The notes under the pieces: generated by a model
Told to the model about the DNA's origin: nothing
The model's input: the letters and a program-made list of their open reading frames with translations, nothing else
The model's database searches: none
Assembly (NCBI GenBank): GCA_019913005.1
Contig: JAIOHL010000124.1
Span: 31,107-95,106, forward strand
Direction of reading: 5' to 3'
Length of the DNA: 64,000 nucleotides
From: Anaerolineae bacterium
GTDB taxonomy: Bacteria > Chloroflexota > Anaerolineae > Aggregatilineales > J027
Position numbers and translations under genes: made by a program
Part shown: positions 1 through 64,000 of the stretch, in pieces
How positions within the stretch are numbered: position 1 is the stretch's first letter
Layout: every line of letters begins with the position of its first letter

Positions 1-894
1 TAAAACATTGGAGATATTGTGCATTCCACGCAGCTTGATCTTATCACGGTTGCAGATCACCTTTGCCATCATGGTTGGCGAGCAGTTACCCATCAACATC
101 AAGCGCTCACCCACCAGACATGCCCCATCCGCCACTAGGGTCGCAATCGAGAAGGAGGCTTTTTCGCCGGGGGCGTGATCGCTAAGGGCGCTGGCTATCA
201 GATTGTCCCGTCCATAAATCAATATATCATCCGGGCCTTGATTCATAAAAATCTGCGATTTAGCTCTGGCATATTCTTCCATCGTGCCATGCCGATCCAG
301 ATGATTAGGGGTGATGTTCAACAAGCAGGCAATTGGTGGGCTAACATCGGCCAATTCTAACTGGAAACTGCTCAGTTCCATCACCACTGTGTCATCTGGT
401 TGAATTTCATCCAAATAGTCGAGCAAAACGTCGCCAATATTGCCGCCGACCCACGTGTGTTTACCCGCTTTCTTGCACATTTCACCAACGAGGGTGGTCG
501 TGGTGGTCTTGCCCGCACTGCCCGAGATCCCAATTACTGGTGCGGGACAGCGTTCCAAAAAGAGGATGGCATCGTTGGTGACACGAATGCCACGATGAAA
601 GGCCTCTTGCACAATCGGAATATTGAGCGGCACCCCCCCCGAAACGCACAAAACATCAGCATCATCCAATAATTCATTGGGATGCCCCCCAAGTGCAAAT
701 TTGACATTGGGTTCGGTGATAAATTCCATAATATCATCGGCAAGATCACCTGCATCACGCTTATCGGACAGCGTTACACGAGCGCCCTGAGTCGGCAACC
801 AACGGGCCAATGCCTTACCCTGTCGCGCCATGCCGAGGACAACCACGTTTTTGCCCTTTAAAGATATGGAGTCGGGTTCATTCACAGTGGTCAT
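1..894 (-). CDS. murD: UDP-N-acetylmuramoyl-L-alanine--D-glutamate ligase (partial, runs off the left edge)
   Basis: Not in the ORF track. Manual translation from ATG at 894 gives MTTVNEPDSISLKGKNVVVLGMARQG..., with GISGSAGKTTTT (P-loop), ELSSFQL, LNITPNHLDRHG and GMHNISNVL at the edge. Lies downstream of mraY. Confidence 0.95.
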   Translation of the reverse strand, partial: MTTVNEPDSISLKGKNVVVLGMARQGKALARWLPTQGARVTLSDKRDAGDLADDIMEFITEPNVKFALGGHPNELLDDADVLCVSGGVPLNIPIVQEAFHRGIRVTNDAILFLERCPAPVIGISGSAGKTTTTTLVGEMCKKAGKHTWVGGNIGDVLLDYLDEIQPDDTVVMELSSFQLELADVSPPIACLLNITPNHLDRHGTMEEYARAKSQIFMNQGPDDILIYGRDNLIASALSDHAPGEKASFSIATLVADGACLVGERLMLMGNCSPTMMAKVICNRDKIKLRGMHNISNVL

Positions 895-968
895 AGCAAC
901 TTAGCCATTTCAAAGATAGATTGATTGGGATCAAGATAATTTTATTTAATTGTACCGCTACTGTGGGA

Positions 969-1496
969 CTATTCCGAAAATTCGACACTGAGAATTTTGC
1001 GGGAACGAGGCAGAACATAAAAAGTATAGTGCAAACCATCTTGGATGAGGTCAAGCACCGCCGCCTCCATCAATAAATGAGTATGCCGAACCTGCAAATA
1101 GAGTCCATGCCGTTTGACCGGGCCAGAGAGGGCCAATACCCGTCCGCGTAGTATATCGAAGGGCAACAAAAGGGACTTGAAGTTAATCGTCGCATAAAAG
1201 CTAAAAGCGATGACGCCTGTGAGATAACCCGCCAACGCCCCACTATCCGTCAAAATATCCCCGAACGATTGATCCGTCCCCCACGCCACTAAAATCAGTC
1301 CAACCACAATGGGGCCAAGCAACAGCAGCAAACCAACCAGCACCGTTGACCAAAATTGCGCCACTAATTTCCGTCGCTGCCTAAGCGTCAATTTCCCTTC
1401 GCGGTTGGCCCGCAGATCGTCGGAGGTGAAATGAAACGCCATACCGAGTTGGGCGATGGGGGTCAATTCTTGGAGAGATTGGGATGATTTTTCCAT
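969..1496 (-). CDS. Uncharacterised membrane protein with 2 predicted TM helices (likely start MEKSSQ at 1496)
   Basis: Two hydrophobic stretches (VLVGLLLLLGPIVVGLILVAWG; LAGYLTGVIAFSFYATI) followed by a beta-rich C-terminus. Co-oriented between mraY and murD. Confidence 0.75.
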   Translation of the reverse strand: MEKSSQSLQELTPIAQLGMAFHFTSDDLRANREGKLTLRQRRKLVAQFWSTVLVGLLLLLGPIVVGLILVAWGTDQSFGDILTDSGALAGYLTGVIAFSFYATINFKSLLLPFDILRGRVLALSGPVKRHGLYLQVRHTHLLMEAAVLDLIQDGLHYTFYVLPRSRKILSVEFSE

Positions 1497-1503
1497 AGGT
1501 AGG

Positions 1504-2523
1504 TTATAGAAGGGCAAACGCGACGCCTGTCATCGCAGCAAGGATACCAACGAGCCAGAAGCGTTGTACCACTTGGGTTTCGCTCCACCCGGCCATTTCA
1601 AAATGATGATGCAGAGGAGCTTTGCGGAAAATGCGATGTCCGCCTGACCACTTAAAATAGGAAATCTGAATAATCACACTTAAGGCTTCGGCAACTGGAA
1701 TAATCGCAATGAGTGGGAGAAGCAGCCATTGTCCGGTCATCAGGGCAATCGTAGCGAGTGATGCCCCCAGCGCCAGCGACCCCGTATCTCCCATAAATAA
1801 TTGGGCAGGGTGCGCGTTGTACCACAAAAAGCCGAAACACGCGCCGACCATAATAAAACAAAACTGCACCAAAAAGACCTGCCCTTGCAATGCCCCAATA
1901 AAGCCATAGGCGGCAAAAGCACTGGCGGTGATAATCCCAGCTAACCCATCCAACCCATCCGTAAAATTCAGCGCATTCGAGAAGCCGACCAGCAAAAGTG
2001 TGGCAATTCCAATCCAGAGGATGGGGGGAATCGCAATTTCATCGGTGAAGAGGGGTATCAAGATGGCATTGCTAAATTGGACTTTGGCCCGACTCATAAT
2101 CACCGCGACGATAATAGCTAAGGCAATTTGGGCCATCAATTTGGCACGTGGCGAAATCCCCAAGCCGATTTTGGTCTTGTCTTTATCTTTAGAGCGTAGA
2201 ATTCCCTCCCAATCATCATAGGCTCCCAAAAATCCATAACCGATGAGCACCAAAAGGGGAATCAAGATGGATTGCCCGGTCAGGCCTTCGCGGATCAGCC
2301 CTGCCAAATTGAGGCCCATCGTAATCCCCAAGACTGGGATGAGAATCAAAATTCCGCCCATCGTGGGAGTACCTGTTTTGTAAAGATGTTCTTCCAAGCC
2401 CGCCCGAATTTGTTTGCCAATTTTCAGGCGGCGCAAGATTTCAACAAAGGGCGATCCCCAGATAGCGACCAACAAAAACGTGACCGCACCAAGCGAAATT
2501 GCAAATGGAATATCTGAATTCAC
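1504..2523 (-). CDS. mraY: Phospho-N-acetylmuramoyl-pentapeptide transferase
   Basis: Motifs GTPTMGG, YDDW, NALNFTDGLDG, FMGDTGSLALG and KAPLHHHFE; polytopic membrane protein. Confidence 0.97.
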   Translation of the reverse strand: MNSDIPFAISLGAVTFLLVAIWGSPFVEILRRLKIGKQIRAGLEEHLYKTGTPTMGGILILIPVLGITMGLNLAGLIREGLTGQSILIPLLVLIGYGFLGAYDDWEGILRSKDKDKTKIGLGISPRAKLMAQIALAIIVAVIMSRAKVQFSNAILIPLFTDEIAIPPILWIGIATLLLVGFSNALNFTDGLDGLAGIITASAFAAYGFIGALQGQVFLVQFCFIMVGACFGFLWYNAHPAQLFMGDTGSLALGASLATIALMTGQWLLLPLIAIIPVAEALSVIIQISYFKWSGGHRIFRKAPLHHHFEMAGWSETQVVQRFWLVGILAAMTGVAFALL

Positions 2524-2528
2524 GCTAC

Positions 2529-4295
2529 TTATTCCCTATCAAACGGGCGTCCACCCGCGTTAATGAGTTCATTGGCTACGGCATCGGGTGGAATATCCAA
2601 TAAAACAACCAGTCGTTGGGCCAATTTTGCAAAGGTCGGGGCGGCACTTAGGCTGCCATAATAAGAATTCGGAGCAGTGGGCCGATCTAGGAGAACCAGC
2701 ACCGAAACTTGCGGGTCATTGGCCGGGATAAACCCGACAAAACTGGCCCAACTTTCCGTATCGGAATAACGACCATCCGGGCCGATTTTCTGGGATGTAC
2801 CCGTTTTACCCGCGACTTGATAATTCTCAATTTGCCCCTTCGTGCCCTCGCCATTGTTATTGACTACTGCCGCCATGAGTTCCAACACTTGTTGGGCTGT
2901 CGCGGCTGAGATGGGGCGCGAGGTGGGGGTGGGAGTGTGTTCAAAAACATGGTCGCCATCAATGCGCCGTTTGACGATATGTGGTTGCATCATCAGGCCA
3001 TCATTGGCAATCGCGTTAATAGCCGTCATCAGTTGGATAGGCGTTACCGCAATCCCTTGACCAAAGCTCGTTTGGACAAAATTGGCCTCATTATAGCCTC
3101 CGGTGCCGGGCCAATTGACAATGCCCACTTCTTCACCCGCAATATCCACATTGGTGGGCCGCCCAAGCCCAAAACGCTGTAAATAGTCGTACCAGCGTTC
3201 CCGACCAATCCCATCCGCCACCCAATGGGCTGTACAAGTGTTCAAAGAAGTGACCAAACAAGTCGTAAAGGTAGTTCCACCTTTTGGACGACGATCCCAG
3301 TCGCAAATTTGCACCCCCGCCATTTGTTCACAACCGTAATTGGTATATGACCAATTGAGGTCAAGACCGGGCTGCTGAATATCGAGTGCGGCGGCAGCAG
3401 TTAATACTTTAAAGGTACTGCCCGGTTCATAGGTATAACCTACTGTCGGAGTAAAAGCGTTATTCCCCCGAATGGATGGGTCTTCCAAATAGGTTTCAAG
3501 ATCAATCGTCGGATTGGAGACCATCGCCAGAATTTCACCCGTGCGCGGATTCATAATGAGAATCGTGCCACCCAATGCTCCATATTCGGCGACGGCCTCA
3601 TCCAAAATCTGTTGGGCCAGCCATTGAATATCGCGGTCAATGGTGAGTTGCAGCGTCTGACCGTTGCGGACTTCAAAATCATCCGTAATATCTAATAAGC
3701 TGTCGGATTCGGTGGTGATGCGGCTTTGGCCCGCCAATTCCCGCTGATAAAACTCCTCAACGCCATAATATCCAGATGAATTGTAATTCACGAAACCCAA
3801 CACTTGGGTCATGTATGCGCCTTGTGGATAATCACGCTGAGGAATGGGTTCAATCAGAATGCCGGGAATTCGCAAATCAGCCACCGCCTGACTAACTTCG
3901 GCGGTAACAGGTGTTTTCAAAACCACATACCCCGGATAGATACCATTTTCATCGGGCAAAAGCGCCTGATAAATATCGAGTTCACTGGCATCCAAAACCT
4001 TTGCCAGTTCCTTTGCCGTTTCACGCCGATCTTGGCCCAACAAACTGGGGCTAATGGCAATCCGATATTCCATGCGATTCACCGCCAAAATATCACCATC
4101 CCGATCAATAATTTGACCCCGATTAGGCTTGATTTCAACTTCCCGGTTGTCAGTTGACCCTGCCCGCAGTTGCAATTCTTCGGCGACGGCGGGATCGAGG
4201 CGAAATTGGAAGGAGAGCAGTTGGGCAATCAGGGCGACACTAATCAGCGTCATCAACAGTCCGATCAAGTTGAGGCGGTTATTGATGGATGGCAT
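2529..4295 (-). CDS. ftsI: Class B penicillin-binding protein (FtsI/PBP2 family D,D-transpeptidase)
   Basis: N-terminal TM, RGQIIDRDG dimerisation-domain motif, SxxK (GSTFK), SxN (SLN) and KTG (KTGT). Sits between an ftsL-like gene and mraY. Confidence 0.88.
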   Translation of the reverse strand: MPSINNRLNLIGLLMTLISVALIAQLLSFQFRLDPAVAEELQLRAGSTDNREVEIKPNRGQIIDRDGDILAVNRMEYRIAISPSLLGQDRRETAKELAKVLDASELDIYQALLPDENGIYPGYVVLKTPVTAEVSQAVADLRIPGILIEPIPQRDYPQGAYMTQVLGFVNYNSSGYYGVEEFYQRELAGQSRITTESDSLLDITDDFEVRNGQTLQLTIDRDIQWLAQQILDEAVAEYGALGGTILIMNPRTGEILAMVSNPTIDLETYLEDPSIRGNNAFTPTVGYTYEPGSTFKVLTAAAALDIQQPGLDLNWSYTNYGCEQMAGVQICDWDRRPKGGTTFTTCLVTSLNTCTAHWVADGIGRERWYDYLQRFGLGRPTNVDIAGEEVGIVNWPGTGGYNEANFVQTSFGQGIAVTPIQLMTAINAIANDGLMMQPHIVKRRIDGDHVFEHTPTPTSRPISAATAQQVLELMAAVVNNNGEGTKGQIENYQVAGKTGTSQKIGPDGRYSDTESWASFVGFIPANDPQVSVLVLLDRPTAPNSYYGSLSAAPTFAKLAQRLVVLLDIPPDAVANELINAGGRPFDRE

Positions 4296-4319
4296 AACAC
4301 ATGTTCTCCTGCAACGCTA

Positions 4320-4808
4320 CTAGTTGCCCCACTCGCTGAATTGGTCAATTAAGGCGTCATATTGGCGTTTGAGCCAACCCGCGAAATTTTCTTGGTATTC
4401 TTCCGGTGTCGCAGTAGATGGTACCAACGTTGGTGTTGGTGCAGGCACATTATATACATAGCCATCTACCACTAAATAGAAAATATCTTCCGGGCCTGCC
4501 TGTTGAAAGCCAAGCGTGGCGGCACGGGTCTGCAAACTGGCGAGGTTCTGCATTCGGGCAATATCCGCACGCAGTACCTCATTTTCACGTTCAAGGCGGC
4601 TACGATGTTCGCTCATCTGTTGAATATCACGGGCCGTCGTGATACTGGTGGTCGTTTGGGCCAGATACAACCCGCCGATAATAATGGTCACAACCGCCAC
4701 CAAGACGACCACCGCCACCACCTGCTTCTGATTTTCAGCGGTGCTGCGAAAAAAAACCTTGCGTAAAAAGGCATCTTGGCCGTCAGGATTCGGTGTTTGG
4801 CTCGACAT
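4320..4808 (-). CDS. ftsL: FtsL-like cell division protein
   Basis: Short cytoplasmic N-terminus, single TM, coiled coil (MSEHRSRLERENEVLRADIARMQNL), then TRAATLGF. Directly upstream of ftsI. Confidence 0.65.
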   Translation of the reverse strand: MSSQTPNPDGQDAFLRKVFFRSTAENQKQVVAVVVLVAVVTIIIGGLYLAQTTTSITTARDIQQMSEHRSRLERENEVLRADIARMQNLASLQTRAATLGFQQAGPEDIFYLVVDGYVYNVPAPTPTLVPSTATPEEYQENFAGWLKRQYDALIDQFSEWGN

Positions 4809-4914
4809 GCTTCAATATATCCCTCAAAAAAGTTTTGACCATTATATCCTCTCGCCTATAATCTTAGCGAGTGAATGCAGTGTTTGAATTATCTTCCACT
4901 CACAGGAGTCCGTT

Positions 4915-6216
4915 ATGACCGACCAATCTGTCCTGCTCGTTGAAGTCCCCCCACCTATTCCGGCATCCAGTCGCAAGATTTTGGCGGCGCTGGACAATGC
5001 ATGGCGACGTTTTAATGCCTTTGATGAAGCCTCAAAAAAGCTCAAAACACGGTACAAGCGGGTGCGGTGGAGCATCATTTTGATCAGTTTCATTACCACC
5101 TGTGCCGCTGTGGCTGATGCCCGCTTCAGCCGAGACGATGAAGGGCTTAAAATTTTTATGGGTGTGCTGTTGGTCATCTTGCCCCTTTTGAGTGCCGCCG
5201 TTTTGACCTATGCTGCTCGTTTTGAGGCAGGCAATGGTTGGGTGGGTTTCCGAGTTGCCGCTGAAACCATCAAATTGAGCATCTATGAACTTCGACTCAA
5301 GCGTTATCTCGATCAAGTCACCCTAGATGATCTGGAAAAGCTGGCAAAGGTGATTGAAAAAACGGATGAACAGCTTGAGGGCATGGGAGTCAGCACCCCG
5401 ATTGAAATCAACTTAATTGATAACAGCGAGGGCAAAGAATCAAAACAATTTGCCAAGCCCAATCCCTATGCTACTGACCACTCTGAAGATGATGGCTATA
5501 GCCCATTGGCACTCGATGAGTATTTGCGGATGCGGGTGCTGCCGCAAGCCGAATGGTATAACCGTCGGGCTGTCGCAGATTTCAAAAAAACCCGTCAGTG
5601 GCGAGCCATCATTTTGTTTGTGGGGGTGGTTGGCCCAGCCCTTGCTGCGATGGGGGTAGGGTATTTGGTGGCGGTGACGGTGGCTTTGGTGAATGGCCTT
5701 TTAGCGTACATCGGGCTGCAACAATATGAACAAAATTATGGGATTTATAGCAAGACGGCCCGTCAATTAGAGAACTTAGTCAACCAGATTGAACCCAAAA
5801 TGGACAATTTAACCCCGCCTGAAATTTTGGACTGGGTTCGCAAATTTGAAACCGTTTTTGGCAGTGAGCGCGAAATGTGGCAATTAACCGTGCTGCGAGG
5901 ACAAAGCGCCACCGAAGAAGCCCTAACTCAATTGGTAAATTCGCGTACCAGCGTGCTGCAAAACAGCGATTTGGGCAAATTAGTAGGAGGGCAAGGTGGT
6001 TTTACAGTTAGTCAAGGCTCGGTAGCGACCACTGAACGGGTTTCCGTATCACGGGTAACTACCTATGGGCCAGCGGCTGAACCAGCAGGTTATGTCACGC
6101 CGCAAGTTCCGACCAGCTATCCGGGAACGTCTGCCGGGGCCGTGCCGCCTGTTGAATCTACTGGAGAGGACGAACCGCCCTATCCGCCCAGCTATCCGAT
6201 GTATCCGCCGGGATGA
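4915..6216 (+). CDS. Tandem DUF4231/SLATT-like 2TM-domain protein with a low-complexity P/Y-rich tail
   Basis: Two repeats of amphipathic helix plus TM hairpin plus W/Y-R-x-x-A-E-like helix: (WRRFNAFDEASKKLK...WVGFRVAAETIK) and (YLRMRVLPQAEWYNRRA...YGIYSKTARQLE...FETVF). Confidence 0.7.
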   Translation: MTDQSVLLVEVPPPIPASSRKILAALDNAWRRFNAFDEASKKLKTRYKRVRWSIILISFITTCAAVADARFSRDDEGLKIFMGVLLVILPLLSAAVLTYAARFEAGNGWVGFRVAAETIKLSIYELRLKRYLDQVTLDDLEKLAKVIEKTDEQLEGMGVSTPIEINLIDNSEGKESKQFAKPNPYATDHSEDDGYSPLALDEYLRMRVLPQAEWYNRRAVADFKKTRQWRAIILFVGVVGPALAAMGVGYLVAVTVALVNGLLAYIGLQQYEQNYGIYSKTARQLENLVNQIEPKMDNLTPPEILDWVRKFETVFGSEREMWQLTVLRGQSATEEALTQLVNSRTSVLQNSDLGKLVGGQGGFTVSQGSVATTERVSVSRVTTYGPAAEPAGYVTPQVPTSYPGTSAGAVPPVESTGEDEPPYPPSYPMYPPG

Positions 6217-6217
6217 T

Positions 6218-6628
6218 TTAATCCTGACTAATCGGTTCGCGTGGTGGGCCATCATATTGGCGGATATATAATGCTCCCAATTGATCTGCCCACCACTGCT
6301 GATACACTTCATTGGAAATGTCAAAAATGAAATTGACGGTATAGCGACAGTTTTGGCAAACCGTTACCAGTTCACTCAGTCCTTGTCCGGCCCGATTCAA
6401 ATGTGCAATAACACGCAGTTTGCCACCACAGGATGGACAGGGTGTCGTCTGAACATATTCATGTTGACAGGTGTTGTCCTGCGCGATGATATAACCTTCT
6501 TCGGTATACCAAAAAAGATGCTCATTGCGATTAGGATTACGCCCCAATGATTGGTCAGATGGCACGAGAGACGAGGCACTATGGTCATCATCCGGCGGCG
6601 AAGATTTCTTTTTTCCAAAAAAACTCAT
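6218..6628 (-). CDS. Small zinc-ribbon protein (likely start MSFFGKK at 6628)
   Basis: CPSCGG...CQNC cysteine pairs followed by FIFDIS; downstream of pyrH. Confidence 0.65.
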   Translation of the reverse strand: MSFFGKKKSSPPDDDHSASSLVPSDQSLGRNPNRNEHLFWYTEEGYIIAQDNTCQHEYVQTTPCPSCGGKLRVIAHLNRAGQGLSELVTVCQNCRYTVNFIFDISNEVYQQWWADQLGALYIRQYDGPPREPISQD

Positions 6629-6852
6629 GCTATAGCTCCCATCGGGCCATCTCATATGAGGTTTGGTTAATCCGCAAACTTCCAAACAACAGTGTTAAAC
6701 CCTTGTTGGTAAGATAGCCCCACACTTCAGTCGAACATCGTCAAAGAACTGTAGCTTAATTGTATCGGAAAATGACAAACCTGCCGTGTGGTTTTTGTCC
6801 ATAAATCAATACTAGCCAAAGAAGAATATTTCCATGCGTTGGCTGGTGACAA

Positions 6853-7596
6853 CTATTCCTTGCCGACAAACGTCCCAATCGCGTGCCCCAAGACGGCTTG
6901 GGCCAATGCGCCTTCGTGCCAAAAATCCAACACGACAATTGGCATATTGTTATCCATACAGAGGGTGAAGGCCGTCATATCCATGATCTTGAGACGATAG
7001 TTAATGGCCTCAGAAAATGTAATTCGTTCAAAGCGCTCGGCATTGGGATTAATCTTGGGGTCCTCCCGATAAATGCCATCTACTTTGGTCGCCTTGATAA
7101 TGACATCGGCTTGAATTTCGGCTGCACGCAGGGCCGCTGCTGTGTCAGTGGTGAAAAATGGATTGCCCGTCCCCCCCGCGATAATCACCACACGCCCTTT
7201 TTCCATATGCCGAATCGCCCGCAGACGAATATAAGGTTCGGCGACCTTGTTCATTTCAATCGCCGTCTGGACACGGGTTTCCACACCCAAGCGTTGCAAA
7301 GCATCTTGCAGGGCCATGCCATTCATCACAGTGGCGATCATGCCCATGTAGTCGGCGGTACTTTGATCCATGCCACCCTGCACTCCCATATTGCCACGCC
7401 AAAGATTACCGGCCCCAATCACAATGGCGATTTGAACACCGAGGTCATGCACCTCTTTGATACGCCGTGCAATGGTGCCAGCTTCGATAGGGTCAATTCC
7501 ATATCCTTCGGGGCCAGCCATAGCCTCACCACTGAGTTTGATAACAATCCGGCGATAGATGGGCGTTTGAGCCAGAGTACCAAGTGAACCTACCAT
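6853..7596 (-). CDS. pyrH: Uridylate kinase
   Basis: KLSGEA, GAGNLWRG, DYMGMIATVMN, GGTGNPFFTTD and KIMDMTA motifs; rpsB-tsf-pyrH context. Confidence 0.97.
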   Translation of the reverse strand: MVGSLGTLAQTPIYRRIVIKLSGEAMAGPEGYGIDPIEAGTIARRIKEVHDLGVQIAIVIGAGNLWRGNMGVQGGMDQSTADYMGMIATVMNGMALQDALQRLGVETRVQTAIEMNKVAEPYIRLRAIRHMEKGRVVIIAGGTGNPFFTTDTAAALRAAEIQADVIIKATKVDGIYREDPKINPNAERFERITFSEAINYRLKIMDMTAFTLCMDNNMPIVVLDFWHEGALAQAVLGHAIGTFVGKE

Positions 7597-7632
7597 GCGA
7601 TTTTTTGTTCCTTTCTAGGGATGCTGTTCTAC

Positions 7633-7669
7633 AAAAAAAGGGAACCCGGCCACTGCCAGATTCCCTTTT
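7633..7669 (-). terminator. Intrinsic terminator after tsf
   Basis: Minus strand reads AAAAGGGAATCTGGC-AGTG-GCCGGGTTCCCTTTT followed by further T residues, about 30 nt after the tsf stop. Confidence 0.75.
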
Positions 7670-7699
7670 GATCGTTCACATTACGCTCCGCGACCCGTG

Positions 7700-8332
7700 T
7701 TATTCTTCGCCTTCAGCGGGTTCATCACCCACTTCGCCGAGTTCAAAACGGACAAAGCGCCGAATCACCACATTTTCGCCAACTGCGGCCACCGCTTCCT
7801 TACGGAGTTGTTCGATGGTCTTGGCATCATCCTTGATGAAGGGTTGTTCCAGCAGCACAATGTCTGCAAAGAATTTCTCCATCCGTCCGTCCACGATCTT
7901 TTCAATGATGTTGGCGGGGCGAGATTTGCCTTCTTCGAGGGCGATTTTTTGTTGAACGCCACGTTCGGCATCAATGATTGATTGCGGGATTTCTTCGCGG
8001 CGAACATATTTGGGCGCGAGGTTGGCAATATGCAGGGCCACATCGCGCGAAAACTGTTGGAACGCTGGAGTCTTGGCTACGAAATCGGTTTCACAGTTGA
8101 CTTCGACCACTACCGCTAAACGTCCATTGTGATGCTGATAGGTTTGGATAAGGCCTTCGTTGGCAACCCGACCCGCTTTTTTGGCAGCCTTTGCCAAGCC
8201 TTTTTCGCGCAGGAAATTGGCGGCTTTATTCAGATCACCTTCAAATTGCTCTAACGCTTTTTTGCATTCCGCAGGGCCAACCCCCGTCATTTCACGGAGT
8301 TCTTTGACCTGTTGAGCCGTAATTTGCACCAA
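7700..8332 (-). CDS. tsf: Elongation factor Ts (short form)
   Basis: VKELREMTG..ECKKAL, EVNCETDFVA and IRRFVRFELGE motifs. Confidence 0.97.
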   Translation of the reverse strand: MVQITAQQVKELREMTGVGPAECKKALEQFEGDLNKAANFLREKGLAKAAKKAGRVANEGLIQTYQHHNGRLAVVVEVNCETDFVAKTPAFQQFSRDVALHIANLAPKYVRREEIPQSIIDAERGVQQKIALEEGKSRPANIIEKIVDGRMEKFFADIVLLEQPFIKDDAKTIEQLRKEAVAAVGENVVIRRFVRFELGEVGDEPAEGEE

Positions 8333-8372
8333 GTTTGTTATTCTCCCTTTTTGCTGCTTCTGATTGTTTCAA

Positions 8373-9260
8373 TTATCTTCTGCGTTTGGGCTGATTTTCA
8401 TCTTCCTCGAAAATATCATCATCAAAGGCCAGATCACCTTCACGCAGTTTGGCGAGGGTGGATTCGCCCAAATAGGCCTCATCCAAAGCGCCTTCATCCA
8501 TCGCGCCCGCATAGCCCATATCCGTGATTTCTGCGACTTCAACATCCGACCCGTAAGCCTTACGCATATTGACACCTTCATTGACCGCATCGCTAATCAC
8601 ACTGGTCAATAATTTGATAGCACGAATGGCATCGTCGTTGGAGGGGATGACGAAATCAATCATATCCGGGTCACAGTTGGTATCTACCAGCGCGATGACC
8701 GGAATCTTCATGATATTGGCTTCTTTGACGGCGGTTTGTTCGCGGCGAACATCCACCACGAACATCAGGCTAGGTAGGCGTTCCATTGACCGCAGGCCAC
8801 CTAGACGCAGTTGCAGGCGTGCAATCTTACGCTCAATCAGCAAGCGTTCTTTCTTGGTCAGTTCTTCAAAGGCCCCTTCGGCATTGGCTGCTTCCAATCG
8901 CTTGAGGGTATCAATACGCTGTTTAATCGTCTTCCAATTGGTCAGCGTACCCCCCAACCAACGGGTATTGACATAGGGCATTCCTACACGCTCGGCTTCG
9001 GAAGCAATTGTTTCTTGGGCTTGGCGCTTGGTGCCGACATACAAGATAGTGCCACGACGGGCGGCGGAATCACGCACGAGATCATACACTTCATTGACGG
9101 TGACTACGGTTTGTTGCAGGTCAATGATATGGATGCCATTGCGCTTGGTAAAGATATACGGTTTCATCTTGGGGTTCCACTTCCGGGATTGATGACCGAA
9201 GTGAACACCTGTCTCCAACAAGGCTTTGAGGGAGACGACACTTGAGGACGGTGCAGACAT
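8373..9260 (-). CDS. rpsB: 30S ribosomal protein S2
   Basis: [35 protein letters not shown] and NDDAIRAI motifs; acidic C-terminal tail. Confidence 0.98.
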
Positions 9261-9279
9261 CTGTAAAGCTCCTTAGATT

Positions 9280-9362
9280 GTGTTTTCACGACCACATCCA
9301 TCATCCGGCGCATCAACCCACCGATTAGGGATAGGCAACACTGCGTCGTCAGGATGTGTGGA
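9280..9362 (-). ncRNA. rpsB leader RNA (t44/rpsB-like S2 autoregulatory structure)
   Basis: Minus-strand 5'UTR reads CCACACAUCC...GUGUUGCC...GGGUU...GGAUGUGG-UCGUGAAAACAC. The outer CCAC(AC)AUCC/GGAUGUGG stem and its position upstream of rpsB match the known leader layout. Confidence 0.6.
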
Positions 9363-9402
9363 GATTAGTAAAAAGCGAATTCTCAGCGAATTCAGCGGCG
9401 AA

Positions 9403-9432
9403 ATTTTATCAGATTTGTACAGGGGATTTCAA
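9403..9432 (-). promoter_or_regulatory. Putative sigma70-type promoter of rpsB-tsf
   Basis: TTGAAA-N18-TAAAAT with an extended -10 TG, immediately upstream of the leader. Confidence 0.55.
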
Positions 9433-9460
9433 GCGAGAACTTCTGGATACCATTTTTACA

Positions 9461-10585
9461 CTAATGATCGTCGTGATCTAACAAATCCTCAATCACACGC
9501 AAATCCTGTGTGGCGAATTTATCTTTGGCGATGAGTTCTTGAAGTTTGCGAACTTCTTGCGTCGAGATTTTGCTGTTGCGGGGGTTAAAGACATGATTAA
9601 AGGCCACCCGATAAAGCCGCACGCGCACTAGACGGGGTAGATATTCGGTGGGACTGACATCAGGGGTGATATGGCCGGTAGGTAACAAAATGCTGGCTAA
9701 CAAAATCGTCGCGCCCCACCATTGAATAGTGGTGAACCGTTCGCCCAAAAAAATGAACGACAACGAAATTGAGACCGCCATCTCTAAAATGACCAAGAGG
9801 GTGGTACGAACGCTCCCCAGACCTTTGACTCCTATAAACATCGTCAGGCGGGAAAGGGCGGTTGTGGCGGCAAGACCTAAAATTGCCCACCATGCGTCAA
9901 TATCACCGCTGGTCGGAGCATCAGGGAACAGAGGCAGATTGTAGGCTAAACGGGCTACTGCAACCACCACCGCCATTGTCGTCAGCACATAAAAAGCGAC
10001 GGTTTGGGCAGGCATGTCGTAGAGGGCACGCTGGCTCATGACCACCGTCCCAGCAAACAAGAGGGCATTCCCCATCATTAGGCCAATGCCAAGCCAATTA
10101 GTTTCACCAGCGACTCCACCCGCAATCAACAATATGCCCAGCATGGCAATCCCGGTACGCAGTATGATGCGCCAACTTAACTGCTGACCGCTGATTCGGG
10201 TCAAAATCATCACAAAGACCAGATAGAGGGCGTTAATTAATTGGGCCGTTGAAGCGTTTAACAGAGACAGTCCGTTATAGTACATCAACGAACCGATGCC
10301 GTTGACCGAGCCTATAGCGATGCAGTTCATTAAACCGAGGGGGTAGATATAAAGATATTGCCTAGCAAAAAGGCGGTACACCAACCACAACAACACCGCG
10401 GCCAACACCGTGCGGACGGCTGCAACGGTAAAGGGGTCAGCGCCGTTATGCAGGGCTATTTTGCCAAATACCGGATTCATCCCCAAGAAAATGGGGGTAA
10501 GTAGGGCGGCGACCAGTCCTGACTGTTTTTCAAGCCGTTTCAAATTCATCAGTCCAGACTGTTTTTCAAACCATCTTCGCTTCAC
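9461..10585 (-). CDS. EamA/DMT-family exporter with a ~70-aa soluble C-terminal extension
   Basis: Ten predicted TMs in two EamA-like repeats; hydrophilic tail YLPRLVRVRL...DHDDH. Alternative start at 10549. Confidence 0.85.
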   Translation of the reverse strand: MKRRWFEKQSGLMNLKRLEKQSGLVAALLTPIFLGMNPVFGKIALHNGADPFTVAAVRTVLAAVLLWLVYRLFARQYLYIYPLGLMNCIAIGSVNGIGSLMYYNGLSLLNASTAQLINALYLVFVMILTRISGQQLSWRIILRTGIAMLGILLIAGGVAGETNWLGIGLMMGNALLFAGTVVMSQRALYDMPAQTVAFYVLTTMAVVVAVARLAYNLPLFPDAPTSGDIDAWWAILGLAATTALSRLTMFIGVKGLGSVRTTLLVILEMAVSISLSFIFLGERFTTIQWWGATILLASILLPTGHITPDVSPTEYLPRLVRVRLYRVAFNHVFNPRNSKISTQEVRKLQELIAKDKFATQDLRVIEDLLDHDDH

Positions 10586-10593
10586 ATGACCCC

Positions 10594-11880
10594 TTATTGC
10601 GCGGGAGTCACATCCACAGGGACGGGCACGCGATTGGTCAGCGGAATTTCGATATGAAAGGTGCTGCCGGGCATTTTTTCAACGTCCTGACCCTGACTTT
10701 CAACGTGGATTTTACCTCCGTGTGCCTCGATGATACTTTTACAAATGGATAGCCCTAGCCCCAACCCACCTCCACGAAAGGCGGTTTTGCTGGTGGAATG
10801 GTGCTCGGTTTTTTCAAAGGAATAGAAACTTTCAAAGATACGGTGCTGTTCTTCAACTGGAATCCCAATACCCGAATCGTGAACGGTGATTTTGACCACT
10901 TCGGGGGTCTCGACATGATTGATCGAGACCTTACCCCCATCAGGCGTGAACTTAATGGCATTGCCAATGATATTTGCCAGCGCCAAACGCATCAGTTCAA
11001 AATCTACCATCAGCTTGGTGGGCCACCCGTCGCGGCTAAATTCGACATTCACATTGCGCTGCTGGGCAGCCTGCTTAAAGTCATCCAGCGCATACTGGAT
11101 AATTTCGCCCAAATTCGATTGGGCCAGATTCAATTCAATTTGCCCGGTGGTCAAGCGGTAAACGGTAAAAATCTCATTAATGACATCATGTAGGCGCTCA
11201 ACCGACTCGACCAGTGCATCCACATACGCCCCAATTTCAGGGCTGGACTGAGTTAATAGCTGAATGGGTGGCGCGGTCTGCAATAAACGCCCATAGCCAT
11301 AAATGATGGTCAGCGGCGTGCGGAGTTCATGCGCAGTACGTTTGATAAAGTCGTCTTTGATGACATCCAGTTGGCGTAGTTTGGAATTCGCCGCTTCCAG
11401 ATCACGCAGGCGCTTTTCAAGATGTTCGGTCAGTTCTTTGTGATAATTGCGGCGGGCCTCTTCGGGGTTGGCAACTTTGGGTAAATCTTTGCCCCCCTCC
11501 AAATAAAAGGCGATACGCTTGGGGAAGGAGGCTACATCAATGGGTTTCGCCATGAAACCGGATACGCCGGAAATAAGCGTCATGGCCCGCTGCTTATCGT
11601 CGGTTTGGGCAGTCAGGGCCACAATGGGCATATCGCGGAACTGTTCAAAAGCGCGGAGGCGGGTCGTTACTTCACGTCCGCTCATATCCGGCAAATTGAT
11701 GTCCATTAAGATGAGGTCGGGTTTGTGCTCCAATGCCGCATCAATGCCCTTTAACCCGGTCTCGGCGATAATGATGGTGTAGCCTTTTGGCTGCAAAATA
11801 CGCTTCACCAACGTCGCATTCGAGGGGTTGTCCTCGATATAGAGAATTTTCTTCGGCTTTGGAGCAGGCGATAGTGTCAT
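10594..11880 (-). CDS. Receiver-first hybrid histidine kinase (REC-HisKA-HATPase)
   Basis: ILYIEDN...LMDINLP...ALTA...KP receiver; HELRTP H-box, NAIKFT, DSGIGI and GLGLGL boxes. Confidence 0.93.
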   Translation of the reverse strand: MTLSPAPKPKKILYIEDNPSNATLVKRILQPKGYTIIIAETGLKGIDAALEHKPDLILMDINLPDMSGREVTTRLRAFEQFRDMPIVALTAQTDDKQRAMTLISGVSGFMAKPIDVASFPKRIAFYLEGGKDLPKVANPEEARRNYHKELTEHLEKRLRDLEAANSKLRQLDVIKDDFIKRTAHELRTPLTIIYGYGRLLQTAPPIQLLTQSSPEIGAYVDALVESVERLHDVINEIFTVYRLTTGQIELNLAQSNLGEIIQYALDDFKQAAQQRNVNVEFSRDGWPTKLMVDFELMRLALANIIGNAIKFTPDGGKVSINHVETPEVVKITVHDSGIGIPVEEQHRIFESFYSFEKTEHHSTSKTAFRGGGLGLGLSICKSIIEAHGGKIHVESQGQDVEKMPGSTFHIEIPLTNRVPVPVDVTPAQ

Positions 11881-11901
11881 CGCGTCCTTTCCCCCAGTTC
11901 C

Positions 11902-13569
11902 CTAATTTAGGCTGTCAATAATTCGTTGCAATAATTCTTCGTTTAGGAATGACCCCTTTTGCAAAAATGATTCTACCTGTCCGGCAAGGCGGCTGCGTTC
12001 GACAGGGGTCAGTTCTTTGGCGCTGAGTACAATCACCGGAATGTCCCGTAATTCAGGGGTGGCCTTTAAACGCTCGACCACCTGAAAGCCATCCATTTCC
12101 GGCATCATCAAATCCGTCACAATCAAATCGGGCTTTTCTTGCATAGCGATTTCAAGCCCTTCCCGTCCATTTTGGGCAATGGTGACTTCATGGCCTGCCC
12201 CGCCCTCCAAAATTCGGCGAATCAAACGGGCCGAATCTTCATTGTCTTCAATCACCAACACACGCCGCGCATTGGATGTGCTGACCTTGCCAACCTCAGT
12301 TAAGAGACGATCCGTCGGCAGCGATGGAGTACGACTGGCGTTCGAAATATCCACTTGTTTGGCCCAACGCTCACCCAAGATTTCCTTCTCAACCGGGAAG
12401 GTATGGCCCGTGCAGTTAAACACCACTACGTCGTTGGGTTTGATGACCCCGCGCCGCACCAATTTGACTAATCCAGCAAAACCGACAGCGGTGGCTGGCT
12501 CAACCGAAATACCATCATTCCGCGCCAAAATGCGGGTGGCTTCAAAGGCTTCCTCGTCGGTGGCACTTTCGGCGGCCCCGCCATACTGCTGCATCAATTC
12601 ATACAGTAGTTGATAGGCCCGCCCGGGATTGCCGGTGCTCAGAGTCGCAATGACCGTTTCAGGGTTTTCAACGGGCACGGCCACCGACATCCCATTGTTA
12701 AAAGCATCTACCATCGGGGCACATCCGGTAGATTGGATAATCCCTAGCGAAGGCACCTTGTCTACCAAACCAAGCTCTAGCAATTCTTCAAAGCCCTTTG
12801 CAGCACCGATTGGCCCCATACCGCCGCTGACGGGTTGAATAAACCAATCCGGGGCACGCCAACCTAATTCTTCGGCAATTTCATAGGCGATGGTTTTCAT
12901 ACTTTCCATCGCGGCAATATTTTTGATGCCCTGATCGTAATGAATACCTTGACTTTGGGCAAAACGGACAGCGATTTCTTTGGTTTGGTCATAAGTCCCG
13001 GTAACGTTGACCACCTCCGTCCCATACAAGGCTACCTCTCGAATTTTATCACTAGGCACGAGGTTAGGGAAAAAAGCCCAAAGTTTAATCGCGGCGCGGG
13101 CAGCATAGGCCGAATAAGCAATGGCGACATTCCCCGTACTAGCGACCACAGCTTCTTGAATACCCAATTCCGCCATCGCCGAAATCGCAACTGAGGCTTG
13201 GCGGTCTTTAAAGGAATTGGTCGGGCCTTGACGCTCGTCTTTGATATAGAGATATTTCAGCCCCAGCATCGCGCCAACATTTTTGGCATGAATGAGGGGG
13301 GTATCGCCTTCACCCAACGAGACGATATTTTCGGTATGCTTAATCGGCAGCAGTTCATGATAGCGCCACATGCCACGCTTACGAGTAATAATTTTTTCGC
13401 CCCAGTTGTCACGGCGCAGGGCGTCCAAATCATAACGGGCATAGAGAATATCGTCCCCACAGGTCGGGCAACGTTTGAGCGGACGTTCATAGACGCTGTG
13501 CCAGCCACAGTTTTTACATTCAAGGTGAATCGGTTTCACCTGTGTCGAAGAAAGTTGATCTACGGTCAC
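11902..13569 (-). CDS. Threonine-synthase-like PLP enzyme (fold type II) fused to a C-terminal receiver domain
   Basis: N-terminal CxxC/CxxC ribbon, SLGEGDTPL, TNSFKDR (PLP Lys121), ASTGNV, EPATA and NCTGH. C-terminal VLVIEDN...VTDLMMP...LSA...LQK receiver. GTG start overlaps the TGA of the upstream kinase. Confidence 0.9.
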   Translation of the reverse strand: MTVDQLSSTQVKPIHLECKNCGWHSVYERPLKRCPTCGDDILYARYDLDALRRDNWGEKIITRKRGMWRYHELLPIKHTENIVSLGEGDTPLIHAKNVGAMLGLKYLYIKDERQGPTNSFKDRQASVAISAMAELGIQEAVVASTGNVAIAYSAYAARAAIKLWAFFPNLVPSDKIREVALYGTEVVNVTGTYDQTKEIAVRFAQSQGIHYDQGIKNIAAMESMKTIAYEIAEELGWRAPDWFIQPVSGGMGPIGAAKGFEELLELGLVDKVPSLGIIQSTGCAPMVDAFNNGMSVAVPVENPETVIATLSTGNPGRAYQLLYELMQQYGGAAESATDEEAFEATRILARNDGISVEPATAVGFAGLVKLVRRGVIKPNDVVVFNCTGHTFPVEKEILGERWAKQVDISNASRTPSLPTDRLLTEVGKVSTSNARRVLVIEDNEDSARLIRRILEGGAGHEVTIAQNGREGLEIAMQEKPDLIVTDLMMPEMDGFQVVERLKATPELRDIPVIVLSAKELTPVERSRLAGQVESFLQKGSFLNEELLQRIIDSLN

Positions 13570-16500
13570 GATGCTAAATTCGCCTCAGTTTCTCGGACGG
13601 CCTTGATAAGATCGGTCTCGACAAACGGTTTGACCAAATGGTTGGTCGCCCCAAGCCGATAGCTGTGCTGGGTATCGGTACTGATACTGCATACAATCAC
13701 CGGAATGTGATAGGTCTGATCATTGTCTTTCAGTTTTTCCAACACCTGCCAACCATTCCGATTGGGCATGTTGATGTCAAGCAAAATCATCATGGGGTTA
13801 TGATTGGCAACCATTTCTTCTGCTTCTTCGGGGTTGGTTAGGCCAATGACCTGCCAACCTTCTTTGGTGAGATAACGACGATAGAGATTAATCATGCCCA
13901 ATTCGTCATCAATTGCCAAAATAACCTTCTGACGGGAGGGCTGACGTTCAGCTTTGATTTCATCTACCAAATTATTGAAGTCCGTGCCGAATTCTCTGGT
14001 ATCGGACATCTCCTCTTCGGCAATTTCGGCTGCCGACGGAGGGGGTGGTCCTAGCGGGATGGTAACATAAAAGGTTGAGCCGACCCCCTCTTGGCTTTCC
14101 ACCCATAACCGTCCACCCTGTAACTCTGCCAACGACTGGGACAGTGGCAGACCCAAACCTGTACCCTCAGCGGAACGAGTGGTGGAGTTGTCAATTTGTT
14201 GGAACGCCTCAAAGATCGTATTGAGATATTCCTGTGGAATCCCGATACCCGTATCCCGCACCGCAACGGTAATCATGGGCGGTTCAACGCCGTTTTCAAT
14301 AAAAGCACTGAGAGTAATGCTCCCTTGTTCAGTGAATTTGGCAGCATTAGAAATCAGATTGAATAAGATTTGGCGGGTACGGAATTCATCCCCAAACGCC
14401 TTGTCAATAGACTCTTCAATCTCGGTATGCAGACGAAGATTCTTGTCGCGGGTCAAGCCGATGGCGCTGGACATCACCCCCTTGATGACGGGAGCCAGTT
14501 CGAAGTAATCCAGCGAAAGTTCCATCTTACCCGCTTCGATCTTGGCTTGGTCGAGGATGTCATTCACCAAACCGAGCAGATGTTTCCCGCTGGAATGAAT
14601 AATCTGGATGTCTTGCTTTTGCATGTCATTAATCGGGCCGTCAATGCCCTTCAAAATGACACTTGAGAAGCCGATAATCGAATTCAGCGGGGTGCGGAGT
14701 TCGTGACTCATAGCAGCAAGGAAATTCGTCTTGAGCTGGTCAATTTCACGCAGGCGTTCGTTGGTGCGCTGCAATTCCTCGACCAGCAAGGTGCTTTGAA
14801 CAACCGCCGAGACCGCTGTACTGAGGGCTTGCAGCAAGCGTAGGGTGTCTTCGCCAAACTGGGCCTCGCGTTGGCCTTCCAAGCCCATAACCCCAATCAG
14901 GCTTTCACCACTGGTCATCGGAAGGTAAATCGCGGAACGGGCTGAAACATCCATTGGGGTGTAGGGGCCAAGTTCAAAATTTGGCACGATGATCGGGGCG
15001 CGGGTTTCCGCAACTTGCCCGGCTAGGCCCTCACCAATGGCAACTTTGACAGTGGGTTCAATCGAATGTAGGGTCTGTGAATCGCCCTCTTGGACGGCAA
15101 TCACCATTGCTTGAGCCGCTAACCGATTGCGCCCGACTTCATTGAGGAAAAAGACCACACTGCTCGCGTCCATACGATTTGCCAACACCTGACTGACCGT
15201 TTCCAGCATCACCGAAAGGTTAGGCATGGCGGCGGCGAAGGTGGTGACATCAAACAAGAAGGCCATTTCACCAGCACGCTGCTGGGAGATTTCAAACAAC
15301 TGGGCATTATCAATGGCGACGGCTAGTTGGTCGGCCATTGTAGTCAAAGCCTGCACGTCATCCTCGGTAAACAGACCCGCTTGATTCGACTGCACGTCCA
15401 ATGCGCCCACAACACGGCCTTTCACAACTAGGGGGAAGGCGATTTCAGAGCGTGTATCGGGCAGGTGGGGATTGGGCCGATGGGTTTCACTGAGCGCCGT
15501 ATCCGCTACCAAGACGGGCATACCACGACTGGTGGTTTGCCCAATGACGGAACGTGACCCGACAGGCAGACTGTGATTCAGGCTCAACAATTTTTGCCCC
15601 GCTTCACCTGTCGAAGCACGGAGGATGGCCTTCTGTCCGGCAGCATCCACCATAAAAATCTGAACATGGTCATATTGGAAAGCTTCACGGATGAGGTCTA
15701 CCACGCGCGGGAACAGTTCGTCCAAATTCAAAATAGAGGTCGCAGCACGGCTCACCTGTGCCGAGGTTGTTAGTTGACGGGCACGCAGTTCGGTTTGTTC
15801 AAAGAGACGCTTGTTTTCCAACTGCACGGCGGCTAAGTCAGCCAGTGACTGGTAGATGCGAATTTCGCGTTCTTGATGCTCACGGGTCTCGGCTGAGGCC
15901 AACAAAATTGCGCCGATTAAGCGGGTGGGGGTGCGCAAGGGTACGATCACAAACGAACTAATACGCAAGGCCTTATAACCCAAGCGGGCATCGGTTGAGA
16001 TCGCGGGATCGCGGGAAACATCATCCACCCACTTCATCCTAACGGTTGCGAGATCGTTCCAGAAAGGTAGTTGATTGCGCGTAAACCGAAGGCCTTGCAA
16101 GTCAACCAGTTGGTCACGTCCCCATGACGTGGCGATTTCGAGTTCGGCATTTTCGCTGTTCCAATCTTCGGAACGCAGACTAAGCAGAAATACCTTGTCC
16201 ACAAGCGCATCGGCGGCATAGTCAATCACTGACTGTACAATTTCATCACGACTTTCGGCGTTGGCAATGGCACGGCTGGCTTGATAGAGGACACCAGTTT
16301 CTTCCAATGATTCCTGCGTCTGCCTAAACAGCAGGTCATTTTCAACCAAATAGGCTGCTGCGTCGGCCAATGTCGTAATGAATTGATATTCATCGGGCGT
16401 GAAAATATGAACTTCGCGGAAGCCCATCGAAATACGCCCGACAACGCGACCACCGACGGACAGCGGTACACTTAGAATAGACTGATAGGGCGTTTGGATG

Positions 16501-19500
16501 GCCCGTAATTGACGGACGATCTGATTCATCGTCGCTTCGGACTCGTCATCAATGGACTGGATGTAATATTCATCACGGGTCATTGGGTCAAAATCGCCAA
16601 TCGGCTCACCGGTTTTTGGCACAAGCGGCAGACTGGGTATTTCAGCAAATAAGGGGTCTTTGCTCCATTCCAAACCAAAATAGAAAGAGGCAATATCTTC
16701 TTGCGTGCGCTGTAACAAAACATCTACCCGTTCAGGATTGAAATTCAATAGCTCCATGCGGATGGTATCCAGCATTTCTTCAAGGTCACGCGCCTCGGCA
16801 ATGCGGCGACTGCTGCGATAGAGATTGGCAACCGCACGCAGGGCATCTTGGGTACTTTGGAATAGGAAAATACTATCCAATGCGAGGGCCGTCTGGTCAG
16901 CGATGGCCGTCATAAAACGCCGATCTTCGGCCATAAAGGAATGTTTATCGAAATAGACCACCGCAAACCAACCAAGAGTACGACCTCTGGCCCGCAACGG
17001 AATTGAAGCAAACGACTGGATACCGCTTTGAATGGCCTGCAAGCGCATATTAAATTCAAGGGTTTGGTCAAGAAAACCGATGCTCTGATCAATGTTAGAG
17101 ACAATAATCGGCTCTTCGCTCATCAACAAATTACGTGGTAGCGCCAGCAAATCTACATCAGTAACCCCCGCATAACTTTCCGGCCATGCCGCCACCACAC
17201 GGGTTTGCAGCGGCCCACGATCCATGCCTTCTTGCAAAACCACATAGACCTGATTGGGCATCAAAGTCAGCAACTGATTGACTAGCACATTGGCGAGGTC
17301 ATTAACGCTGGAGGCGGAGGTAATTTGGCGATTGGCCTCATACAGCGCGGTGGTTTCGCTTAGGCTATCCTGCAATGCTTTTTCGAGTTCGCGCAGTTCG
17401 GTAATTTCTTGGAAGACCGCCACTACCGACGAAATCTCACCGCCCTCATTGCGAATGGGCGCGACGTTTGCGAGCAAGTCCACCCGGCGACCATCCGGGT
17501 ATTCCACCGAGATGTTTTCTGCACTGACGATGGCCCCCTCACGCAAAGCAATGGTGGTGGGGAATTCTTCAGACGGGTAAAGCTCGTCCGTGCCCAGTTT
17601 ATAAATCGGGAAGGTGTTTGATGAAAACAGAGCTTTATTGACCCCGCCGCCAAAAAGATCAACAGCGCGTTGATTGGAAAGCAGGCTGTTGCCACGCGGG
17701 GCTAACAAGAGCACGCCGGCAGGCATGGCTTCAAGGGTAGATTGCAGTGTCTGGCGTTGATTTTCAATGGCCGCAAAGAGCCGCTGATTTTCGGTAGCGA
17801 TGGCAAGCTGGCTGGCAAGCGTGGTTGCCAATTGAATATCGCGTTCATCCAAATCGTGCTGTGATGCACGCCGACCAATTAAGAGCGCCCCGATCACCAC
17901 TTCATTGCTGGTCATGACCGGAACGGCTAGATGCTTGCCATATACGATATGTTCTTGGGCAGAAAGCTTGCCGAACGTCGGGTGAACCCGTTCATTGACC
18001 AAAACGACTTGGCGAATTAACACGGATTCAGTAACGGCATTACGGTCACGCTTCAGGTTCATACGTTGCGGCATAAAGGGGGTGTCGCCTGATTCTTGGG
18101 GTGAAAAGGCCGCTACCTGACGGAGCGATTGCCCATCCGTATCCAAAACCCCAAACCACCAGCGGCCAAAATCACCGGGGTCAGACACGGCGCGGAACAG
18201 GCGGTTTACGTCAGACTCAAAATCCGTGCTGATACGACTAGCCAACTGACCTGCGTCGGCCAATGCCAATGCTCGCCGCGCTTCTTTTTGGACTTCTTCT
18301 AGCAGGCGGCGATTTTCAACCGCGATTGCCAATTGGTCACCAACTGCCGAGGTAAAACTCATGTAATTTTCGCTAAAGGCACGCGGCGTTTGACTACTGC
18401 ACACCAAAACCCCAAACCATTTTGCACCCGTAACCAGCGGCATAAGATAGAGGGTTTCGGCATTAAACGTCCTCAGCAGGTAGCCCAAGATTTGGTCAGT
18501 GTCCTCAAGATCGTTCAGTTCATGGGCATGAATGAGCATGGGGCTACGGGGGGCAAGTTCAAATTGGGCCGAAAGCCCCTGTTGTAATAAAGGTACACGC
18601 TGACCAGTCTCCCAAGCGGAGATACTGCCGATACGCGACCACAGATGCGCGACAATGACATTTGGAGCCAAATGGGACGGGAAAGGATCGGCCAACAAAA
18701 TCGCTAGGCTATCAAGATTTTCATAATAGCCTAACTGCTCAGTGATAAGGGCATAAACGGCTTCAATATTAAGTTCAGCAGCACTACTGACCGTGCGGGC
18801 CATTTCATAGAGACGCTGCGATTCGCCAAGCGCCATCTGGGTTTGCTGGAATAGGCGGGCATTGTCTACCGCGAGCGCCACACGTACCGCAACCGCATCA
18901 ATCAAAGCCTGTTCATCTTTGCTCAACTGGGCACGCTGCGGTGCTTTGGTCTCGATCTGCCCAATTGGTTTGCCACCCACTGAAATTTGAGTGCTGTATA
19001 CGGAATGTTCATCACTTGGTGGAGGCAGCAGATTGCCGTTTTCTGGTGTATCAGGTTGAATCGGCTTGACACCGATCAGGTCATATTGATAACCCAACTG
19101 CACATCATCGGGTTGGATACGGGCAAATTCTTCCCATGCTTTTTCGGTTAAGCGCTGATTGAGCAAGGCAACTTCATCCACTCGCTGTTCAAGTTCTTCA
19201 ATCAGGCGGGCATTGTTGATCGCAATCGCCAATTGGTCAGCCAACACTTGGAAAATTTCAATATCTTCCGGGCTATAGGCTTCGGGGCGGATACTTTGAA
19301 TATCCAACGCACCGATCACTCGGTCTTCAACCTTGAGGGGCAGGGCCATTTCTGAGCGGGTATTGGGCAATTCCACATTGGGCTGCCAAGGAACTTCAGT
19401 GGAAGTGGTGTCGCCGGCGATGACCGTGACACCCAGCGCGGTCACACGGCCAATCACGGAATTTGATCCAACCGCCAGTTTATGTTTTTTGGCAAGAAGG

Positions 19501-20972
19501 CGCTGTCCGGCCTCGCCTGTGCTGGCAACCAAGACAGCATACTCGCCAAGATCATCCATTAAGAAAACTTGGGAGTGGTAGTAATCGAATTGTTCGATAA
19601 TGCGGTTAATGGTGCGATTCAAAACAAGACTTTGGTCGCGCAATCCGGTAATTTCGCGGCTGATTTCCGCAACAAGGTCAAGGTCACGGATACGGGCTTG
19701 TACCCTCGCCTGCAAATCATCCACCAACGTTTGGGTGCGCTCGGTAACATTATTAAACAAGGTGGCAACCCGACCAAATTCGTTGGATTCGACAGCGGGG
19801 AGTCGGACAGTCAAATCACCGCGATTGACCCGCGCCAAGCCATCCGCAATGGTTTCAAAACGGCGAGAAATCTGAGTGGTCTCATACCACAACAAGATAC
19901 CTGTGATACCGAGCAAGCCGAGAAATATGGCCGCGAATATCCCTAGTGCCAAGCGGGTTGGGCCAGCGACTTCACTGGCTTCCATAGACACGATCACCGT
20001 CCATACTGGCTGACTGGTCGTATCCGATAGGCTGGAAAAGGGTCGTGTAATAGAAGTGGCCGCCAAATAATCGGTGTTATTTTGGCGATACTCAATGGCT
20101 TCTTGAGGGAAGTCGGTTAGCAACGTATTTGCCAATGAACCCGTTAGTTGTTCGCCAACCGAGGTCGAGCGACCATAGAGTAAATTTGGCTCGGAGGCCG
20201 CAATATAATAACCATCCTCATCTACCACATGAATAATTTCATCACTGCTTTCGCGTTCTGTAATGCCCCGAACAAGCCAATCTATGTCCATATCTATGGC
20301 GAGAAGGGCAATTACGGTATTTGTTTCGTCCAAGATAGGAGTCGTCAACGTCACGATTTGCTGGAAGGGTTCTGTTGGACGGCCCGTGGCATCTCGCACC
20401 ACCACCACATCCGAAATCCAGAACTGTCCTGTACGGCGCAATTGCAGACCCGACTGAACAAATTCTTCGCTGCGGCGATTTCTGAGATCGGAGATTGACA
20501 CAATCTCGATATTGTCGGTTCGCCCCGAACGCTCCAAAGCCACCAATTCACGCCCACTGATGCCGACCAATCGGATCGCGTGATAGAGGGGCCGACCAAT
20601 GAGCAGTTCCTCAAATCTCCGCGTGACAGATTCGCGGGCGAGATTGTCTACCTCGCCACTGGTGCTGCGGCGATCCAGTACATCAACAATGCTGGGGGTA
20701 ATATAATTGGTAGCAAGGTTATCGAAGTCGGCGGCTACGATTTCAAACGGAACGCTCAACTGCTCACCATTTTCATCCGCATGTTCGCTCAAGTCGTCGT
20801 TGACATTGGTACGCACGACGTTGTTGATCTGGGTAGTGACAGCAATCAATACTAAGAAAGACATCACCACAAACGCTGTAATAATTATCAGCAGTTGTGT
20901 GCGGAAGGGACGGTTAATGAACCAACGAAATGGCCCAAAGCTAGAATGTGGCTGTATTTTTCGGTCTTGCAT
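13566..20972 (-). CDS. Giant membrane-bound hybrid histidine kinase: TM-Cache-TM-HAMP-~9 GAF (one degenerate)-PAS-HisKA-HATPase-REC
   Basis: Repeated LA(I/V)A(I/V)(E/D)NxxL GAF ends; PAS (LEAMPAGV...FQEIT) lying within the GAF array; SHELRTPLNS, NLISNAAKFT, DTGIGI and GTGLGL boxes; terminal receiver AIDD...LLDINMP...KP. Confidence 0.93.
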   Translation of the reverse strand: MQDRKIQPHSSFGPFRWFINRPFRTQLLIIITAFVVMSFLVLIAVTTQINNVVRTNVNDDLSEHADENGEQLSVPFEIVAADFDNLATNYITPSIVDVLDRRSTSGEVDNLARESVTRRFEELLIGRPLYHAIRLVGISGRELVALERSGRTDNIEIVSISDLRNRRSEEFVQSGLQLRRTGQFWISDVVVVRDATGRPTEPFQQIVTLTTPILDETNTVIALLAIDMDIDWLVRGITERESSDEIIHVVDEDGYYIAASEPNLLYGRSTSVGEQLTGSLANTLLTDFPQEAIEYRQNNTDYLAATSITRPFSSLSDTTSQPVWTVIVSMEASEVAGPTRLALGIFAAIFLGLLGITGILLWYETTQISRRFETIADGLARVNRGDLTVRLPAVESNEFGRVATLFNNVTERTQTLVDDLQARVQARIRDLDLVAEISREITGLRDQSLVLNRTINRIIEQFDYYHSQVFLMDDLGEYAVLVASTGEAGQRLLAKKHKLAVGSNSVIGRVTALGVTVIAGDTTSTEVPWQPNVELPNTRSEMALPLKVEDRVIGALDIQSIRPEAYSPEDIEIFQVLADQLAIAINNARLIEELEQRVDEVALLNQRLTEKAWEEFARIQPDDVQLGYQYDLIGVKPIQPDTPENGNLLPPPSDEHSVYSTQISVGGKPIGQIETKAPQRAQLSKDEQALIDAVAVRVALAVDNARLFQQTQMALGESQRLYEMARTVSSAAELNIEAVYALITEQLGYYENLDSLAILLADPFPSHLAPNVIVAHLWSRIGSISAWETGQRVPLLQQGLSAQFELAPRSPMLIHAHELNDLEDTDQILGYLLRTFNAETLYLMPLVTGAKWFGVLVCSSQTPRAFSENYMSFTSAVGDQLAIAVENRRLLEEVQKEARRALALADAGQLASRISTDFESDVNRLFRAVSDPGDFGRWWFGVLDTDGQSLRQVAAFSPQESGDTPFMPQRMNLKRDRNAVTESVLIRQVVLVNERVHPTFGKLSAQEHIVYGKHLAVPVMTSNEVVIGALLIGRRASQHDLDERDIQLATTLASQLAIATENQRLFAAIENQRQTLQSTLEAMPAGVLLLAPRGNSLLSNQRAVDLFGGGVNKALFSSNTFPIYKLGTDELYPSEEFPTTIALREGAIVSAENISVEYPDGRRVDLLANVAPIRNEGGEISSVVAVFQEITELRELEKALQDSLSETTALYEANRQITSASSVNDLANVLVNQLLTLMPNQVYVVLQEGMDRGPLQTRVVAAWPESYAGVTDVDLLALPRNLLMSEEPIIVSNIDQSIGFLDQTLEFNMRLQAIQSGIQSFASIPLRARGRTLGWFAVVYFDKHSFMAEDRRFMTAIADQTALALDSIFLFQSTQDALRAVANLYRSSRRIAEARDLEEMLDTIRMELLNFNPERVDVLLQRTQEDIASFYFGLEWSKDPLFAEIPSLPLVPKTGEPIGDFDPMTRDEYYIQSIDDESEATMNQIVRQLRAIQTPYQSILSVPLSVGGRVVGRISMGFREVHIFTPDEYQFITTLADAAAYLVENDLLFRQTQESLEETGVLYQASRAIANAESRDEIVQSVIDYAADALVDKVFLLSLRSEDWNSENAELEIATSWGRDQLVDLQGLRFTRNQLPFWNDLATVRMKWVDDVSRDPAISTDARLGYKALRISSFVIVPLRTPTRLIGAILLASAETREHQEREIRIYQSLADLAAVQLENKRLFEQTELRARQLTTSAQVSRAATSILNLDELFPRVVDLIREAFQYDHVQIFMVDAAGQKAILRASTGEAGQKLLSLNHSLPVGSRSVIGQTTSRGMPVLVADTALSETHRPNPHLPDTRSEIAFPLVVKGRVVGALDVQSNQAGLFTEDDVQALTTMADQLAVAIDNAQLFEISQQRAGEMAFLFDVTTFAAAMPNLSVMLETVSQVLANRMDASSVVFFLNEVGRNRLAAQAMVIAVQEGDSQTLHSIEPTVKVAIGEGLAGQVAETRAPIIVPNFELGPYTPMDVSARSAIYLPMTSGESLIGVMGLEGQREAQFGEDTLRLLQALSTAVSAVVQSTLLVEELQRTNERLREIDQLKTNFLAAMSHELRTPLNSIIGFSSVILKGIDGPINDMQKQDIQIIHSSGKHLLGLVNDILDQAKIEAGKMELSLDYFELAPVIKGVMSSAIGLTRDKNLRLHTEIEESIDKAFGDEFRTRQILFNLISNAAKFTEQGSITLSAFIENGVEPPMITVAVRDTGIGIPQEYLNTIFEAFQQIDNSTTRSAEGTGLGLPLSQSLAELQGGRLWVESQEGVGSTFYVTIPLGPPPPSAAEIAEEEMSDTREFGTDFNNLVDEIKAERQPSRQKVILAIDDELGMINLYRRYLTKEGWQVIGLTNPEEAEEMVANHNPMMILLDINMPNRNGWQVLEKLKDNDQTYHIPVIVCSISTDTQHSYRLGATNHLVKPFVETDLIKAVRETEANLAS

Positions 20973-21001
20973 AAAAGCCTCTTGAACGCCTCAGGTGCGT
21001 T

Positions 21002-23194
21002 TTATTGGGAGGTCAATGGGTCAATGTTTAACGAAATGGTGGTTTCTGGCGTACCGAGTGCAAGGCCCAACTCCTTGACCGCCACCTGCAAAATCTGTCG
21101 AAAATCGGTTTGAATGCTCAGTTTTTGCGAAATCTCATTGAGCAGCCGTTCACGCTCAATTAACTGCTGGCTTTGTTCAAACAACCGCGCATTTTCCGCC
21201 GCAATTGCAAACCGCTCCACCAATTCTTCTGCCGTTTGCAGCATCCCTTGATTAAATTGGGCTACCTCAACGGTACATTCAATCGCGCCGATCACCTCAC
21301 CACGCAAAACAACTGGCAAGGCAAAGGCAATCTGATTTTCGGTTACTTTGGCTGTCACCGGTTTGCGGCGTTGGATGGCCTGCTTTTGCAAAAACGTCCA
21401 ATCTTTTAACGCGGCGGGCTGTCCTCCGGTGCTATAGGCAAGGTCGTGATGCTGCGTGAAATATTCCTGCCAACCTTCACGTGCCGCCTGCGGGCTTTGA
21501 ACATCGCCATTCGCACCATTTAAGGATGACTCGCCGACTAACAGACCAAACAAGCCAGTGGCGAGTTCGGTGGTCAGCGCCAAGAAAAAGCTAAAGTCGC
21601 GTTCCGAAAATGCCTCTAGCGCAACGCTGTGCAAATCTAAGATGCCGATTAGTTGCTCACGTGCAAACATGGGCACGGCCAGTTCGGTGCGGGTGTGTTT
21701 AAAAACATCATGTTTGGTATAGATCGGTGCTTTTTCATAATCCACGACCAATACCGGACGATTTAGCATAGCGGCGTGGCCTATTGGGGTCTGATTATCT
21801 AATCCAACACGATAACCCTGTACAAATAGGCGGCGACCTTGTTCACCCGTGCCAACCCGCATGACCGCGCTGTTGGTGGCCTCGTCTATTAGAAATACTT
21901 GAGCATAATCTACGTTAGGATAGTGTTGGCGCACCGAGCGCACAAATTCTTCGAGCAAAACATTCGCTTCAGAGACGGTTCGCAGCAAACCAGCCGTCTC
22001 CGTAAATAGGCCGACCTGCTTGGATAGCCGCGTTTGGCGGGCTTCGGCATCGGCGACGCTATTTTGAAAGACAGTGGTCAGGTCTACAAACGTATTATGC
22101 ACCTGCCCAATTTCATCGGAGCGTTTGATAGTCGAGAAATCAGGGTCACGTTCACTTAGGGCAAATTCGACCATCATGCGGTTTAGGCGGGACAACGGCG
22201 GGACAATTTGTTGATAGGTCAGCAGTAACCACACGGCACTTGGAACAAGTAGCAGCACAATCGCCCCACCTATCACCAAAGGGATATAAGTGCTTACGAG
22301 TGGGTTGACCACTTCGGAAAAACGCATTTCCGTGACCAGAATCCACGATGTACCCCCCACGCGCTGATACGTACCTATCACATCTGCCCGCAGTAAGGGG
22401 CTTTCATAGCGTTGGGGGTCAAGCCGGGCACTGTTGTCGGACAAAGCCGGATGCCGACGGTAATTCTGGAAAACCAAGACCCCGCGTTCGCTGGTTACAA
22501 GCAACTGCCCATTCTCATCCAACAAGAAAAGGTCGGCGTTGGGTAAATTTTGGAGTTCGGGTTGTTCACCAAAACCGCGCAGGATGTTCGGTAGATTGTC
22601 CGTCGCCTCGCTGTCGAGATTTTGGGTCAGCACCACATAGCCAATCTGCTGATTGTCTCCCTGAATCGGCACAATAATATCAAGCAGGGGTTCATTAAAT
22701 GGGCCGGGATAAATTGAGCCGATGGTCGTATCGGTGATCTTGCGACTGATAATTTCCAACGACTTTTGATTGACCTCGATATTGGCTTGGCCTGCCTGTG
22801 CTACGGTAATCAGACTTGGATGCATCAGGCGAATACGCACAAGAGATAAATTGCTCGACCAAATACGGTCAAGGGTCTGATTTGCTTGTTGAATCGCGGA
22901 GGGGTTGGTACCGTTGATGTCAAGGGCGGCCTGATAGAGTGCAACATCGTATGGCTGAACAGCTAGGTTGGTGGACGCCGTCGTCAGGTCATCAAGCCGC
23001 TGTGCAAAAGTTTCGGCCTTAACATCAGTAATAATTTCAACAGTGTCTTCCGCTTGATTGGTCTGGGCTTGAAAGCGCAACGTTAGGGCAATTATGCCAA
23101 TAATAATCAGGGGAATCAAAATGGTCAGCAGGAAACCGAGGCTAAATTTCGCCCGCAGAGGCCAATCAAAAGGTCGGGGCAGATTACGTTCCAC
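21002..23194 (-). CDS. Kinase-less membrane sensor: TM-Cache-like-TM-HAMP-GAF-degenerate GAF-stub
   Basis: Two TMs, HAMP (PLSRL...DEIGQV), GAF (GTGEQGRRL...TRTELAVP) and FAIAAENARLF. No H-box or ATPase motifs. Confidence 0.85.
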   Translation of the reverse strand: MERNLPRPFDWPLRAKFSLGFLLTILIPLIIIGIIALTLRFQAQTNQAEDTVEIITDVKAETFAQRLDDLTTASTNLAVQPYDVALYQAALDINGTNPSAIQQANQTLDRIWSSNLSLVRIRLMHPSLITVAQAGQANIEVNQKSLEIISRKITDTTIGSIYPGPFNEPLLDIIVPIQGDNQQIGYVVLTQNLDSEATDNLPNILRGFGEQPELQNLPNADLFLLDENGQLLVTSERGVLVFQNYRRHPALSDNSARLDPQRYESPLLRADVIGTYQRVGGTSWILVTEMRFSEVVNPLVSTYIPLVIGGAIVLLLVPSAVWLLLTYQQIVPPLSRLNRMMVEFALSERDPDFSTIKRSDEIGQVHNTFVDLTTVFQNSVADAEARQTRLSKQVGLFTETAGLLRTVSEANVLLEEFVRSVRQHYPNVDYAQVFLIDEATNSAVMRVGTGEQGRRLFVQGYRVGLDNQTPIGHAAMLNRPVLVVDYEKAPIYTKHDVFKHTRTELAVPMFAREQLIGILDLHSVALEAFSERDFSFFLALTTELATGLFGLLVGESSLNGANGDVQSPQAAREGWQEYFTQHHDLAYSTGGQPAALKDWTFLQKQAIQRRKPVTAKVTENQIAFALPVVLRGEVIGAIECTVEVAQFNQGMLQTAEELVERFAIAAENARLFEQSQQLIERERLLNEISQKLSIQTDFRQILQVAVKELGLALGTPETTISLNIDPLTSQ

Positions 23195-23195
23195 G

Positions 23196-24878
23196 TTAAT
23201 TCACCTCTACTTCAACACCGGGTTGTGCTTCAATCTCGGTGGGTACACCCAGTCGGACAAGTGTCTGGTCAGTGCCAAGCGAACGATTAAACACTTGCGA
23301 GGTCACATTCACCAAACGGGCCAGATTACGGGCATCCTGCAATTCTGCCGCGACCTGACTCACCAGTTGTTCACGCACCGCCACCCGCTGGACTTCATCA
23401 AATAGACGCATATTTTCAAGGGCCAACGCCAAACGGTTGGTCACTTCTTTGACAAATTCGACTGTTTGGTTTGACCATCCCTCACCACTGTTTTCAAAAA
23501 TAACTTCCCCAATCGTTTGAGAACCAACCGTCAGCGGGACCATCATGCGCTGACCACTGCCTGTTTGATCTAATTGAGGAGCATCTGATAGGGGGGTCGT
23601 CGCAGGCTGCCAGCGGCGCAAGGTGCCTTTATCCCACTGAAAAGCGGTAAGACGTCCACTTTGAGACAGATATGACCCCCACGCCACCCCAACATTTTCT
23701 TGGCTCATACGGCTGACTTCGGCCTGATAGCGCAGTGCTGAGACATTGGCCGCGTCCATTTCTTGGCGAAGTTGTTCAAAATCTGTCCCCAATGTTTCAC
23801 GTTGGAGGGCCGTCGCCAGTTGATAAGCCGCCGCTTGATAAAGCTCGACCTCCCCCTGCGTCGGAATGACATTACTCGAAAGCTGCAAATCCAGCACTCC
23901 GATACACTGACCGTCGCTGGTCAAAAGTGGGAAAGCCAATTCACTGTTGGTCGAAGGCAAAAATGCCTCACGCTGCGGTACGGACACATTCCGATTAAGA
24001 TTCACCGCCGATTTGCGGCGATAGGCTTGGGCAGGGCCGCTTGGGTTATCAAGGTCAATACGATAGGCCTCACGCAACAAACGCTGACCACTAAGGCCAG
24101 TCGCGGCAATTAGTACAAGGCGAGGTGTTTCGCCCTGTAAACGATAGATGAGCACATGGTCAACTTTTAGTTCGACGCGCATGAGGTCGGCAACGGCTTG
24201 GAGGGATTGCGAGACTAAGCGTTTTTCATTTAGCTCCGCACTAACCTTTGCCAAGCCGACAATGGACTGTTGAACGTCATCATAACGCTTGACGAACTGG
24301 GCAATATAGTCGAGAAATTGATAGATCAACACCGCTGCAAGTATCAATGAGGGATAAAAAACGGTGGCGATATTGCCCGCTAATTCACGTGAGGGAATCG
24401 GTGATTCAAATGAGTTTGAACTGGTCTGAAAGGCTAAGGTGGTAATTGCTACCCCGGCAAAAAATAGCGTCGCCAACACCAACCCGCGTACACCAATTAG
24501 CAAACTCGCGGTGAGGATGGGCACAATAAACAGCAGAATGATGATGCTATCGGCACGATAATCCAGCACAAAAATCGTAAAATAGGTGATGGCAATCGCC
24601 AGCGTCATGGCGTAAGCCGCAGTGGACAAGCGACCAATCTGCACCAACCACCCAATGCCAATCATCGCAACCGTAACAGGAAGTAACAGCAAGGTATAGC
24701 CGGTTGGGATGGCTGCATTATCCGCAAGGTCTTGGACGGCCAAAACCAAAATGGTGGCAGTGAGCAAAATAGCGATTACCACACTCAACAGCAAAATCGT
24801 GCGGGCGCGACGCAGATCGTCAGGGGATGTGTAGGGGTATCGAACTTGGAATAGGTTGGAGATAAAATTTATACGCAT
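23196..24878 (-). CDS. Kinase-less multi-TM GAF protein
   Basis: About 6 N-terminal TMs, GAF (ATGLSGQRLL...TNSELAFP) and LALALENMRLF. TAATG overlap with the upstream gene supports the start at 24878. Confidence 0.82.
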   Translation of the reverse strand: MRINFISNLFQVRYPYTSPDDLRRARTILLLSVVIAILLTATILVLAVQDLADNAAIPTGYTLLLLPVTVAMIGIGWLVQIGRLSTAAYAMTLAIAITYFTIFVLDYRADSIIILLFIVPILTASLLIGVRGLVLATLFFAGVAITTLAFQTSSNSFESPIPSRELAGNIATVFYPSLILAAVLIYQFLDYIAQFVKRYDDVQQSIVGLAKVSAELNEKRLVSQSLQAVADLMRVELKVDHVLIYRLQGETPRLVLIAATGLSGQRLLREAYRIDLDNPSGPAQAYRRKSAVNLNRNVSVPQREAFLPSTNSELAFPLLTSDGQCIGVLDLQLSSNVIPTQGEVELYQAAAYQLATALQRETLGTDFEQLRQEMDAANVSALRYQAEVSRMSQENVGVAWGSYLSQSGRLTAFQWDKGTLRRWQPATTPLSDAPQLDQTGSGQRMMVPLTVGSQTIGEVIFENSGEGWSNQTVEFVKEVTNRLALALENMRLFDEVQRVAVREQLVSQVAAELQDARNLARLVNVTSQVFNRSLGTDQTLVRLGVPTEIEAQPGVEVEVN

Positions 24879-25987
24879 TACATTTCTACCCATTCATCAT
24901 CATTGGCTGGCATGTGGACGGGCGAAGACTCCTCTAGAGACTCATCGACCACGGACGGCACAAGCCGAATGAACCCCCGATCAGCCCCCAAAATACGGCT
25001 TAATTCAGCCAGCGATGTGCTTAAAATGGTTTCGACATCAGAAATTCCCTGAAACTTAGCCGTGATGGAATTGATAAACGATTGATAGCGGGCGTTACGC
25101 TGGGCTTCTTCAAATAATTGGGCATTTTGGATGCTGACAGCAATTTGGGCTGCAATTGCGGTCAAAATCTCAATCTCGGCTGCCGTAAAATGATGGACTT
25201 GAGTCAGTGCATCCAACCCCAGTGAACCTAAAAATTGATTTTGGACAAACAGTGGCAAAATCATGACCGACTTGATGCCAAAAGCCATCAGGGTCTCGCG
25301 GTTTGGCCCCAATTCCTCAACCGCCTCCGCCACACTGTCAATAACAAACGGGGCAAGCGTTTCTTTTTGTTTTTCATAGACCACATACCCTGCTAATTGA
25401 ATTTTTTGTCCAATCGCGCCGGTAATAGGATATTCCGCCAAAACTGTGCCATAGTCGGGGGCATGATCGTTAATCACAATCCCCACATGGTCAATCCCCT
25501 GTAGCGCCTCAACAATACTTTGACAGGCGGCCACCAGCACCGCTTCACTGGCAAGCTCGGCGCTAACTCGTTGGGCCACCTGAGAAAGCCCCTCATAGAG
25601 TTCAAGGCGTTCACTCAAAAACGAATCTGTATGTGTCCGGCTGGTAATGGTTTGTTGAAGTTGCCACTGTTGGGTTACGATTTGCGCCCATAATTGGCCT
25701 GCTTCCCAAAAAGATTCTGGATGCTGTCCGGAGAGGGTTAGCTCTAGGGTATAGCCACTCATAGGGAGAGACCAAATTTCACCATTGGAGCGAACCGAGC
25801 GAGTGGCAGATAATAGGGAGGATGTTTGAGAAATCAAACGGTGGCTAGTGAAGGACGGCCATTCGGTTTCAGCCGCCCGGAAAGCAGTTTCGATAAACTG
25901 TTCCAGACTGCTCACCTGCGCTGCTTGGGACGGTAAATCGCGGATAATGGTTCTGAGAGAAGCCAAATAAGCCAGCGCATCTTGCAT
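24878..25987 (-). CDS. Soluble GAF-domain protein without an output domain
   Basis: GAF (GIDHVGIVI...ILPLFVQNQFLGSL...IAVSIQNAQLF) followed by the same terminal stub as its neighbours. Confidence 0.82.
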   Translation of the reverse strand: MQDALAYLASLRTIIRDLPSQAAQVSSLEQFIETAFRAAETEWPSFTSHRLISQTSSLLSATRSVRSNGEIWSLPMSGYTLELTLSGQHPESFWEAGQLWAQIVTQQWQLQQTITSRTHTDSFLSERLELYEGLSQVAQRVSAELASEAVLVAACQSIVEALQGIDHVGIVINDHAPDYGTVLAEYPITGAIGQKIQLAGYVVYEKQKETLAPFVIDSVAEAVEELGPNRETLMAFGIKSVMILPLFVQNQFLGSLGLDALTQVHHFTAAEIEILTAIAAQIAVSIQNAQLFEEAQRNARYQSFINSITAKFQGISDVETILSTSLAELSRILGADRGFIRLVPSVVDESLEESSPVHMPANDDEWVEM

Positions 25988-26089
25988 ACGAGTTTCACCG
26001 TTTCAAACCGACTGAGTTCTCCTCAATAGGCTGTCTAATAGGATGAGGAAAATCCCCTGAAGTATTTAAAGGATTCTAGCAATAACACT

Positions 26090-26521
26090 TTATTTCCATT
26101 CCCATACCTGTTCCCCTTGCAACAGACGTTCAATCTGATACGGGAAACGGTCAGGGTCTAGTGGTTTACCTAAAAAGCCATCAAAACCTGCTTCTTTGGC
26201 CTTGCGCATTTGTTCTTCATTCGCCTCGGCAGTTACGGCAACGACGACGGTATCACGCAGTCGTTCGTGAGCACGAACCTTTTGCAACGCTTGGTAACCA
26301 TCTTCATAGGGGAGTCTAATGTCCATCAAAATGAGATCAATGCGGGGCAGCGTATCGGCAAACTGAACGACCTGCCACCCAGATGTCTTCCACTCGCAGC
26401 GTTGGACTCCCATGAAAGCCAACATACGGGCGATCAACACAAAATTCGGCACATTATCTTCTACCACCAGCACATGCGCTTCGCCGGGGTCAACTGAAGT
26501 GCGGTGTCTCGCATCGGTCAT
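26090..26521 (-). CDS. Single-domain response regulator
   Basis: VLVVEDN, LMDIRLP, AVTA and GKP receiver motifs. Confidence 0.92.
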   Translation of the reverse strand: MTDARHRTSVDPGEAHVLVVEDNVPNFVLIARMLAFMGVQRCEWKTSGWQVVQFADTLPRIDLILMDIRLPYEDGYQALQKVRAHERLRDTVVVAVTAEANEEQMRKAKEAGFDGFLGKPLDPDRFPYQIERLLQGEQVWEWK

Positions 26522-26898
26522 ACGCTTTTTCGGCTCCTCAAATAGTGAAGAATCTGGTCTGAAAAGCGGTCAATATCTATTGGTTTAATTATATAACCAT
26601 CACAGCCAGCCTCAAGTGTTATGTCTAAATCAGACTGCATGGCGTTGGCTGTTAGAGCCACCACCGGGATACGCTGTAGGGCCGAGCTTTCACGGATCAT
26701 GCGGGTGGCGGTCAAGCCGTTGATATTCGGCATACTAATATCCATCAAGATTAAGTCCGGTGGATTTTTTAAGGCCAATTGGATCCCCAATTCCGCATTA
26801 TCGGCCTCCTCAAATTCATAGCCTTCTGCCAACAGAATCCGACGCACCAACAACCGATTTTCAAAATTGTCTTCGATGTACAAAATACGTGCTGGCAT
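26518..26898 (-). CDS. Single-domain response regulator, DivK-like (start MPARILY at 26898)
   Basis: ILYIEDN, LMDISMP, ALTANA and IKPID motifs; ATGA overlap with the next regulator. Confidence 0.92.
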   Translation of the reverse strand: MPARILYIEDNFENRLLVRRILLAEGYEFEEADNAELGIQLALKNPPDLILMDISMPNINGLTATRMIRESSALQRIPVVALTANAMQSDLDITLEAGCDGYIIKPIDIDRFSDQILHYLRSRKSV

Positions 26899-26979
26899 TA
26901 GGTCAGAACTCCCCAGCTTGAGTACCCTATCACAACAGATCGAAATGAACAATCGTCGTAGAATTAGTTTAACATAAAT

Positions 26980-27044
26980 TTTCTATTGTGTCTGTCTTAA
27001 ATCTACCGAATTTCGCTTGATTTGCCAAACAGACACAATAGAAA
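26980..27044. repeat. Perfect 16-bp inverted repeat with a 33-bp, partly self-complementary spacer
   Basis: TTTCTATTGTGTCTGT (26980-26995) and ACAGACACAATAGAAA (27029-27044). Confidence 0.9.
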
Positions 27045-27075
27045 TTTCACAGAAAATTCACGCGGGGAGGAGAGT

Positions 27076-29607
27076 TTAGCTACGGCGTAACCAACGGTGC
27101 AGTTTTTCGCGGATAAACGCCACACGCGCCTTTGTCCATGCGTTGCTGGCGACATGCTCGGCTTCGCGCTGGGCATCGTGGTCGGCGGCGGGTGGTGCAA
27201 AGCGGTCATGAATGTAAAGATGGGTAATGTCGGTGATGGGGTGCTGACCTTCTGGCACTTCGTCCACAAACACCTGACGGCGTTCTTCGGGAGTCATACG
27301 ATTGTGTACCCCGACCCCCAACCAGTTGCCATAAATCCCTAAACGTGCATAGGCTTTTTGCACCGGATTCAAGCCACCCAAGCCGCGATGTTCCACCCAC
27401 CAGATGATAAAGGCGATAATCAGCACGATCAGCAGCAACGTCACCAAAATGATCCCCAAGATGGTCAGGAAAACACGCCAGAACCCGGCACCACTGTCGG
27501 TCTCAAGGCTGGTAGCCTGTGGCTCCGGAGGGATAGGTGTTGCCGTTGGGGTGAAGGTCGGCGTAAAGGTTGGCGTCGGTGTCAAGGTTGGGGTGACGGT
27601 AGGCGTCACATTTGGTGGCAGGGTTGGTGATTGGGTAGGCGTTGGCGAGGGCGTGGGTGAATTTTGCTGTGGTGGGGGTAGTGTATTGGTTGGCAGCGAG
27701 GTTGGCGTGCTGGTCGGCATGGGCGTAATCGTTGGGAAGGTGCTGTTAAAGCTGACATCGCCGGGACGATTAAGCGGCAGTTCATCGGCAGTCGGCTCGA
27801 ATTCAACCCAACCGAAACCGGGGAAAAAGACTTCGACCCATGTGTGGGCATCGTTTTCACGCACCAGATAACTGCCATCATTGGGGCTGTATGTCCCCTC
27901 AGCAAATCCAGCCGCCATGCGCGATGGAATGCCTTGTGAACGGAGCATCATCACCATTGCCGAGGAATAGTAATTGCAATACCCCTCGCGGATGTCGAAG
28001 ATAAACCAGTCAATCGGGTCAACATTACTGGGTGGAGTTGGGATTTTCTCGTTATACAAAATATTGGCCCGCAGCCATTGTTCAACGGCTTTGGCTTTGT
28101 CATAGGGGGTTGCAGCACCGCTTTGCGAAATAATTTGTTCGGTTAGGCTACGTAATTCGCCGGAAATCGAACCACCCCCCTGCAAATAGGTGCGTGTAAC
28201 CCATTCAGGGTAAATGTTGTCAGCAGGACGTAATTCATCAGCCGAGGCGACACTGATGGAAGAAGTCACGGTGTAATCATCGCCTTCACGGAGAGGATCA
28301 CGGGCACGGATAATCGCCACATCTACCTCTTGATTGCGTCTTACACATTCCGGGCCGCCTTCGGGGACACAGTTAAGTTCCGCATCTACGCCAAGCCCCA
28401 TCTCACGCGGTTGAGGGGCGGCATAAATCAAGGATGAGGCGCTGATAAACATTTCCACATTTTGGACAAGGTCACGACGACCTGCATAATCACCGAGGTT
28501 AAATGACATGCCGGGGCTATCTTTATAGGCCCGCACCGAACGATTATGTGTCCATGTACCATTTTGATAGGTGTCAAAAACCGTTGAGCGCCAATAGAGC
28601 CGCAAATCACTGGTATTGCCCTCAACGCCGATTCGCATTACCTCTCGGTCACTCAACTGCACTGGGCCAGTCAGGTCAAGCCGATCTCCACCATAATAAT
28701 CGGCAGTGGCGATGCCGGGACCTTCGAGTGAGGAAAACAAGCGTGCAAAGAGGTCATTTATTTTTGCCAGTGGGTCGTTGCCCAAAAACTCCTTGATCTC
28801 GTCCCAATAGCCATCGCCATCTTGAATGGGCAGGGCCAACCCAAAAAGAACAGCCATGATGGTCATTGCTGTACCCAAGCGCAAAAAGTTAGTGCGAAGA
28901 TTACGTGGATACTTGACCCGCAGGCGATACCATTGATATTCCCGCGCTTCGATATTGACTTGGATCGTTAGGGGAAGGGCACACAACAAAAAGCCCAAGA
29001 GAAATAGGTCAAGCCGTGCATTGCCCGAATAGGCCATGATGATGGTAATGAGTATGAACCCCGGCGGCAGAATCGCCAACCAGACCCGATTGAGCCGAAT
29101 CAACTGCCAGATGGCATTGTGAGCCAAAAACCAAAACAGCATGGCTAGGAAAATGACAAAAACCAGATTATCCGTACCAACCCCGTTGTTGCTGACCGTC
29201 TCCCCCCAGCGCGACAAGCGATCACCCAATTCCTGCAACCGCCCTTGAAGGGTAAATGGGCCGGGAAGCGATAGAGTATAGACAAGCGTGATGGTGGCAA
29301 AGCCGTAGATACCGCTCAAAACCAATGCCAGCAGTTCGGAATAGTAGCTGCGGGCGAGCAGAAAACTCAATAAGGCACTGATCGTAATGACAGGGTAAAG
29401 TGTGCCAAGACCATCGGCCCAATCAGCGGTATTCAAGGCAAAGGCAGGCATCCACAAGAGTGCATTCACCAGAAACAGGGTCAGCATATCCCCGCGAGTA
29501 AAGGTGCGCCGCCATGCCTGCACGATGGCCTGTTGAATGCGATTAGGCCGGCGCTGCGGTTGACGATTGGGTAATGGATTAGATCGGCGAGATTGTGGAT
29601 AAGCCAT
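27076..29607 (-). CDS. Membrane transglutaminase-like protein (TgpA/DUF3488-type) with a Pro/Thr stalk and C-terminal TM
   Basis: Multiple N-terminal TMs, LYWRSTVFDTY, GYCNYYSSAM (Cys), DAHTWVEV (His), FEPT, then TP repeats. Confidence 0.88.
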   Translation of the reverse strand: MAYPQSRRSNPLPNRQPQRRPNRIQQAIVQAWRRTFTRGDMLTLFLVNALLWMPAFALNTADWADGLGTLYPVITISALLSFLLARSYYSELLALVLSGIYGFATITLVYTLSLPGPFTLQGRLQELGDRLSRWGETVSNNGVGTDNLVFVIFLAMLFWFLAHNAIWQLIRLNRVWLAILPPGFILITIIMAYSGNARLDLFLLGFLLCALPLTIQVNIEAREYQWYRLRVKYPRNLRTNFLRLGTAMTIMAVLFGLALPIQDGDGYWDEIKEFLGNDPLAKINDLFARLFSSLEGPGIATADYYGGDRLDLTGPVQLSDREVMRIGVEGNTSDLRLYWRSTVFDTYQNGTWTHNRSVRAYKDSPGMSFNLGDYAGRRDLVQNVEMFISASSLIYAAPQPREMGLGVDAELNCVPEGGPECVRRNQEVDVAIIRARDPLREGDDYTVTSSISVASADELRPADNIYPEWVTRTYLQGGGSISGELRSLTEQIISQSGAATPYDKAKAVEQWLRANILYNEKIPTPPSNVDPIDWFIFDIREGYCNYYSSAMVMMLRSQGIPSRMAAGFAEGTYSPNDGSYLVRENDAHTWVEVFFPGFGWVEFEPTADELPLNRPGDVSFNSTFPTITPMPTSTPTSLPTNTLPPPQQNSPTPSPTPTQSPTLPPNVTPTVTPTLTPTPTFTPTFTPTATPIPPEPQATSLETDSGAGFWRVFLTILGIILVTLLLIVLIIAFIIWWVEHRGLGGLNPVQKAYARLGIYGNWLGVGVHNRMTPEERRQVFVDEVPEGQHPITDITHLYIHDRFAPPAADHDAQREAEHVASNAWTKARVAFIREKLHRWLRRS
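27540..27735 (-). repeat. Pro/Thr-rich low-complexity coding repeat (TPT...)
   Basis: PTSTPTSLPTNTLPPP...TPTVTPTLTPTPTFTPTFTPTATP inside the transglutaminase. Confidence 0.8.
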
Positions 29608-29628
29608 ATGACGTTAAATCAATACCCT

Positions 29629-30981
29629 TTAAGGCAGTGCGCCTTCTAATTCATAGTCAATAATCTGATTCGCAAGGTCTGATGTAGGCGCGATGACGAC
29701 CCATGTATCACGGCCCTCGATGAATTGGCAGGCCGTGCGCGAGGGGCGTTCCCAACAACTAAGGGAATCGTTCAATGTGACACCGCCAACCTCAAACCAC
29801 ACCGCTAAAGCCGCGCCGTAGATGGTATAAAATTCGCTGGCGTCCTGTTCGGTATCCCATGTCAAATGTAATACCAGAATAGTCGTTGGGCTGTTATCCT
29901 CACCATACAACAAAAAATGGTCGCCACCCCATCCGGCAGCAGTGGAGACGGCAACAGGGGTATCTACAAAGAGATCAAGGTGTTCACGCAGGTAAAATTC
30001 ACCCAACGTCTGGTCGCGCAAGAGTTCCCAATCCCCTGCAACATCCTGAGAATCAAAAAAACCGTCCAATGGCTTGACCGAGACCTGCTGTGGTTGGTCG
30101 TTCTGAGTATATTGCTCGGGATGCAGAATTTGTTCGGTGCTGACTGGTGGTAGGGTATAGGCTTGATTCACCAGCGACCATCCCGCCGCTTGATTATAGA
30201 GAACCCGGACAAATTCGGTGCCTGCCGTATAGGGGAAAGAAAGTTCGGCCCGCAAAATCGAGGGCATGTTGTTATAAACAGCCGGGTTGTTCAGTGTTGT
30301 TTGGGTCAAGAGGTCATTGGCGATAGCCGGATTACGCTGCAACACCACCCCCGTATAAAAAGCTGTGGTCAGTTGGGCATCCCCTTCGAATAAAGCCAGC
30401 GCCGCCAATGCCTGATCGGGGTCAGTTGTATCAAGAAGACTGGCAACATCAAAATTCTGATAGATCAGCGCTTGGGCATATTCATGGGCATAAATTGCCC
30501 CGTAGATGGCATTCAATCCGCCCCAGTTGGGGATAAACATGATGTTGCGGGGGGGGTCAAAATAGCCTGTAAGCTGCTCAGTCATGAGATTGCGGGTTAG
30601 TTCCGCAAGGTCAGTATCTTCAGGCATAAAGCCAAACGCCCCATAGAAACGGGCATCATCTTGGGCCTGTTCTGTGGTGTAATCCACTTCTGCCAGTGCA
30701 AAGTTAATCAACTCCGTTGGGTGAACCAAACGCCGATCTATGGGCATGGTTTGATTGAGTTCACGGAGCAGCGATACATCCCCTTCCAATGTATTCAGAA
30801 TGGTCGTTGTGGCGTCATCAATTACCGCCGATATGGGTGGTTTGTCAGCATTCGGGATGGGCGTTGGGGTTGAGGCATCTTGGGCGCGAACGGGCATATT
30901 GGCATGGGGAGTCAACAAAACCATCCCCAGCAATGCCAGTAAAAGTAAGGGTGTGATGAAACGCCAAAAGTTTTTGACCAT
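29629..30981 (-). CDS. Secreted/surface protein related to zincin-like HExxH surface proteins, with a degenerate motif (HEYAQ)
   Basis: Signal peptide; GYFDP, AHEYAQAL, ALFEGDA, FPYTAG..FV, STEQILHPEQY, GWGGD and WDTEQDASEF motifs. Confidence 0.6.
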   Translation of the reverse strand: MVKNFWRFITPLLLLALLGMVLLTPHANMPVRAQDASTPTPIPNADKPPISAVIDDATTTILNTLEGDVSLLRELNQTMPIDRRLVHPTELINFALAEVDYTTEQAQDDARFYGAFGFMPEDTDLAELTRNLMTEQLTGYFDPPRNIMFIPNWGGLNAIYGAIYAHEYAQALIYQNFDVASLLDTTDPDQALAALALFEGDAQLTTAFYTGVVLQRNPAIANDLLTQTTLNNPAVYNNMPSILRAELSFPYTAGTEFVRVLYNQAAGWSLVNQAYTLPPVSTEQILHPEQYTQNDQPQQVSVKPLDGFFDSQDVAGDWELLRDQTLGEFYLREHLDLFVDTPVAVSTAAGWGGDHFLLYGEDNSPTTILVLHLTWDTEQDASEFYTIYGAALAVWFEVGGVTLNDSLSCWERPSRTACQFIEGRDTWVVIAPTSDLANQIIDYELEGALP

Positions 30982-31155
30982 GCAGTCCTCTCAAAATTTC
31001 ATTTTAGGGGGAAACGAAAGGTAATGGAAGGTAATTGTAGGCTTATTTGCCCACGATTGAATTACGCCTCACTGACGCATCATTCCTCACCTCGTTGTGC
31101 AACTTATGGCCCCGCTGCCTCGTAATTATAATTGAAGAATGTCAAAAAAAGGGGC

Positions 31156-31455
31156 ATGAAGGAGTATGCAGTATCAATGCTAGAAAATTTGCGACTGGCG
31201 TGGCGACTGTTTTGGGATCGCAACGTGAATGCGTCAACCAAGATTATCCCACTGCTGGCGGTGCTCTATGTGCTATCGCCCGTTGACATCTTGCCAGACG
31301 TCATCCCTGCGTTAGGCGTTACGGATGACGTGGGGGTATTCATCCTCGCCCTCGATTTCTTTATCCGTTCCGCTCCTGACAGCATAGTACGCCATCACCG
31401 CGACATTCTGGAAGGCGTCATCACGGGCAAACGCAGAAACGGTGATCCTGAATAG
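31156..31455 (+). CDS. DUF1232/YkvA family protein
   Basis: LYVLSPVDILPDVIPALGVTDD signature. Confidence 0.88.
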   Translation: MKEYAVSMLENLRLAWRLFWDRNVNASTKIIPLLAVLYVLSPVDILPDVIPALGVTDDVGVFILALDFFIRSAPDSIVRHHRDILEGVITGKRRNGDPE

Positions 31456-31461
31456 ACTCAA

Positions 31462-32676
31462 TCAAATGACGCCGCGCTGCTGGTAATCGGCAATAGCTGG
31501 CGGCTCAAGTCCTAACCAATCCATGAGTACGGCGGCGGTATCCTGCCCCAATAATGGTGGGGCATGTCGAACGGTTGGCGGGGTTTCCGAAAGTTTGACA
31601 GGCGGCCCTGCCATCTCCACTGTTGTCCCGTTTTCAAATGTAACCGTTTGCGCCAGTTGGCGGGATTGCACGTGCGGGTCGCCAAAGGCATCGGCGATTT
31701 GATTAATGGGGCCGGATGGAATCCCCGCATTGAGCAAAGCCTCTGTCCATTCATCGGCAGAGCGACGGCTGAAAATGACCTGTAAAAATCCTACCAAGAC
31801 CTCCCGATTTTTGACCCGTGCCGCATTGGTGACAAATCGTGCATCACGGGCGAGTTCCGGTTGACCAATAATTTTGCACAGCGCAGCAAATTGGGAATCA
31901 TTCCCCACCGCTAAGATAAAAGGCTTGTCGGCGGCCTCGAAGGTTTGATAGGGCACGATGTTGGGATGCCCGTTGCCATAACGAGGTGGATTTTGGCCGG
32001 ATACAAAATAATTGCTGGCGACATTAACCAGCGCGGCAAGCTGAGTATCCAGAAGGGCAATATCCACATGCTGCCCGCGTCCGGTTTGATGGCGATAATG
32101 GAGGGCGGCTTGAATGGCGTTGGCGGCATATAACCCGGCAATGACATCCGAAATGGCTACACCGACTTTGTAGGGTGGCCCATCCGTTGGCCCGGTGATC
32201 GCCATTAAGCCACTCTGCGCTTGGATAACATAATCGTAGCCGGGGCGGGAGGCATAAGGGCCAGTTTGCCCATAACCCGTGATGCTGCAATAAATCAGGC
32301 TGGGGTGTTCAGGCTGTAACTGCTCATAAGCGAGGCCGTAGGTCGCCATTTGCCCCACTTTGAAATTTTCAATCAGCACATCGCATTTCAGGGCCAATTG
32401 TTTCGCCAGTGCGGTGCCCTCCCCTGTTTTCAGATTGAGGGTAACACTGCGTTTGTTGCGATTAATGCTCAGATAATAGGCGCTCAATTGTTCATCCCCC
32501 ACCTCCAACCATGGCGGCCCCCATTCACGGGTATCGTCGCCACCTTGGGGATACTCGATTTTGATAACTTCCGCGCCCAAATCGGCTAGGAGCATGGTAC
32601 AAGATGGCCCAGCCAAAACACGGGTGAAATCGAGGATACGCAGGCCAGCAAGGGCGGAGGGAGTAGGTTGGATCAT
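31462..32676 (-). CDS. CaiB/BaiF family III CoA-transferase
   Basis: LAGLRILDFTRVLAGP, LADLGAEVIKIE, NRNKRSV, catalytic Asp in AISDVIAG, and APPLLGQDT. Confidence 0.93.
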   Translation of the reverse strand: MIQPTPSALAGLRILDFTRVLAGPSCTMLLADLGAEVIKIEYPQGGDDTREWGPPWLEVGDEQLSAYYLSINRNKRSVTLNLKTGEGTALAKQLALKCDVLIENFKVGQMATYGLAYEQLQPEHPSLIYCSITGYGQTGPYASRPGYDYVIQAQSGLMAITGPTDGPPYKVGVAISDVIAGLYAANAIQAALHYRHQTGRGQHVDIALLDTQLAALVNVASNYFVSGQNPPRYGNGHPNIVPYQTFEAADKPFILAVGNDSQFAALCKIIGQPELARDARFVTNAARVKNREVLVGFLQVIFSRRSADEWTEALLNAGIPSGPINQIADAFGDPHVQSRQLAQTVTFENGTTVEMAGPPVKLSETPPTVRHAPPLLGQDTAAVLMDWLGLEPPAIADYQQRGVI

Positions 32677-32729
32677 CGGGTACTCTGCATAAAAAATAAA
32701 GGAGTTGGGATTGGGTCGTTAATTCAACC

Positions 32730-32758
32730 TTGACGCCCCCTATTTTAACTGATATTCT
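32730..32758 (+). promoter_or_regulatory. sigma70-type promoter of the tRNA
   Basis: TTGACG-N17-TATTCT with an extended -10 TG, 14 nt before the tRNA. Confidence 0.7.
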
Positions 32759-32772
32759 CCTATCATCAACGA

Positions 32773-32844
<72 letters not shown>

Positions 32845-32853
32845 CTTAAAATT

Positions 32854-32885
32854 AGCCGCCATTTTTTGTGGCGGTTTTTTTATTT
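32854..32885 (+). terminator. Intrinsic terminator after tRNA-fMet
   Basis: AGCCGCCA/TGGCGGTT stem followed by a T-run. Confidence 0.8.
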
Positions 32886-32969
32886 CTACGAACCTGCTAC
32901 AATGTCCCCGATTTTAGCATTCTTATGAATACCCTAGCATTAATAGGAAGATTTAGAGGAGTCGTTGTT

Positions 32970-34499
32970 TTGTCGCGTACAACCTATCTTCGTTCGATTA
33001 CTTTGCTTGCATTGTTGGGAATTTTGCTTGGAAGCATCTGGCAGGTTGATCCCCCTTCCCGTTCCATCGCCCATGCTGCCAATCGCACCGCCAGCCAAGC
33101 CTGTTTTGCAGAGGTGAAATGGAATGGCGCCGCCAATTTGCGTATTGGCCCCAGCACCAATTATGGCATCGAGAAAGTGGCTGTGTCTGGCTTTAAAATG
33201 CGCGTCTTAGGCCAAGATGATGACGGTGAATGGCTTCAAGTTGAGGCAGGCGACCCAATCAATTTTATTGGTTGGGTCTGGTGGGAAAATGTGAATTTGT
33301 ATGGAAAATGCACCAATCTACCGGACACGGGTGAGAATCTAAACATTGAATCCGCTCCCGCCGCGCCGGAAGAGGTAGACCTGCCAGCATTCGCGCAAGG
33401 CATTGATTTCACTGACGAAGATCAAATATTTAAGTTGAATGATGGAATGCTGTATGTGCGTTATGAGCATGAGGTGGATGAAAAGATTACTTTACAAGCG
33501 CACATCTTGATTGCCGATCTGAATAATCCGAACGTGGATGTGGGGGTACATCTTGGGGCGGTGCCGGATTCAACGGCGACCCTCGTTTCGGATATGGTCA
33601 AAGAGGCAGGCGCGTTTGTTGCCATCAACGGCGACTTCTATGGTGGAAACTATATGCCACAGGGCCTGACCGTGATTGACGGGGAACTTGTGATTGCCCC
33701 CAAACATCGGGCCACTTTTGCCATCACCGAAAATCATAATGTCTATATCGGCTACTTCACCGAATCGTGGACGTGGCCTGCGACGGTGATTGCAGAAACG
33801 GGCAGCATTATCCCCTTGCAGCTTGCCAATCTACCCTGCGACCCAGCGTGGCTGTGCATCTACACCGACCACATGCGTCGGCTGCTTGTCAAATGGGGAT
33901 ATGATGGCACCCGTGTGCTGCTCAGTCCCGAATTTGAAGTGTTGGATATTGTGGTTGACCGCTTTATGGAAATCCCGGACGGTCATTATGTGCTGCGGGC
34001 GGGGACGTTTACCGACGCGGGTAAATGGCTGAAAGAAAATGTCGAAATCGGGGACACGCTCCAAGTCAATTTGGAAACCCACCCCGATTGGCGTAATTAT
34101 GAAAATGCCATCAGTGGAGGGCCAATTATTGTGAAGAATGGACGCTTCCGCCAAGATTGTGACCCCAATGTATCCGAGGCACGACGGGTCTGTGAAGAAT
34201 TTGATGACCGATTCCGTGAAGCCCACTATTTTGATGTGCATATTCCACGCTCGGCAGTTGGTTATAACCGCGATACCAGAACCTTGATTCTGGTGATGGT
34301 CGAAGGTTATGAACTCGGTGCAGGGATTACCCAAGAGGAATTGGCCGATTTGATGATTCGCTATGGAGCACAGACGGCGATGGAATTTGACGGCGGCGGT
34401 TCATCCAGTTTGTGGATTGATCGCGGCTTCGTCAACGATTTTGGTTATGATGGCGAACGGCGCGTATCGAACGCCTTGATGCTCTATTGGAACGAATAG
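32970..34499 (+). CDS. Secreted SH3b + phosphodiester glycosidase (NAGPA/DUF2233) family protein
   Basis: GAGGAG precedes TTG at 32970. Signal peptide, ANLRIGPSTNY SH3b, AINGDFY, ISGGPIIVKNG, PRSAVG and EFDGGGSS motifs. Confidence 0.85.
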   Translation: MSRTTYLRSITLLALLGILLGSIWQVDPPSRSIAHAANRTASQACFAEVKWNGAANLRIGPSTNYGIEKVAVSGFKMRVLGQDDDGEWLQVEAGDPINFIGWVWWENVNLYGKCTNLPDTGENLNIESAPAAPEEVDLPAFAQGIDFTDEDQIFKLNDGMLYVRYEHEVDEKITLQAHILIADLNNPNVDVGVHLGAVPDSTATLVSDMVKEAGAFVAINGDFYGGNYMPQGLTVIDGELVIAPKHRATFAITENHNVYIGYFTESWTWPATVIAETGSIIPLQLANLPCDPAWLCIYTDHMRRLLVKWGYDGTRVLLSPEFEVLDIVVDRFMEIPDGHYVLRAGTFTDAGKWLKENVEIGDTLQVNLETHPDWRNYENAISGGPIIVKNGRFRQDCDPNVSEARRVCEEFDDRFREAHYFDVHIPRSAVGYNRDTRTLILVMVEGYELGAGITQEELADLMIRYGAQTAMEFDGGGSSSLWIDRGFVNDFGYDGERRVSNALMLYWNE

Positions 34500-34528
34500 T
34501 CCTCAGCGCAGGATATATGGATTTTTGG

Positions 34529-34554
34529 AAGAGGGGCCAATAGATGCCCCTCTT
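34529..34554. terminator. Hairpin between convergent genes
   Basis: AAGAGGGGC/GCCCCTCTT 9-bp stem followed by TT on the plus strand. Confidence 0.6.
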
Positions 34555-34559
34555 TTCAT

Positions 34560-35783
34560 TTAATCACCGAATGAGGGAGAACCATATAAGCGTCGCAGAG
34601 TATTGATATCACGGATAGAAAGTGATGTATTGGGGGTTTCTTGAAAATACATAATGTCATCGGGGTCGGGGCTGTGGACGACCACCCCCAGCGAATGGAC
34701 AAGCTCATGCAGAGTCGCCGCAACCGGATAAAAAGCAGCAGTGGAAACAAAGGCAAATCCCCTAAAGTCGGGCCGCGCACTGCCACCCCATGTGCGGAAG
34801 GTGGCACACCCCGCCACCACAAAAATATCGCTGACTTCGCATTCTTTGGCAAGCTGAATCGCATCTACAATTTTTAGGACAATATCGGCCTGCCGCTCGT
34901 CGTCGGTTCGCTCAACCTCAATGACCTGATTGAGTTCCGCAATCGCGTTTTTCACCGCGTAATCCCAAATGAGGTCACTGCCTTCGCTCTCGAAATATAT
35001 CGTGACCGGAAATTCATAGAATCGCCAGTAACGACCATTGGCATAATACAATTCCATTGTTGTGCCATCGCCATTGCCAAGCCAATAGGTATCGCCAAAA
35101 TTTACCGGGTCTATCGTTACGATGGGGCGCGACGTAGAAAATGGCGTATCGGTTGGGCGGGGTGTGCTGGTGTAATAGGGTGGCAGAGTCGCAGTTGGAA
35201 TAGTGGGATTGGGCGTCCATGTCGGGGGAAGTTCTTCACGACCCTCGGCACTTGGCCGTGTTGGGACTGCCTCAGAGTTGTCTATGGGTGCATTAGGCGT
35301 TGGATTAGCGTTAAAAGCAGACTGAGTAGGCGAAGATGGCTTATCATCCTTACCTAACACAATAATGACTGCTGCAATGACACCCATCAAGAGGCCTACC
35401 GCAATCACAACCAAGACCCCCGTCAGCAAATGTGATGATTGATTTTGCTTGGCCGGAGGTGACTGCGACGGCATCCAGTTTGTTGTTTTGGAGGGTTCAA
35501 GAACTGGTGTAGCAAAAGGTGCTGGAACAGGGGCAACCTCAAAAATCAATTCGGCGAGTTTGGCTTTAGCCCCACCGTGATTGGGATTAATACGCAGGAC
35601 TTGGTTCAAGGCGTATTCGACATGGCGAGGGTTGGTAACAGTGTTAGCGGCTAACCACCATGCCATTTCATTATCTGGTTCGCTTTTGAGAATGGGGTCA
35701 ATTAGCTTCAGTGCATCGGCACGATTTCCAGCCTTAATTAAAGCATAGGCCTGCTGTAATTGTGATTTGGTTTGCTCATCCAT
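34560..35783 (-). CDS. TPR-like N-terminus + TM + Pro/Thr linker + matrixin (M10-like metzincin) domain
   Basis: LQQAYALIKAG...EPDNEMAWW TPR-like repeat; HELVHSLGVVVHS zinc motif and DIMY Met-turn. Confidence 0.85.
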   Translation of the reverse strand: MDEQTKSQLQQAYALIKAGNRADALKLIDPILKSEPDNEMAWWLAANTVTNPRHVEYALNQVLRINPNHGGAKAKLAELIFEVAPVPAPFATPVLEPSKTTNWMPSQSPPAKQNQSSHLLTGVLVVIAVGLLMGVIAAVIIVLGKDDKPSSPTQSAFNANPTPNAPIDNSEAVPTRPSAEGREELPPTWTPNPTIPTATLPPYYTSTPRPTDTPFSTSRPIVTIDPVNFGDTYWLGNGDGTTMELYYANGRYWRFYEFPVTIYFESEGSDLIWDYAVKNAIAELNQVIEVERTDDERQADIVLKIVDAIQLAKECEVSDIFVVAGCATFRTWGGSARPDFRGFAFVSTAAFYPVAATLHELVHSLGVVVHSPDPDDIMYFQETPNTSLSIRDINTLRRLYGSPSFGD

Positions 35784-35868
35784 CCCGATTTTGGCTACCT
35801 GTAAGATATACTTTTTCCCATGCGTCAACTCTGCAATAAACAATAGTAATTTATGGCGAGGAAATCAA

Positions 35869-36519
35869 GTGGCTAAAATTCATGAATATCAGGGACAAGG
35901 CATTACCGTGCAATATGAGCTAAAGCGCTGCATCCATGCCGAAAAATGCGTACACGGCCTTCCAACAGTTTTTAATCGGGAAGAGCGGCCTTGGATTCAG
36001 CCTCAACACGCAAACGCCGATGAACTTGCTAAAGTGATCGAACAGTGCCCAACCGGGGCGCTTCATTATCAACGAACGGATGGCGGCCTACCCGAAGCCA
36101 TCCCTCAAGAAAATACCATCCAGATTGAACCAAATGGGCCATTGCATGTGCGGGGCAATGTCGAAGTAGTCAGCAGTAACGGCAGCCTCATTCTAAATGA
36201 TACGCGGGTGGCGTTGTGTCGGTGTGGGGCATCCCAATTTAAGCCGTTTTGCGATAACAGTCATATCGCGGCTGGATTCACTGATCCCGGCCTGCCCGAA
36301 ACTACCACGATTAAAGATTTATCGGATAGTGAAACACGGATGGTTATTACACTCAACCAGAATGGGCCAATTGGGGTTGCGGGGAATTTTCGCATCTTAA
36401 ACGCAAATGGCGAGGTGATTTTTCAGGGAACTGAGACATGGCTGTGTCGCTGCGGCGGGTCTAAGAATAAGCCGTTTTGCGACAAGACACATCGAACCAA
36501 CGGATTCCAAGCGGATTAG
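35869..36519 (+). CDS. Fe-S protein: Fer4_19-type ferredoxin domain plus two CDGSH-type domains
   Basis: CIHAEKCVHG...CPTGAL, LCRCGASQFKPFCDNSH and LCRCGGSKNKPFCDKTH; GTG start after GAGG. Confidence 0.9.
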   Translation: MAKIHEYQGQGITVQYELKRCIHAEKCVHGLPTVFNREERPWIQPQHANADELAKVIEQCPTGALHYQRTDGGLPEAIPQENTIQIEPNGPLHVRGNVEVVSSNGSLILNDTRVALCRCGASQFKPFCDNSHIAAGFTDPGLPETTTIKDLSDSETRMVITLNQNGPIGVAGNFRILNANGEVIFQGTETWLCRCGGSKNKPFCDKTHRTNGFQAD

Positions 36520-36533
36520 GACTATCCAAACAA

Positions 36534-37064
36534 ATGAATCATCAAAATCATCTTGATTTGCTGCGAGACGGCATCCCACAGGCAGGCGGAGTTTGGGCCG
36601 ATTTGGGATCGGGGACAGGGGCGTTTACCCTTGCACTGGCAGAGCTGATCGGGCCGACGGGTGAGATTTATTCGGTAGATAAAGATCGCGGGTCGCTGCA
36701 AGAACAAGCCAAGATCATGCAAGCGCGTTTTCCTGAAAATACCGTACATTACCTTAAGGGCGATTTCACTGAAGCGTTGGAATTGCCGCCGTTGGATGGG
36801 GTGGTTATGGCGAATTCACTGCATTTTGTCGCTGATCGTCATAAGCAAACTGTCTTGCAGCAAATCAAAGGTTATTTGAAACCGGAAGGGCGTATCCTGA
36901 TCGTGGAGTACAATACCGATTCCGGTAACACATGGGTTCCACATCCTTTTTCATATCCGAAATGGGAAAAGATGGCAAAACAGATAGGTTTTGAGCGTAC
37001 ACGCTTGCTGGCGATCTATCCGAGCCGATTTTTGCGCGAAATCTATGCAGCGGCAAGCTGGTAA
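36534..37064 (+). CDS. Class I SAM-dependent methyltransferase
   Basis: WADLGSGTG motif I, SVD, GDF and ANSLHF motifs. Confidence 0.88.
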   Translation: MNHQNHLDLLRDGIPQAGGVWADLGSGTGAFTLALAELIGPTGEIYSVDKDRGSLQEQAKIMQARFPENTVHYLKGDFTEALELPPLDGVVMANSLHFVADRHKQTVLQQIKGYLKPEGRILIVEYNTDSGNTWVPHPFSYPKWEKMAKQIGFERTRLLAIYPSRFLREIYAAASW

Positions 37065-37166
37065 GAATATAGACCGTTGCGACACGAGACTAAAGCCGCC
37101 GGGTTGAAGCCAGTTCGAAATGCGGGTCAGCCAACATAAAAACCGCTGTAGGGTAAATGATAAAAC

Positions 37167-37195
37167 TTGACCCTCTTATGGCGGAAAGTTAGAAT
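37167..37195 (+). promoter_or_regulatory. sigma70-type promoter of asnS
   Basis: TTGACC-N17-TAGAAT, 35 nt before the start codon. Confidence 0.7.
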
Positions 37196-37230
37196 ACCAT
37201 CATTTACCCAGTCTACAAAGGATTTATGAC

Positions 37231-38562
37231 GTGACTGTTCTAATCGAAAACATTGCTGGCTATGAAGGGCAGGAAGTGACTCTTAAAGGCTGGCTGTATA
37301 ACAAAACGGGCAAAGGCAAGCTCTTATTTCTGAAAGTACGCGATGGCAGCGGCTTGATTCAATGTGTGGCCTTCCAAGCCGACTTGTCGGAAGAAGTCTT
37401 TGACATAGCCAAGCGTATCCCGCAAGAATCCTCGCTGATTGTAACGGGGGTCGTCCGCAAGGATGAACGTGCTCCCGGTTTCCCCGGTGGATACGAAATC
37501 GGCATCAAAAATCTTGAAATCGTGCAGATGGCTGAAGACTATCCGATCACCCCGAAGGAACACGGCGTTGAATTTTTGATGGACAATCGCCATTTGTGGG
37601 TACGATCCTCCCGCCAATGGGCCATTTTGCGTATCCGTGCCACCGTCATCAAGGCGATTCGGGATTGGTTGGATAATCATGGGTACACGTTGGTGGATAC
37701 CCCTATTTTGTCTAGCAATGCAGGCGAAAATTCTACCGACCTGTTTGAATTGGACTATTTTGGGACGCCTGCCTATCTCGCGCAAACGGGTCAGCTTTAT
37801 AACGAAGCCAACATGATGTCGTTTGGCAAGGTGTATGCCTTTGGGCCGACCTTCCGCGCCGAAAAATCCAAGACGCGCCGCCATCTGATTGAATTTTGGA
37901 TGGTTGAGCCGGAAATGGCCTATTTCTCGCTGGAAGATTTGATGGCGATGGAAGAGGAATTTGTCAGCTATATCGTGCAGACCGTCCTTGAAACACGCAA
38001 ATTGGAACTGGCCCTGATTGAACGCGATACGACCAAATTGCAGAATGTCAAAGCACCGTTCCCACGCATCGCCTATGATGACGCGGTGGAGATGTTAAAA
38101 CAATTGGAAGCCGAAACCACCGATGCCGAACAAAAACAACTGCTGCACATGGAATGGGGCACGGATTTTGGTAGCCCGCATGAAACTGCCGTCGCTGAAC
38201 GCTTTGACCGTCCGGTGTTTGTGTATCACTACCCCACCGCTGTCAAAGCCTTTTATATGCAGCCAGTAGCGGGCCGTAAGGAAGTGTGCCGCAGCGTTGA
38301 TCTGCTCGCACCGGAAGGTTATGGCGAAATCACGGGGGGCAGTGAGCGTATTTATGATGGGGCGCTGCTGGCGGAACGGGTCAAAGAAATCGGCATTAAT
38401 CCCGAAAATTATCGGTGGTATCTGGATTTGCGCCGTTATGGGAGTGTGCCACACGCCGGATTCGGTTTGGGTGTCGAACGCACCGTTGCATGGATTTGTG
38501 GCTTGCCACACATCCGCGAAACGATTCCTTATGCGCGTATGCTGCATCGCTTGAATCCGTAA
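37231..38562 (+). CDS. asnS: Asparagine--tRNA ligase
   Basis: OB-fold start (VTLKGW...RDGSG), LAQTGQLYNE, FRAEKSKTRRHLIEFWMVEPE, GGSER and GFGLGVER motifs. Confidence 0.92.
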   Translation: MTVLIENIAGYEGQEVTLKGWLYNKTGKGKLLFLKVRDGSGLIQCVAFQADLSEEVFDIAKRIPQESSLIVTGVVRKDERAPGFPGGYEIGIKNLEIVQMAEDYPITPKEHGVEFLMDNRHLWVRSSRQWAILRIRATVIKAIRDWLDNHGYTLVDTPILSSNAGENSTDLFELDYFGTPAYLAQTGQLYNEANMMSFGKVYAFGPTFRAEKSKTRRHLIEFWMVEPEMAYFSLEDLMAMEEEFVSYIVQTVLETRKLELALIERDTTKLQNVKAPFPRIAYDDAVEMLKQLEAETTDAEQKQLLHMEWGTDFGSPHETAVAERFDRPVFVYHYPTAVKAFYMQPVAGRKEVCRSVDLLAPEGYGEITGGSERIYDGALLAERVKEIGINPENYRWYLDLRRYGSVPHAGFGLGVERTVAWICGLPHIRETIPYARMLHRLNP

Positions 38563-38611
38563 TCTTGAAACAACAATGAACTTAATCAGAGATTTGAGAT
38601 AGTAGCGGCTC

Positions 38612-39604
38612 ATGAGTAATCTGTCTGGACTTCATGCGATAATGGCAGGTAGTGGTAAACCTTATGCTGCTATAACCACCATTAGCCAGCAAATGCTTAT
38701 GAAGCTCCATCAAGGTGTTTTATATAACCTCATTGGAGCGCAACTAGAACTGAGCGACGATGAGATTCGAGGAATATTAAATCGCTTGCTGGACTACTGC
38801 TTGATTGAACCGCATGGAAATAGTTATAGACCAACCTTTTTCATCGCCAATGCAGCTGAAGTTCAGCGGATTGTCCGACATGCACAGGAAATTGGGCGGA
38901 TTTTTGCCAATCAACTTATACGGAATTGGAATCTACTGGAAGCTCTTTTTAATCAGCTTTCTCTATGCAAGGCTGGCGCTTTTGCGGATTATGCCTTTAT
39001 TCTCGTCGGTGATCGCCTATTAGATATTGGCTTGCTTTATACGCTGATGGATAATCAGGATTTGATGCCACCCGCCCCCAAACGTCCTTCACCAGACGCG
39101 CCAGATGCTCATTACTACTTCTGGATGATTGAAGGTATGGAAGACCAGCTTGGGAAGTATGGTCAAAATCAGATGACCCTACAATGGTCAAATTGGTTTT
39201 TGATTACTTTTGGACAATATCATATTCAGGGAGAACCCAATCACGAGCGTAATCTGCTGCATCAACGAGCAAAGGCAATGTTGGAACAGGCCGATTCACC
39301 AGAATCACTCTCTCAGCAGCTTGGCATTCACTTGATTGAGCCTGATGATTCAACATTATGGACAAAAGGGATACATCCACACATTGACACGATAATTCAG
39401 ACTTACAAACAGCAGGAAACCTCGATACGCGACTTGTATAGCAGCCTTCACGCCAGCCACTATGCACGACATGGGTTCGCCGAGTTCTTCTGCTGGTATG
39501 ACCATCTGGCATACTCAGCAGCAATTGATACACTCATTGAAACTAAGCATATCAGCTTGCCTGAGCAGTGTTTTGCCAGTGCGATCTGGCATGAACCTAA
39601 CTAA
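38612..39604 (+). CDS. Hypothetical protein with a possible N-terminal winged helix
   Basis: Clean 330-aa ORF between asnS and the GNAT gene; LELSDDEIRGILNRLLDYCLIE looks wHTH-like; visibly AT-richer than its neighbours. Confidence 0.6.
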   Translation: MSNLSGLHAIMAGSGKPYAAITTISQQMLMKLHQGVLYNLIGAQLELSDDEIRGILNRLLDYCLIEPHGNSYRPTFFIANAAEVQRIVRHAQEIGRIFANQLIRNWNLLEALFNQLSLCKAGAFADYAFILVGDRLLDIGLLYTLMDNQDLMPPAPKRPSPDAPDAHYYFWMIEGMEDQLGKYGQNQMTLQWSNWFLITFGQYHIQGEPNHERNLLHQRAKAMLEQADSPESLSQQLGIHLIEPDDSTLWTKGIHPHIDTIIQTYKQQETSIRDLYSSLHASHYARHGFAEFFCWYDHLAYSAAIDTLIETKHISLPEQCFASAIWHEPN

Positions 39605-39623
39605 CAGTCTAAATCGAGCAAAA

Positions 39624-40331
39624 ATGTCCCTAAGCATACAACGCCAGCACGTCCGCCAATTGTTGGACGACGCCAACCCAACCGATGCGCCAACTGCCTA
39701 TTATGCCCTGTTTCATGATCCGGCACGTTCGGCGCTTTTTACTTCGGTGAATGGCTCCGGGGCAGTACAGGGTTTTGTGGGGCGATTTCAAACCGGGCAA
39801 GATTTGTTTCGCCCTCTTGTCACCATGCGCTGCAAGACAACTGAGGTCGCACGCGAATTATTACAGCAGGCCCTTGTACCGGGTCGCCCCTACATTTTTT
39901 TCGCCAGCATGAATCAAATTCCTATTGTGGGGGACAGCCTAACCCTCGAAAACCAGAAAATATTTAGCATTTACCGTTTGGATGTGACCCGCTTTAATCC
40001 GGTCATGAACGTGCTGGTGCAGCGCAAAAAAGCTGCGAATGGCACACCGCGCATGGAAATTGTGGCGGGGAATGGGCAGGTTGTGTCAGTGGCAGGGGTT
40101 AATTGGCAGAGTCCCGGTTTTGCCGAAATTTATGTTAATACCGACACGGCGGCACGCGAACGGGGCTATGGCAAAAGTGTCGTGGCAGCATTGGTTGAGC
40201 AAATTTTACGAGAGGGCCGCGTCCCTTTGTACTTAGTGGAAACACGCAATGACCCCTCCCGCGAATTAGCCGAGGGATTGGGTTTTGTGGATACGGGGTC
40301 GCGCCAAGTATATGCCGATGCAACTTTTTGA
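39624..40331 (+). CDS. GNAT family N-acetyltransferase (likely start 39624)
   Basis: IYVNTDTAARERGYGKSVV acetyl-CoA motif A and AEGLGF. Confidence 0.82.
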   Translation: MSLSIQRQHVRQLLDDANPTDAPTAYYALFHDPARSALFTSVNGSGAVQGFVGRFQTGQDLFRPLVTMRCKTTEVARELLQQALVPGRPYIFFASMNQIPIVGDSLTLENQKIFSIYRLDVTRFNPVMNVLVQRKKAANGTPRMEIVAGNGQVVSVAGVNWQSPGFAEIYVNTDTAARERGYGKSVVAALVEQILREGRVPLYLVETRNDPSRELAEGLGFVDTGSRQVYADATF

Positions 40332-40376
40332 CAGGGTATAATATTTTATCGTCAAGGCTAACGAAGGAAGTGCAAC

Positions 40377-41378
40377 GTGGCGGATGTGATTAACCCCCAA
40401 GATATACCCGTTCTGAGCGATTCATCACCATCAGACAACCCGCGTCATGGGGTGCGAGGCAGCAAACGACATAACCCAGAAGGGGTTGTCGCAGGTCGGC
40501 GGCCTGCATGGATTAAGGTACGTGCCCCCGGCGGCGACACTTATGAATTTGTCAAATCACAGATGCGGAGCAAAACACTGCATACCGTCTGTGAAGAGGC
40601 CATGTGTCCCAATTTGGGTGAATGTTGGGGCAGCGGCACGGCGACCTTTTTGATGCTCGGCGATACCTGTACCCGTTCGTGCGGCTTTTGTGATATTAAG
40701 ACCGGGATGCCAGAGGACATGGACTGGATGGAGCCGATGCGGGTGGCCCAAGCCGTCAAACAAATGAATCTACGGCATGTCGTTATCACTAGCGTCAACC
40801 GCGACGAACGGGCCGACGGGGGTGCGCCGATTTTTGCAATGGTCATCCGCCGCATCCGTCAATTACAACCGGGGTGCAGCATTGAAGTGCTGATTCCCGA
40901 TTTCAAAGGTAATAAAGATGCCCTCAGCATTGTGATGGAAGCCCAACCCGAAATTTTGAATCACAATGTTGAGACCGTGCCGCGCCTGTTTAAGAAAGTG
41001 CAGCCGCAGGATAAATATGAATGGGCGTTGACTACGCTGCGGAATGCAAAGGCGATGGATTCATTGGTGCTGACCAAAACAGGCATTATGTTGGGCTTGG
41101 GTGAGACCTTTGATGAAGTGGTCGAGGTTATGCGTGATCTGGCTGAATTGAAAGTGGATATTTTGACACTGGGTCAATATTTGCAGCCAAGCCGATTGCA
41201 CCTACCGATTGACCGCTATTATGAGCCTGCTGAATTTGATGAATTGAAGCGTATCGGCCTTGACTTGGGCTTTAAATGGGTCGAATCCGGCCCATTGGTA
41301 CGCAGCAGCTATCATGCTGATCGGCAGGCACGCGAATTGTCGAAGCTGAATTTTGTCCAAGTTCGTAGTGGGAATTAG
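40377..41378 (+). CDS. lipA: Lipoyl synthase
   Basis: [12 protein letters not shown] auxiliary cluster motif, CTRSCGFC radical-SAM motif and RSSY. Confidence 0.97.
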
Positions 41379-41383
41379 GGTAA

Positions 41384-41788
41384 ATGCCTGCCAAAGACCG
41401 CTATCATCTGGAAGTTGTTCACGCGCTCCGACAAGCGGGTTGGCAGGTATCAGATAAACCGCTCAATATCCGTATCGGGGAGCGTGATCTTTATCCAGAT
41501 ATATTAGCTTGGTACGAAGATGGCAGGCAGATAGTTGTTGAGATCAAAGTGTTCGACAGTGATTATTCCGCTGTGCATCATTTAATGGAGGCGGCGGGTC
41601 AATATAGTGTCTATCGCGCTGCCATCAAGAAACTAGGCCTGAACCTGCCAATTTATCTGGCGGTTTCTCTTGAAGCATACGAAGGAATCCTGACGGAACC
41701 ACTTGGACAACTCGTTATCAGTAGCTTAGAGATTAAACTCCTGTTGATTGATGTAGAGTTAGCGGAGGTAGTCGAATGGAAAAACTGA
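41384..41788 (+). CDS. xisH: XisH family protein (restriction-endonuclease-like fold)
   Basis: MPAKDRYH..V..AL...GW.V..KP, YPDILA, VVEIKVF, GQY..YR and LYLAV-like motifs. Confidence 0.85.
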   Translation: MPAKDRYHLEVVHALRQAGWQVSDKPLNIRIGERDLYPDILAWYEDGRQIVVEIKVFDSDYSAVHHLMEAAGQYSVYRAAIKKLGLNLPIYLAVSLEAYEGILTEPLGQLVISSLEIKLLLIDVELAEVVEWKN

Positions 41789-42078
41789 CAAAGCTAGTTC
41801 GAGAAGAGACTGAGCAATATGCAGGCCCTTCTCTAAATGCGACTTTACAAGTTGTAAATGATGAAGTTCGCCAAGTTTACACTGTGATTAGCATTGGGAA
41901 ACCACCTGCCAATGAACCCGCCAGGGCTGTCGTGATGGCCCGCGTCAGTGGTGATTTCGTGGTGATTGAGTCGGATACTACCGATAAACCACTAGTTAAT
42001 GCCCTTGTTCAAAGGGGTATACCTCGTAAGAAGATCATTCTGGCCTATCAGGGGGAAGCACTCCCTGAGACCACTTAA
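41776..42078 (+). CDS. xisI: XisI family protein
   Basis: Overlaps xisH; C-terminal IESDTTDKPLVNALVQRGIPRKKIILAY. Confidence 0.82.
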   Translation: MEKLTKLVREETEQYAGPSLNATLQVVNDEVRQVYTVISIGKPPANEPARAVVMARVSGDFVVIESDTTDKPLVNALVQRGIPRKKIILAYQGEALPETT

Positions 42079-42089
42079 GGAGTCATGGA

Positions 42090-43121
42090 GTGGAACATAA
42101 AATCGCCCTTCTCGGCTTTGGGAATGTGTTAAAAGCCTTTGCAGAACTGCTGCTCCGCAAACAGGATTATCTTAAGCAGACCCTCGACACCGAACTCAAG
42201 GTGGTAGGGATTGCCACCAACAGCAAGGGGATGGCGATTAATCCGGCAGGCATTGATCTGGCGGCGGCATTGCAATTGGTGAAGTCCGGTCAATCGCTCA
42301 ATACACTGCATGTCGGCCAGCCTGTAAACGACACCTTTGCGTTTATCCAGCAAGTCCCTGCCGAAATTATTTTGGAAGCGACGGTGCTTGATCCGCGCAC
42401 TGGACAACCCGCGCTGGATTATGTGCGGGCGGCGTTGAATGCGGGCAAGCATGTTGTTACCGCCAACAAAGGGCCTGTCGCATTCGGCTATCGGGAATTA
42501 AAAGCATTGGCTCAATCCAAAGGGCTAGGATTCTTTTTTGAAAGCACGGTCATGGATGGGATGCCTCTCCATTCAATTGCGCGAGAAGGCATGTTAGGGC
42601 TGCAAACCAACCGGATACGCGGCATCTTAAACAGCACCACCAATTCGGTGTTGACCCGTCTGGAAGAAGGCACATCCTTTGAAGAAGCAGTGGCCGAAAT
42701 GCAGCGTGCGGGTCTTGCCGAAACCGACCCCAGCAATGATATTGATGGCTGGGATGCCTCAGTCAAAATTACCATCTTGGCAAACGTCGTGATGGGGGCG
42801 GATTTGCGGCCCGGCGATGTAGACCGTACAGGTATTCGCAACGTTACCGTGCAAGATGCACAGGTGGCGGTAAAAGCAGGCAAACACATCAAATTGGTAT
42901 GTGAGGCTGTACGCGAGGGCGATAAAGTCAAAACTTCAGTGCGACCAATACCGCTGCCTTTAACTGACCCGCTGGCAAATATTACACAGACAGCCTCGGC
43001 GGTGACGTTTGAGACCGATGTCCTGCCAAATATCACCCTCATTGAAGGGAACAGCAGTCCCACCACCACCGCCTATGGGATGTTGGTGGATGCCCTCAAT
43101 ATTGGGCGGGGGCGGCGTTAA
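42090..43121 (+). CDS. hom: Homoserine dehydrogenase (short form, no ACT domain)
   Basis: GFGNV Rossmann motif, VVTANKGP, FESTV, GILNSTTN and ETDPSNDIDGWDASVK motifs. Confidence 0.92.
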   Translation: MEHKIALLGFGNVLKAFAELLLRKQDYLKQTLDTELKVVGIATNSKGMAINPAGIDLAAALQLVKSGQSLNTLHVGQPVNDTFAFIQQVPAEIILEATVLDPRTGQPALDYVRAALNAGKHVVTANKGPVAFGYRELKALAQSKGLGFFFESTVMDGMPLHSIAREGMLGLQTNRIRGILNSTTNSVLTRLEEGTSFEEAVAEMQRAGLAETDPSNDIDGWDASVKITILANVVMGADLRPGDVDRTGIRNVTVQDAQVAVKAGKHIKLVCEAVREGDKVKTSVRPIPLPLTDPLANITQTASAVTFETDVLPNITLIEGNSSPTTTAYGMLVDALNIGRGRR

Positions 43122-43137
43122 CCTCGCTACTCGATTC

Positions 43138-44235
43138 CTAGCCCATTGACGGAGGGGCTAAAGGACTCGTATCAGAAGTTGGGGCGGCAGGTTCAACAAT
43201 AGTAGGGGCAGCCTGCCACGCTGCGGGGATCTGCTCCACCAAACCCGCCTTGTCCAACGCCTTTGCCACCTGCTCAGAGAAGGGGTCAATTTCATGCCCG
43301 ATGCCAAACGGCAAGTTATTGCTGTTGCAGAAATTGGGCAGGTCATTAATCGCTAACCGCACATCCCCGAAGCGCAGTTGGTCAAGGCGCACCCCGCTCA
43401 TTACCAGCGCATCACGCAGCGCAGATGGGTCTTGTCCGTGTAGGGCAGAGGCGAATAGAATCCCCGGCCCGACGGCTTCGGCATGATCGAATTTCGCGCC
43501 CTGATTGCCCATCGAAAAAGCGAGATAATGTTCTGTGCCTTCTTCATGGCGATCATGACCGAGTTGATTAGCCAACTGCACCGACATCATGAGTAAATCT
43601 ACGAGGGTGCGGAGGGCTTCAATTTTACCCTCACCAATTTCTTTGGCACTCTTGATCGCTTGGGTAGCGAGTCCGGCAGCAACACCTGCACCCCATTGTG
43701 AAAACTGCTGTTCGGGAGTATTGCGGTTGAGTTTGGCAGCATAACGCCAGTCGAGCAAAGCCGTCACAATTGCCACTACATCCACAATTCCAGAAGCACG
43801 TTCATAGGCTGGGGCGGCTTCGATCACGCTCCAGTCAATAATTACCTCTGAGGCGGGGCCAACTTCGAGGCGGTGCATCAAGCCCTCGGCGGGGAGGGTT
43901 ACATGTGGCTCAAAAATTTCATCACTGCTGATAGCGGTAGGAACGACCACCAATGGTAGCTTATTTTTATTGGCTACAATCATGCCAGCCGTCAAGGGTA
44001 TACCTTGTCCTAAAACATAAATCACCCCTGTTTGTGATGGTAGATGATCGGCCAGATAATCCAATAGGTCGTGGTCATTGCTTGTTGGTTCAGCCTGAAC
44101 CACAAGGGGCAGATTCAAAAGGCTGCCGAAATTTGTCCATGCCGTTTCGGAAGTTAATAGTGCCACTGGGCGGGTTTCAGTGGTCATATTGAGGGGCGTA
44201 TAGGTCACTTTAGGTAAGGGCCAAACGGTGGACAT
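43138..44235 (-). CDS. Glycerol-1-phosphate dehydrogenase-like protein (EgsA/AraM; DHQS/Fe-ADH superfamily), divergent
   Basis: VVVPTAISSD, VIIDWSVIEAAP, SGIVD..A..TA..DW, EGTEH and DHAEAVG motifs; start MSTVWP at 44235. Confidence 0.7.
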   Translation of the reverse strand: MSTVWPLPKVTYTPLNMTTETRPVALLTSETAWTNFGSLLNLPLVVQAEPTSNDHDLLDYLADHLPSQTGVIYVLGQGIPLTAGMIVANKNKLPLVVVPTAISSDEIFEPHVTLPAEGLMHRLEVGPASEVIIDWSVIEAAPAYERASGIVDVVAIVTALLDWRYAAKLNRNTPEQQFSQWGAGVAAGLATQAIKSAKEIGEGKIEALRTLVDLLMMSVQLANQLGHDRHEEGTEHYLAFSMGNQGAKFDHAEAVGPGILFASALHGQDPSALRDALVMSGVRLDQLRFGDVRLAINDLPNFCNSNNLPFGIGHEIDPFSEQVAKALDKAGLVEQIPAAWQAAPTIVEPAAPTSDTSPLAPPSMG

Positions 44236-44498
44236 GGGGCGGCTCTCCAAATAAGTTCTACAAATAAACATTATCAGCACCTCTAAGTTTAAAACTGATT
44301 CAACCTTTTTGCCAACCACAATCTTGAATTCACCCCCTAAATTCAGGGAGGATAGATAAGAATTCGGCAAGAATTTTTGACAAATCGGCGACCATCTGGA
44401 TAATAATTACCCCATGCTCTGGCGAGTTTTACACGCCAAAGCGCCGTATCCGATTAAGATAAACCTTAAACGTTCCATGCGTGGAGGTAATTTAGATT

Positions 44499-46229
44499 AT
44501 GTTTTCTTCAAAGCGTTTCCGTTTTGTGGCGGTACTGTTGGCTTTACTCGTAATGGTAACGCCCGCGTATGCCAATATTAGTAATACCAGCAAGTCTGTC
44601 CAGTTCCAGTCGGACGCGACTCAGGTGGTCGTACCGGCGGGCGAACCCATCAAGATTGGTTTGGGAACTGACCTCTCTAATGTCCTTGCGGCACCCGGTC
44701 AGGACATTGCCAACGGTGGGCGTGTCGCCGTTTTGGACCGGAATGAAGCCGGTGGTATTCAGGGCTTCCAAGTTGAACTCGATGTGCAAGATGACCGCTG
44801 CGTCGGTGAAGATGCGACCAACGTTGCCAACTTGTTCGCTTCCGATCCACAGGTGGTTGCCGTCGTCGGTCATGTTTGCTCTGGTGCAACCAGCGCCGCG
44901 ATTGATGTCTATGTGCAGGCCCGTATCCCCAGCGTGTCGCCTTCCTCGACGGCTGCTTTCCTGCCTGCTAAAGGCTATGACACCTTCAACCGTGTTGCCT
45001 TCACCGACGAAGCGCAAGGGACGGTTGACGCGCGTTATATCTACAATGTGTTGGGTGCAACCACGTTAGCCGTTGTTCACGACAACAGCGATTATGGCAA
45101 GGGTCTGGCTGAGACGGTTGCAGCGGTATACGCCGAACTCGGTGGTACGGTTGCCAACGGTGGTGAACTGCTTGTGATTAGCTCCGATGAACAAGACTAT
45201 CGCGCTGTGTTGACAACACTGGCTGCTGAACCACCCGCCGTGCTGTTCTTTGCTGGTTATGAACTACAGGCGGCCCTGTTGGTTTCACAAATGAAGGAAG
45301 TCGGCTTGGCAGACACCATCTTCATGTCAGACGATGGTACCTATACTCAAGGGTATCTTGACGCCGCTGGTGAGGCCGCCAATGGCAGCTATGCCAGCTT
45401 CGTTGACACCTCTAGCTTTGCCGATGCCGAAGCTCTGGAAGCCTTCAAAGCTCGTTATGAAACCGAATTTGGTGTTGCGCCGGACGAACTCGGCCCGTAT
45501 CATGCTCACGCTTATGATGCCGCCAATATCATCATGAACGCCATTGAAACTGTTGCAACCGTTGATGCCGATGGCAACCTCGTCATCAACCGCGAAGAAC
45601 TGATTTTGGCGATTCGCAACACTACCGATTATGCTGGCCTGACGGGTACCCTGACTTGCGATCCTGCGACTGGTGAATGCGGTGCTGGTGTCATCAGCAT
45701 GAATCTGGTCGAAGATGGCGCTTGGGTTAGTGTCGAAGTGCCCGCCGAACTGCAATTTGGTGCCGACGCCGAAGGTGACGGTGGTGAAGCCGCGATGGGT
45801 GATTATGCCACTGTTGTGGACGCCGTTGCGGGACAAGCCAACCTGACCACTTTAGCAAGTGTTCTGCCAATGGCGGGCGCCGATGCTGTGGCGGCACTGA
45901 CTGGCGAAGGCCCCTTCACCATTTTCGCGCCCAGTGATGAAGCGTTTAATACCTTCATGGCTGCCAATGCGGAATTGGTCAATCAGGCACTGGCCGACCC
46001 AACCATATTGTCTGGCCTTCTGCTCTATCATGTCGTGCCGGGTAATATAACGCTGGCCGATCTTGCCGCTGGTGAACTCACCACCGTGAATGGTGCCCCA
46101 TTGACAGTTGCTGTTGATGGCGATACCGTCACGATCAATGGTATGTATACCATTACCACTGCCGACATTCTGGCTGGCAACGGTGTGGTTCACATCATTG
46201 ATGGTGTGCTGGTGCCACCCACCGAATAG
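44499..46229 (+). CDS. Branched-chain amino-acid ABC substrate-binding protein (LivK-like) fused to a C-terminal fasciclin (FAS1) domain
   Basis: IKIG...GHVCSGA...SPSST...DNSDYGKGLA...YDA (LivK). Then TIFAPSDEAF, LLYHVVPG and NGVVHIIDGVLVP (FAS1 H1, YH and H2 motifs). Confidence 0.9.
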   Translation: MFSSKRFRFVAVLLALLVMVTPAYANISNTSKSVQFQSDATQVVVPAGEPIKIGLGTDLSNVLAAPGQDIANGGRVAVLDRNEAGGIQGFQVELDVQDDRCVGEDATNVANLFASDPQVVAVVGHVCSGATSAAIDVYVQARIPSVSPSSTAAFLPAKGYDTFNRVAFTDEAQGTVDARYIYNVLGATTLAVVHDNSDYGKGLAETVAAVYAELGGTVANGGELLVISSDEQDYRAVLTTLAAEPPAVLFFAGYELQAALLVSQMKEVGLADTIFMSDDGTYTQGYLDAAGEAANGSYASFVDTSSFADAEALEAFKARYETEFGVAPDELGPYHAHAYDAANIIMNAIETVATVDADGNLVINREELILAIRNTTDYAGLTGTLTCDPATGECGAGVISMNLVEDGAWVSVEVPAELQFGADAEGDGGEAAMGDYATVVDAVAGQANLTTLASVLPMAGADAVAALTGEGPFTIFAPSDEAFNTFMAANAELVNQALADPTILSGLLLYHVVPGNITLADLAAGELTTVNGAPLTVAVDGDTVTINGMYTITTADILAGNGVVHIIDGVLVPPTE

Positions 46230-46260
46230 ACAGGCTCATCTGTCCATTTAAACTAAACCT

Positions 46261-46295
46261 ACAGGGGCGGGGTTTGCAATCTCGCCCCTGTTTTG
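46261..46295 (+). terminator. Hairpin after the binding-protein gene (partial terminator or mRNA stabiliser)
   Basis: ACAGGGGCG/CGCCCCTGT stem followed by TTT. Confidence 0.7.
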
Positions 46296-46356
46296 GTCTA
46301 ATTATTCGGATTAACCAACTTAATTTACGCTTGCTTTATTGTGGAGAATATTGTTT

Positions 46357-47934
46357 ATGGCACAACCGAGTCAGGGGCAGCGCCTCTCGTCGCCATTGAT
46401 GCAATTTCGACAGATGGGGGCTGCTGACGTGGACGCCTATGCAGGGCGCTACTTCCGTTTTGCCGCCATTTTTTCCATCCTACGCATCCTCTGGATTATT
46501 GCTCAAACTTCAACACTTTTGGGTGATCCACCAAGTCAATGGATTGTAGATATTGAGAAAATTGTAGGTGTTGCGCTTACGGTATATGCAATTACCGGGG
46601 CAGTCATTTTTGCCATCGCTTTATACTTTCGTACCCAATCCGAAAGCAATGATCCAATCAGCAAACTCATTACCAACTATGCTGGGGCGATTTTATTTAT
46701 CATCGTCGCCAGTCGGGTATCCAGTGTAGTGCGTGACGACCCTCTGCCGCTCAATATCTGGTTAGGATTGCTTCAAACAGGCATTATTCGCGGCGGCATT
46801 TACGCCCTGATTGCATTAGGCTATACGCTGGTTTACGGCATCTTGTTCATGATTAACTTCGCACATGGCGAAATCATGATGCTGGGGGCGTATGGCGGCT
46901 GGTTCGGGTTGATGGTTATGGTCAACGGCGGTGAACGTTCCTTTGAGGCCGGTGCGGCATCGGTGGCGGCGGTACTTGTCCCATTGGGGGTGGTGCTGCT
47001 GTTCCTACCATTGGAAGATATTGCAGGACGTTTTCGCAAGCGTTCATCAGCAGAAGATGTGGTTGCGGCTCCGCGTTGGCGTGTAACTGTGCTCAGTTTG
47101 CCCATTCGTATTTTGTTAGGCGCAGCAGTCGGCTATGGTGCTCTGCTGGGCTTAGGCTTGACCGCACCACATATTTACGAACTAGTGATTACGATTGTTG
47201 GGTTATTATTTGTGCTGGCTATTGGGATGCTCACGTCGGTACTGGCGGTGATTGTTCTAGAACGTATCGCGTATCGTCCACTGCGCCATGCACCCCGCTT
47301 AACCCCTCTGATTAGCGCGATTGGGGCTTCTATTTTCTTGCAACAGGTCGCCTTACGCATGTTCGGGCCAATTCCGCGTGTCTATCGTTCCCCGCGTTTA
47401 TTGAGTGACCCAGTGACGATTGACCTTGATTTAGGTTCATTTGGGATTGTGCCGATTAGTAAGGTTGGCTTGGTAATGACCCTACTCGCATTCGGTCTAA
47501 TGGCACTGTTGATTTTTATCGTCCGGCGTACCAAATTTGGTCGGGCGATGCGAGCAGTGGCGGAAGACAAAAATACCGCCGCATTGATGGGTGCTAATGT
47601 TGACCGTGTGATTGTGATTACTTTTATCCTCGGCGCGGCACTGGCTGGCGCAACCGGGGTGATGCTCGGTTTTCGCGGCGAACAAGTCAAACCCCTCTTT
47701 GGATTTAGCTACGGTCTGAAAGCCTTTACTTCGGCTGTTCTGGGGGGTATCGGGAATATTCCCGGCGCAGTGGTCGGCGGATTCTTTTTGGGCCTAGCCG
47801 AAGCACTTGGCCCGACAGCATTGGGCTTTAACACCTCTTGGCAAAACGTGATTGCGTTTAGTCTGCTCGTTTTGGTGATCATCTTCCGGCCAACCGGGTT
47901 ATTGGGTGAAATTGTGGCGGAGAAGAAGGTGTAA
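46357..47934 (+). CDS. livH: BCAA ABC permease, LivH-like and enlarged
   Basis: GGIYALIALGYTLVYGILFMINFAHGE, TKFGRAMRAVAED and AFTSAVLGGIGNIPGA motifs. Confidence 0.88.
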   Translation: MAQPSQGQRLSSPLMQFRQMGAADVDAYAGRYFRFAAIFSILRILWIIAQTSTLLGDPPSQWIVDIEKIVGVALTVYAITGAVIFAIALYFRTQSESNDPISKLITNYAGAILFIIVASRVSSVVRDDPLPLNIWLGLLQTGIIRGGIYALIALGYTLVYGILFMINFAHGEIMMLGAYGGWFGLMVMVNGGERSFEAGAASVAAVLVPLGVVLLFLPLEDIAGRFRKRSSAEDVVAAPRWRVTVLSLPIRILLGAAVGYGALLGLGLTAPHIYELVITIVGLLFVLAIGMLTSVLAVIVLERIAYRPLRHAPRLTPLISAIGASIFLQQVALRMFGPIPRVYRSPRLLSDPVTIDLDLGSFGIVPISKVGLVMTLLAFGLMALLIFIVRRTKFGRAMRAVAEDKNTAALMGANVDRVIVITFILGAALAGATGVMLGFRGEQVKPLFGFSYGLKAFTSAVLGGIGNIPGAVVGGFFLGLAEALGPTALGFNTSWQNVIAFSLLVLVIIFRPTGLLGEIVAEKKV

Positions 47935-47936
47935 CG

Positions 47937-50372
47937 ATGCTGCGAAGACTCATCCACCAGTATCCTTATGTCCAAGAGGGTTTTACGCGCGGGTTGATCA
48001 ATGGGGGGGTAATCCTTTTCTTCATCGTCATTGGCCTGCCTGCCGGGATGCCGGGACGTGAAGATTTAGCGCCGCTTGCCATTCCGCTGTTTGTGCTTAC
48101 AACGATCACGTTTGCAATTGTGACCGTGCGCCGCTTTGAAGGTCGGGCGGGATGGAAACAATTGGTGGCAAATGGGGTGGCACTGGGTATCGGGACGGCC
48201 ATCCCCTTCCTACTGTTTATGAGCCTAATTAATCGGTGGCAGGCGAATGGCACCAACGTCAACGATTATTTTTTTGAAATCAAACCCCGCACGACGACTG
48301 AATTATCAGGTGTACCGGCGGAAGAACTATTTGCTAACCCGGAGATTGACCCTGTAACGCAAGAATTTCCGGCAGATGCCCCACTCCGAACCAATCCCAT
48401 GACGCTTAAAATTAATGATGACAAAATCCACGTTTTCAATTTTGGAATTTTGAAGCTCGGCGGTTTATATGGTGCGGCGTTGAGCTTAGGCATCATTGGT
48501 TTGGCAACGACGCTGATTTATCATGCACTGTCGCTGGTACATTGGCAAGACATTCGCGCCAAGCTAAACCGAAATCTTGGCAAAAACGCGGGTGGGAAAT
48601 GGGTTCAGTCTATCATCCCCGAAATCCTCCATTGGGGGCGTTTAATCCTGCCCATTTTGTTTTTCCTGTTTTTGTTCGTCAGCGTCAGCATGAGTTATGA
48701 CACTTCATTTTGGCACGAGGTACGCAGTAAAAACATTGAAAATGGCCCGATATTGGAATTGACCGATCTAGGATTTGGCCCACGTGCAGCCCAAAATTTC
48801 CAACTCATCGCAGGCTTCTTGGTCATTATCGCCCTAATGTTAGCCATGCGGAATACCCGCTATAAAGCCTACCGCCTGCCCTATCTGATACAACTGCTCA
48901 TCATCCTCGTTCCAATCTGGCTAGTGTTTTTGCTGGCGATGTGGCGTATCCAAGCCAACGAGGTTTATTTTATTGAACCCACCATCCATCTCGGCATTTT
49001 TGAAAGCGAAGAAAGTGCCAGTTTGGGAGCAGCATTTTTCCTAGCGGCGATGCTGACCTTTAATGCCTTACGCGGGACTCTCACCGCCGAGCAGTTTGAA
49101 TCCACTTTCGTTATCAACACGGGCCTTGCAATGGTCATGGCAACCCCGCTGTTTATGGATCAATATCAAACTGGCGTGATGCTGCAAGTCGCCATTTACG
49201 CCATGTTGGGCTTGGGTCTCAATATTGTGGTCGGATATGCGGGTCTGCTTGACCTCGGCTATGTGGCGTTTTTTGCAATGGGTGCCTATGTCTATGCGTT
49301 GGTCGAATCCAATCGTCAGCGCCTGACGGTTGACCACGCCAACGACCTCGCGTTTACACTAGTGACGGCAATTATTGTTGTGCCGCTGGTGATTTTCTTG
49401 CTGGCGAATGTCTGGTTGCGCTCCAAACAGAATGCGCGGGTCAAAGAGTCCGCTGTCCAGACCCACCGGATGGCCCGCCTTTGGCAAGACCAGCCCCCGC
49501 CGCTGATCTCGTTGGTGTTGGTGGTGATCGCAGTCATGGTAGCGTTTGGGTCAACCTATGTCCTAAGAAAAGCTGGGGTTTTTGATGACATTGAACGGGC
49601 CTCGCCGTTTTTCATCGGATTGATTCTAGCGGTTTTTGCCTCGGCGATGACGGGGGTCTTGCTGGGTTTCCCAGTGCTGCGACTGCGAAGTGACTATCTC
49701 GCTATCGTGACCCTCGGCTTTGGAGAGATTATCAGTATCAGCCTTGAAAATCTGGAAAATATCACAGGTGGGCCATTCGGGGCAAGTAATATTCATAAGC
49801 CGGTAGCGGGTAATCCGACCACCGCCGAACAAAATATGATTCTCCTCTACTTGGCGCTGGTAGGGGCAGGGCTAATCGCCGTCTTTTCGACCCGCCTACG
49901 TGCTTCCCGGTTAGGACGTACATGGACAGCCATCCGCAGTGATGAAGACATCGCCCAAGCGCAGGGAATCAATTTGGTCAATTCCAAGCTGTTGGCCTTT
50001 GCGATTGGTGCGAGTTTTGCGGGCGTTTCGGGGTTATTGTTCGCCGCTCGCCAAAATAACATCTTCCCGGCTGACTTTTCGTTGGGGATTTCGATTAACG
50101 TGCTGTCGTTAGTAATTATCGGCGGGGTTGGCAGCATCCCCGGTGTGATTGTTGGGACGATTGTGCTGGTTGGCTTGCCACAAATGCTCCGCGCCCTAGA
50201 GGAATATCGTTATCTGACATTCGGGGCGCTATTGGTAGTCATGATGCTGGTACGTCCGGCGGGGTTGATGCCTGCGCCACTAGCCTCATTGGAAGAACGC
50301 GCACGCAAACTGCGAGCTACTATTAAACCCAAGCGCGAAGAAATCCAACGTGAGGAGGTGGCAGGTGACTAA
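47937..50372 (+). CDS. livM: BCAA ABC permease, LivM-like and greatly enlarged
   Basis: GLNIVVGYAGLLDLGY, LRLRSDYLAIVTLGFGEI, SRLGRTWTAIRSDE and LVIIGGVGS motifs. Confidence 0.88.
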   Translation: MLRRLIHQYPYVQEGFTRGLINGGVILFFIVIGLPAGMPGREDLAPLAIPLFVLTTITFAIVTVRRFEGRAGWKQLVANGVALGIGTAIPFLLFMSLINRWQANGTNVNDYFFEIKPRTTTELSGVPAEELFANPEIDPVTQEFPADAPLRTNPMTLKINDDKIHVFNFGILKLGGLYGAALSLGIIGLATTLIYHALSLVHWQDIRAKLNRNLGKNAGGKWVQSIIPEILHWGRLILPILFFLFLFVSVSMSYDTSFWHEVRSKNIENGPILELTDLGFGPRAAQNFQLIAGFLVIIALMLAMRNTRYKAYRLPYLIQLLIILVPIWLVFLLAMWRIQANEVYFIEPTIHLGIFESEESASLGAAFFLAAMLTFNALRGTLTAEQFESTFVINTGLAMVMATPLFMDQYQTGVMLQVAIYAMLGLGLNIVVGYAGLLDLGYVAFFAMGAYVYALVESNRQRLTVDHANDLAFTLVTAIIVVPLVIFLLANVWLRSKQNARVKESAVQTHRMARLWQDQPPPLISLVLVVIAVMVAFGSTYVLRKAGVFDDIERASPFFIGLILAVFASAMTGVLLGFPVLRLRSDYLAIVTLGFGEIISISLENLENITGGPFGASNIHKPVAGNPTTAEQNMILLYLALVGAGLIAVFSTRLRASRLGRTWTAIRSDEDIAQAQGINLVNSKLLAFAIGASFAGVSGLLFAARQNNIFPADFSLGISINVLSLVIIGGVGSIPGVIVGTIVLVGLPQMLRALEEYRYLTFGALLVVMMLVRPAGLMPAPLASLEERARKLRATIKPKREEIQREEVAGD

Positions 50373-51168
50373 AAAATCCTACAGCGACAGCTTGGTATTA
50401 GATGTACATGATGTCACTAAACGATTCGGCGGATTGACGGCAGTTAATAATGTCAGCCTACAAATTAAAAAGGGCATGATTGCCAGCTTGATAGGGCCAA
50501 ATGGAGCAGGTAAAACCACCTTCTTTAATATTGTGACGGGTTTTTATACGCCAGACGCCGGGGCGATTTATTTCATGGGGCACAATATCGCAGGCCTGCG
50601 CACTGATGAAATTACCGCGCTTGGGATTGCCCGTACCTATCAAAATATCCATCTCTTTCACGGCATGACGGCCCTCGAAAATATTCTGGCGGGAATGCAC
50701 ACCCGGCTTGGTGCTGGCCCGGTTGGTGGTGCCTTGCGGCATGGCAAAAATCGCTATGAGGAAGATATGGCGCTGGTCAAGGCGTTTGATTTACTCGAAT
50801 TCATTGACCTCGGCGGCATGGGGGACTTTGCCGCGACCAATCTCTCGTATGGCGCTCAACGACGGCTAGAAATTGCACGGGCGCTTGCCAGTGATCCCAT
50901 ATTACTCCTGCTGGATGAGCCTGCCGCTGGTATGAACCCCCAAGAGACCGAAGACATGATGCGCTTCATTCGCCGTTTGCGCGATGAACGCGGGCTGACT
51001 ATTTTCCTAATCGAACACGATATGAGTTTGGTCATGGATATTTCGGATCAGGTATCGGTTTTGGATTATGGGCGCAAGATTTCGGAAGGCACACCCGCCG
51101 AGGTACAGCGTGACCCGTTGGTGATTGAAGCCTATTTGGGCAAGCCGCCAGAAGAATTAGAAAACTAA
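50365..51168 (+). CDS. livG: BCAA ABC ATP-binding protein
   Basis: GPNGAGKTT, LSYGAQRRLEIARAL, LLLDEPAAG and VIEAYLG motifs. Confidence 0.93.
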   Translation: MTKKSYSDSLVLDVHDVTKRFGGLTAVNNVSLQIKKGMIASLIGPNGAGKTTFFNIVTGFYTPDAGAIYFMGHNIAGLRTDEITALGIARTYQNIHLFHGMTALENILAGMHTRLGAGPVGGALRHGKNRYEEDMALVKAFDLLEFIDLGGMGDFAATNLSYGAQRRLEIARALASDPILLLLDEPAAGMNPQETEDMMRFIRRLRDERGLTIFLIEHDMSLVMDISDQVSVLDYGRKISEGTPAEVQRDPLVIEAYLGKPPEELEN

Positions 51169-51203
51169 ACGGCCCGGAAAAGAATAAAGAGAATTGATGA
51201 AAT

Positions 51204-51917
51204 ATGGCACTTTTAGAAGTCAAAGACCTGCACACCTATTATGGCAAAATCCATGCGCTCAAAGGTATTTCGCTGACGGTTGACGAAGGCGAAATCGTGA
51301 CATTGATTGGTGGGAACGGTGCAGGCAAAACCACCACCCTGAACACCATTTGCGGGATTGTGCCCGCTGCTTCTGGCAAAGTGATTTTGGATGACGAGGA
51401 CATTAGCCGTATGCGCCCACATGAAATCGTGGCGCGGGGTGTGGGTCAATCCCCTGAGGGTCGCAAAATTTTTAAGCGGCTGTCGGTGCGTGAAAATTTG
51501 GACATGGGTGCGTTTACACGCGGCGACCACGATGGTATTGCTCAAGATTTGGAATTTGTCTTTGCTACCTTCCCACGTCTTAAGGAACGCGAACGCCAAT
51601 TAGGTGGGACGCTTTCGGGTGGGGAGCAGCAAATGTTGGCGATGGGCCGCGCCATGATGGGCCGTCCGCGCATTTTGCTGCTAGACGAACCTTCCATGGG
51701 TCTCGCCCCCTTGTTGGTGCGCGACATTTTCCGCATCATCACCTATCTGAATGAGCAAGGCACGACCATTTTGCTAGTCGAACAGAACGCATTGATGGCA
51801 CTCGATGTCGCCAATCGTGGCTATGTGATGCAGACGGGCATAATTACCCTTGCCGATGATGCCAAATCACTGCAACAAAATGAAACGGTACGTAAGGCAT
51901 ACTTAGGCGAAGTCTAG
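51204..51917 (+). CDS. livF: BCAA ABC ATP-binding protein
   Basis: GGNGAGKTT, LSGGEQQMLAMGRA, LDEPSMGLAP and VEQNA motifs. Confidence 0.94.
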   Translation: MALLEVKDLHTYYGKIHALKGISLTVDEGEIVTLIGGNGAGKTTTLNTICGIVPAASGKVILDDEDISRMRPHEIVARGVGQSPEGRKIFKRLSVRENLDMGAFTRGDHDGIAQDLEFVFATFPRLKERERQLGGTLSGGEQQMLAMGRAMMGRPRILLLDEPSMGLAPLLVRDIFRIITYLNEQGTTILLVEQNALMALDVANRGYVMQTGIITLADDAKSLQQNETVRKAYLGEV

Positions 51918-51926
51918 TTTATCTTT

Positions 51927-51969
51927 CAACGGGATTTTGCCCACCTCATCTTTGGGTAAAATCCCGTTG
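51927..51969. terminator. 17-bp hairpin between convergent livF and the DUF5682 gene
   Basis: CAACGGGATTTTGCCCA / TGGGTAAAATCCCGTTG (one G.U pair), 9-nt loop. Confidence 0.75.
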
Positions 51970-52005
51970 TGCTTCTCATCCACCTCAAACAGCCAAAATC
52001 TTCAC

Positions 52006-54789
52006 CTATGCCCGGATAATCTTTCCGTCAATGAAAGTCGCAAGTGCATTCGTAGATTCAGGATAGGCCCGTAAAAGCGAGTTGACCGTTGTATCGGTTA
52101 GGCTTGTGGCAAGGTCAAGGCCCAACCATGCGGCAATGGCATGGGTCGCGGCGGGAGCAACCAACAGATGATCGCGCACCTCGGCAAGTTGGGGAGAGAT
52201 GGTAGTCTGAAGGCTTGGAACAGGAGTGCGTGTTTCTGCCCAAGGGGACTGCCAATTCATAAAACCTTGCAGTGAGGTCGGAAAAACAACCGATGCTTCT
52301 TTGATAAGCGGCTGCAAAATCGTGTGATGCTGGCGGAGTTGAAGAATGAGACTCGGCAACCACATGAGGAGCGTATTGTCGGTGACGGAGCCGAAAATAT
52401 GACTTAACAACTCGACCACAAACTGCGCAATCCCCGGCGCAAAATTCAAGGCCAGCACAAACCCATTGAGATATTGGGGCAGGGTTGGTAAACGCAGGGC
52501 GTCGCTGAGGATTTGGGTGAGGAATTCACGCATACTCGCAATATCCCGCAGACCCAACAGCCATTCACTTGTCCATAATAAGCCTAACTTGTCGGGCGGG
52601 ATTTCATTTTGGGCCGCACCCTGTAGACCAAGCAGCAGTTGATTACGCTGACAGCCGAGCGCTAAAGCCAAGCTTTCTAGGGTAAAAATAAATCCCAACA
52701 TCCCGGCGATTTGCTCAGGGCGTGTCCCCATATCGGCAAACGCTTGGGGGAGCATTGCAGCGTAATGGGCATAACCAGTGGTGATGAGTGCTTCTAACCA
52801 ATCGGGGAGACCGCCCGGTTGGGTACGATAATAATGCACCAGACGACGGGCACGTTGAAAAATATCGGGGGCATCGGTGGCACTGGTTTCCTGTTTTAGT
52901 AATGTAATGGCGTGCAGGCCCAATTCACGCACAAGACGCGGACTTATCCTGTAGATCAGGGCATCTTCAGCCGTTTTCAGCGCAATGGCCGCCGTCGCAT
53001 TTTCAGCGAAAGCCAATGCTTTCATGCGCTGTTCGAGTACCTGTTCGAGCGTGACACCCTCATAGCCCAATTGGATAATTTCGCGCTGGTGCTTGCCAAT
53101 CAAAACATCCCATGATTCCTGAATGGGAATATGACCCAGCTTACGTTCCCCGACAATGGGTCTGACTACAAGGTTGCCAAATAGGTAGTGCAGTTTCCAT
53201 AGAATTTCGGAGCAGGCTCGGCGGTCAGGGCGGGTTTTGAAATCCATCAATGCCCGCTGATTGGTCTTGGCAAAAAGGTCAACCTCTAAGGGAGCAAGGC
53301 GATCATAAATATCTTGGGCCAACGGTGGCAGGGAGGCATAACCAACTGTACCCACACGATCCCCACCAAGTAGAATTTGACAAAGATGGGCAATGGTTCG
53401 TTTTTTAGGAGTGCGGTCTTTTTCTAAACAGGTGATGGCTGCATCTTGAAAATCGTAGGGGGTTGGATGTTGGCGATTACGCATTTGGGCCAACAAAATT
53501 GCGGTTTCGTAAATGGCAATCGAATCGGCGGTGCTGGCGAGATAGCCGTTTTTGCGGGCAAGGGCCACAATCTGCACACACCATTGCAGTAATTGTTCTT
53601 TATCCGCAGCAGCATAGGCCGGGGGCTGTGTTAAAAATTCAGCCAACACGTGGGGGTTGCGGGTCATTTCGCGCAAGGTTGGCTTACGGGTGACAGCATC
53701 AGGCTTTTTCAAATCGAATGGCTTGATTTTTTCGGTTTTGAGGCTTTTATCCCACGTGCCTTCGGCTAATGAAACCGTCCCCGCCGGATGGCTAAATTGG
53801 CGTTCGATGGCGGCAAAACTGGAAGGAATCAGGCCATATAACCAGCGCGTATCGGTGTGGGGTGGCAACTCCCAGATCAGGGTACTGGATGTCCCAAATT
53901 CTTCGACTTCACTGCCGACATGGGCTGCCCCACAGATGTACATGGCTTCGTGTGGCTGAATAGCGTGTTGGTGCATGTGTTGTTTGATGCGGGTCCACAT
54001 GTAACGTTCGCGCAAGAGGTCAACCCGCACATCTTCGGTGTGTCGCCCCAAATGACGCAGGAGGCTACCGACCAATACCATTACTTGTTTATAGGTGGCA
54101 TAGTCCGCGTTGATGATGGCACGTTCCACATATTGATCCCACCATTCAGCAAAATAGCGCGTGTTGGAGTTTCGCAGCAAAAAATGTAGAAACTCATCAA
54201 AGGTAGGCATCAATTCACCTACTGTCACCCCCACCGCTGTGCCATGCAATCCGGCATTTTCCCGCTCGACGGCTTCATCCTCCGCCTCTAATTGCTCAAG
54301 ATCGCGTTTCCAGTCGTCATCCCACTGAAAAATATAGTCTACAGCCCGATCTACAAACACCAATTCGGTTTCGGGATGAGTCAGGCAATAGGCAATGGCT
54401 TGATATTCAGCCGAGGCCTCGGTCAAAGGAGCAACAACCATGACTGGGAGAGCGTCGGGAGGGAGCGTGCTGCTTTCGGCGGCGAATGCATGTAACGCCA
54501 CCGGCAGTTTGCAATCGCGCAGATTTTCAATGAGGGGCAACATATCCTCACAGAGTTCCATATAAATCACTTTGGGAGGTTGTGTCTGCAAACGGCGTAC
54601 CATATGTAAAGCTGAAGCGGGTGAGTGATGGCACACCGGAAAAATATCCAACGGCTCACGCATGGCCCGTTCGACATCCTGCACAAAACGGGTCAATAAA
54701 TCAGATAAGCCGCTCGCATCTTCGGCAAAGGCTTGGGCAGCCGATAAAAGCTGCTCATTGAGTAGTGATAGGGTCTCGGTATGCGTCAT
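52006..54789 (-). CDS. DUF5682 (YehM-like) protein
   Basis: PVCHHSPASA, IYMELCED, PLTEASAEYQA, FVDR, WWDQYVE, RERYM and CGAAH motifs; follows a MoxR ATPase. Confidence 0.78.
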   Translation of the reverse strand: MTHTETLSLLNEQLLSAAQAFAEDASGLSDLLTRFVQDVERAMREPLDIFPVCHHSPASALHMVRRLQTQPPKVIYMELCEDMLPLIENLRDCKLPVALHAFAAESSTLPPDALPVMVVAPLTEASAEYQAIAYCLTHPETELVFVDRAVDYIFQWDDDWKRDLEQLEAEDEAVERENAGLHGTAVGVTVGELMPTFDEFLHFLLRNSNTRYFAEWWDQYVERAIINADYATYKQVMVLVGSLLRHLGRHTEDVRVDLLRERYMWTRIKQHMHQHAIQPHEAMYICGAAHVGSEVEEFGTSSTLIWELPPHTDTRWLYGLIPSSFAAIERQFSHPAGTVSLAEGTWDKSLKTEKIKPFDLKKPDAVTRKPTLREMTRNPHVLAEFLTQPPAYAAADKEQLLQWCVQIVALARKNGYLASTADSIAIYETAILLAQMRNRQHPTPYDFQDAAITCLEKDRTPKKRTIAHLCQILLGGDRVGTVGYASLPPLAQDIYDRLAPLEVDLFAKTNQRALMDFKTRPDRRACSEILWKLHYLFGNLVVRPIVGERKLGHIPIQESWDVLIGKHQREIIQLGYEGVTLEQVLEQRMKALAFAENATAAIALKTAEDALIYRISPRLVRELGLHAITLLKQETSATDAPDIFQRARRLVHYYRTQPGGLPDWLEALITTGYAHYAAMLPQAFADMGTRPEQIAGMLGFIFTLESLALALGCQRNQLLLGLQGAAQNEIPPDKLGLLWTSEWLLGLRDIASMREFLTQILSDALRLPTLPQYLNGFVLALNFAPGIAQFVVELLSHIFGSVTDNTLLMWLPSLILQLRQHHTILQPLIKEASVVFPTSLQGFMNWQSPWAETRTPVPSLQTTISPQLAEVRDHLLVAPAATHAIAAWLGLDLATSLTDTTVNSLLRAYPESTNALATFIDGKIIRA

Positions 54790-54792
54790 ACG

Positions 54793-55911
54793 TCACTTTT
54801 GAATGGTTTGCATAGCTTCTTGACCGCCAACGAGAAAATCCTGCCAATCGCCGCGCTGTTCTTCGCTGCGTTTAGCAATCACGCTGTTCCAAAACTTGCT
54901 CATGACCACAATATCTTCGGGCAGGCGGCGTACTAATGTTCCGACCAATGATCGTGCTACCAATCGGGCGGTTAGCTGACTTTCGCCGAAATAATTGGAA
55001 TAGAGGACGGCGTCTTCCAAAACACCAATCTGCTCGGCAGTAGACAACGAGGATTCGAGCCGGGTATCTTCAGAAGTGGCGGCATTGCTGACCTCACGTA
55101 AATCAGCAAAGGTTTGCAACAAGACATCTAGCAGGGTCGGCGGGACATTGACACTAAAACTTTGGCGTTGGAGAAGTTCCTGAGTCCGGAACAGGATTAT
55201 CTCGCGTTCTTGCTTCTTATTGGTCACGATGGGGATATGGACAAAATTAAAGCGGCGCTTGAGGGCCGAGGACAAATCATTCACCCCGCGGTCCCGACTG
55301 TTGGCGGTGGCAATGAGGTTAAAACCGGAACGGGCAAAAACGGTGTTATCGTCTTTTAGTTCAGGGATGGCGACATATTTTTCACTCATGATTGAAATAA
55401 GGGCGTCTTGGACATCGCTGGTGCAGCGGGTCAATTCTTCAAAACGCCCCATCGCGCCCTGCTGCATGGCCGTCATAATGGGTGATGGGATAAGCGAGTT
55501 AAGGGATTGTCCAGCGGCGATCACAAGGGCCACATTCCATGAATATTTGATTTGATCTTCCGTCGTTCCGGCTGTGCCTTGCACCACGTAGGTGGAATTG
55601 CCACAAATCGCGGCGGCAAGGAGTTCGGCCAACCAACTTTTGCCTGTGCCGGGGTCGCCGATGAGCAGCAACCCACGATCAGAAGCAAGGGTGACGATGG
55701 CCCGTTCAACAATAGCCGGGTCACCAAACCACTTTTGGGCAATGGGATATTCAAGTTTATCGGCGGGCGTGCTGCCGAGGACAAAAATCCGTACCATGCG
55801 TGGGGTCAGTCGCCAATTGGCAGGCCGCTGTCCACGATCAGCCGAGGCTAAGAAATCCAGTTCGTCGGCATATTTGGCTTCGGCAGGTAAACGCAAAATA
55901 GTGTCACTCAT
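54793..55911 (-). CDS. MoxR/YehL-like AAA+ ATPase
   Basis: Walker A GDPGTGKS, Walker B RFEE, sensor-1 TAN and arginine finger ALKRRF. Confidence 0.9.
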   Translation of the reverse strand: MSDTILRLPAEAKYADELDFLASADRGQRPANWRLTPRMVRIFVLGSTPADKLEYPIAQKWFGDPAIVERAIVTLASDRGLLLIGDPGTGKSWLAELLAAAICGNSTYVVQGTAGTTEDQIKYSWNVALVIAAGQSLNSLIPSPIMTAMQQGAMGRFEELTRCTSDVQDALISIMSEKYVAIPELKDDNTVFARSGFNLIATANSRDRGVNDLSSALKRRFNFVHIPIVTNKKQEREIILFRTQELLQRQSFSVNVPPTLLDVLLQTFADLREVSNAATSEDTRLESSLSTAEQIGVLEDAVLYSNYFGESQLTARLVARSLVGTLVRRLPEDIVVMSKFWNSVIAKRSEEQRGDWQDFLVGGQEAMQTIQK

Positions 55912-55922
55912 GAAATTCTCCT

Positions 55923-57341
55923 CTAGGCCACAATGAGTTTCTTCAACTCGGCAATCAATTTTTTGGGACTACCTGTCAGAACGGGCAATCCCATATCTTT
56001 TAGGCGTGTGCGAAACCAATCGTTCACACTGGCATAACCAGAACTATTGACCGACCCGACTGGGATAAAATGCACTTTGCTTTCTTTGAGAGTACGAATG
56101 GTATCGAGCAATTCCTGATTGCTACCCCCTTCATAAAAATCAGTGATGAGGACGAGAGCTGTTCGGCGGGGATCTTGGATTTTTTCGGTGGCTTGCTGTA
56201 GGGCATATCGAATATGCGTGCCACCGCCTAATTGGGTTCGCATCAAGACTTCAAATGGATCACCAACCCAAGGAGTAAGGTCAAGCACCCGTGTATCAAA
56301 GGCGATGAGATGGACATCTACATCCGGCAGTCCGGAAAATATCGAAGCGAGGATGGTACACTGCACCATCGCATCCACCATTGAACCCGATTGATCCACC
56401 ACCACAATGAGGCGAGTGGGTAGCCTTTTACGTCCGGTATGTTTGTAATACAGGCGATCCACATAGAGTCGCTTATCTTCTTCATTCCAGTTAGTCAGGT
56501 TTTTCCAAATGGTACGCTTAAGGTCAAGATTGCGAAAAACCCGTTTGGGAGGAACAGACCGATCAATTTTGCCAGATGGGGTTTGCTTGACCTGTAGTCG
56601 GAGTACCTCGGCCAGTTCATCCACATATTGACGAATGAGGCGTTTGGCATTTTTCAGAGCGTTGCCGGAAAGATTAGCTTTATCACGTAAAAGCTGTTCG
56701 ACGAGTGCCATTGAAGGCTGCATTTGAGCAGCAAGGCGATTATCTTGCAGCAGTTCGCGCAGGGCCATGCGTTTGATGAGGTCATTTTCGAGACCTTTAA
56801 TTGCCCGCTGAATTTCTTCTAGGGGGATATTGAACCCACTCCCGATACCCATGCCTGCCCCGCCACCCCCAGCAGCCATAACGGAGTCACCACCCGCCCC
56901 GTTACCCTGACCTTTCCCAGTACCGGGTAAAGGGGCGTTCCCACGCAGCGACCCGCGTGGACAATTTAAGGCCCGTTCGAGGTGTTCGACATCTTTTAAC
57001 CACTGGGCATATTGATTGGCGGTGCAGAGATTGGTTTGGGTATTGGGGCCAAACGCATTCAATAACAGCTTGGAAAAAATCAGTCCTCGCCGCAGTGTAG
57101 CCGTTTCGGGTTCTTCCGGGGGAATTTCGAGGGTAAATTCGGTTTCCAGTTCGGGATAATGATGTAACAGCGTATCAATGCTAATGTGTGGGTCAAGGAT
57201 GTACTCCGGTAAGTCAACTTCACGGGTAATTGCAAGGGCCATCGTCTCAAAATTCCCTGCTTGTTCGGTATAACCAAACATAGCCGACAGCAAACGCCAG
57301 TAGACCACTTGGCGACGGTGAACAATAGGCGATGACAGCAT
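55923..57341 (-). CDS. VWA (CoxE/YehP-like) domain protein
   Basis: MIDAS motif VDQSGSM, GGTHI and LITDFYE; Gly-rich linker. Alternative GTG start at 57377. Confidence 0.88.
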   Translation of the reverse strand: MLSSPIVHRRQVVYWRLLSAMFGYTEQAGNFETMALAITREVDLPEYILDPHISIDTLLHHYPELETEFTLEIPPEEPETATLRRGLIFSKLLLNAFGPNTQTNLCTANQYAQWLKDVEHLERALNCPRGSLRGNAPLPGTGKGQGNGAGGDSVMAAGGGGAGMGIGSGFNIPLEEIQRAIKGLENDLIKRMALRELLQDNRLAAQMQPSMALVEQLLRDKANLSGNALKNAKRLIRQYVDELAEVLRLQVKQTPSGKIDRSVPPKRVFRNLDLKRTIWKNLTNWNEEDKRLYVDRLYYKHTGRKRLPTRLIVVVDQSGSMVDAMVQCTILASIFSGLPDVDVHLIAFDTRVLDLTPWVGDPFEVLMRTQLGGGTHIRYALQQATEKIQDPRRTALVLITDFYEGGSNQELLDTIRTLKESKVHFIPVGSVNSSGYASVNDWFRTRLKDMGLPVLTGSPKKLIAELKKLIVA

Positions 57342-57351
57342 CAGGGTTGGC

Positions 57352-58683
57352 TCACTTTCGCAACAGACGGCTGGCACGCTCTTGTAAAATGGATACGGTG
57401 CTGGTCTTAGGCGGTTTCCTTAATAATTCCACCCCTGCCCGACCCGCGAACTCAAATTTTCCAGCAGGGTTATTCGTCAGCAACGGTTGAATTGACCATT
57501 CACCTACATCGTAGTGGAGTAATCCCAAAAGCGATGTCGTTCCGGTAAGTTCTTCGGCGGTCAATCCGGCGCGGCGTGAATCTAGAGCTAATGCTACGCC
57601 CTCTTTGAGATACAGGTGACTATCTTGAATGGTGTAATTGGTTAGGGCTATCGGTTCGGCCAGTTGGACGGGATGGCGTTCTATGGGAGGCACGGGCGAC
57701 ACAAATAGAGCTTGCCCAATACCACAGTATGCTAAGGCAATATCGAGCGGCTTAAATCTTTTCCCCGACTCAATCGCATTGGCATCCCACAAAAAATCGC
57801 CATAGGGCAGCATCGGCATATCGCGCAAATTCATGGCTTTGCCCTGCAAAAGATGTTCAAGTAGCGGTTGTGCTTGGGGGAACATCAGCCATAGTTCATT
57901 GCCTTGTATGGCGGTGGCTTTAAAAGATGACCACGTTTGGCGCACCCATTGCGCAACGTCATCCTGCTTTAAGACCCCGTAGATCATAAGGCTGACAAAA
58001 CGCGAATGTTGGCGTAGCTCAACACCGAGGGGATAGAGCGTTCCACTCGCTGGAATAGGGGGCGGAGGGTCAGCCAAACCAACCGCATCTAACATGGCGC
58101 GACTCCATAAGTCCACCCAACGCAGTAATGGGACGTCAGTGGTGGATTTGACTGGGAGGGCGGTGATAAGTTCATGGAAAAAACCTGTCAACAAGGCGGC
58201 ATGAGAAACGGTTGCAGGATTAGCACGCAATTGGGTTAGTGTTGAATAAAATGACGTAACCGCCTCACGTTCAAGACGTGCAAAACCAGCAATCGCCAAC
58301 TCCATCAACCATTCGCGGGTGCTGTCGAGCAGGGGGTCAGTTTGAGTGGGTGCTATGGGCAAGTGATCGGTTGGGGTGGTCGCTGATCGCCCTAAAGCCG
58401 TCAGTGCGTAATGACGCAGTAGATCATAAAGTGTCCCTTGTAGGGAGCTACGGGCCGCTGCAAGGGTGACAAAGTGGCCCTCGATAAACGTGTTTTGGGC
58501 CATCGCCTGTACGCTGGTTTGAAGGCGGGGATAGAGAGGTGTACCGTCGAATAGGGCTGGTAAAGCCGCCAATATTTCATGCTGTCCGCCAACAAACCCG
58601 TGCAAAAAACAGGCATCCAAGTCGGCTATGGTGGTTTGAATTGCTTTCACGCCATTCAGCTCCATGTTCAGATTTTCCAGCAT
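57352..58683 (-). CDS. Uncharacterised protein of the SWIM/VWA/MoxR operon
   Basis: 443-aa ORF tightly packed between the SWIM-like and VWA genes; helical N-half and beta-rich C-half. Confidence 0.7.
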   Translation of the reverse strand: MLENLNMELNGVKAIQTTIADLDACFLHGFVGGQHEILAALPALFDGTPLYPRLQTSVQAMAQNTFIEGHFVTLAAARSSLQGTLYDLLRHYALTALGRSATTPTDHLPIAPTQTDPLLDSTREWLMELAIAGFARLEREAVTSFYSTLTQLRANPATVSHAALLTGFFHELITALPVKSTTDVPLLRWVDLWSRAMLDAVGLADPPPPIPASGTLYPLGVELRQHSRFVSLMIYGVLKQDDVAQWVRQTWSSFKATAIQGNELWLMFPQAQPLLEHLLQGKAMNLRDMPMLPYGDFLWDANAIESGKRFKPLDIALAYCGIGQALFVSPVPPIERHPVQLAEPIALTNYTIQDSHLYLKEGVALALDSRRAGLTAEELTGTTSLLGLLHYDVGEWSIQPLLTNNPAGKFEFAGRAGVELLRKPPKTSTVSILQERASRLLRK

Positions 58684-58692
58684 ATCGCCGCC

Positions 58693-59160
58693 CTATCCAT
58701 TGAACCACGTCATGGTGGTGAGGGGCTTATCACTGCTTGGAAGCTCTAATAATTCAAGGTCGCCCAGAAAACGACTGAAGATTTCGCCCGCATATAGACC
58801 TGTATTATTTCCAGCGCCAGCTAGGATTTTGCGGATCGAGTCTACTTGGGTGGTATCTATGCGTAAAAAACGACCCACCGCATCAAAGCCAAATTGGATA
58901 ATGGCCTCGCTCAATAATGCCTCAAGATGACCGCAAGGTGCGCCACGCAGACCACCACAGGGACGGTTATTATTCGTGCTGCAACAATAATCAAGGCTAC
59001 CGGCTTCAAAATAGGAGACGTAGACCCGCTCAACATCGGAACCGCTAGATACAATCCCTTGAAGGCGGTTCTCAAAGAGTTCAAGGAAGGGAACTTTTTT
59101 TACATCACGTTTTTCAGTGGAGGTATACACTCGCATGTCTAACAGTGAGGATTGGGGCAT
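58693..59160 (-). CDS. SWIM-like zinc-finger protein
   Basis: YCCSTNNNRPCGGLRGAPCGHL Cys/Cys/Cys/His cluster preceded by QGIVSSGSD...Y; first gene of the operon. Confidence 0.7.
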   Translation of the reverse strand: MPQSSLLDMRVYTSTEKRDVKKVPFLELFENRLQGIVSSGSDVERVYVSYFEAGSLDYCCSTNNNRPCGGLRGAPCGHLEALLSEAIIQFGFDAVGRFLRIDTTQVDSIRKILAGAGNNTGLYAGEIFSRFLGDLELLELPSSDKPLTTMTWFNG

Positions 59161-59312
59161 CTTGTTTTGTCCTCAGAATAGATAGAGCAAGGGTAATAAA
59201 GCGCTACGTTGAATCTGTTTATTGGAACTGATGTTCTCATTAAATCAGAAATTGGTATTGGGGTCAAGTCACCTCCGCCCTCAGGCCAGCCTCGAAAATT
59301 TCTTGACTGCCA

Positions 59313-60095
59313 TTATTTTACGACAGGATTCACAAGTGCTGCTTCACATAGTTCAAACGCCGATTGCAACGAGTCAAGTGCGTTGTGTTTAGGAAAAAAT
59401 TCGTGCCCGATATACCCCATGTGTCCTGTTTCACCAATCGCACGGAACACCGCTGGATAATAAATCTCTTGGTCATCGTCCAAATCATGGCGGCCCGGGT
59501 TACCCGCCGTGTGATAATGGCCGAAATAGGCATGATGCTCTCGAATAGTATGGATAAGGTCGCCTTCCATGATTTGCATATGGAAGATGTCGTACAGCAA
59601 TCGAACATGCGGCGAATTGACCATCCGGCAGACTTTAACACCCCATGCGGAGTTGTCAGCCTGATAATCACGTCCCGGCACTTTGCTGTTGAGCAATTCC
59701 ATCACCAACGTTACGTCCGTATTTGCGAAATGTGGGGCAAGGCGGCTCAGATTTTGGGCGGCGATTTCAGCAGCTACCGCTTGATCAATGCCATAACGAT
59801 TGCCGCTAAAACACAAGATATATGGGATGCCCCATTCTATAGCCTTTTCTAATGCAGCCAAAATGCTTTTCTCAATAGATACGAAATGACCGGGATGATT
59901 GATGCCTTCGGGAGCAAGGGCATGACCGTTGGTGGAAACAATCCGTAGGCCATAGTCACGGATCATCGGCCAATAGTTGGAGTCCACCAACTCTATTCCT
60001 GCAAACCCGATTTCGGCTGCCCCTTTAATTAATGCTTCAGGATCAATGCCTGTCCGCGCAAATCCGTCCCACGAAAATGATTGTTGAATGGTCAT
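59313..60095 (-). CDS. Hydroxypyruvate isomerase / AP-endonuclease-2 family TIM-barrel sugar isomerase
   Basis: GFAGIEL, LVMELLNS, LLYDIFHMQIMEGD, GHYHTAGNPGRH and GHEF motifs. Confidence 0.85.
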   Translation of the reverse strand: MTIQQSFSWDGFARTGIDPEALIKGAAEIGFAGIELVDSNYWPMIRDYGLRIVSTNGHALAPEGINHPGHFVSIEKSILAALEKAIEWGIPYILCFSGNRYGIDQAVAAEIAAQNLSRLAPHFANTDVTLVMELLNSKVPGRDYQADNSAWGVKVCRMVNSPHVRLLYDIFHMQIMEGDLIHTIREHHAYFGHYHTAGNPGRHDLDDDQEIYYPAVFRAIGETGHMGYIGHEFFPKHNALDSLQSAFELCEAALVNPVVK

Positions 60096-60102
60096 GGGGT
60101 GG

Positions 60103-61137
60103 CTACTTTCGCTGTTTTATGGTGTTAGTGGCATAACGATAAATGAGTTCGGGTTGCGCATTTTGCATCCGTTGTGGAGGTAAGCCCTGCAAGATAGCTT
60201 CGAGGTCATCTACCACCATTTGTCCAATTTCATGACAGCCTTCAATCGTTGGGCCAGCTTTGTGGGGTGATAGAATCGCCGACTCAGCACTTCGCAAGGG
60301 GTGATTCGCCTCCAATGGCTCAGTCGGGAACACGTCAATCGCCACTTTAAAACGTCCTTCGGCCACCATCTCTGTCAAGGCATCAAAATCTACCACATGA
60401 GCCCGACTGACTAATACCAAAACTGCTCCCGGCTGAATCAGGGCAAGTTTCTCACGCGAGAGTAACGCACGGTTTTCGTGACTGGGAGCCGCAAGGACAA
60501 AAATCACTTTGGAGGTGGTCAATAATTCATCGAATTCAACAGGTGTCACCCCTCGGCTACGTAAATAGCCCGACCCTAGCCATGGGTCATAGACGCTGAT
60601 ATTCACCCCGAACGGCATCAGTAGCGGGTGAAGGGCTTGTGCGATACTGCCGTAGCCAATAAAACCCACTGGTTTACCATAGAGCATAAATGCTTCTGTA
60701 TTGCCCGCGTGTAGCCAGCGCTCATTGCCCCGGCGCATTTCTCGATCACTTACCACAATGTCGCGTCCCGCCGCAAGCGCCATCGCCATTGCCATTTCTG
60801 CAACGGAGCGGGCAAAAGCCGGAGCCGCCGACAGTACACGAATACTGCGCCCAAAACACTCCTCATAATCAATTTGGCGGGGAAATCCTCCCGAAACCGT
60901 CAGCACAGCACGTAGCTTTGTGGCATTTTTTAGCGCTTCTGGGCCATAGCGCCAATCGGCACAGACCACTGCTTCGGCTTGGGGAATTGCCGCCGCAAAT
61001 TCGTCCATAGGCATGGGGTCATCTTGGGCCCACAGGACGGTGGCTAGTTGATGCAGTCGAGCTAAATCCGTATCCTCAAAAATTTCGTGCATGGTGCGAA
61101 AGTGGGGGTCAATAATTACCACAGGTTTTGTAGCCAT
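60103..61137 (-). CDS. D-isomer-specific 2-hydroxyacid dehydrogenase family protein
   Basis: GFIGYGSIA, YDPW, VSRA, DVFPTEP and SPHKAG motifs. Confidence 0.88.
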   Translation of the reverse strand: MATKPVVIIDPHFRTMHEIFEDTDLARLHQLATVLWAQDDPMPMDEFAAAIPQAEAVVCADWRYGPEALKNATKLRAVLTVSGGFPRQIDYEECFGRSIRVLSAAPAFARSVAEMAMAMALAAGRDIVVSDREMRRGNERWLHAGNTEAFMLYGKPVGFIGYGSIAQALHPLLMPFGVNISVYDPWLGSGYLRSRGVTPVEFDELLTTSKVIFVLAAPSHENRALLSREKLALIQPGAVLVLVSRAHVVDFDALTEMVAEGRFKVAIDVFPTEPLEANHPLRSAESAILSPHKAGPTIEGCHEIGQMVVDDLEAILQGLPPQRMQNAQPELIYRYATNTIKQRK

Positions 61138-61160
61138 CTTTATCATCCCAAATAATTTTC

Positions 61161-61189
61161 TTGACATCCGAAACGTTTCGGGTTAGATT
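61161..61189 (+). promoter_or_regulatory. sigma70-type promoter of the LacI gene and ABC operon
   Basis: TTGACA-N17-TAGATT. Confidence 0.75.
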
Positions 61190-61214
61190 TTACACAAAAT
61201 CCGAAACGTTTTCA
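61168..61214. promoter_or_regulatory. Two LacI-family operators
   Basis: Palindrome CCGAAACGTTTCGG (61168-61181) inside the promoter spacer, and a second site CCGAAACGTTTTCA (61201-61214). Confidence 0.8.
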
Positions 61215-61237
61215 CTTATTATTTTAAAGAATTCGTT

Positions 61238-62266
61238 ATGGGCGCTACACTAAAAGATATTGCCGAGAAATCGGGATATTCAGTCACAACGGTATCAAGA
61301 GCCTTAAGTGGTTACGATGATGTCAATGAGCAAACGCGCCAGCACATCATCAGTGTAGCAAATTCACTTGGATACGAACCGAACCTCCCCGCCCGACACC
61401 TACGCGGACTCAGTACCCAGACTATCGGAATGGTCATCCCGGCCAACGATCAAACATTTTCGGCCCATGATTTTTTTAGTCAATTGCTCACCGGCGTTGG
61501 GGATGCCGCATCCCGCGAACGGTATGACTTGCTAATCAGCACCCAAATCCCCGGTGAGGAAGAAATGGCAGCCTATCGCCGGATGGTACGTGGCAATCGG
61601 GTAGACGGAATGGTTTTAGCACGCACCCGTCAACATGACCCGCGCATCGCTTATTTACAGGAACAGGGCCATCCCTTTGTCGTATCAGGTCGTAGCGCAC
61701 CGGGCGAACCAAACGACTACCCCTTCATTGATGTGGATAGTCAGGCGGGATTGAGAATATTGACCGAGTTTTTGATTGAATTAGGCCATCGGCGCATAGG
61801 CCTCATTTTGCCACCAGAGGATATTGCCTATACCGACTATCGGCACAACGGCTATCGAGAAGGATTGGCGCATGGGGGGCTTGAATATCAGGCCGATTAC
61901 GTCGTGTATGGGGATTTGCTGCGTTCCGGTGGCTATCGCGGCGCACAACGCCTGCTGGATACACATCCACTTTTGACGGCCATTATCGCCTGTAATGACC
62001 TCATGGCGTTGGGAACGATGAGCGCGATTCAAGGGCGTGGTTTACAGGTCGGGCCAGATGTTGCCGTAGCGGGATTTGATGACATCCCAGCGGCGGAATA
62101 TGCCCACCCCGCTCTGACAACGATCCAACAGCCGATTTATGAAATTGGGCAGCGGTTAGTACACATGTTATTGGCGATTGTTCGCGGGGAAGACCTCCCC
62201 GAATCTCAGATTTTGTTGCAACCCAAATTGGTTGTACGGGCATCGAGTGGCCCTAAGCTTACCTAA
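61238..62266 (+). CDS. LacI family transcriptional regulator
   Basis: TLKDIAEKSGYSVTTVSRAL HTH, LGYEPN, IIACNDLMALG and GFDDIP motifs. Confidence 0.96.
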   Translation: MGATLKDIAEKSGYSVTTVSRALSGYDDVNEQTRQHIISVANSLGYEPNLPARHLRGLSTQTIGMVIPANDQTFSAHDFFSQLLTGVGDAASRERYDLLISTQIPGEEEMAAYRRMVRGNRVDGMVLARTRQHDPRIAYLQEQGHPFVVSGRSAPGEPNDYPFIDVDSQAGLRILTEFLIELGHRRIGLILPPEDIAYTDYRHNGYREGLAHGGLEYQADYVVYGDLLRSGGYRGAQRLLDTHPLLTAIIACNDLMALGTMSAIQGRGLQVGPDVAVAGFDDIPAAEYAHPALTTIQQPIYEIGQRLVHMLLAIVRGEDLPESQILLQPKLVVRASSGPKLT

Positions 62267-62395
62267 AAAAGAAGGAGGTGCATCATTAGCCCCCACGCCT
62301 TTTAGCAGTTTCAAGGCAGGCCAAAAGGAATGAGGGCCAACAGCAAAAAAACAGACCCGTAATCTTAGCAAGAGTTAGAGGAGATAAATAGGATC

Positions 62396-63694
62396 ATGTT
62401 TAAGGCAACCCGTCATCTGATTATTTTGCTCGTGGTAATGTCGTTCATTGGTGGAGCAATCGCCACCGCGCAGGACGACAACAAAGTGACCTTCATTTCC
62501 ACCCAATTTAATGTGGTTGAAGAAAGCGACAAAGCCCGTGCCATTTTCGAAGGGTTTGAAGATGGCACAGTTGAGTTTGTGCCCTCTGAAGAAGGCCCGG
62601 CTCTCGATTTATTGAAGGCTGAAGGGGAAACGGGCGAAGGTGTTAATGATGTGGTGGGAGCGCTGCATGGCACGTTCCCAACCCTCGTCACCAACGACCT
62701 GATGTTCGACCTGACTGACCTATTGGCTGAAATCGAAGCCGAATATGATGTCAATGACGATTTTGTAGCGCTTGGCAAGATGGGCACCGAGGATTATCAA
62801 TACTACATTCCTTGGATGCAGGCCACCTATACAATGGCGGCCCACCAAGACGCGCTGCAATATCTACCAGAGGGTGCAGACATCAACGCGCTGACATGGG
62901 AACAATTGGCGGCTTGGGCCAAGAATATGTACGATGCGACGGGCGAGGCCAAACTCGGCTTCCCGGTGGCAGGTCTGTTCCATCGCTTCCTTGAGGGCTA
63001 TGCGTGGCCTTCATTCACAGGTGGGATGGTCACACAGTTCAAGAGCCAAGCGGCGATAGATATGTTGGTATTCTTCCGTGACCAGTTGTGGCCCTATGTA
63101 AACCCCGAAAGCATCAACTATGACTTCATGAACGAACCCCTGTTGTCGGGTGAGGTATTGGTCGCGTTCGATCATGTGGCGCGTCTAAAACCCGCCTTTG
63201 ATGCCGAACCCGAAAACTTCGTTGCCTTCCCCGCTCCGGCTGGCCCAGCGGGACGTGGCTACATGCCGGTGGTAGTCGGGTTGGGAATTCCATTCACCAG
63301 CCCTAACCCCGACAGCGCTGAAGAATTCATCCGCTTCTTGCTATCGCCTGAAACCCAGAGCCAAATTCTAGCTGAACTTGGTTTCTACCCGGTGATTTCG
63401 GAAGTGGATATGACCAATCTGCCGGAAGGCGTGGCGATTCAGGCCGCCGCAGTGTTGGCCCAACAGAATTCCGAAGACGCCATTCCATCATTACTGCCCG
63501 TTGGTTTGGGTGATCGTGGCGGTGAGATCAATCAAATCTTCCGCGACGCCTTTACCCGCGTGGTCGTAGATGGCGAAGATGCGGCGACAGTGTTGGAAGA
63601 GCAGGGTGGCGTATTGCAAACCCTGATGACCGAAACAGGCGCAGCGTGCTGGGCACCCGATCCTGTTAGCGAAGGCCCCTGCCAAGTCGAGTAA
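62396..63694 (+). CDS. Carbohydrate ABC transporter substrate-binding protein
   Basis: Signal peptide, YYIPWMQATY, LTWEQL and FIRFLLSPETQ motifs; followed by a permease. Confidence 0.85.
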   Translation: MFKATRHLIILLVVMSFIGGAIATAQDDNKVTFISTQFNVVEESDKARAIFEGFEDGTVEFVPSEEGPALDLLKAEGETGEGVNDVVGALHGTFPTLVTNDLMFDLTDLLAEIEAEYDVNDDFVALGKMGTEDYQYYIPWMQATYTMAAHQDALQYLPEGADINALTWEQLAAWAKNMYDATGEAKLGFPVAGLFHRFLEGYAWPSFTGGMVTQFKSQAAIDMLVFFRDQLWPYVNPESINYDFMNEPLLSGEVLVAFDHVARLKPAFDAEPENFVAFPAPAGPAGRGYMPVVVGLGIPFTSPNPDSAEEFIRFLLSPETQSQILAELGFYPVISEVDMTNLPEGVAIQAAAVLAQQNSEDAIPSLLPVGLGDRGGEINQIFRDAFTRVVVDGEDAATVLEEQGGVLQTLMTETGAACWAPDPVSEGPCQVE

Positions 63695-63711
63695 TTTGAA
63701 TCCAATATCTT

Positions 63712-63740
63712 TACCCACTCCTTTTCGTCAGGGGTGGGTA
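63712..63740 (+). terminator. Hairpin between the binding-protein and permease genes
   Basis: TACCCACTCCT/AGGGGTGGGTA 11-bp stem with one G.U pair. Confidence 0.55.
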
Positions 63741-63783
63741 TCCCCCATATTTCCTTGTTTATACGTTCAGGGGGTTTGAATAG

Positions 63784-64000
63784 ATGAAAAAATTTAGCTG
63801 GACGCCCTACTTACTCTTATTGCCCTCGCTGTTGTATCTCGTCATATTTTTTGCCTATCCCATGTATGAGTCGTTTCGGCTGGCTTTCCAAAAAGACAGT
63901 GCAATTTTGAGCCTACGGGATGAGCCGGACGAGAACGCGGAACTTGGTGGGCAGGTCAAATTGCAGACCATCGTAACTATCTTGGATCGGCTGCAACTCG
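63784..64000 (+). CDS. Carbohydrate ABC permease (partial, runs off the right edge)
   Basis: Manual translation: MKKFSWTPYLLLLPSLLYLVIFFAYPMYESFRLAF..., a typical MalF-like first TM. Confidence 0.8.
   Translation, partial: MKKFSWTPYLLLLPSLLYLVIFFAYPMYESFRLAFQKDSAILSLRDEPDENAELGGQVKLQTIVTILDRLQL

Follow-up and report, generated by a model that had tools for sequence, protein, structure and literature searches.

The window, a 64,000-nucleotide stretch of contig JAIOHL010000124.1 from an Anaerolineae bacterium, carried nine consecutive co-oriented genes on the minus strand from position 26898 to 9461, as seen in the ORF list and a Pfam scan (Table 1). These encoded two single-domain receivers (RR1 and RR2), three GAF proteins without output domains (GAF_A, GAF_B and GAF_C), a giant hybrid histidine kinase, a threonine synthase fused to a receiver (ThrC-REC), a receiver-linked kinase (REC-HK) and an EamA/DMT transporter. 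This agreed with an earlier note on the same DNA that had described nine same-strand genes joined by ATGA, TAATG and GTGA overlaps and otherwise short gaps. The ATGA overlap was found between RR1 and RR2 and the GTGA overlap between the giant kinase and ThrC-REC, while GAF_A and GAF_B met at TAATG (alternatively, a 16-nt overlap), GAF_B and GAF_C were separated by 1 nt, and the remaining junctions were gaps of 102, 29, 21 and 8 nt. Promoter and terminator scans gave a result no better than chance. The mechanical ORF of RR1 begins at a TTG at 26952, but translation probably begins at the ATG at 26898, for a product of 126 aa; its orthologues have 124–125 aa, and the gene is also the first of the cluster in loci L082, L087, L088 and L007.

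Table 1. Genes and domains of the ThrC-REC cluster, in order of transcription, with window coordinates.
Feature	Positions	Strand	Supporting evidence
RR1, single-domain response regulator	26518..26898	-	Pfam Response_reg 86.7 bits
RR2, single-domain response regulator, 143 aa	26090..26521	-	Pfam Response_reg 69.6 bits
GAF_A, soluble, one GAF, no output domain, conserved C-terminal stub	24878..25987	-	Pfam GAF 56.9 bits
GAF_B, membrane protein, ~5 TM and 2 GAF, no output domain, C-terminal stub	23196..24893	-	Pfam GAF 56.7 bits, 2 stretches
GAF_C, TM, dCache-like periplasmic domain, TM, (HAMP), 2 GAF, no output domain, C-terminal stub	21002..23194	-	Pfam GAF_2 51.7 bits
Giant hybrid histidine kinase, 2,468 aa	13566..20972	-	Pfam domain set
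ThrC-REC, 555 aa: Zn-ribbon, threonine synthase (PLP fold type II), ~45-aa linker, REC	11902..13569	-	PALP 229 bits, Response_reg 76.1 bits
ThrC-REC, catalytic PALP domain, residues 83-388	12406..13323	-	PLP lysine K121 in SFKDR motif
ThrC-REC, receiver domain, residues 437-550	11920..12261	-	Phospho-acceptor D486
REC-HK, receiver-coiled coil-HisKA-HATPase_c, 428 aa	10594..11880	-	Pfam Response_reg 79.4, HisKA 46, HATPase_c 90.1 bits
EamA/DMT-family transporter, 374 aa	9461..10585	-	Pfam EamA 98.1 bits, two EamA repeats

When the receivers of the cluster were aligned to CheY, the acidic E/D-D pair, the phospho-acceptor Asp, the T/S and the Lys were present in 5/5, as the earlier note had stated, and judged by this residue set all five are predicted to be phosphorylatable. 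RR2 showed 79–95% identity over more than 120 clusters, was 72–81% identical in loci whose ThrC-REC was just 49–64% identical, and lay apart from the cluster in L091. Homologues of RR2 carry the KEGG label 'DivK' (K11443) in JGI annotations and, as a REC-only protein, RR2 has the single REC expected of DivK. There was no evidence of orthology to the DivK partners DivL, CckA, ChpT or CtrA, and neither DivJ, PleC or DivL nor a CtrA pathway was identified in the window. The label is explained by generic similarity among REC domains.

The giant kinase was arranged as TM-dCache/HK_sensor-TM-HAMP followed by 8–9 GAF domains, one PAS domain, HisKA, HATPase_c and a C-terminal REC. Pfam matches were obtained for GAF_2 (300.9 bits, 8 stretches), HisKA (69.4 bits), HATPase_c (91.9 bits), Response_reg (71.6 bits) and PAS (29.6 bits), and HK_sensor_dom_bact passed its cut-off (33.7 vs 27 bits), whereas dCache_1 (39.4 vs 45 bits) and HAMP (23.6 vs 25 bits) fell below theirs; a purpose-built HMM recognised nine GAF-like segments. 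The kinase core matched HK853-type structures at 1e-39 to 1e-45, and the L081 orthologue was 51% identical over its full length. REC-HK contained no further sensor domain; it was found at the same position in L013, L084, L085, L086 and L092 and was missing from L081, L082 and L001–L012. Among the GAF proteins, GAF_A carried its GAF at residues 154–288 (purpose-built GAF HMM), GAF_B gave a weak MASE1-like Pfam match (19.2 bits), and the TM segments of GAF_C were placed at residues 19–37 and 306–324. The Cache-HAMP-GAF architecture proposed earlier for GAF_C was clear in its L001 orthologue (dCache_1 77.5 bits, HAMP 43.6 bits), whereas in the window protein dCache_1 was under the Pfam cut-off (31.1 vs 45 bits) and HAMP was not detected by the Pfam scan. 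In total, the input modules of the cluster, which were distributed over the giant kinase and the three output-less GAF proteins, comprised 13–14 GAF domains, two periplasmic Cache-type domains, a membrane-embedded module and one PAS domain.

HTH, GGDEF/EAL, CheW and HPt domains gave no match in the nine cluster proteins (Pfam, E ≤ 0.01), in line with what had been said of them before. Beyond the cluster, the domain scan covered other large ORFs of the window up to ~60 kb; 30 further ORFs of the window were likewise without an HPt match at E ≤ 1e-4, and no HTH or Trans_reg_C-type DNA-binding domain was seen in the cluster or window ORFs scanned, so the cryptic HPt or HTH domains for which the earlier note had suggested looking were found in neither set. 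The word phosphorelay was apt in part: the giant kinase combines HisKA, HATPase_c and a C-terminal Response_reg as a hybrid kinase should, and it is accompanied by receivers that appear phosphorylatable, but no HPt was found for the second histidine step of a strict His-Asp-His-Asp relay, and a DNA-binding terminal regulator was likewise missing from the scanned ORFs. A gene for either protein may lie in another part of the genome. The same order of HisKA, HATPase and C-terminal REC occurs in the hybrid kinases of the ArcB, BarA/GacS, TorS and LuxQ-LuxU-LuxO systems, and the best partial NCBIfam matches of the window RECs and kinase cores were BarA, TorS and HrmK-type proteins. Unlike those relays, the cluster had neither an HPt nor a DNA-binding terminal regulator, and the part of the His-containing step may be played by the sensor-less REC-HK. 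In networks of the Myxococcus RedCDEF and Caulobacter DivJ/PleC-DivK type, kinases and output-less single-domain receivers act through phosphate partitioning and protein-protein contacts; the present cluster resembled both in these components but differed from them in having an enzyme-linked receiver and a transporter.

The enzyme of the ThrC-REC fusion had been described previously as ThrC-like. ThrC-REC scored above the cut-off of the equivalog model TIGR00260 thrC (185 vs 167.1 bits), slightly short of that of PRK08197 (299.7 vs 303) and far under that of the cysteate synthase model TIGR03844 (123 against 324.9). Every one of the 26 columns that were at least 90% conserved in 79 non-fused ThrC representatives was identical in the window protein (26/26), and its closest non-fused relative was a stand-alone ThrC, 60% identical, that lies in a cyanobacterial-type context adjoining a phycobilisome-linker gene. 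An AF2 model of ThrC-REC (pLDDT 81.5) matched threonine synthase structures with a TM (target) of ~0.8, and the top of the PDB search consisted of threonine synthases only, with cysteate synthase also among the PDB and fold matches. By every test applied, the ThrC part is an ordinary threonine synthase for which catalysis is predicted. Because it scores as a true threonine synthase, the expected product is L-threonine and not an exotic signal; ThrC-REC likely makes L-threonine rather than a dedicated signal molecule, and the developmental or cell-cell signalling role raised in the earlier note is pure speculation.

Fused ThrC-REC homologues were present in at least 120 clusters. Across 62 ThrC-REC homologues (down to 49% identity), K121, D442, D486, K538 and the Zn-ribbon cysteines C34 and C37 were invariant, and E441, position 516 and C18/C21 were conserved in at least 90%; position 516 is Ser in the window protein and Thr in most homologues. 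The receiver has K-G where CheY has K-P. Linker residues 389–418 were modelled as disordered, and therefore no docking interface could be inferred. In L090, a 715-aa variant carried two receivers after ThrC.

Less could be read from the transporter, whose only NCBIfam match was TIGR00950 (37.5 bits vs a cut-off of 230), with no substrate-specific model reached; a PDB sequence search with it gave no match, and its homologues were named just 'DMT family transporter' in the source annotations. A crude hydropathy scan indicated at least seven hydrophobic segments. The protein belongs to a subfamily limited to Chloroflexota and ends in a ~70-aa cytoplasmic C-terminal tail that is shared with its closest relatives. 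Of its top 120 matches, 39 lay on the same contig as a top-120 ThrC-REC match. RhtA of E. coli exports threonine and homoserine, and E. coli EamA exports cysteine and O-acetylserine, as well as homoserine when overexpressed (PMC11657104). The cluster transporter has in common with RhtA and EamA/YdeD two EamA repeats, a multi-TM DMT architecture and a genomic link to threonine metabolism, but this similarity is at family level only, and the restriction to Chloroflexota and the additional tail set it apart.

A survey of gene order, the loss of which would have counted against an integrated system, found the order kept across Anaerolineae. It was repeated in at least 19 independent loci in which ThrC-REC was only 46–77% identical, and the arrangement is therefore not due to chance. 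ThrC-REC was followed by EamA, directly or after REC-HK, in 18/19 related loci with downstream DNA, and a GAF-rich hybrid kinase lay immediately upstream of it in 17/20 loci, plus L090. The nine genes did not form an obligate set, as REC-HK, the GAF-only proteins and the RR pair may each be absent, the giant kinase was absent in L085 and EamA was absent in L090; the constant feature was that ThrC-REC had one or more histidine kinases next to it in all examined loci with enough flanking DNA. Judged from this comparison, the cluster is a conserved signalling operon of Anaerolineae (Chloroflexota). Its position next to rpsB, taken earlier as the sign of a core locus, was confined to the closest relatives L081 and L092 and absent from other loci, and is uninformative on that score.

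With ThrC-REC, its own membrane transporter and one or more sensor kinases as the conserved core, the cluster suggests that an enzyme of amino-acid synthesis is controlled directly by phosphorylation. We consider it about an even bet (a probability of roughly 0.5) that the cluster encodes a branched His-Asp network in which ThrC-REC is the conserved, phosphorylation-gated enzymatic receiver and the DMT transporter handles threonine or homoserine. The giant kinase would autophosphorylate on its HisKA histidine and pass the phosphoryl group, without an HPt, to its own REC, RR1, RR2, the REC of REC-HK and D486 of ThrC-REC, with REC-HK acting as a second-tier kinase/phosphatase and RR1 and RR2 as phosphate sinks or allosteric partners of the kinases. 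Phosphorylation of the receiver would alter the oligomeric state or interdomain contacts of an otherwise ordinary dimeric PLP enzyme and thereby raise or lower the rate at which O-phosphohomoserine is converted to L-threonine. The co-evolving EamA/DMT protein would then move the amino acid whose pool shifts, by analogy with E. coli RhtA/EamA either exporting threonine while the enzyme is on or, with the enzyme off, acting as a 'safety valve' for homoserine. Of the earlier proposal of a post-translational circuit for the synthesis and export of a small molecule, the circuit, through the ThrC-linked receiver and EamA, is still the most economical reading, but the dedicated signal is not, the expected product being L-threonine.

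This gating would have partial counterparts in known systems. In the CheB methylesterase, the PleD/WspR diguanylate cyclases and the HD-GYP protein RpfG, a CheY-like receiver is likewise covalently joined to an enzyme with a post-translational output; these carry signalling enzymes, whereas ThrC is a central amino-acid biosynthetic PLP enzyme, and the receiver of ThrC-REC is C-terminal, whereas most enzyme-type response regulators have it at the N-terminus. Plant threonine synthase (PDB 2c2b, from Arabidopsis), which was among the best fold matches of the ThrC-REC model, also has a regulatory element appended to the threonine synthase core, but there it is an S-adenosylmethionine-activated N-terminal extension at a real branch point, while the C-terminal receiver of ThrC-REC implies control by phosphorylation. 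A targeted literature search found no published description of the ThrC-REC architecture. Several points speak against the gated network: the C-terminal place of the receiver behind a linker modelled as disordered, the chance that an unlinked gene supplies an HPt or a DNA-binding regulator, and a transporter that reaches no substrate-specific model. The set of kinases around ThrC-REC was variable, with L085 lacking the giant kinase and L090 lacking EamA. Where methionine is derived from acylated homoserine, threonine synthase does not stand at a branch point, which makes it unclear what regulating it would bring.

ThrC-REC might instead be a specialised second copy that makes threonine or a related beta/gamma-substituted amino acid on signal; EamA would export the product, be it a public good, a metabolite for cross-feeding or a signal, while a separate thrC serves housekeeping. 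This is close to the view of the earlier note and we consider it unlikely. A cluster-specific, exporter-type transporter nearby (18/19 loci), the slight shortfall against PRK08197 and the existence of non-threonine synthases in the ThrC family, such as the cysteate synthase among the PDB and fold matches, are in its favour. The TIGR00260 score, the poor TIGR03844 score and the retention of all ThrC-conserved columns argue against it, as does the 62–77% identity of ThrC-REC across orders, which is in keeping with strong purifying selection on a housekeeping enzyme. Moreover, hom (42090–43121) was isolated and had no neighbouring thrC, and a second PALP gene was not found among the window ORFs of at least 150 aa, of which the scan covered all but three at 60–64 kb.

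A different direction of information flow also appears improbable, namely that ThrC-REC is a constitutive housekeeping enzyme whose substrate- or product-bound state tunes how readily the attached receiver takes up or releases phosphate, such that it acts on the network as an input or sink that conveys amino-acid status, and RR2 and unlinked partners are the true outputs. RR2 was more conserved than any other member of the cluster, which fits a protein with many partners, and it can stand away from the cluster; the receiver of ThrC-REC is C-terminal, as in hybrid kinases where the receiver is a sink or intermediate, and a two-receiver variant exists. The sequence fits gating of the enzyme equally, however, and metabolite flux as the output more readily explains why ThrC-REC has co-evolved so tightly with its own DMT transporter. 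A PLP enzyme that gates a receiver domain has, to our knowledge, no precedent. Finally, it is very doubtful that there is no integrated system and that the genes lie side by side for reasons of expression or history, with a no longer phosphorylated receiver as a structural or dimerisation add-on and kinases that serve unlinked DNA-binding regulators, since the variable composition, the lack of an HPt in the cluster, the K-G in place of K-P and the uninformative promoter and terminator scans are countered by the invariant D442, D486 and K538 and near-invariant E441 and Thr/Ser516, which are hard to explain without phosphorylation, by the constant presence of a histidine kinase beside ThrC-REC, and by stop/start overlaps with the kinase gene in both the window and L090.

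Taken further, phosphorylation gating leads to a tentative proposal: the only threonine synthase of the whole class Anaerolineae may itself be a response regulator, switched directly by a kinase of 2,000–2,700 aa with 8–9 GAF domains and without a transcription step, while a DMT transporter buffers or exports the amino acid. If this is true, ThrC-REC would be the first primary amino-acid biosynthetic enzyme to serve as a response regulator's effector domain, and two-component signalling would directly govern the supply of threonine and, through it, growth or cross-feeding in filamentous communities.

Nine consecutive minus-strand ORFs occupied window positions 9461-26952 in an ORF list combined with a Pfam scan. 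This bore out the nine-gene arrangement described in the earlier note, with small corrections to the start of RR1, a single-domain receiver (most likely the ATG at 26898), and to the basis of the Cache and HAMP assignment in the output-less GAF protein GAF_C, which derives from the orthologue in the related locus L001 rather than from the window protein. The junctions were also as described there, namely an ATGA overlap between RR1 and RR2, TAATG between GAF_A and GAF_B, a 1-nt gap between GAF_B and GAF_C, a GTGA overlap between the giant kinase and ThrC-REC (a threonine synthase fused to a C-terminal receiver), and gaps of 8-102 nt elsewhere. In the giant kinase, Pfam found eight GAF stretches and an HMM built from its own GAFs found nine; HK_sensor_dom_bact scored above its cut-off (33.7 vs 27), whereas dCache_1 (39.4 vs 45 bits) and HAMP (23.6 vs 25 bits) fell below theirs. 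A sequence search of this protein against PDB matched the kinase core and REC only, with no GAF ligand class assignable.

Window coordinates and domain content of the nine-gene cluster and of a C-terminal module found in its GAF proteins
Feature	Coordinates	Strand	Content
RR1	26952/26898-26518	-	REC only (Pfam)
RR2	26521-26090	-	REC only (Pfam)
GAF_A	25987-24878	-	One GAF (Pfam)
GAF_B	24893-23196	-	~Five TM segments and two GAF
GAF_C	23194-21002	-	TM, dCache-like, TM, two GAF
Giant hybrid kinase, 2,468 aa	20972-13566	-	TM-dCache/HK_sensor-TM-HAMP, GAFs, one PAS, HisKA, HATPase_c, REC
ThrC-REC, 555 aa	13569-11902	-	Zn-ribbon, PALP 229 bits, REC 76 bits
REC-HK	11880-10594	-	REC-HisKA-HATPase
EamA/DMT transporter	10585-9461	-	EamA/DMT (Pfam)
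C-terminal ~55-aa module	24878-25040 (GAF_A), 23196-23360 (GAF_B), 21002-21170 (GAF_C)		Also in loci L087, L088, L084 and L001

Every output-less GAF protein of the cluster ended in the same ~55-aa module ('..NARLFEQSQ..ERErLvNeIt.KL....D...ILQtAV.ELG.ALGa..T.I.L'), which had no Pfam match, resembled an inter-GAF linker helix running into another GAF that breaks off after its first helix and strand, and was kept even where the ThrC-REC of the locus was only ~50% identical. One possibility is that this module serves the GAF proteins as a docking stub in hetero-oligomers with the giant kinase.

The ThrC-REC fusion was present in at least 120 homologue clusters (62-94% identity), all with PALP and REC, and every named one belonged to Anaerolineae, Aggregatilineales, Phototrophicales or unclassified Chloroflexota. 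A genome-contig search with the full fusion as query, dominated by generic REC matches, returned at least 14 full-length loci. Clustering at 50% gave approximately six to eight fused ThrC clusters, among which 708-715-aa forms matched the ThrC-REC query in two stretches and were read as probably carrying a second receiver behind the first. The neighbourhood survey suggested in the earlier note was run on 20 related loci, using gene calls with Pfam labels and a BLASTP comparison of their ORFs with the nine proteins of the cluster, and gene order was conserved. EamA came next after ThrC-REC, or after the receiver-kinase REC-HK, in 18 of the 19 loci with downstream DNA, the exception being L090, and a GAF-rich hybrid kinase lay immediately upstream of ThrC-REC in 17/20 loci, and in L090. 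Only an RR preceded ThrC-REC in L085, which had no such kinase, and L013 had only 2 kb of upstream DNA. In L090 (1747-12532), a 2,753-aa GAF/PAS kinase overlapped a 715-aa ThrC fusion with apparently two receivers, behind which stood a stand-alone RR and then a GNAT acetyltransferase, without an EamA gene.

The RR1-RR2 pair headed the cluster in L007, L082/L083, L087 and L088, the last two having four GAF-only proteins behind the pair compared to three in the window. Distant Anaerolineales loci (ThrC-REC ~50% identical) retained GAF, Cache-HAMP-GAF, kinase, ThrC-REC and EamA, with a ParA-like ATPase gene inserted and a kinase that ended in two receivers. The inserted gene was Pfam-confirmed as a ParA/MinD-like P-loop ATPase in L001 only (6203-6988, flanked by the Cache-HAMP-GAF and hybrid kinase genes); L012 had a same-sized 261-aa ORF at this position (7006-7791). 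Flanks varied among loci both upstream and downstream, and rpsB-tsf-pyrH lay behind the cluster only in its closest relatives (L081 and L092), so the proposal that adjacency to rpsB marks a core locus did not hold. Among the 120 best EamA homologues 39, and among the 120 best RR2 homologues 14, had a longest contig equal in length to that of a top-120 ThrC-REC homologue, so these genes presumably share contigs. The EamA subfamily had only 431 matches at E ≤ 1e-15, and all named ones were from Chloroflexota. The DMT transporter co-evolves with the ThrC-REC cluster. This cluster is a genuine and conserved signalling operon, so far unannotated, with a core of threonine synthase-REC, kinase and (in 18/19 loci) DMT transporter.

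The ThrC part scored above the curated equivalog threshold of TIGR00260 (185 vs 167.1 bits), narrowly under the cut-off of PRK08197 (299.7 vs 303) and far under that of cysteate synthase (123 vs 324.9). Among PDB sequences its top matches were the threonine synthases from Aquifex, Thermus, Mycobacterium and Bacillus (1e-42 to 1e-51), and the same structures ranked first in matches to an AlphaFold2 monomer model (62 homologues as input, mean pLDDT 81.5), in which the domains were confident and the linker was disordered, so that receiver-enzyme contact is not inferable. All 26 columns conserved at ≥90% in 79 stand-alone ThrC representatives were identical in the window protein, including the PLP lysine K121 and four Zn-ribbon cysteines. 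By its sequence the ThrC part belongs with the threonine synthases, and every test pointed to a genuine threonine synthase, with L-threonine as the expected product. HMM scores, conserved columns and fold therefore did not bear out the earlier proposal of a small-molecule signal, as no novel metabolite is expected; the first two of these also led to rejection of a cysteate synthase or other ThrC-family side activity as the leading interpretation. The nearest unfused relative was a 420-aa ThrC (60% identity), whose neighbouring phycobilisome-linker gene suggests that it belongs to a cyanobacterium. It is rather unlikely that ThrC-REC is a specialised second copy whose product is exported.

All five receivers carried the acidic pair, phospho-acceptor Asp, Thr/Ser and Lys in an alignment with CheY, which upheld the claim of five receivers of phosphorylatable type; ThrC-REC has K-G where K-P is usual. 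Among 62 fused homologues, with identity down to 49%, D442, the phospho-acceptor D486, K538 and G539 were invariant; E441 was kept in at least 90%, as was position 516, where most homologues have Thr and the window protein Ser. Such conservation is what a receiver still undergoing phosphorylation should show, and it speaks against a vestigial add-on. RR1, REC-HK and ThrC-REC resembled one another in their alpha-1 regions (EDN..N/S..L-V/I-R/K-R-I-L), which hints, though weakly, that the three may share one phosphodonor.

RR2 was far more conserved than its neighbours, with 79-95% identity over >120 clusters and 72-81% in loci whose ThrC-REC was 49-64% identical. At least one assembly (L091, 10001-10426) has it in isolation, with no kinase or ThrC gene nearby. 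This conservation and the unlinked copy suggest that RR2 is a hub protein with many partners; its 'DivK' label is a generic KEGG assignment. The same two observations favour a reading in which ThrC-REC serves as metabolic sensor or phosphate sink and RR2 as the real output, which we nevertheless consider unlikely. Adjacency without signalling meaning is disfavoured by the invariant phospho-acceptor residues of ThrC-REC and by the constant kinase neighbourhood.

We propose instead that ThrC-REC is itself an output. Signals sensed by Cache-type domains in the periplasm, by a PAS domain and by numerous GAF domains would be integrated in the giant kinase, to which the three GAF-only proteins may contribute as accessory sensors, and this kinase would phosphorylate several receivers directly. 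REC-HK, which has no sensor except its own receiver, would act as a kinase/phosphatase of the second tier and shift how phosphate is distributed. Once phosphorylated at D486, threonine synthase would change in activity or oligomeric state, in either direction. The transporter, by sequence a DMT/EamA family member without substrate-level assignment, may move threonine or homoserine, by analogy with E. coli RhtA (efflux of threonine and homoserine) and EamA (cysteine and O-acetylserine, and homoserine too when overexpressed) (PMC11657104).

No HPt, HTH, GGDEF/EAL or CheW domain was found in the nine cluster proteins (Pfam, E ≤ 0.01) or in 30 further window ORFs (E ≤ 1e-4) that cover the window to ~60 kb, three ORFs at 60-64 kb being left out. 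The absence of these domains from the cluster, as reported earlier, was upheld, and cryptic HPt, HTH or GGDEF domains were dropped. A riboswitch or leader RNA over the operon was likewise dropped (no Rfam match within 8-28 kb), and promoter and terminator scans for operon boundaries gave counts equal to shuffled expectation, hence uninformative. Upstream of RR1, the intergenic region 26977-27047 held a 19-nt inverted repeat (95% complementary, 33-nt spacer) overlapping a promoter-like site (27028-27000); it was ruled out as a conserved operator, as it was not kept upstream of RR1 in L007, L082, L087 or L088.

Several other window genes were recorded. Directly upstream of the cluster, 27076-30981 (-) encodes a TgpA-like transglutaminase membrane protein (843 aa, long Pro/Thr-rich linker) and a Hvo_1808-family surface protein (450 aa), a flank that differs from those of L082, L087 and L088. 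The gene for a homoserine dehydrogenase (42090-43121, +), ~15 kb away from the cluster, stands alone, neither thrB nor thrC adjoining it. A gene between pyrH and cell-wall genes (PBP, MraY-like; 4915-6216, +) encodes a 433-aa membrane protein whose domains, DUF4231 and SLATT_1, are of the SMODS/SLOG-associated 2TM effector type and whose tail is Pro-rich; the close relative L092 has this gene too. Further regions comprise a Liv-type ABC transporter operon (44499-51917, +) with a 576-aa substrate-binding protein bearing a C-terminal Fasciclin domain and one unusually long permease (811 aa); four genes (52006-58683, -) for a 927-aa DUF5682 protein, an AAA_5 MoxR-like ATPase, a VWA CoxE-like protein and a 443-aa protein with no Pfam match; and a 250-aa protein (35767-36519, +) with a divergent 4Fe-4S mono-cluster domain (Fer4_19) and two CDGSH iron-sulfur domains.

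Two-component systems control transcription, second-messenger enzymes, chemotaxis and proteolysis. In operation the cluster resembles a branched two-component network whose response regulator is enzymatic. It is not filed as a canonical phosphorelay because an HPt step and a DNA-binding terminal regulator were missing among the window ORFs scanned; of the phosphorelay originally proposed, the kinase/receiver network stands. What is novel is a response regulator whose enzymatic partner domain is a primary anabolic enzyme. Neither the fusion nor the cluster turned up in full-text literature searches directed at them, and as far as we found, no core amino-acid biosynthetic enzyme has previously been described as directly controlled by phosphorylation. 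Databases label the fusion only 'threonine synthase' and the transporter only 'DMT family transporter', which makes the signalling context invisible there.

Being soluble and modular, the proteins lend themselves to direct tests of the hypothesis. Filamentous and ecologically abundant, Anaerolineae live in sludge, sediments and mats. Should ThrC-REC be the housekeeping threonine synthase, this whole abundant class would gate threonine synthesis by an unusually elaborate sensor array, which would represent a new type of response-regulator output and could be part of the reason why Anaerolineae grow slowly, depend on syntrophy and cross-feed amino acids.

Follow-up and report, generated by a model that had tools for sequence, protein, structure and literature searches.

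Short-class threonine synthases (ThrCs; 1UIM/1V7C, 2ZSJ, 2D1F and 6CGQ) have the same fold as the protein described here, ThrC-REC, and are 33–36% identical to it. Both kinds of protein contain the SFKDR and S-T-G-N motifs, an E222-x-x-K-T segment (ThrC-REC numbering) and a T/S-G-H domain end. Plant threonine synthase (1E5X/2C2B) places the same fold under allosteric control by means of an extra N-terminal segment, but it is activated by S-adenosylmethionine rather than by phosphorylation, and all of its phosphate ligands are kept. Cysteate synthase (TIGR03844; CapA2, 9K3C) is a ThrC paralog with a new reaction and provides a precedent for neofunctionalisation within the fold, although it shares 23% identity with ThrC-REC, lacks a receiver and continues to act on a phospho-ester. 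Finally, a cyanobacterial Zn-ribbon ThrC, the active-site residues of which are comparable to those of the Thermus enzyme, acts on O-phosphohomoserine and, in addition, deaminates threonine, as the ThrCs of Thermus and B. subtilis do in vitro (PMC12172450, 2025). The ThrC fold can therefore support elimination chemistry.

In several response regulators, including the CheB methylesterase, the PleD/WspR GGDEF proteins, the HD-GYP protein RpfG and PP2C-type regulators, a receiver domain (REC) controls a fused catalytic domain and the kinase is adjacent. ThrC-REC follows this logic, but its output would be a PLP-dependent amino-acid enzyme and its REC is located C-terminal to that output. Compared with short-class ThrCs, it carries two extra parts, an N-terminal Zn ribbon and the C-terminal receiver, and it is found in a signalling operon. 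A full-text literature search found no report of a ThrC–receiver fusion, a ThrC-REC clade or a PLP enzyme as a response-regulator output. The PLP enzyme and the receiver are both of known kinds, and the family is already present in databases under a name that is probably wrong. As described below, ThrC-REC probably serves as a metabolic output under signal control and does not make threonine as its annotation implies.

Results

Domain architecture and annotation of ThrC-REC

The 555-aa ThrC-REC protein is encoded at positions 11902..13569 of the window, which is the whole 64,000-nucleotide stretch of Anaerolineae DNA that was analysed. The gene lies on the minus strand, as do all of its parts given below. 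From the N to the C terminus, the protein consists of a Zn ribbon, a ThrC-fold PLP domain and a receiver. The Zn ribbon (residues 14–46, 13432..13530) contains C18, C21, C34 and C37, which are invariant or nearly invariant among relatives, and is built of strands in the AlphaFold2 model. The fold-type II PLP domain, which has the ThrC fold, spans residues 83–388 (12406..13323) and matches Pfam PALP over exactly this range (1.1e-67, 229 bits). A linker of about 40 residues (391–433, 12271..12399) connects the PLP domain to the receiver; it is the least conserved part of the protein and has low predicted confidence (pLDDT <50 at residues 392–418). The receiver itself (residues 434–552, 11914..12270) matches Pfam Response_reg (PF00072) at residues 437–550 (3e-21, 76.1 bits versus a cutoff of 30.2), and the codon of the phospho-acceptor D486 is found at 12112..12114. 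In agreement with the initial annotation, which described the receiver as intact at E441/D442 and D486, these residues are conserved together with T/S516 and K538 in 120–121 of 121 relatives.

The closest solved structures are the ThrCs of Aquifex, Thermus, M. tuberculosis, B. subtilis and Arabidopsis (1e-51 to 1e-33). The AlphaFold2 model of ThrC-REC (mean pLDDT of 77) confirms the fold, and a Foldseek search with this model ranks ThrC structures first (TM of 0.76, normalised to the target), with Ser/Thr dehydratases and TrpB behind all ThrCs. Among NCBIfam models, the best is NF006050 (PRK08197), which is matched over the full length of the protein, Zn ribbon included, at 299.7 bits, only 3 bits short of the cutoff of 303. 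The cutoff of the thrC equivalog model TIGR00260 is exceeded (185 versus 167.1 bits). As a result of this near-match and this pass, every named relative is annotated as a threonine synthase. The scores for the cysteate synthase model TIGR03844 (123 versus 324.9 bits) and for the Ser/Thr dehydratase models IlvA/TdcB/EutB (about 50–71 bits versus cutoffs of 326–421) are below the respective cutoffs.

Remodelling of the substrate pocket

To compare the substrate pocket, five solved ThrCs were used as references (Aquifex 2zsj, Thermus 1uim, M. tuberculosis 2d1f, B. subtilis 6cgq and Arabidopsis 1e5x). In the Thermus enzyme, T88, N154, S155, R160 and N188 are the residues that we take to bind the phosphate of O-phosphohomoserine, on the basis of the ThrC–analogue structure 1V7C that Omi et al. 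reportedly described in 2003. All five residues are kept in five of five solved ThrCs, and none of the five is present in ThrC-REC. In HMMER alignments, the solved enzymes show the canonical motifs ASTG(N/D)T, NS(V/L)-N(P/S)xR(I/L)EGQKT and GN(A/L)GN, and at the same three sites ThrC-REC has ASTGNV, QGIKNIAAMESMKT and PVSGGMGP; the initial annotation had read all three correctly (the last as PVSGGMG). Thermus T88 corresponds to V148, so that Val stands in place of the canonical Thr in the loop S144-T145-G146-N147-V148 (13126..13140). N154 and S155 correspond to Q213 and G214, respectively, for which phmmer and MAFFT agree, and R160 to A220; these positions lie in a remodelled loop and helix start, Q213-G-I-K-N-I-A-A-M-E-S-M-K-T226 (12892..12933), that replaces N-S-V-N-P-x-R-x-E-G-Q-K-T. 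N188 corresponds to G249 (MAFFT) or G250 (phmmer) in the glycine-rich loop V247-S-G-G-M-G-P253 (12811..12831), which replaces V-G-N-A-G-N. The ligand assignment made previously is thus retained for V148 and A220, whereas its placement of N154 and S155 at G214 and I215 was one position off and its G249 is one of two alternatives.

The consequence of these replacements can be judged from an alignment of 121 fused relatives (62–94% identity). The Schiff-base lysine K121 of the SFKDR motif (codon at 13207..13209) and the S144-T145-G146-N147 substrate-carboxylate/PLP-O3′ loop, both of which had been described as intact, are invariant in 121 of 121 proteins. The residues that replace the canonical ones are likewise invariant: V148, G214, A219-A220, E222-S223-M224-K225 and the entire V247–P253 loop, the last in 120–121 of 121. 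A query-anchored comparison identified 59 invariant positions common to the family and the solved ThrCs, the cofactor site included, and 34 canonical-invariant ThrC positions that carry another, family-invariant residue. Two of the switched positions are found beside the catalytic lysine (G to Q124 and M to A125), and the switched positions cluster near K121, in the Asn loop at 148, 150 and 152, and at 212–224, 250–253, 307–312 and 355–362. Consistent with this pattern, the PLP domain has a mean identity to the window protein of 75%, compared with 60% for the receiver, 57% for the Zn ribbon and 49% for the linker. Because the replacement residues are invariant across 121 proteins of such divergence, the pocket has been rebuilt under strong purifying selection, by neither chance nor decay, and the conservation pattern is the one expected of an active site that functions but has been re-specialised. 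The earlier description of the pocket as erased is not borne out.

Several conserved basic residues have been retained or gained in or close to the former phosphate site. Position 216 is Lys in 118 and Arg in 3 of the 121 proteins, R113 and R317 are conserved in the family, and position 213 is Arg in 109 relatives (90%), the window protein being one of five with Gln. An anionic substrate is therefore possible, alongside the non-phosphorylated amino acid proposed in the initial annotation. These residues also lend some support to the proposal that ThrC-REC is a genuine threonine synthase that is tuned by phosphorylation and binds the substrate phosphate through K216, R213, R113 and R317 instead, and the same proposal is favoured by the top structural and sequence matches, all of which are ThrCs, by the TIGR00260 score and by the wide occurrence of the family within the class. 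In ThrC-REC, however, another residue stands at each of the five ligand positions that do not vary among the solved ThrCs, and the window protein has Gln rather than Arg at position 213. In addition, Murakawa et al. reportedly found in 2011 that the reaction specificity of ThrC depends on a precisely bound product phosphate. Together with the phylogenetic and genomic evidence presented below, these observations make a phosphorylation-tuned threonine synthase very improbable. Sequence comparison gives good support to the earlier view that ThrC-REC is no true threonine synthase, as the five ligands have given way to other residues that are likewise invariant.

Distribution and evolution of the family

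A pattern scan of one genome per species identified a relative in at least 591 GTDB species. The best 80 of these at least 591 species are nearly all represented by Anaerolineae, Aggregatilineales or Phototrophicales MAGs; one of the 80 is a cyanobacterial contig (Pleurocapsa) and one is labelled Bacteroidetes. Copies of ThrC-REC that are 99% identical are present in the MAGs DTUCFX7 and CFX5. An exhaustive search of 1.84 billion representatives defined the clade signature as V/I/A148 combined with an SGG.GP loop. In a neighbour-joining tree of ThrC-like proteins, which carries no support values, the receiver-fused representatives form one clade that includes two-receiver forms of 708–715 aa, and a rare unfused cyanobacterial form of 420 aa is nested inside it. 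A search with the unfused relative P0121 similarly found unfused forms to be rare and nested among fused ones, and this search returned no ortholog from a model organism. The names of the clusters that hold the unfused relatives carried neither taxonomic nor functional information.

Zn-ribbon ThrCs with canonical motifs (P0159, P0167 and P0179) fall in a separate clade near the Thermus root of this tree, which argues against a threonine synthase assignment for ThrC-REC and agrees with the earlier view that it is not one. The activity of a cyanobacterial Zn-ribbon-type ThrC on O-phosphohomoserine (PMC12172450) is a point in favour of such an assignment, but this enzyme is probably located outside the ThrC-REC clade, because its active-site residues are comparable to those of the Thermus enzyme. 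Two of the unfused sister lineages reside in clusters other than threonine operons, namely a glycan cluster with NeuB, glycosyltransferase and DegT genes and a radical-SAM-SPASM/TauE cluster, a context that likewise speaks against threonine synthesis. The unfused sister lineages share V/I/A148 and the SGG.GP loop with the fused proteins, yet retain an Arg at position 220/221, and therefore the pocket was remodelled stepwise. The last basic ligand was lost around the time of REC fusion.

Operon organisation and conserved neighbours

In the window, ThrC-REC is part of a tight run of seven minus-strand genes, in which neighbours either overlap or are separated by ≤30 nt. The run begins with three GAF proteins without kinase output (21002..25987; a 730-aa dCache-GAF, a 565-aa TM-GAF and a 369-aa GAF protein), which are contiguous with the gene of a giant 2468-aa hybrid histidine kinase (13566..20972) directly upstream of ThrC-REC. 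This kinase is composed of TM, dCache, TM, HAMP, approximately eight GAF, PAS, HisKA, HATPase and REC domains. Its TGA stop codon overlaps the GTG start codon of ThrC-REC (GTGA). A 428-aa REC-HisKA-HATPase kinase (10594..11880) is located 21 nt downstream of ThrC-REC, and a 374-aa EamA/DMT-family permease (9461..10585; Pfam EamA, 6.8e-28) is the last gene. The operon therefore encodes three RECs and two kinases. The three proteins submitted to Pfam gave no HPt domain, so that the phosphotransfer route is tentative. An Rfam scan returned no riboswitch, and promoter and terminator scans were at the level of shuffled sequence. The proposal in the initial annotation that the enzyme is phosphorylation-gated draws its support only from this anatomy, that is, from the intact REC and from the hybrid kinase whose stop overlaps the ThrC-REC start codon.

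The operon is of the two-component/transporter type, and not a hom/thrB operon. Homoserine dehydrogenase (hom, 42090..43121) is 28 kb from ThrC-REC and unlinked to it, and the window contains neither thrB nor a second ThrC homolog. In 1.5 Mb of fetched loci, no second thrC was detected, bar a non-canonical DSSGNAG-type paralog in three loci. The position of the gene within a signalling and transporter operon adds to the case against a threonine synthase.

Neighbour counts were obtained from the best 80 species loci of the at least 591, with loci that have enough flanking sequence as denominators. EamA is found downstream of ThrC-REC in 52/66 loci and is absent from about 21%, where no consistent substitute gene was observed. 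The REC-kinase is directly downstream in 50/66 loci, and a homolog of the giant kinase is directly upstream in 49/62. All-against-all ORF clustering recovered precisely the same three partners and, in 41/80 loci, the GAF-protein cluster, with the next gene family in only 13, and revealed no conserved precursor-supply, downstream metabolic or catabolic gene near ThrC-REC in the 80 loci. A separate fused subfamily (54% identical) also has EamA directly downstream, with the kinases arranged differently, and two-REC fused variants have a giant kinase upstream, followed downstream by single RECs and a GNAT.

This organisation bears on whether the PLP domain is a catalyst at all. The domain could instead be a ligand sensor, a pseudo-enzyme of the GabR/MocR type in which formation of an external aldimine would alter REC phosphorylation or dephosphorylation and feed a relay via the REC-kinase. 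The REC of ThrC-REC stands at the C terminus, where hybrid kinases and CheV have theirs, and does not precede an output domain; the operon has three RECs and two kinases, with the REC-kinase directly downstream; and a sensor, too, would need a conserved PLP site and pocket. On the other hand, the PLP domain is more conserved than the REC, including at the positions beside the catalytic lysine, the tightest conserved partner is the EamA permease, which points to the production or consumption of a small molecule, and stand-alone enzymes occur both as rare unfused members of the family and in the unfused sister lineages. A pseudo-enzyme, which the initial annotation had offered as an alternative, is less likely given that conservation is highest in the PLP domain and that EamA is encoded in the same operon, and we regard a sensory role as distinctly unlikely.

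The permease and the extracytoplasmic dCache sensor of the kinase could also be part of a signal-induced catabolic or detoxifying system. Here ThrC-REC would be a deaminase, dehydratase or racemase, and EamA would import an external amino-acid-like compound, which the enzyme would degrade while the kinase is active, or expel a toxic product. The SGGMG loop resembles the GGGG(M/L) loop that holds the PLP phosphate in Ser/Thr dehydratases and serine racemase, and ThrC-REC has weak secondary NCBIfam matches to dehydratases, although these reach about 70 bits and the cutoffs exceed 330. Most carriers of the EamA/DME family work as exporters, and a simple regex check of the dCache domain of the giant kinase found no R-x-W-[YF], a part of the amino-acid-binding motif of dCache domains; neither observation fits the uptake and breakdown of an amino acid well, and no catabolic genes are conserved nearby. 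The in vitro deamination of threonine by canonical ThrCs (PMC12172450) is compatible with such chemistry. On balance, a catabolic or detoxifying role is judged unlikely. It is in effect the same proposal as a phosphorylation-gated enzyme coupled to EamA, with the direction reversed.

Discussion

Taken together, the comparisons of sequence and predicted structure point to ThrC-REC as a response regulator with a ThrC-fold PLP output that has been re-specialised away from O-phosphohomoserine. We favour, with a probability of roughly 60%, a phosphorylation-gated PLP enzyme that serves as the catalytic output of a two-component system and whose amino-acid-like product or substrate is moved by EamA. 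Under this proposal, the adjacent membrane kinase would sense a signal, with its dCache domain outside the cytoplasm and its GAF/PAS domains inside it, and phosphorylate D486 of ThrC-REC. The phosphorylated receiver, carried on its flexible linker of about 40 residues, would then switch the PLP domain on or off, either by relieving an occlusion or by changing the dimer. The PLP domain may convert a common cellular amino acid, a substrate suggested by the lack of any dedicated precursor-supply gene conserved nearby, into an amino-acid-like product that would be exported by the co-operonic EamA. In a less likely variant, EamA would import a compound and ThrC-REC would degrade it. The REC-kinase, in turn, may relay the signal onward to other targets. 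In a more specific form of the favoured proposal, which is tentative and rather unlikely, ThrC-REC would be a phosphorylation-gated synthase of a signal or allelochemical. The giant multi-input kinase would set the timing, and the enzyme would make a non-proteinogenic amino acid from a common one for export by EamA.

The label "threonine synthase" is attached to this family in hundreds of Anaerolineae genomes, and if it is wrong, metabolic reconstructions that rely on this gene as their thrC are unsafe. If the phosphorylation-gated enzyme is real, a PLP-dependent amino-acid enzyme would join the list of response-regulator outputs, and the very large multi-GAF kinases of Chloroflexota would gain a concrete, assayable output. 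The family represents a strongly conserved natural redesign of the ThrC pocket, and its 34 switched invariant positions mark a place to seek a new reaction. Should ThrC-REC prove to be a synthase of a signal or allelochemical, the ThrC fold would gain a new reaction and response regulators their first PLP-enzyme output domain, and the filamentous Anaerolineae and some mat cyanobacteria would have a two-component pathway that ends in an extracellular small molecule instead of transcription.

Regulatory fusions and paralogs of the threonine-synthase-like family

Seven threonine-synthase (ThrC)-like proteins of 611-627 aa were recovered in the representative search (P0171, P0176, P0212, P0248, P0249, P0251 and P0258). 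A domain scan of P0171, the only member of the group that was scanned, identified its C-terminus as a LeuA allosteric/dimerisation domain. This group is another regulatory fusion within the ThrC superfamily, with the LeuA domain known from P0171 alone. Its members carry the motifs G(V/A/G)FKDR and ASTGNMA (ASSGNMA in P0249) and keep an Arg at the position of Thermus ThrC R160. In a further subfamily of 708-715 aa (P0124 and P0125, from loci L007 and L089), the PLP domain is followed by a tandem pair of receiver domains. In both loci, a giant GAF kinase precedes the two-receiver gene, which is followed by single-domain receiver proteins and a GNAT acetyltransferase of ~290 aa in place of the EamA permease.

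A second, Zn-ribbon ThrC-like paralog of 363-365 aa is encoded in three of the 80 related loci (L060, 16277..17374; L066, 15883..16980; L070, 13369..14460), 0-1.4 kb past EamA. Its motifs are GSYKDRG, DSSGNAG, SHAWSPFF and PVGHGG, and its top model, PRK06450, scored under the cutoff. Like ThrC-REC, the receiver-fused enzyme of the window, this paralog lacks the canonical phosphate ligands.

Genomic context in the window

Directly upstream of the giant multi-GAF hybrid histidine kinase lie three consecutive genes for GAF-domain proteins (21002..25987, - strand), with TM-dCache-TM-GAF (730 aa), multi-TM-GAF (565 aa) and GAF (369 aa) architectures. No kinase or other output domain was found in these three proteins, homologs of which occur in 41/80 related loci. 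One possible role for the trio is as accessory sensors of the giant kinase.

Elsewhere, neither thrB nor thrC comes after a homoserine dehydrogenase gene (42090..43121, + strand); what follows it is a gene on the opposite strand (43138..44370) resembling an Fe-ADH-type enzyme. A branched-chain-amino-acid-type ABC transporter operon (44499..51917, + strand) encodes a 576-aa binding protein with a C-terminal Fasciclin domain and an unusually long second permease (811 aa). Another protein (35767..36519, + strand) carries two CDGSH iron-sulfur domains alongside a 4Fe-4S mono-cluster domain (Fer4_19) of divergent sequence. Proteins of the SLATT_1 + DUF4231 type are SMODS/SLOG-associated two-TM effectors, usually found in conflict or defence systems. 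The window encodes a stand-alone example (4915..6216, + strand), flanked by cell-wall genes and an unassigned 155-aa ORF, after which come pyrH, tsf and rpsB. Finally, DUF5682 (927 aa), AAA_5 MoxR-like ATPase and VWA/CoxE-like proteins form a cluster (52006..57377, - strand), after which two ORFs (57352..59160) gave no Pfam match.

Members on cyanobacterial contigs

Both fused and unfused members of the family are present on cyanobacterial contigs: a fused member with 56% identity in a Pleurocapsa minor MAG (L087), and an unfused member with 60% identity in GCA_943367755 (L006), where a phycobilisome linker gene adjoins. This occurrence suggests lateral transfer of the ThrC-like family between Anaerolineae and cyanobacteria.

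Follow-up and report, generated by a model that had tools for sequence, protein, structure and literature searches.

Sensor proteins without an output domain are common in genome censuses, and how they relay their signal is largely unknown. In systems of the RetS-GacS type, a second sensor protein contacts a kinase directly and, by modulating it, adds inputs, with RetS acting through its DHp domain. Tandem GAF proteins, as illustrated by the structures of PDE2A and PDE5, form dimers along the helices that link their domains. In the genome of an uncultured member of the Chloroflexota (Anaerolineae), a 64-kb stretch of DNA (the window) carries on its minus strand four co-directional ORFs that encode three sensors (p369, p565 and p730) and, downstream of these, a 2468-aa kinase. 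Judged by sequence comparison, the three sensors belong to a large and old Anaerolineae signalling family that is characterized by a conserved C-terminal stub of 55 residues. The predicted plan of this family consists of a variable input (none, multi-TM or TM-Cache-TM-HAMP), at least one GAF or reduced GAF domain and the stub, with no catalytic or DNA-binding output. A description of such a module, family or operon was not found in the literature, and neither Pfam nor NCBIfam contains a family for the stub or for whole stub-ended proteins.

Operon organization and domain architecture

The order of genes in the conserved operon is RR1, RR2, several stub-ended sensors, a giant GAF hybrid kinase and a threonine-synthase-REC fusion. 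Its first gene, RR1 (26518..26952, minus strand), encodes a single-domain response regulator that is matched best in NCBIfam by the BarA, HrmK and PhoB receiver domains and is 61-66% identical to its counterparts in the loci L001 and L004. RR2 (26090..26521, minus strand) is also a single-domain response regulator and represents the most conserved protein of the system, with 85% identity in L001 and L004, where the sensors reach 27-42%. Its acidic pocket reads as canonical, with the phospho-acceptor Asp (LILMD), Thr and Lys all present. Among GTDB species genomes, 516 RR2 loci were confirmed by tblastn, the best 80 of them at 76-100% identity. An independent sample of 80 Anaerolineae loci was chosen through RR2, a marker unrelated to the stub; 67 of these contain an RR1-like gene, and RR1 and RR2 stand at the head of the operon in every complete locus. 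The last gene (11902..13569, minus strand) encodes a threonine-synthase-like PLP enzyme with a C-terminal receiver domain (PALP 229 bits, Response_reg 76 bits; TIGR00260 thrC 185 bits at a cut-off of 167 bits), and its counterparts in L001 and L003 are 57-62% identical and unchanged in position. A ParA/MinD-like ATPase is embedded in two distant related arrays (L005 and L089); none was found in the 80 close RR2-anchored loci, so this protein is not a core part of the system.

The operon is conserved and translationally coupled. Its genes abut or overlap: the ATG of p565 at 24878 forms a TAATG overlap with the stop codon of p369, and p730 starts with a GTG one base past the stop of p565, preceded by the ribosome-binding site GAGGTG. 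RNA-seq contigs, in which DNA carry-over is possible, span positions 11905-26943, and a single contig joins RR1, RR2, p369 and the start of p565. Over the region from p730 to p369, the RNA-seq contigs match at 100% identity with zero indels, and 95-100% of sampled sequence words were recovered in metagenome DNA runs.

The three sensors differ in their input module. The soluble p369 (24878..25987, minus strand), for which zero TM segments were predicted, comprises a Trp-rich N-terminal region (residues 1-133), a full GAF domain (residues 134-286; Pfam, 56.9 bits, above cut-off) and the stub. The multi-TM sensor p565 (23196..24893, minus strand, starting at ATG 24893 or ATG 24878) contains a GAF domain (residues 229-363; Pfam, 56.7 bits, above cut-off), a reduced GAF from W405 and the stub, and has orthologues of 563 and 566 aa in L007 and L008. 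In p730 (21002..23194, minus strand), a TM helix, a Cache-like periplasmic domain, a second TM helix and a HAMP-like segment precede a GAF domain at residues 412-546 (Pfam, residues 413-546, 51.7 bits, above cut-off; canonical alpha/beta pattern in the AF2 model), a reduced GAF at about residues 568-667 and the stub. The dCache_1 match of p730 scores 31.1 bits, below the cut-off of 45 bits, with two TM helices flanking the region, and HAMP is absent from its Pfam listing; farther members of the family pass the cut-offs for both HAMP and dCache. The reduced GAF of p565, p730 and the kinase starts at the invariant Trp of AWGSY, GWQEY or AWEEF and corresponds, according to hhalign and AF2 secondary structure, to the C-terminal two-thirds of a full GAF domain, its N-terminal half being aligned by hhalign with low confidence. 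HisKA and HATPase_c gave no match at E <= 0.01 in p369, p565 or p730, which are accordingly not classed as sensor histidine kinases, and MCPsignal (PF00015) gave no match in these three sensors or in 77 non-redundant family members.

The 2468-aa neighbour (13566..20972, minus strand) is a sensor histidine kinase of the hybrid type, with the order TM, dCache, TM, HAMP, GAF, reduced GAF, further GAFs with one PAS, HisKA, HATPase_c and REC. Its matches to dCache_1 (39.4 bits, cut-off 45), in a region flanked by two TM helices, and to HAMP (23.6 bits, cut-off 25) both stay below the cut-off. In L007 and L001, this position is taken by orthologous kinases of 2474 and 2347 aa, respectively. An earlier note, made from the DNA alone, had described p730 as collinear with the sensory half of this kinase and p565 as a variant with multiple TM segments in place of the Cache domain and its GAF units kept, and both descriptions hold: kinase residues 1-729 (window positions 18786-20972) are collinear with p730, with 24% identity and an E-value of 1e-24 between p730 residues 284-693 and kinase residues 324-729, while p565, with five to six TM segments, a GAF and a reduced GAF, aligns through residues 214-524 with kinase residues 434-734.

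The C-terminal stub and the stub-ended family

All three sensors end in NxxLF(E/D), about 40 further residues and LG(T/A)xxxx(I/V)xL, after which merely 8-27 residues remain to the stop codon. This 55-residue module can be written as NxxLFE-helix-helix-LGxxxxΦxL. In p369 it covers residues 288-342 (NAQLFEEAQRNARYQSFINSITAKFQGISDVETILSTSLAELSRILGADRGFIRL; 24962..25126, minus strand) and scores 72.0 bits with the stub HMM, the match ending 27 aa before the stop; the corresponding values are 49.4 bits and 17 aa for p565 (residues 494-548, NMRLFDEVQRVAVREQLVSQVAAELQDARNLARLVNVTSQVFNRSLGTDQTLVRL; 23250..23414, minus strand) and 73.8 bits and 8 aa for p730 (residues 668-722, NARLFEQSQQLIERERLLNEISQKLSIQTDFRQILQVAVKELGLALGTPETTISL; 21029..21193, minus strand). 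The E-values on the three tails are 6e-22, 2e-21 and 3e-14, and a search of the six-frame translation of the window returned zero further matches. In p730, the stub is 93-100% identical to that of orthologues which are 60-75% identical overall, making it the most conserved stretch of the protein.

The stub profile aligns with solved GAF domains of the cyanobacteriochrome and related types (2lb5, 8w26 and 6oap) at their N-terminal helix and beta1, over RxxL(I/V)xxIxxxIRxSLDLxxILxTxVxExRxxLxxDRV (per-stretch E-values of 1.5e-5, 4.5e-5 and 1.9e-11). By homology, the stub is a GAF fragment and not a complete GAF domain, consisting of the linker helix, alpha1 and the beta1 segment only, with no beta2 to alpha5. 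The earlier observation that the three proteins end at an uncompleted GAF is borne out, with HMM scores of 49-74 bits and a stop codon 8-27 residues on. The idea that they are copies of the kinase's sensory half cut at its third GAF does not survive the comparison, since the nine GAF junctions of the kinase reach at most 10.9 bits with the stub HMM, against 49-74 bits for the tails. With these profile scores and its conservation in p730, the stub qualifies as a specialised and selected module that is distinct from ordinary GAF N-termini.

The three proteins are true output-less sensors and not broken genes. Orthologues stop at the same point, as the earlier note had proposed to check: those of p369 (98-41% identity) and p730 (93-59% identity) keep both length and end, and the p369 orthologues measure 369-377 aa with the same end down to 41% identity. 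Orthologues running into output domains, which would have implied recent truncation, were looked for and none was found among 77 non-redundant members. That the three genes are decayed kinase fragments, produced by recent truncation, pseudogene formation or an assembly artefact, is hardly credible; the resemblance to the N-terminal third of the kinase, and nothing else, speaks for it, whereas the same ends recur in orthologues down to 41-59% identity and in class-wide paralogues, the stub is strongly constrained, no coding remnant is left behind the stops, as the next gene abuts or overlaps, and independent DNA and RNA runs contain the same sequence. Truncation, frameshift and assembly error were ruled out on these conserved ends, abutting genes and sequencing runs.

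Family members were defined by a stub HMM score of at least 35 bits with the match ending no more than about 65 aa before the stop, the presence of a GAF or reduced GAF ahead of the stub, the lack of an output domain and clustering with RR1/RR2-type regulators and a GAF kinase. All of these features are found in p369, p565 and p730, and likewise in L001, L003-L008 and 65 of the 80 RR2-anchored loci. Strong stub matches number 238 in the 80 loci. Leaving aside those that a contig end interrupts, all 235 sit at most 64 residues from the stop, separated from it by 4-64 low-complexity residues. Every strong match lies on the strand of RR2 and downstream of it, in 65 of the 80 loci and mostly with three to five per locus, in a sample that is biased towards co-occurrence by its anchoring on RR2. 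TM counts of 0, 2 and 5-6 predominate among the 235 members. Pfam output domains were found in 0 of 77 non-redundant members, in which only GAF, HAMP and dCache families were detected. A few isolated weak Pfam matches also occur among the 77, none of them to an output domain.

Database searches extend this picture. Among the best 120 matches in a database of 5.8 billion proteins, the stub forms the end of the protein in 119. The best 150 representatives of 50%-identity clusters include 36 stub-ended proteins, none of which has a kinase core (0/36), and 94 of the remainder have one. In giant GAF proteins, the median score is 67 bits at 36 terminal stubs and 13.6 bits at 621 internal junctions. 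Stub-ended giants of 1100-2700 aa (up to 2697 aa) that contain GAF domains only, with no kinase, also exist.

Structural models and candidate partners of the stub

The AF2 models discussed here are monomers only. The model of p730 residues 395-730 (pLDDT 87.9) begins with the GAF and the reduced GAF, which are followed by one helix of 46 residues, another of 16 residues and a tail that is modelled with confidence and forms no strand. Foldseek matches this model best to the tandem-GAF modules of PDE5A, PDE2A and CyaB2 (3lfv, 3mf0, 1ykd and 1mc0; E 1e-10 to 2e-8). The model of whole p369, built with seven orthologues, has a pLDDT of 47.8 and offers at best a loose hint of secondary structure. 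Of the 45 strongest couplings in mean-field DCA, 19 fall within the stub, where about 5 would be expected, an enrichment that may be inflated because the alignment holds about 260 effective sequences and the stub is its best-aligned region. The stub residues co-vary among themselves as a helical hairpin with a returning tail.

A helical hairpin that is self-contained, its tail folded back on it, is suggested by AF2 as well as by DCA. The stub could accordingly be a structural cap that closes a homodimeric GAF coiled-coil as a four-helix bundle of two hairpins, in which case the proteins would be autonomous and leave the kinase untouched, for instance by buffering ligands or by serving as membrane-localised binding proteins. 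The dimerisation of tandem GAF proteins such as the best Foldseek matches PDE2A and PDE5 along linker helices, as well as the stub-ended GAF-only giants that lack other domains, would fit such a cap, and should these giants lack a kinase nearby, the stub may function independently of a partner. A cap, however, would need neither the beta1-like LGxxRxΦxL segment nor the 93-100% conservation seen in p730, and strict operon linkage, coupled junctions and 0 of 77 members with an output domain are hard to square with autonomous proteins, so that this explanation appears unlikely.

The stub is probably the docking point of the sensors onto shared kinase or response-regulator machinery. The earlier note had regarded the three proteins as accessory receptors that would heterodimerise with the kinase stalk and bring in extra inputs or act as inhibitors. 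The parts of this claim that concern intact output-less sensors, varied inputs and a conserved operon with the kinase are supported, while the feeding of inputs into the kinase stands as the most economical reading: proteins that have no output domain must act through protein contacts. The reading that we tentatively favour from the sequence data is that the sensors are co-receptors which dock via the stub on a shared core, most likely the kinase, with RR2 as a possible partner in addition or instead. Each co-receptor would sense its own cue and pass the signal on to the stub through its stalk of GAFs and coiled coil. There, the incomplete GAF would expose a face that otherwise packs on the beta-sheet, and by this face the receptor would dock onto the common signalling core, whose genes lie on the same transcript. 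The giant hybrid kinase would be the likeliest partner, as its N-terminal third has the same receptor architecture, and contact with the highly conserved RR2 might occur as well or instead. Several receptors would in this way tune one kinase, which in turn would phosphorylate RR1, RR2 and the ThrC-REC enzyme.

With respect to conservation, RR2 may be considered an equally plausible partner of the stub: between loci that share 85% identity in RR2, the kinases share 32-38%, and conservation therefore favours RR2 at least as much as the kinase. A conservation scan of the kinase marked the penultimate GAF and the catalytic core as best conserved and gave no region pointing to a docking site. A stricter version, in which the stub docks single-domain response regulators, especially RR2, and not the kinase, and the sensors are scaffolds, sinks or phosphatase-like modulators that gate response-regulator availability by input, seems rather improbable. 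An identity of 85% for RR2 against 27-42% for the sensors, across at least 516 species genomes, would be expected of a hub that fits many partners; RR1 and RR2 lead the operon in every complete locus, and all strong stub matches of the RR2-anchored loci lie on RR2's strand and downstream of it, but this sample is biased towards co-occurrence and the stub lacks similarity to the DHp helices that dock response regulators. By eye, the ITxxIRxS of the stub resembles the H-box VSHELRT, and a pseudo-DHp was considered and rejected, as hhalign of 142 stubs against 83 DHp regions aligned only the shared NARLFEE linker over 23 columns.

A further possibility is provided by the reduced GAFs themselves. 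As these lack a canonical alpha1-beta1, the stub (alpha1-beta1) of one protein might insert into the reduced GAF of the next protein of the operon and finally of the kinase, resulting in a donor-strand-like hetero-oligomeric chain. Such complementation in trans is quite improbable as an explanation, and it is similarly doubtful, if marginally less so, that the stub proteins and the kinase form a multi-receptor complex in which each orphan alpha1-beta1 completes the next chain's reduced GAF or docks onto it, the kinase with its reduced GAF coming last. The kinase indeed has a reduced GAF and no stub, and the giant relatives P0201 and P0190 carry a strong stub followed by a reduced-GAF body in cis; therefore, both pieces can form one domain. 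Against this stand the AF2 model of p730, in which the reduced GAF is modelled confidently alone with the tail unpaired, the lack of a top DCA coupling between the beta1 tail and the reduced-GAF strands, the low confidence of the N-terminal half in hhalign and a match between the numbers of stubs and reduced GAFs that is suggestive at most. An acceptor GAF without alpha1-beta1 at the N-terminus was found in none of the N-termini inspected in the window, L001 and L003. Completion of the preceding reduced GAF in cis by the stub, as in a circular permutation, is not supported, given the non-strand tail in AF2 and no top DCA coupling; it is also disfavoured by p369 and P0020, which have a full GAF before the stub. 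If fold complementation were true, it would amount to a donor-strand-like assembly of a cytoplasmic signalling array, a GAF-built parallel to chemoreceptor arrays.

Significance and comparison with known systems

The stub offers a testable handle on output-less sensors, being a short, invariant terminal module common to hundreds of paralogous sensors with differing inputs. If it is a docking element, as the favoured co-receptor reading suggests, the operon would represent a many-receptors-to-one-kinase architecture outside chemotaxis, and the stub a partial domain put to new use as an interaction module. The stub HMM also provides an annotation rule for many 'GAF domain-containing proteins' in the Chloroflexota that dominate wastewater and anammox reactors.

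Several described systems share individual features with the stub-ended sensors. Tandem-GAF modules (GAF-A/GAF-B of PDE2A, PDE5A and PDE6; CyaB2) likewise consist of consecutive GAFs joined by a long helix, with alpha5 running into the next domain, but their chain ends in a catalytic domain, whereas the chain described here ends after alpha1 and beta1 with no output. Cyanobacteriochrome-type and REC-linked GAFs (2lb5, 8w26 and 6oap) match the stub in their N-terminal helix and beta1; these domains are complete and bind ligands or bilins, while the stub ends after beta1. The proposed role of the stub proteins, in which a partner sensor would add inputs to a kinase by contact, corresponds to that of the RetS-GacS type, although the stub proteins have no DHp domain and the stub profile lacks similarity to DHp. 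A likeness in logic is found in MCPs with CheA, CheW and CheY, where several kinase-less receptors with varied inputs, often a HAMP domain and a conserved distal tip are encoded beside one kinase and single-domain response regulators. The ParA/MinD-like ATPase of the related arrays L005 and L089 is a further point of likeness. Unlike these systems, the operon described here contains no MCPsignal, CheW or CheA-type kinase, and its receptors combine a GAF stalk with a partial-GAF tip through which they would contact the kinase.

Gene order and architecture of the sensors

Upstream of the giant hybrid histidine kinase, p369, p565 and p730 (369, 565 and 730 aa) are selected, transcribed sensors without output domains, which combine varied inputs with one terminal module and are locked to a kinase/response-regulator operon. 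A single minus-strand gene string leads from the response regulators RR1 (26518-26952) and RR2 (26090-26521) through the stub-ended sensors p369 (24878-25987), p565 (23196-24893) and p730 (21002-23194) and the kinase (2468 aa; 13566-20972) to ThrC-REC (11902-13569), a threonine-synthase-like PLP enzyme with a receiver domain. The genes are closely packed: the p369 stop codon and a p565 start overlap, the GTG start of p730, preceded by a GAGGTG ribosome-binding site, lies 1 base past the p565 stop, and the kinase ATG follows 29 nt downstream of the p730 stop. The start of p565 is ambiguous: if the ATG at 24893 is used, p565 overlaps p369 by 16 nt, and an alternative ATG at 24878, within a TAATG stop-start overlap, removes the first five residues. 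A contig in the metagenome-assembled genome 'Chloroflexota bacterium CFX10' matches the window at 100% identity. Bioreactor metatranscriptomes, libraries in which DNA carry-over is possible, supply RNA-seq contigs that cover 11905-26943 at 100% identity; one takes in RR1, RR2, p369 and the beginning of p565, and a second crosses the p565/p730 junction. The upstream neighbour (27076-29607, minus strand), a TgpA-like transglutaminase (Transglut_core 88 bits, TgpA_N 48 bits), has a long low-complexity linker rich in Pro and Thr ahead of a C-terminal TM segment and appears unrelated to the operon.

The collinearity of p730 with the sensory half of the kinase, proposed in the earlier note, was borne out over the first 730 kinase residues (24% identity, 428 columns, E 1e-24). 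As had also been read, p565 keeps both GAF units while exchanging the membrane part, being collinear with kinase residues 434-734 and carrying 5-6 TM helices. Two TM helices flank a weak Cache match in p730, likewise in the kinase, and p369 has no TM helix. Each sensor contains one full GAF; p565, p730 and the kinase also contain a reduced GAF, a shortened repeat that opens at an invariant Trp (AWGSY, GWQEY, AWEEF). The Trp-rich region 1-133 of p369 (25589-25987), with W43, W72, W94, W100 and W108 invariant among orthologues, has no family match; a low-confidence model places helices there, together with a unit of three strands and one long helix, and this region may be another reduced GAF.

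The terminal GAF stub

All three sensors do end at a common GAF stub, composed of NxxLF(E/D), about 40 residues and LG(T/A)xxxx(I/V)xL, after which only 8-27 further residues follow. A stub HMM of 56 positions (consensus NARLFEETQRRAERERLVSEITAKIRSATDVEAILQTAAEELGRALGASRVFVQLE) matched only the three tails in the six-frame translation of the window (73.8, 72.0 and 49.4 bits), and the nine GAF junctions of the kinase scored at most 10.9 bits. The stubs therefore carry a distinct signature and do not, as had been supposed, duplicate the beginning of the kinase's third GAF. Orthologues stop at the same position, with length and end retained down to 41% identity for p369 and 59% for p730, and L007 and L008, which are orthologous loci, keep the order p369-p565-p730-kinase. 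Among more remote relatives, kinase-less proteins of 427-991 aa carry other input modules and all share the terminal motif. Local truncation of the sensors was rejected on this retention of length and end by orthologues and more distant relatives, and an origin of the stubs by artefact or decay is scarcely credible. Several sensor and kinase genes in the metagenome-assembled genomes of L003 (GCA_027494055.1), L089 and L090 are split into adjacent ORFs, probably through assembly frameshift errors, and the fragments bearing the C-terminus end in the stub nonetheless.

The earlier identification of the tail as the first helices of an uncompleted GAF agrees with a profile built from reduced GAF and stub, which aligns the N-terminal helix and beta1 of the solved GAFs 2lb5, 8w26 and 6oap (cyanobacteriochrome-type and REC-linked domains) exactly at the stub columns. 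An AF2 model of p730 395-730 (134 sequences, mean pLDDT 87.9) shows a canonical GAF, then a reduced GAF made of the Trp helix, one further helix, three strands and alpha5, followed by helices of 46 and 16 residues and a confident non-strand tail; Foldseek relates this model to the tandem GAFs of PDE5A, PDE2A and CyaB2. Mean-field DCA of 282 reduced-GAF plus stub modules (Meff about 259) placed 19 of the top 45 couplings within the stub, against about 5 expected, in a small sample in which no region is aligned better than the stub. These couplings are consistent with an antiparallel helical hairpin (i+j about 256) and with a tail that returns along alpha1 (i+j about 290) and contacts the linker helix (pair 119-153). 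None of the top couplings joins the tail and the reduced-GAF strands, which disfavours completion of the reduced GAF by the stub in cis; the non-strand tail of the AF2 model agrees, and the DCA evidence is no more than suggestive. The stub is the best-conserved stretch of p730 (93-100% identity where the whole protein has 60-75%); at long range it is not that of p369.

Distribution of stub-ended proteins and their operons

The reduced-GAF plus stub profile was searched against 1.84 billion cluster representatives. The best 150 matches are giant multi-GAF proteins, 94 of them with a kinase core; in 36 the stub lies within 45 aa of the C-terminus, and none of these 36 has a kinase. Their terminal stubs score 37-84 bits (median 67), as against a median of 13.6 bits for 621 internal junctions of the same giants, only 9 of which reach 35 bits. 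GAF-only giants (P0146, P0148, P0160, P0161 and others) have 1100-2700 aa, 6-16 GAF or reduced-GAF repeats and a terminal stub, without a kinase core. In a database of 5.8 billion proteins, 119 of the 120 best matches are stub-terminated. Since circularity was to be avoided, an independent sample of 80 loci from GTDB species genomes was retrieved by way of RR2, which has no relation to the stub. These loci gave 238 strong stub matches (at least 35 bits), 3 of them interrupted by contig ends; the match ends within 45 aa of the stop in 226 of the 235 intact cases and at 47-64 aa in the other 9. All lie on the strand of RR2; 65 of the 80 loci contain them, most with 3-5 each. Among 77 non-redundant members, all have a GAF, 10 a HAMP, 4 a dCache and none an output domain. 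The commonest TM counts over the 235 (0, 2 and 5-6) correspond to the three types in the window.

The complete string of RR1, RR2, several stub sensors, giant GAF hybrid kinase and ThrC-REC also occurs in L001, where a sensor shares only 27% identity with p730, and, fragmented, in L003; L004 has RR1, RR2 and successive GAF sensors as far as the contig end, and related arrays are found in L005, L089 and L091. Identity between loci is uneven: 85% for RR2, 61-66% for RR1, 57-62% for ThrC-REC, 32-38% for the kinase and 27-42% for the sensors. RR2, with the highest conservation of all components, deserves serious consideration as an alternative partner; docking of the stub to a response regulator is rated unlikely. 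RR2 has a conserved C-terminal VWEW(K/Q) tail and 76-100% identity in the best 80 of 516 confirmed loci from Anaerolineae species genomes, a conservation that suggests a hub with many partners. ThrC-REC (TIGR00260, 185 bits against a 167-bit cut-off) combines an N-terminal CxxC...CxxC ribbon with a C-terminal receiver domain; it keeps its operon position in L001 and L003 (57-62%) and is two ORFs in L089. As the apparent output of the system, a PLP enzyme under receiver control is unusual. The more distant arrays L005 (5036-5803) and L089 (8797-9582) enclose a ParA/MinD-like ATPase gene, absent from the 80 loci nearest to the window, that recalls ParC/PpfA, positioning proteins of chemoreceptor arrays.

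Possible roles and known systems

We infer that the sensors are co-receptors and the stub their interaction surface. As the N-terminal sub-structure of a GAF without its sheet, the stub would expose a sheet-packing face, and the kinase, which repeats the sensors' receptor architecture in its N-terminal third, would be its most likely partner. This coupling of co-receptors to the kinase is put tentatively, at slightly less than an even chance; heterodimerisation with the kinase and inhibition by the sensors are hypotheses. A purely structural role of the stub as a homodimer cap is unlikely. Fold complementation by the stub in trans is quite improbable. A lead towards it comes from the giant relatives P0201 (2073-2263) and P0190 (780-950): immediately after an internal strong stub, both have the body of a reduced GAF (GxGYxL...PΦxΦxGxxΦG...) where the Trp helix usually stands; being joined in cis, stub and reduced GAF can form one compact GAF domain. 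The reduced GAF moreover resembles the C-terminal two-thirds of a full GAF by hhalign, the N-terminal half of the alignment being of low confidence.

The stub is outside every Pfam and NCBIfam model, and no description of it was found in the literature searched. The stub sensors lack the DHp domain on which RetS-like kinase heteromers depend. Chemoreceptors with CheA and CheY are the nearest functional analogy, although any defining MCP, CheW or CheA feature is missing here. Structurally, the sensors are like the tandem-GAF chains of PDE and CyaB2 without their catalytic end, and the first 45 residues of cyanobacteriochrome-type GAFs are homologous to the stub.
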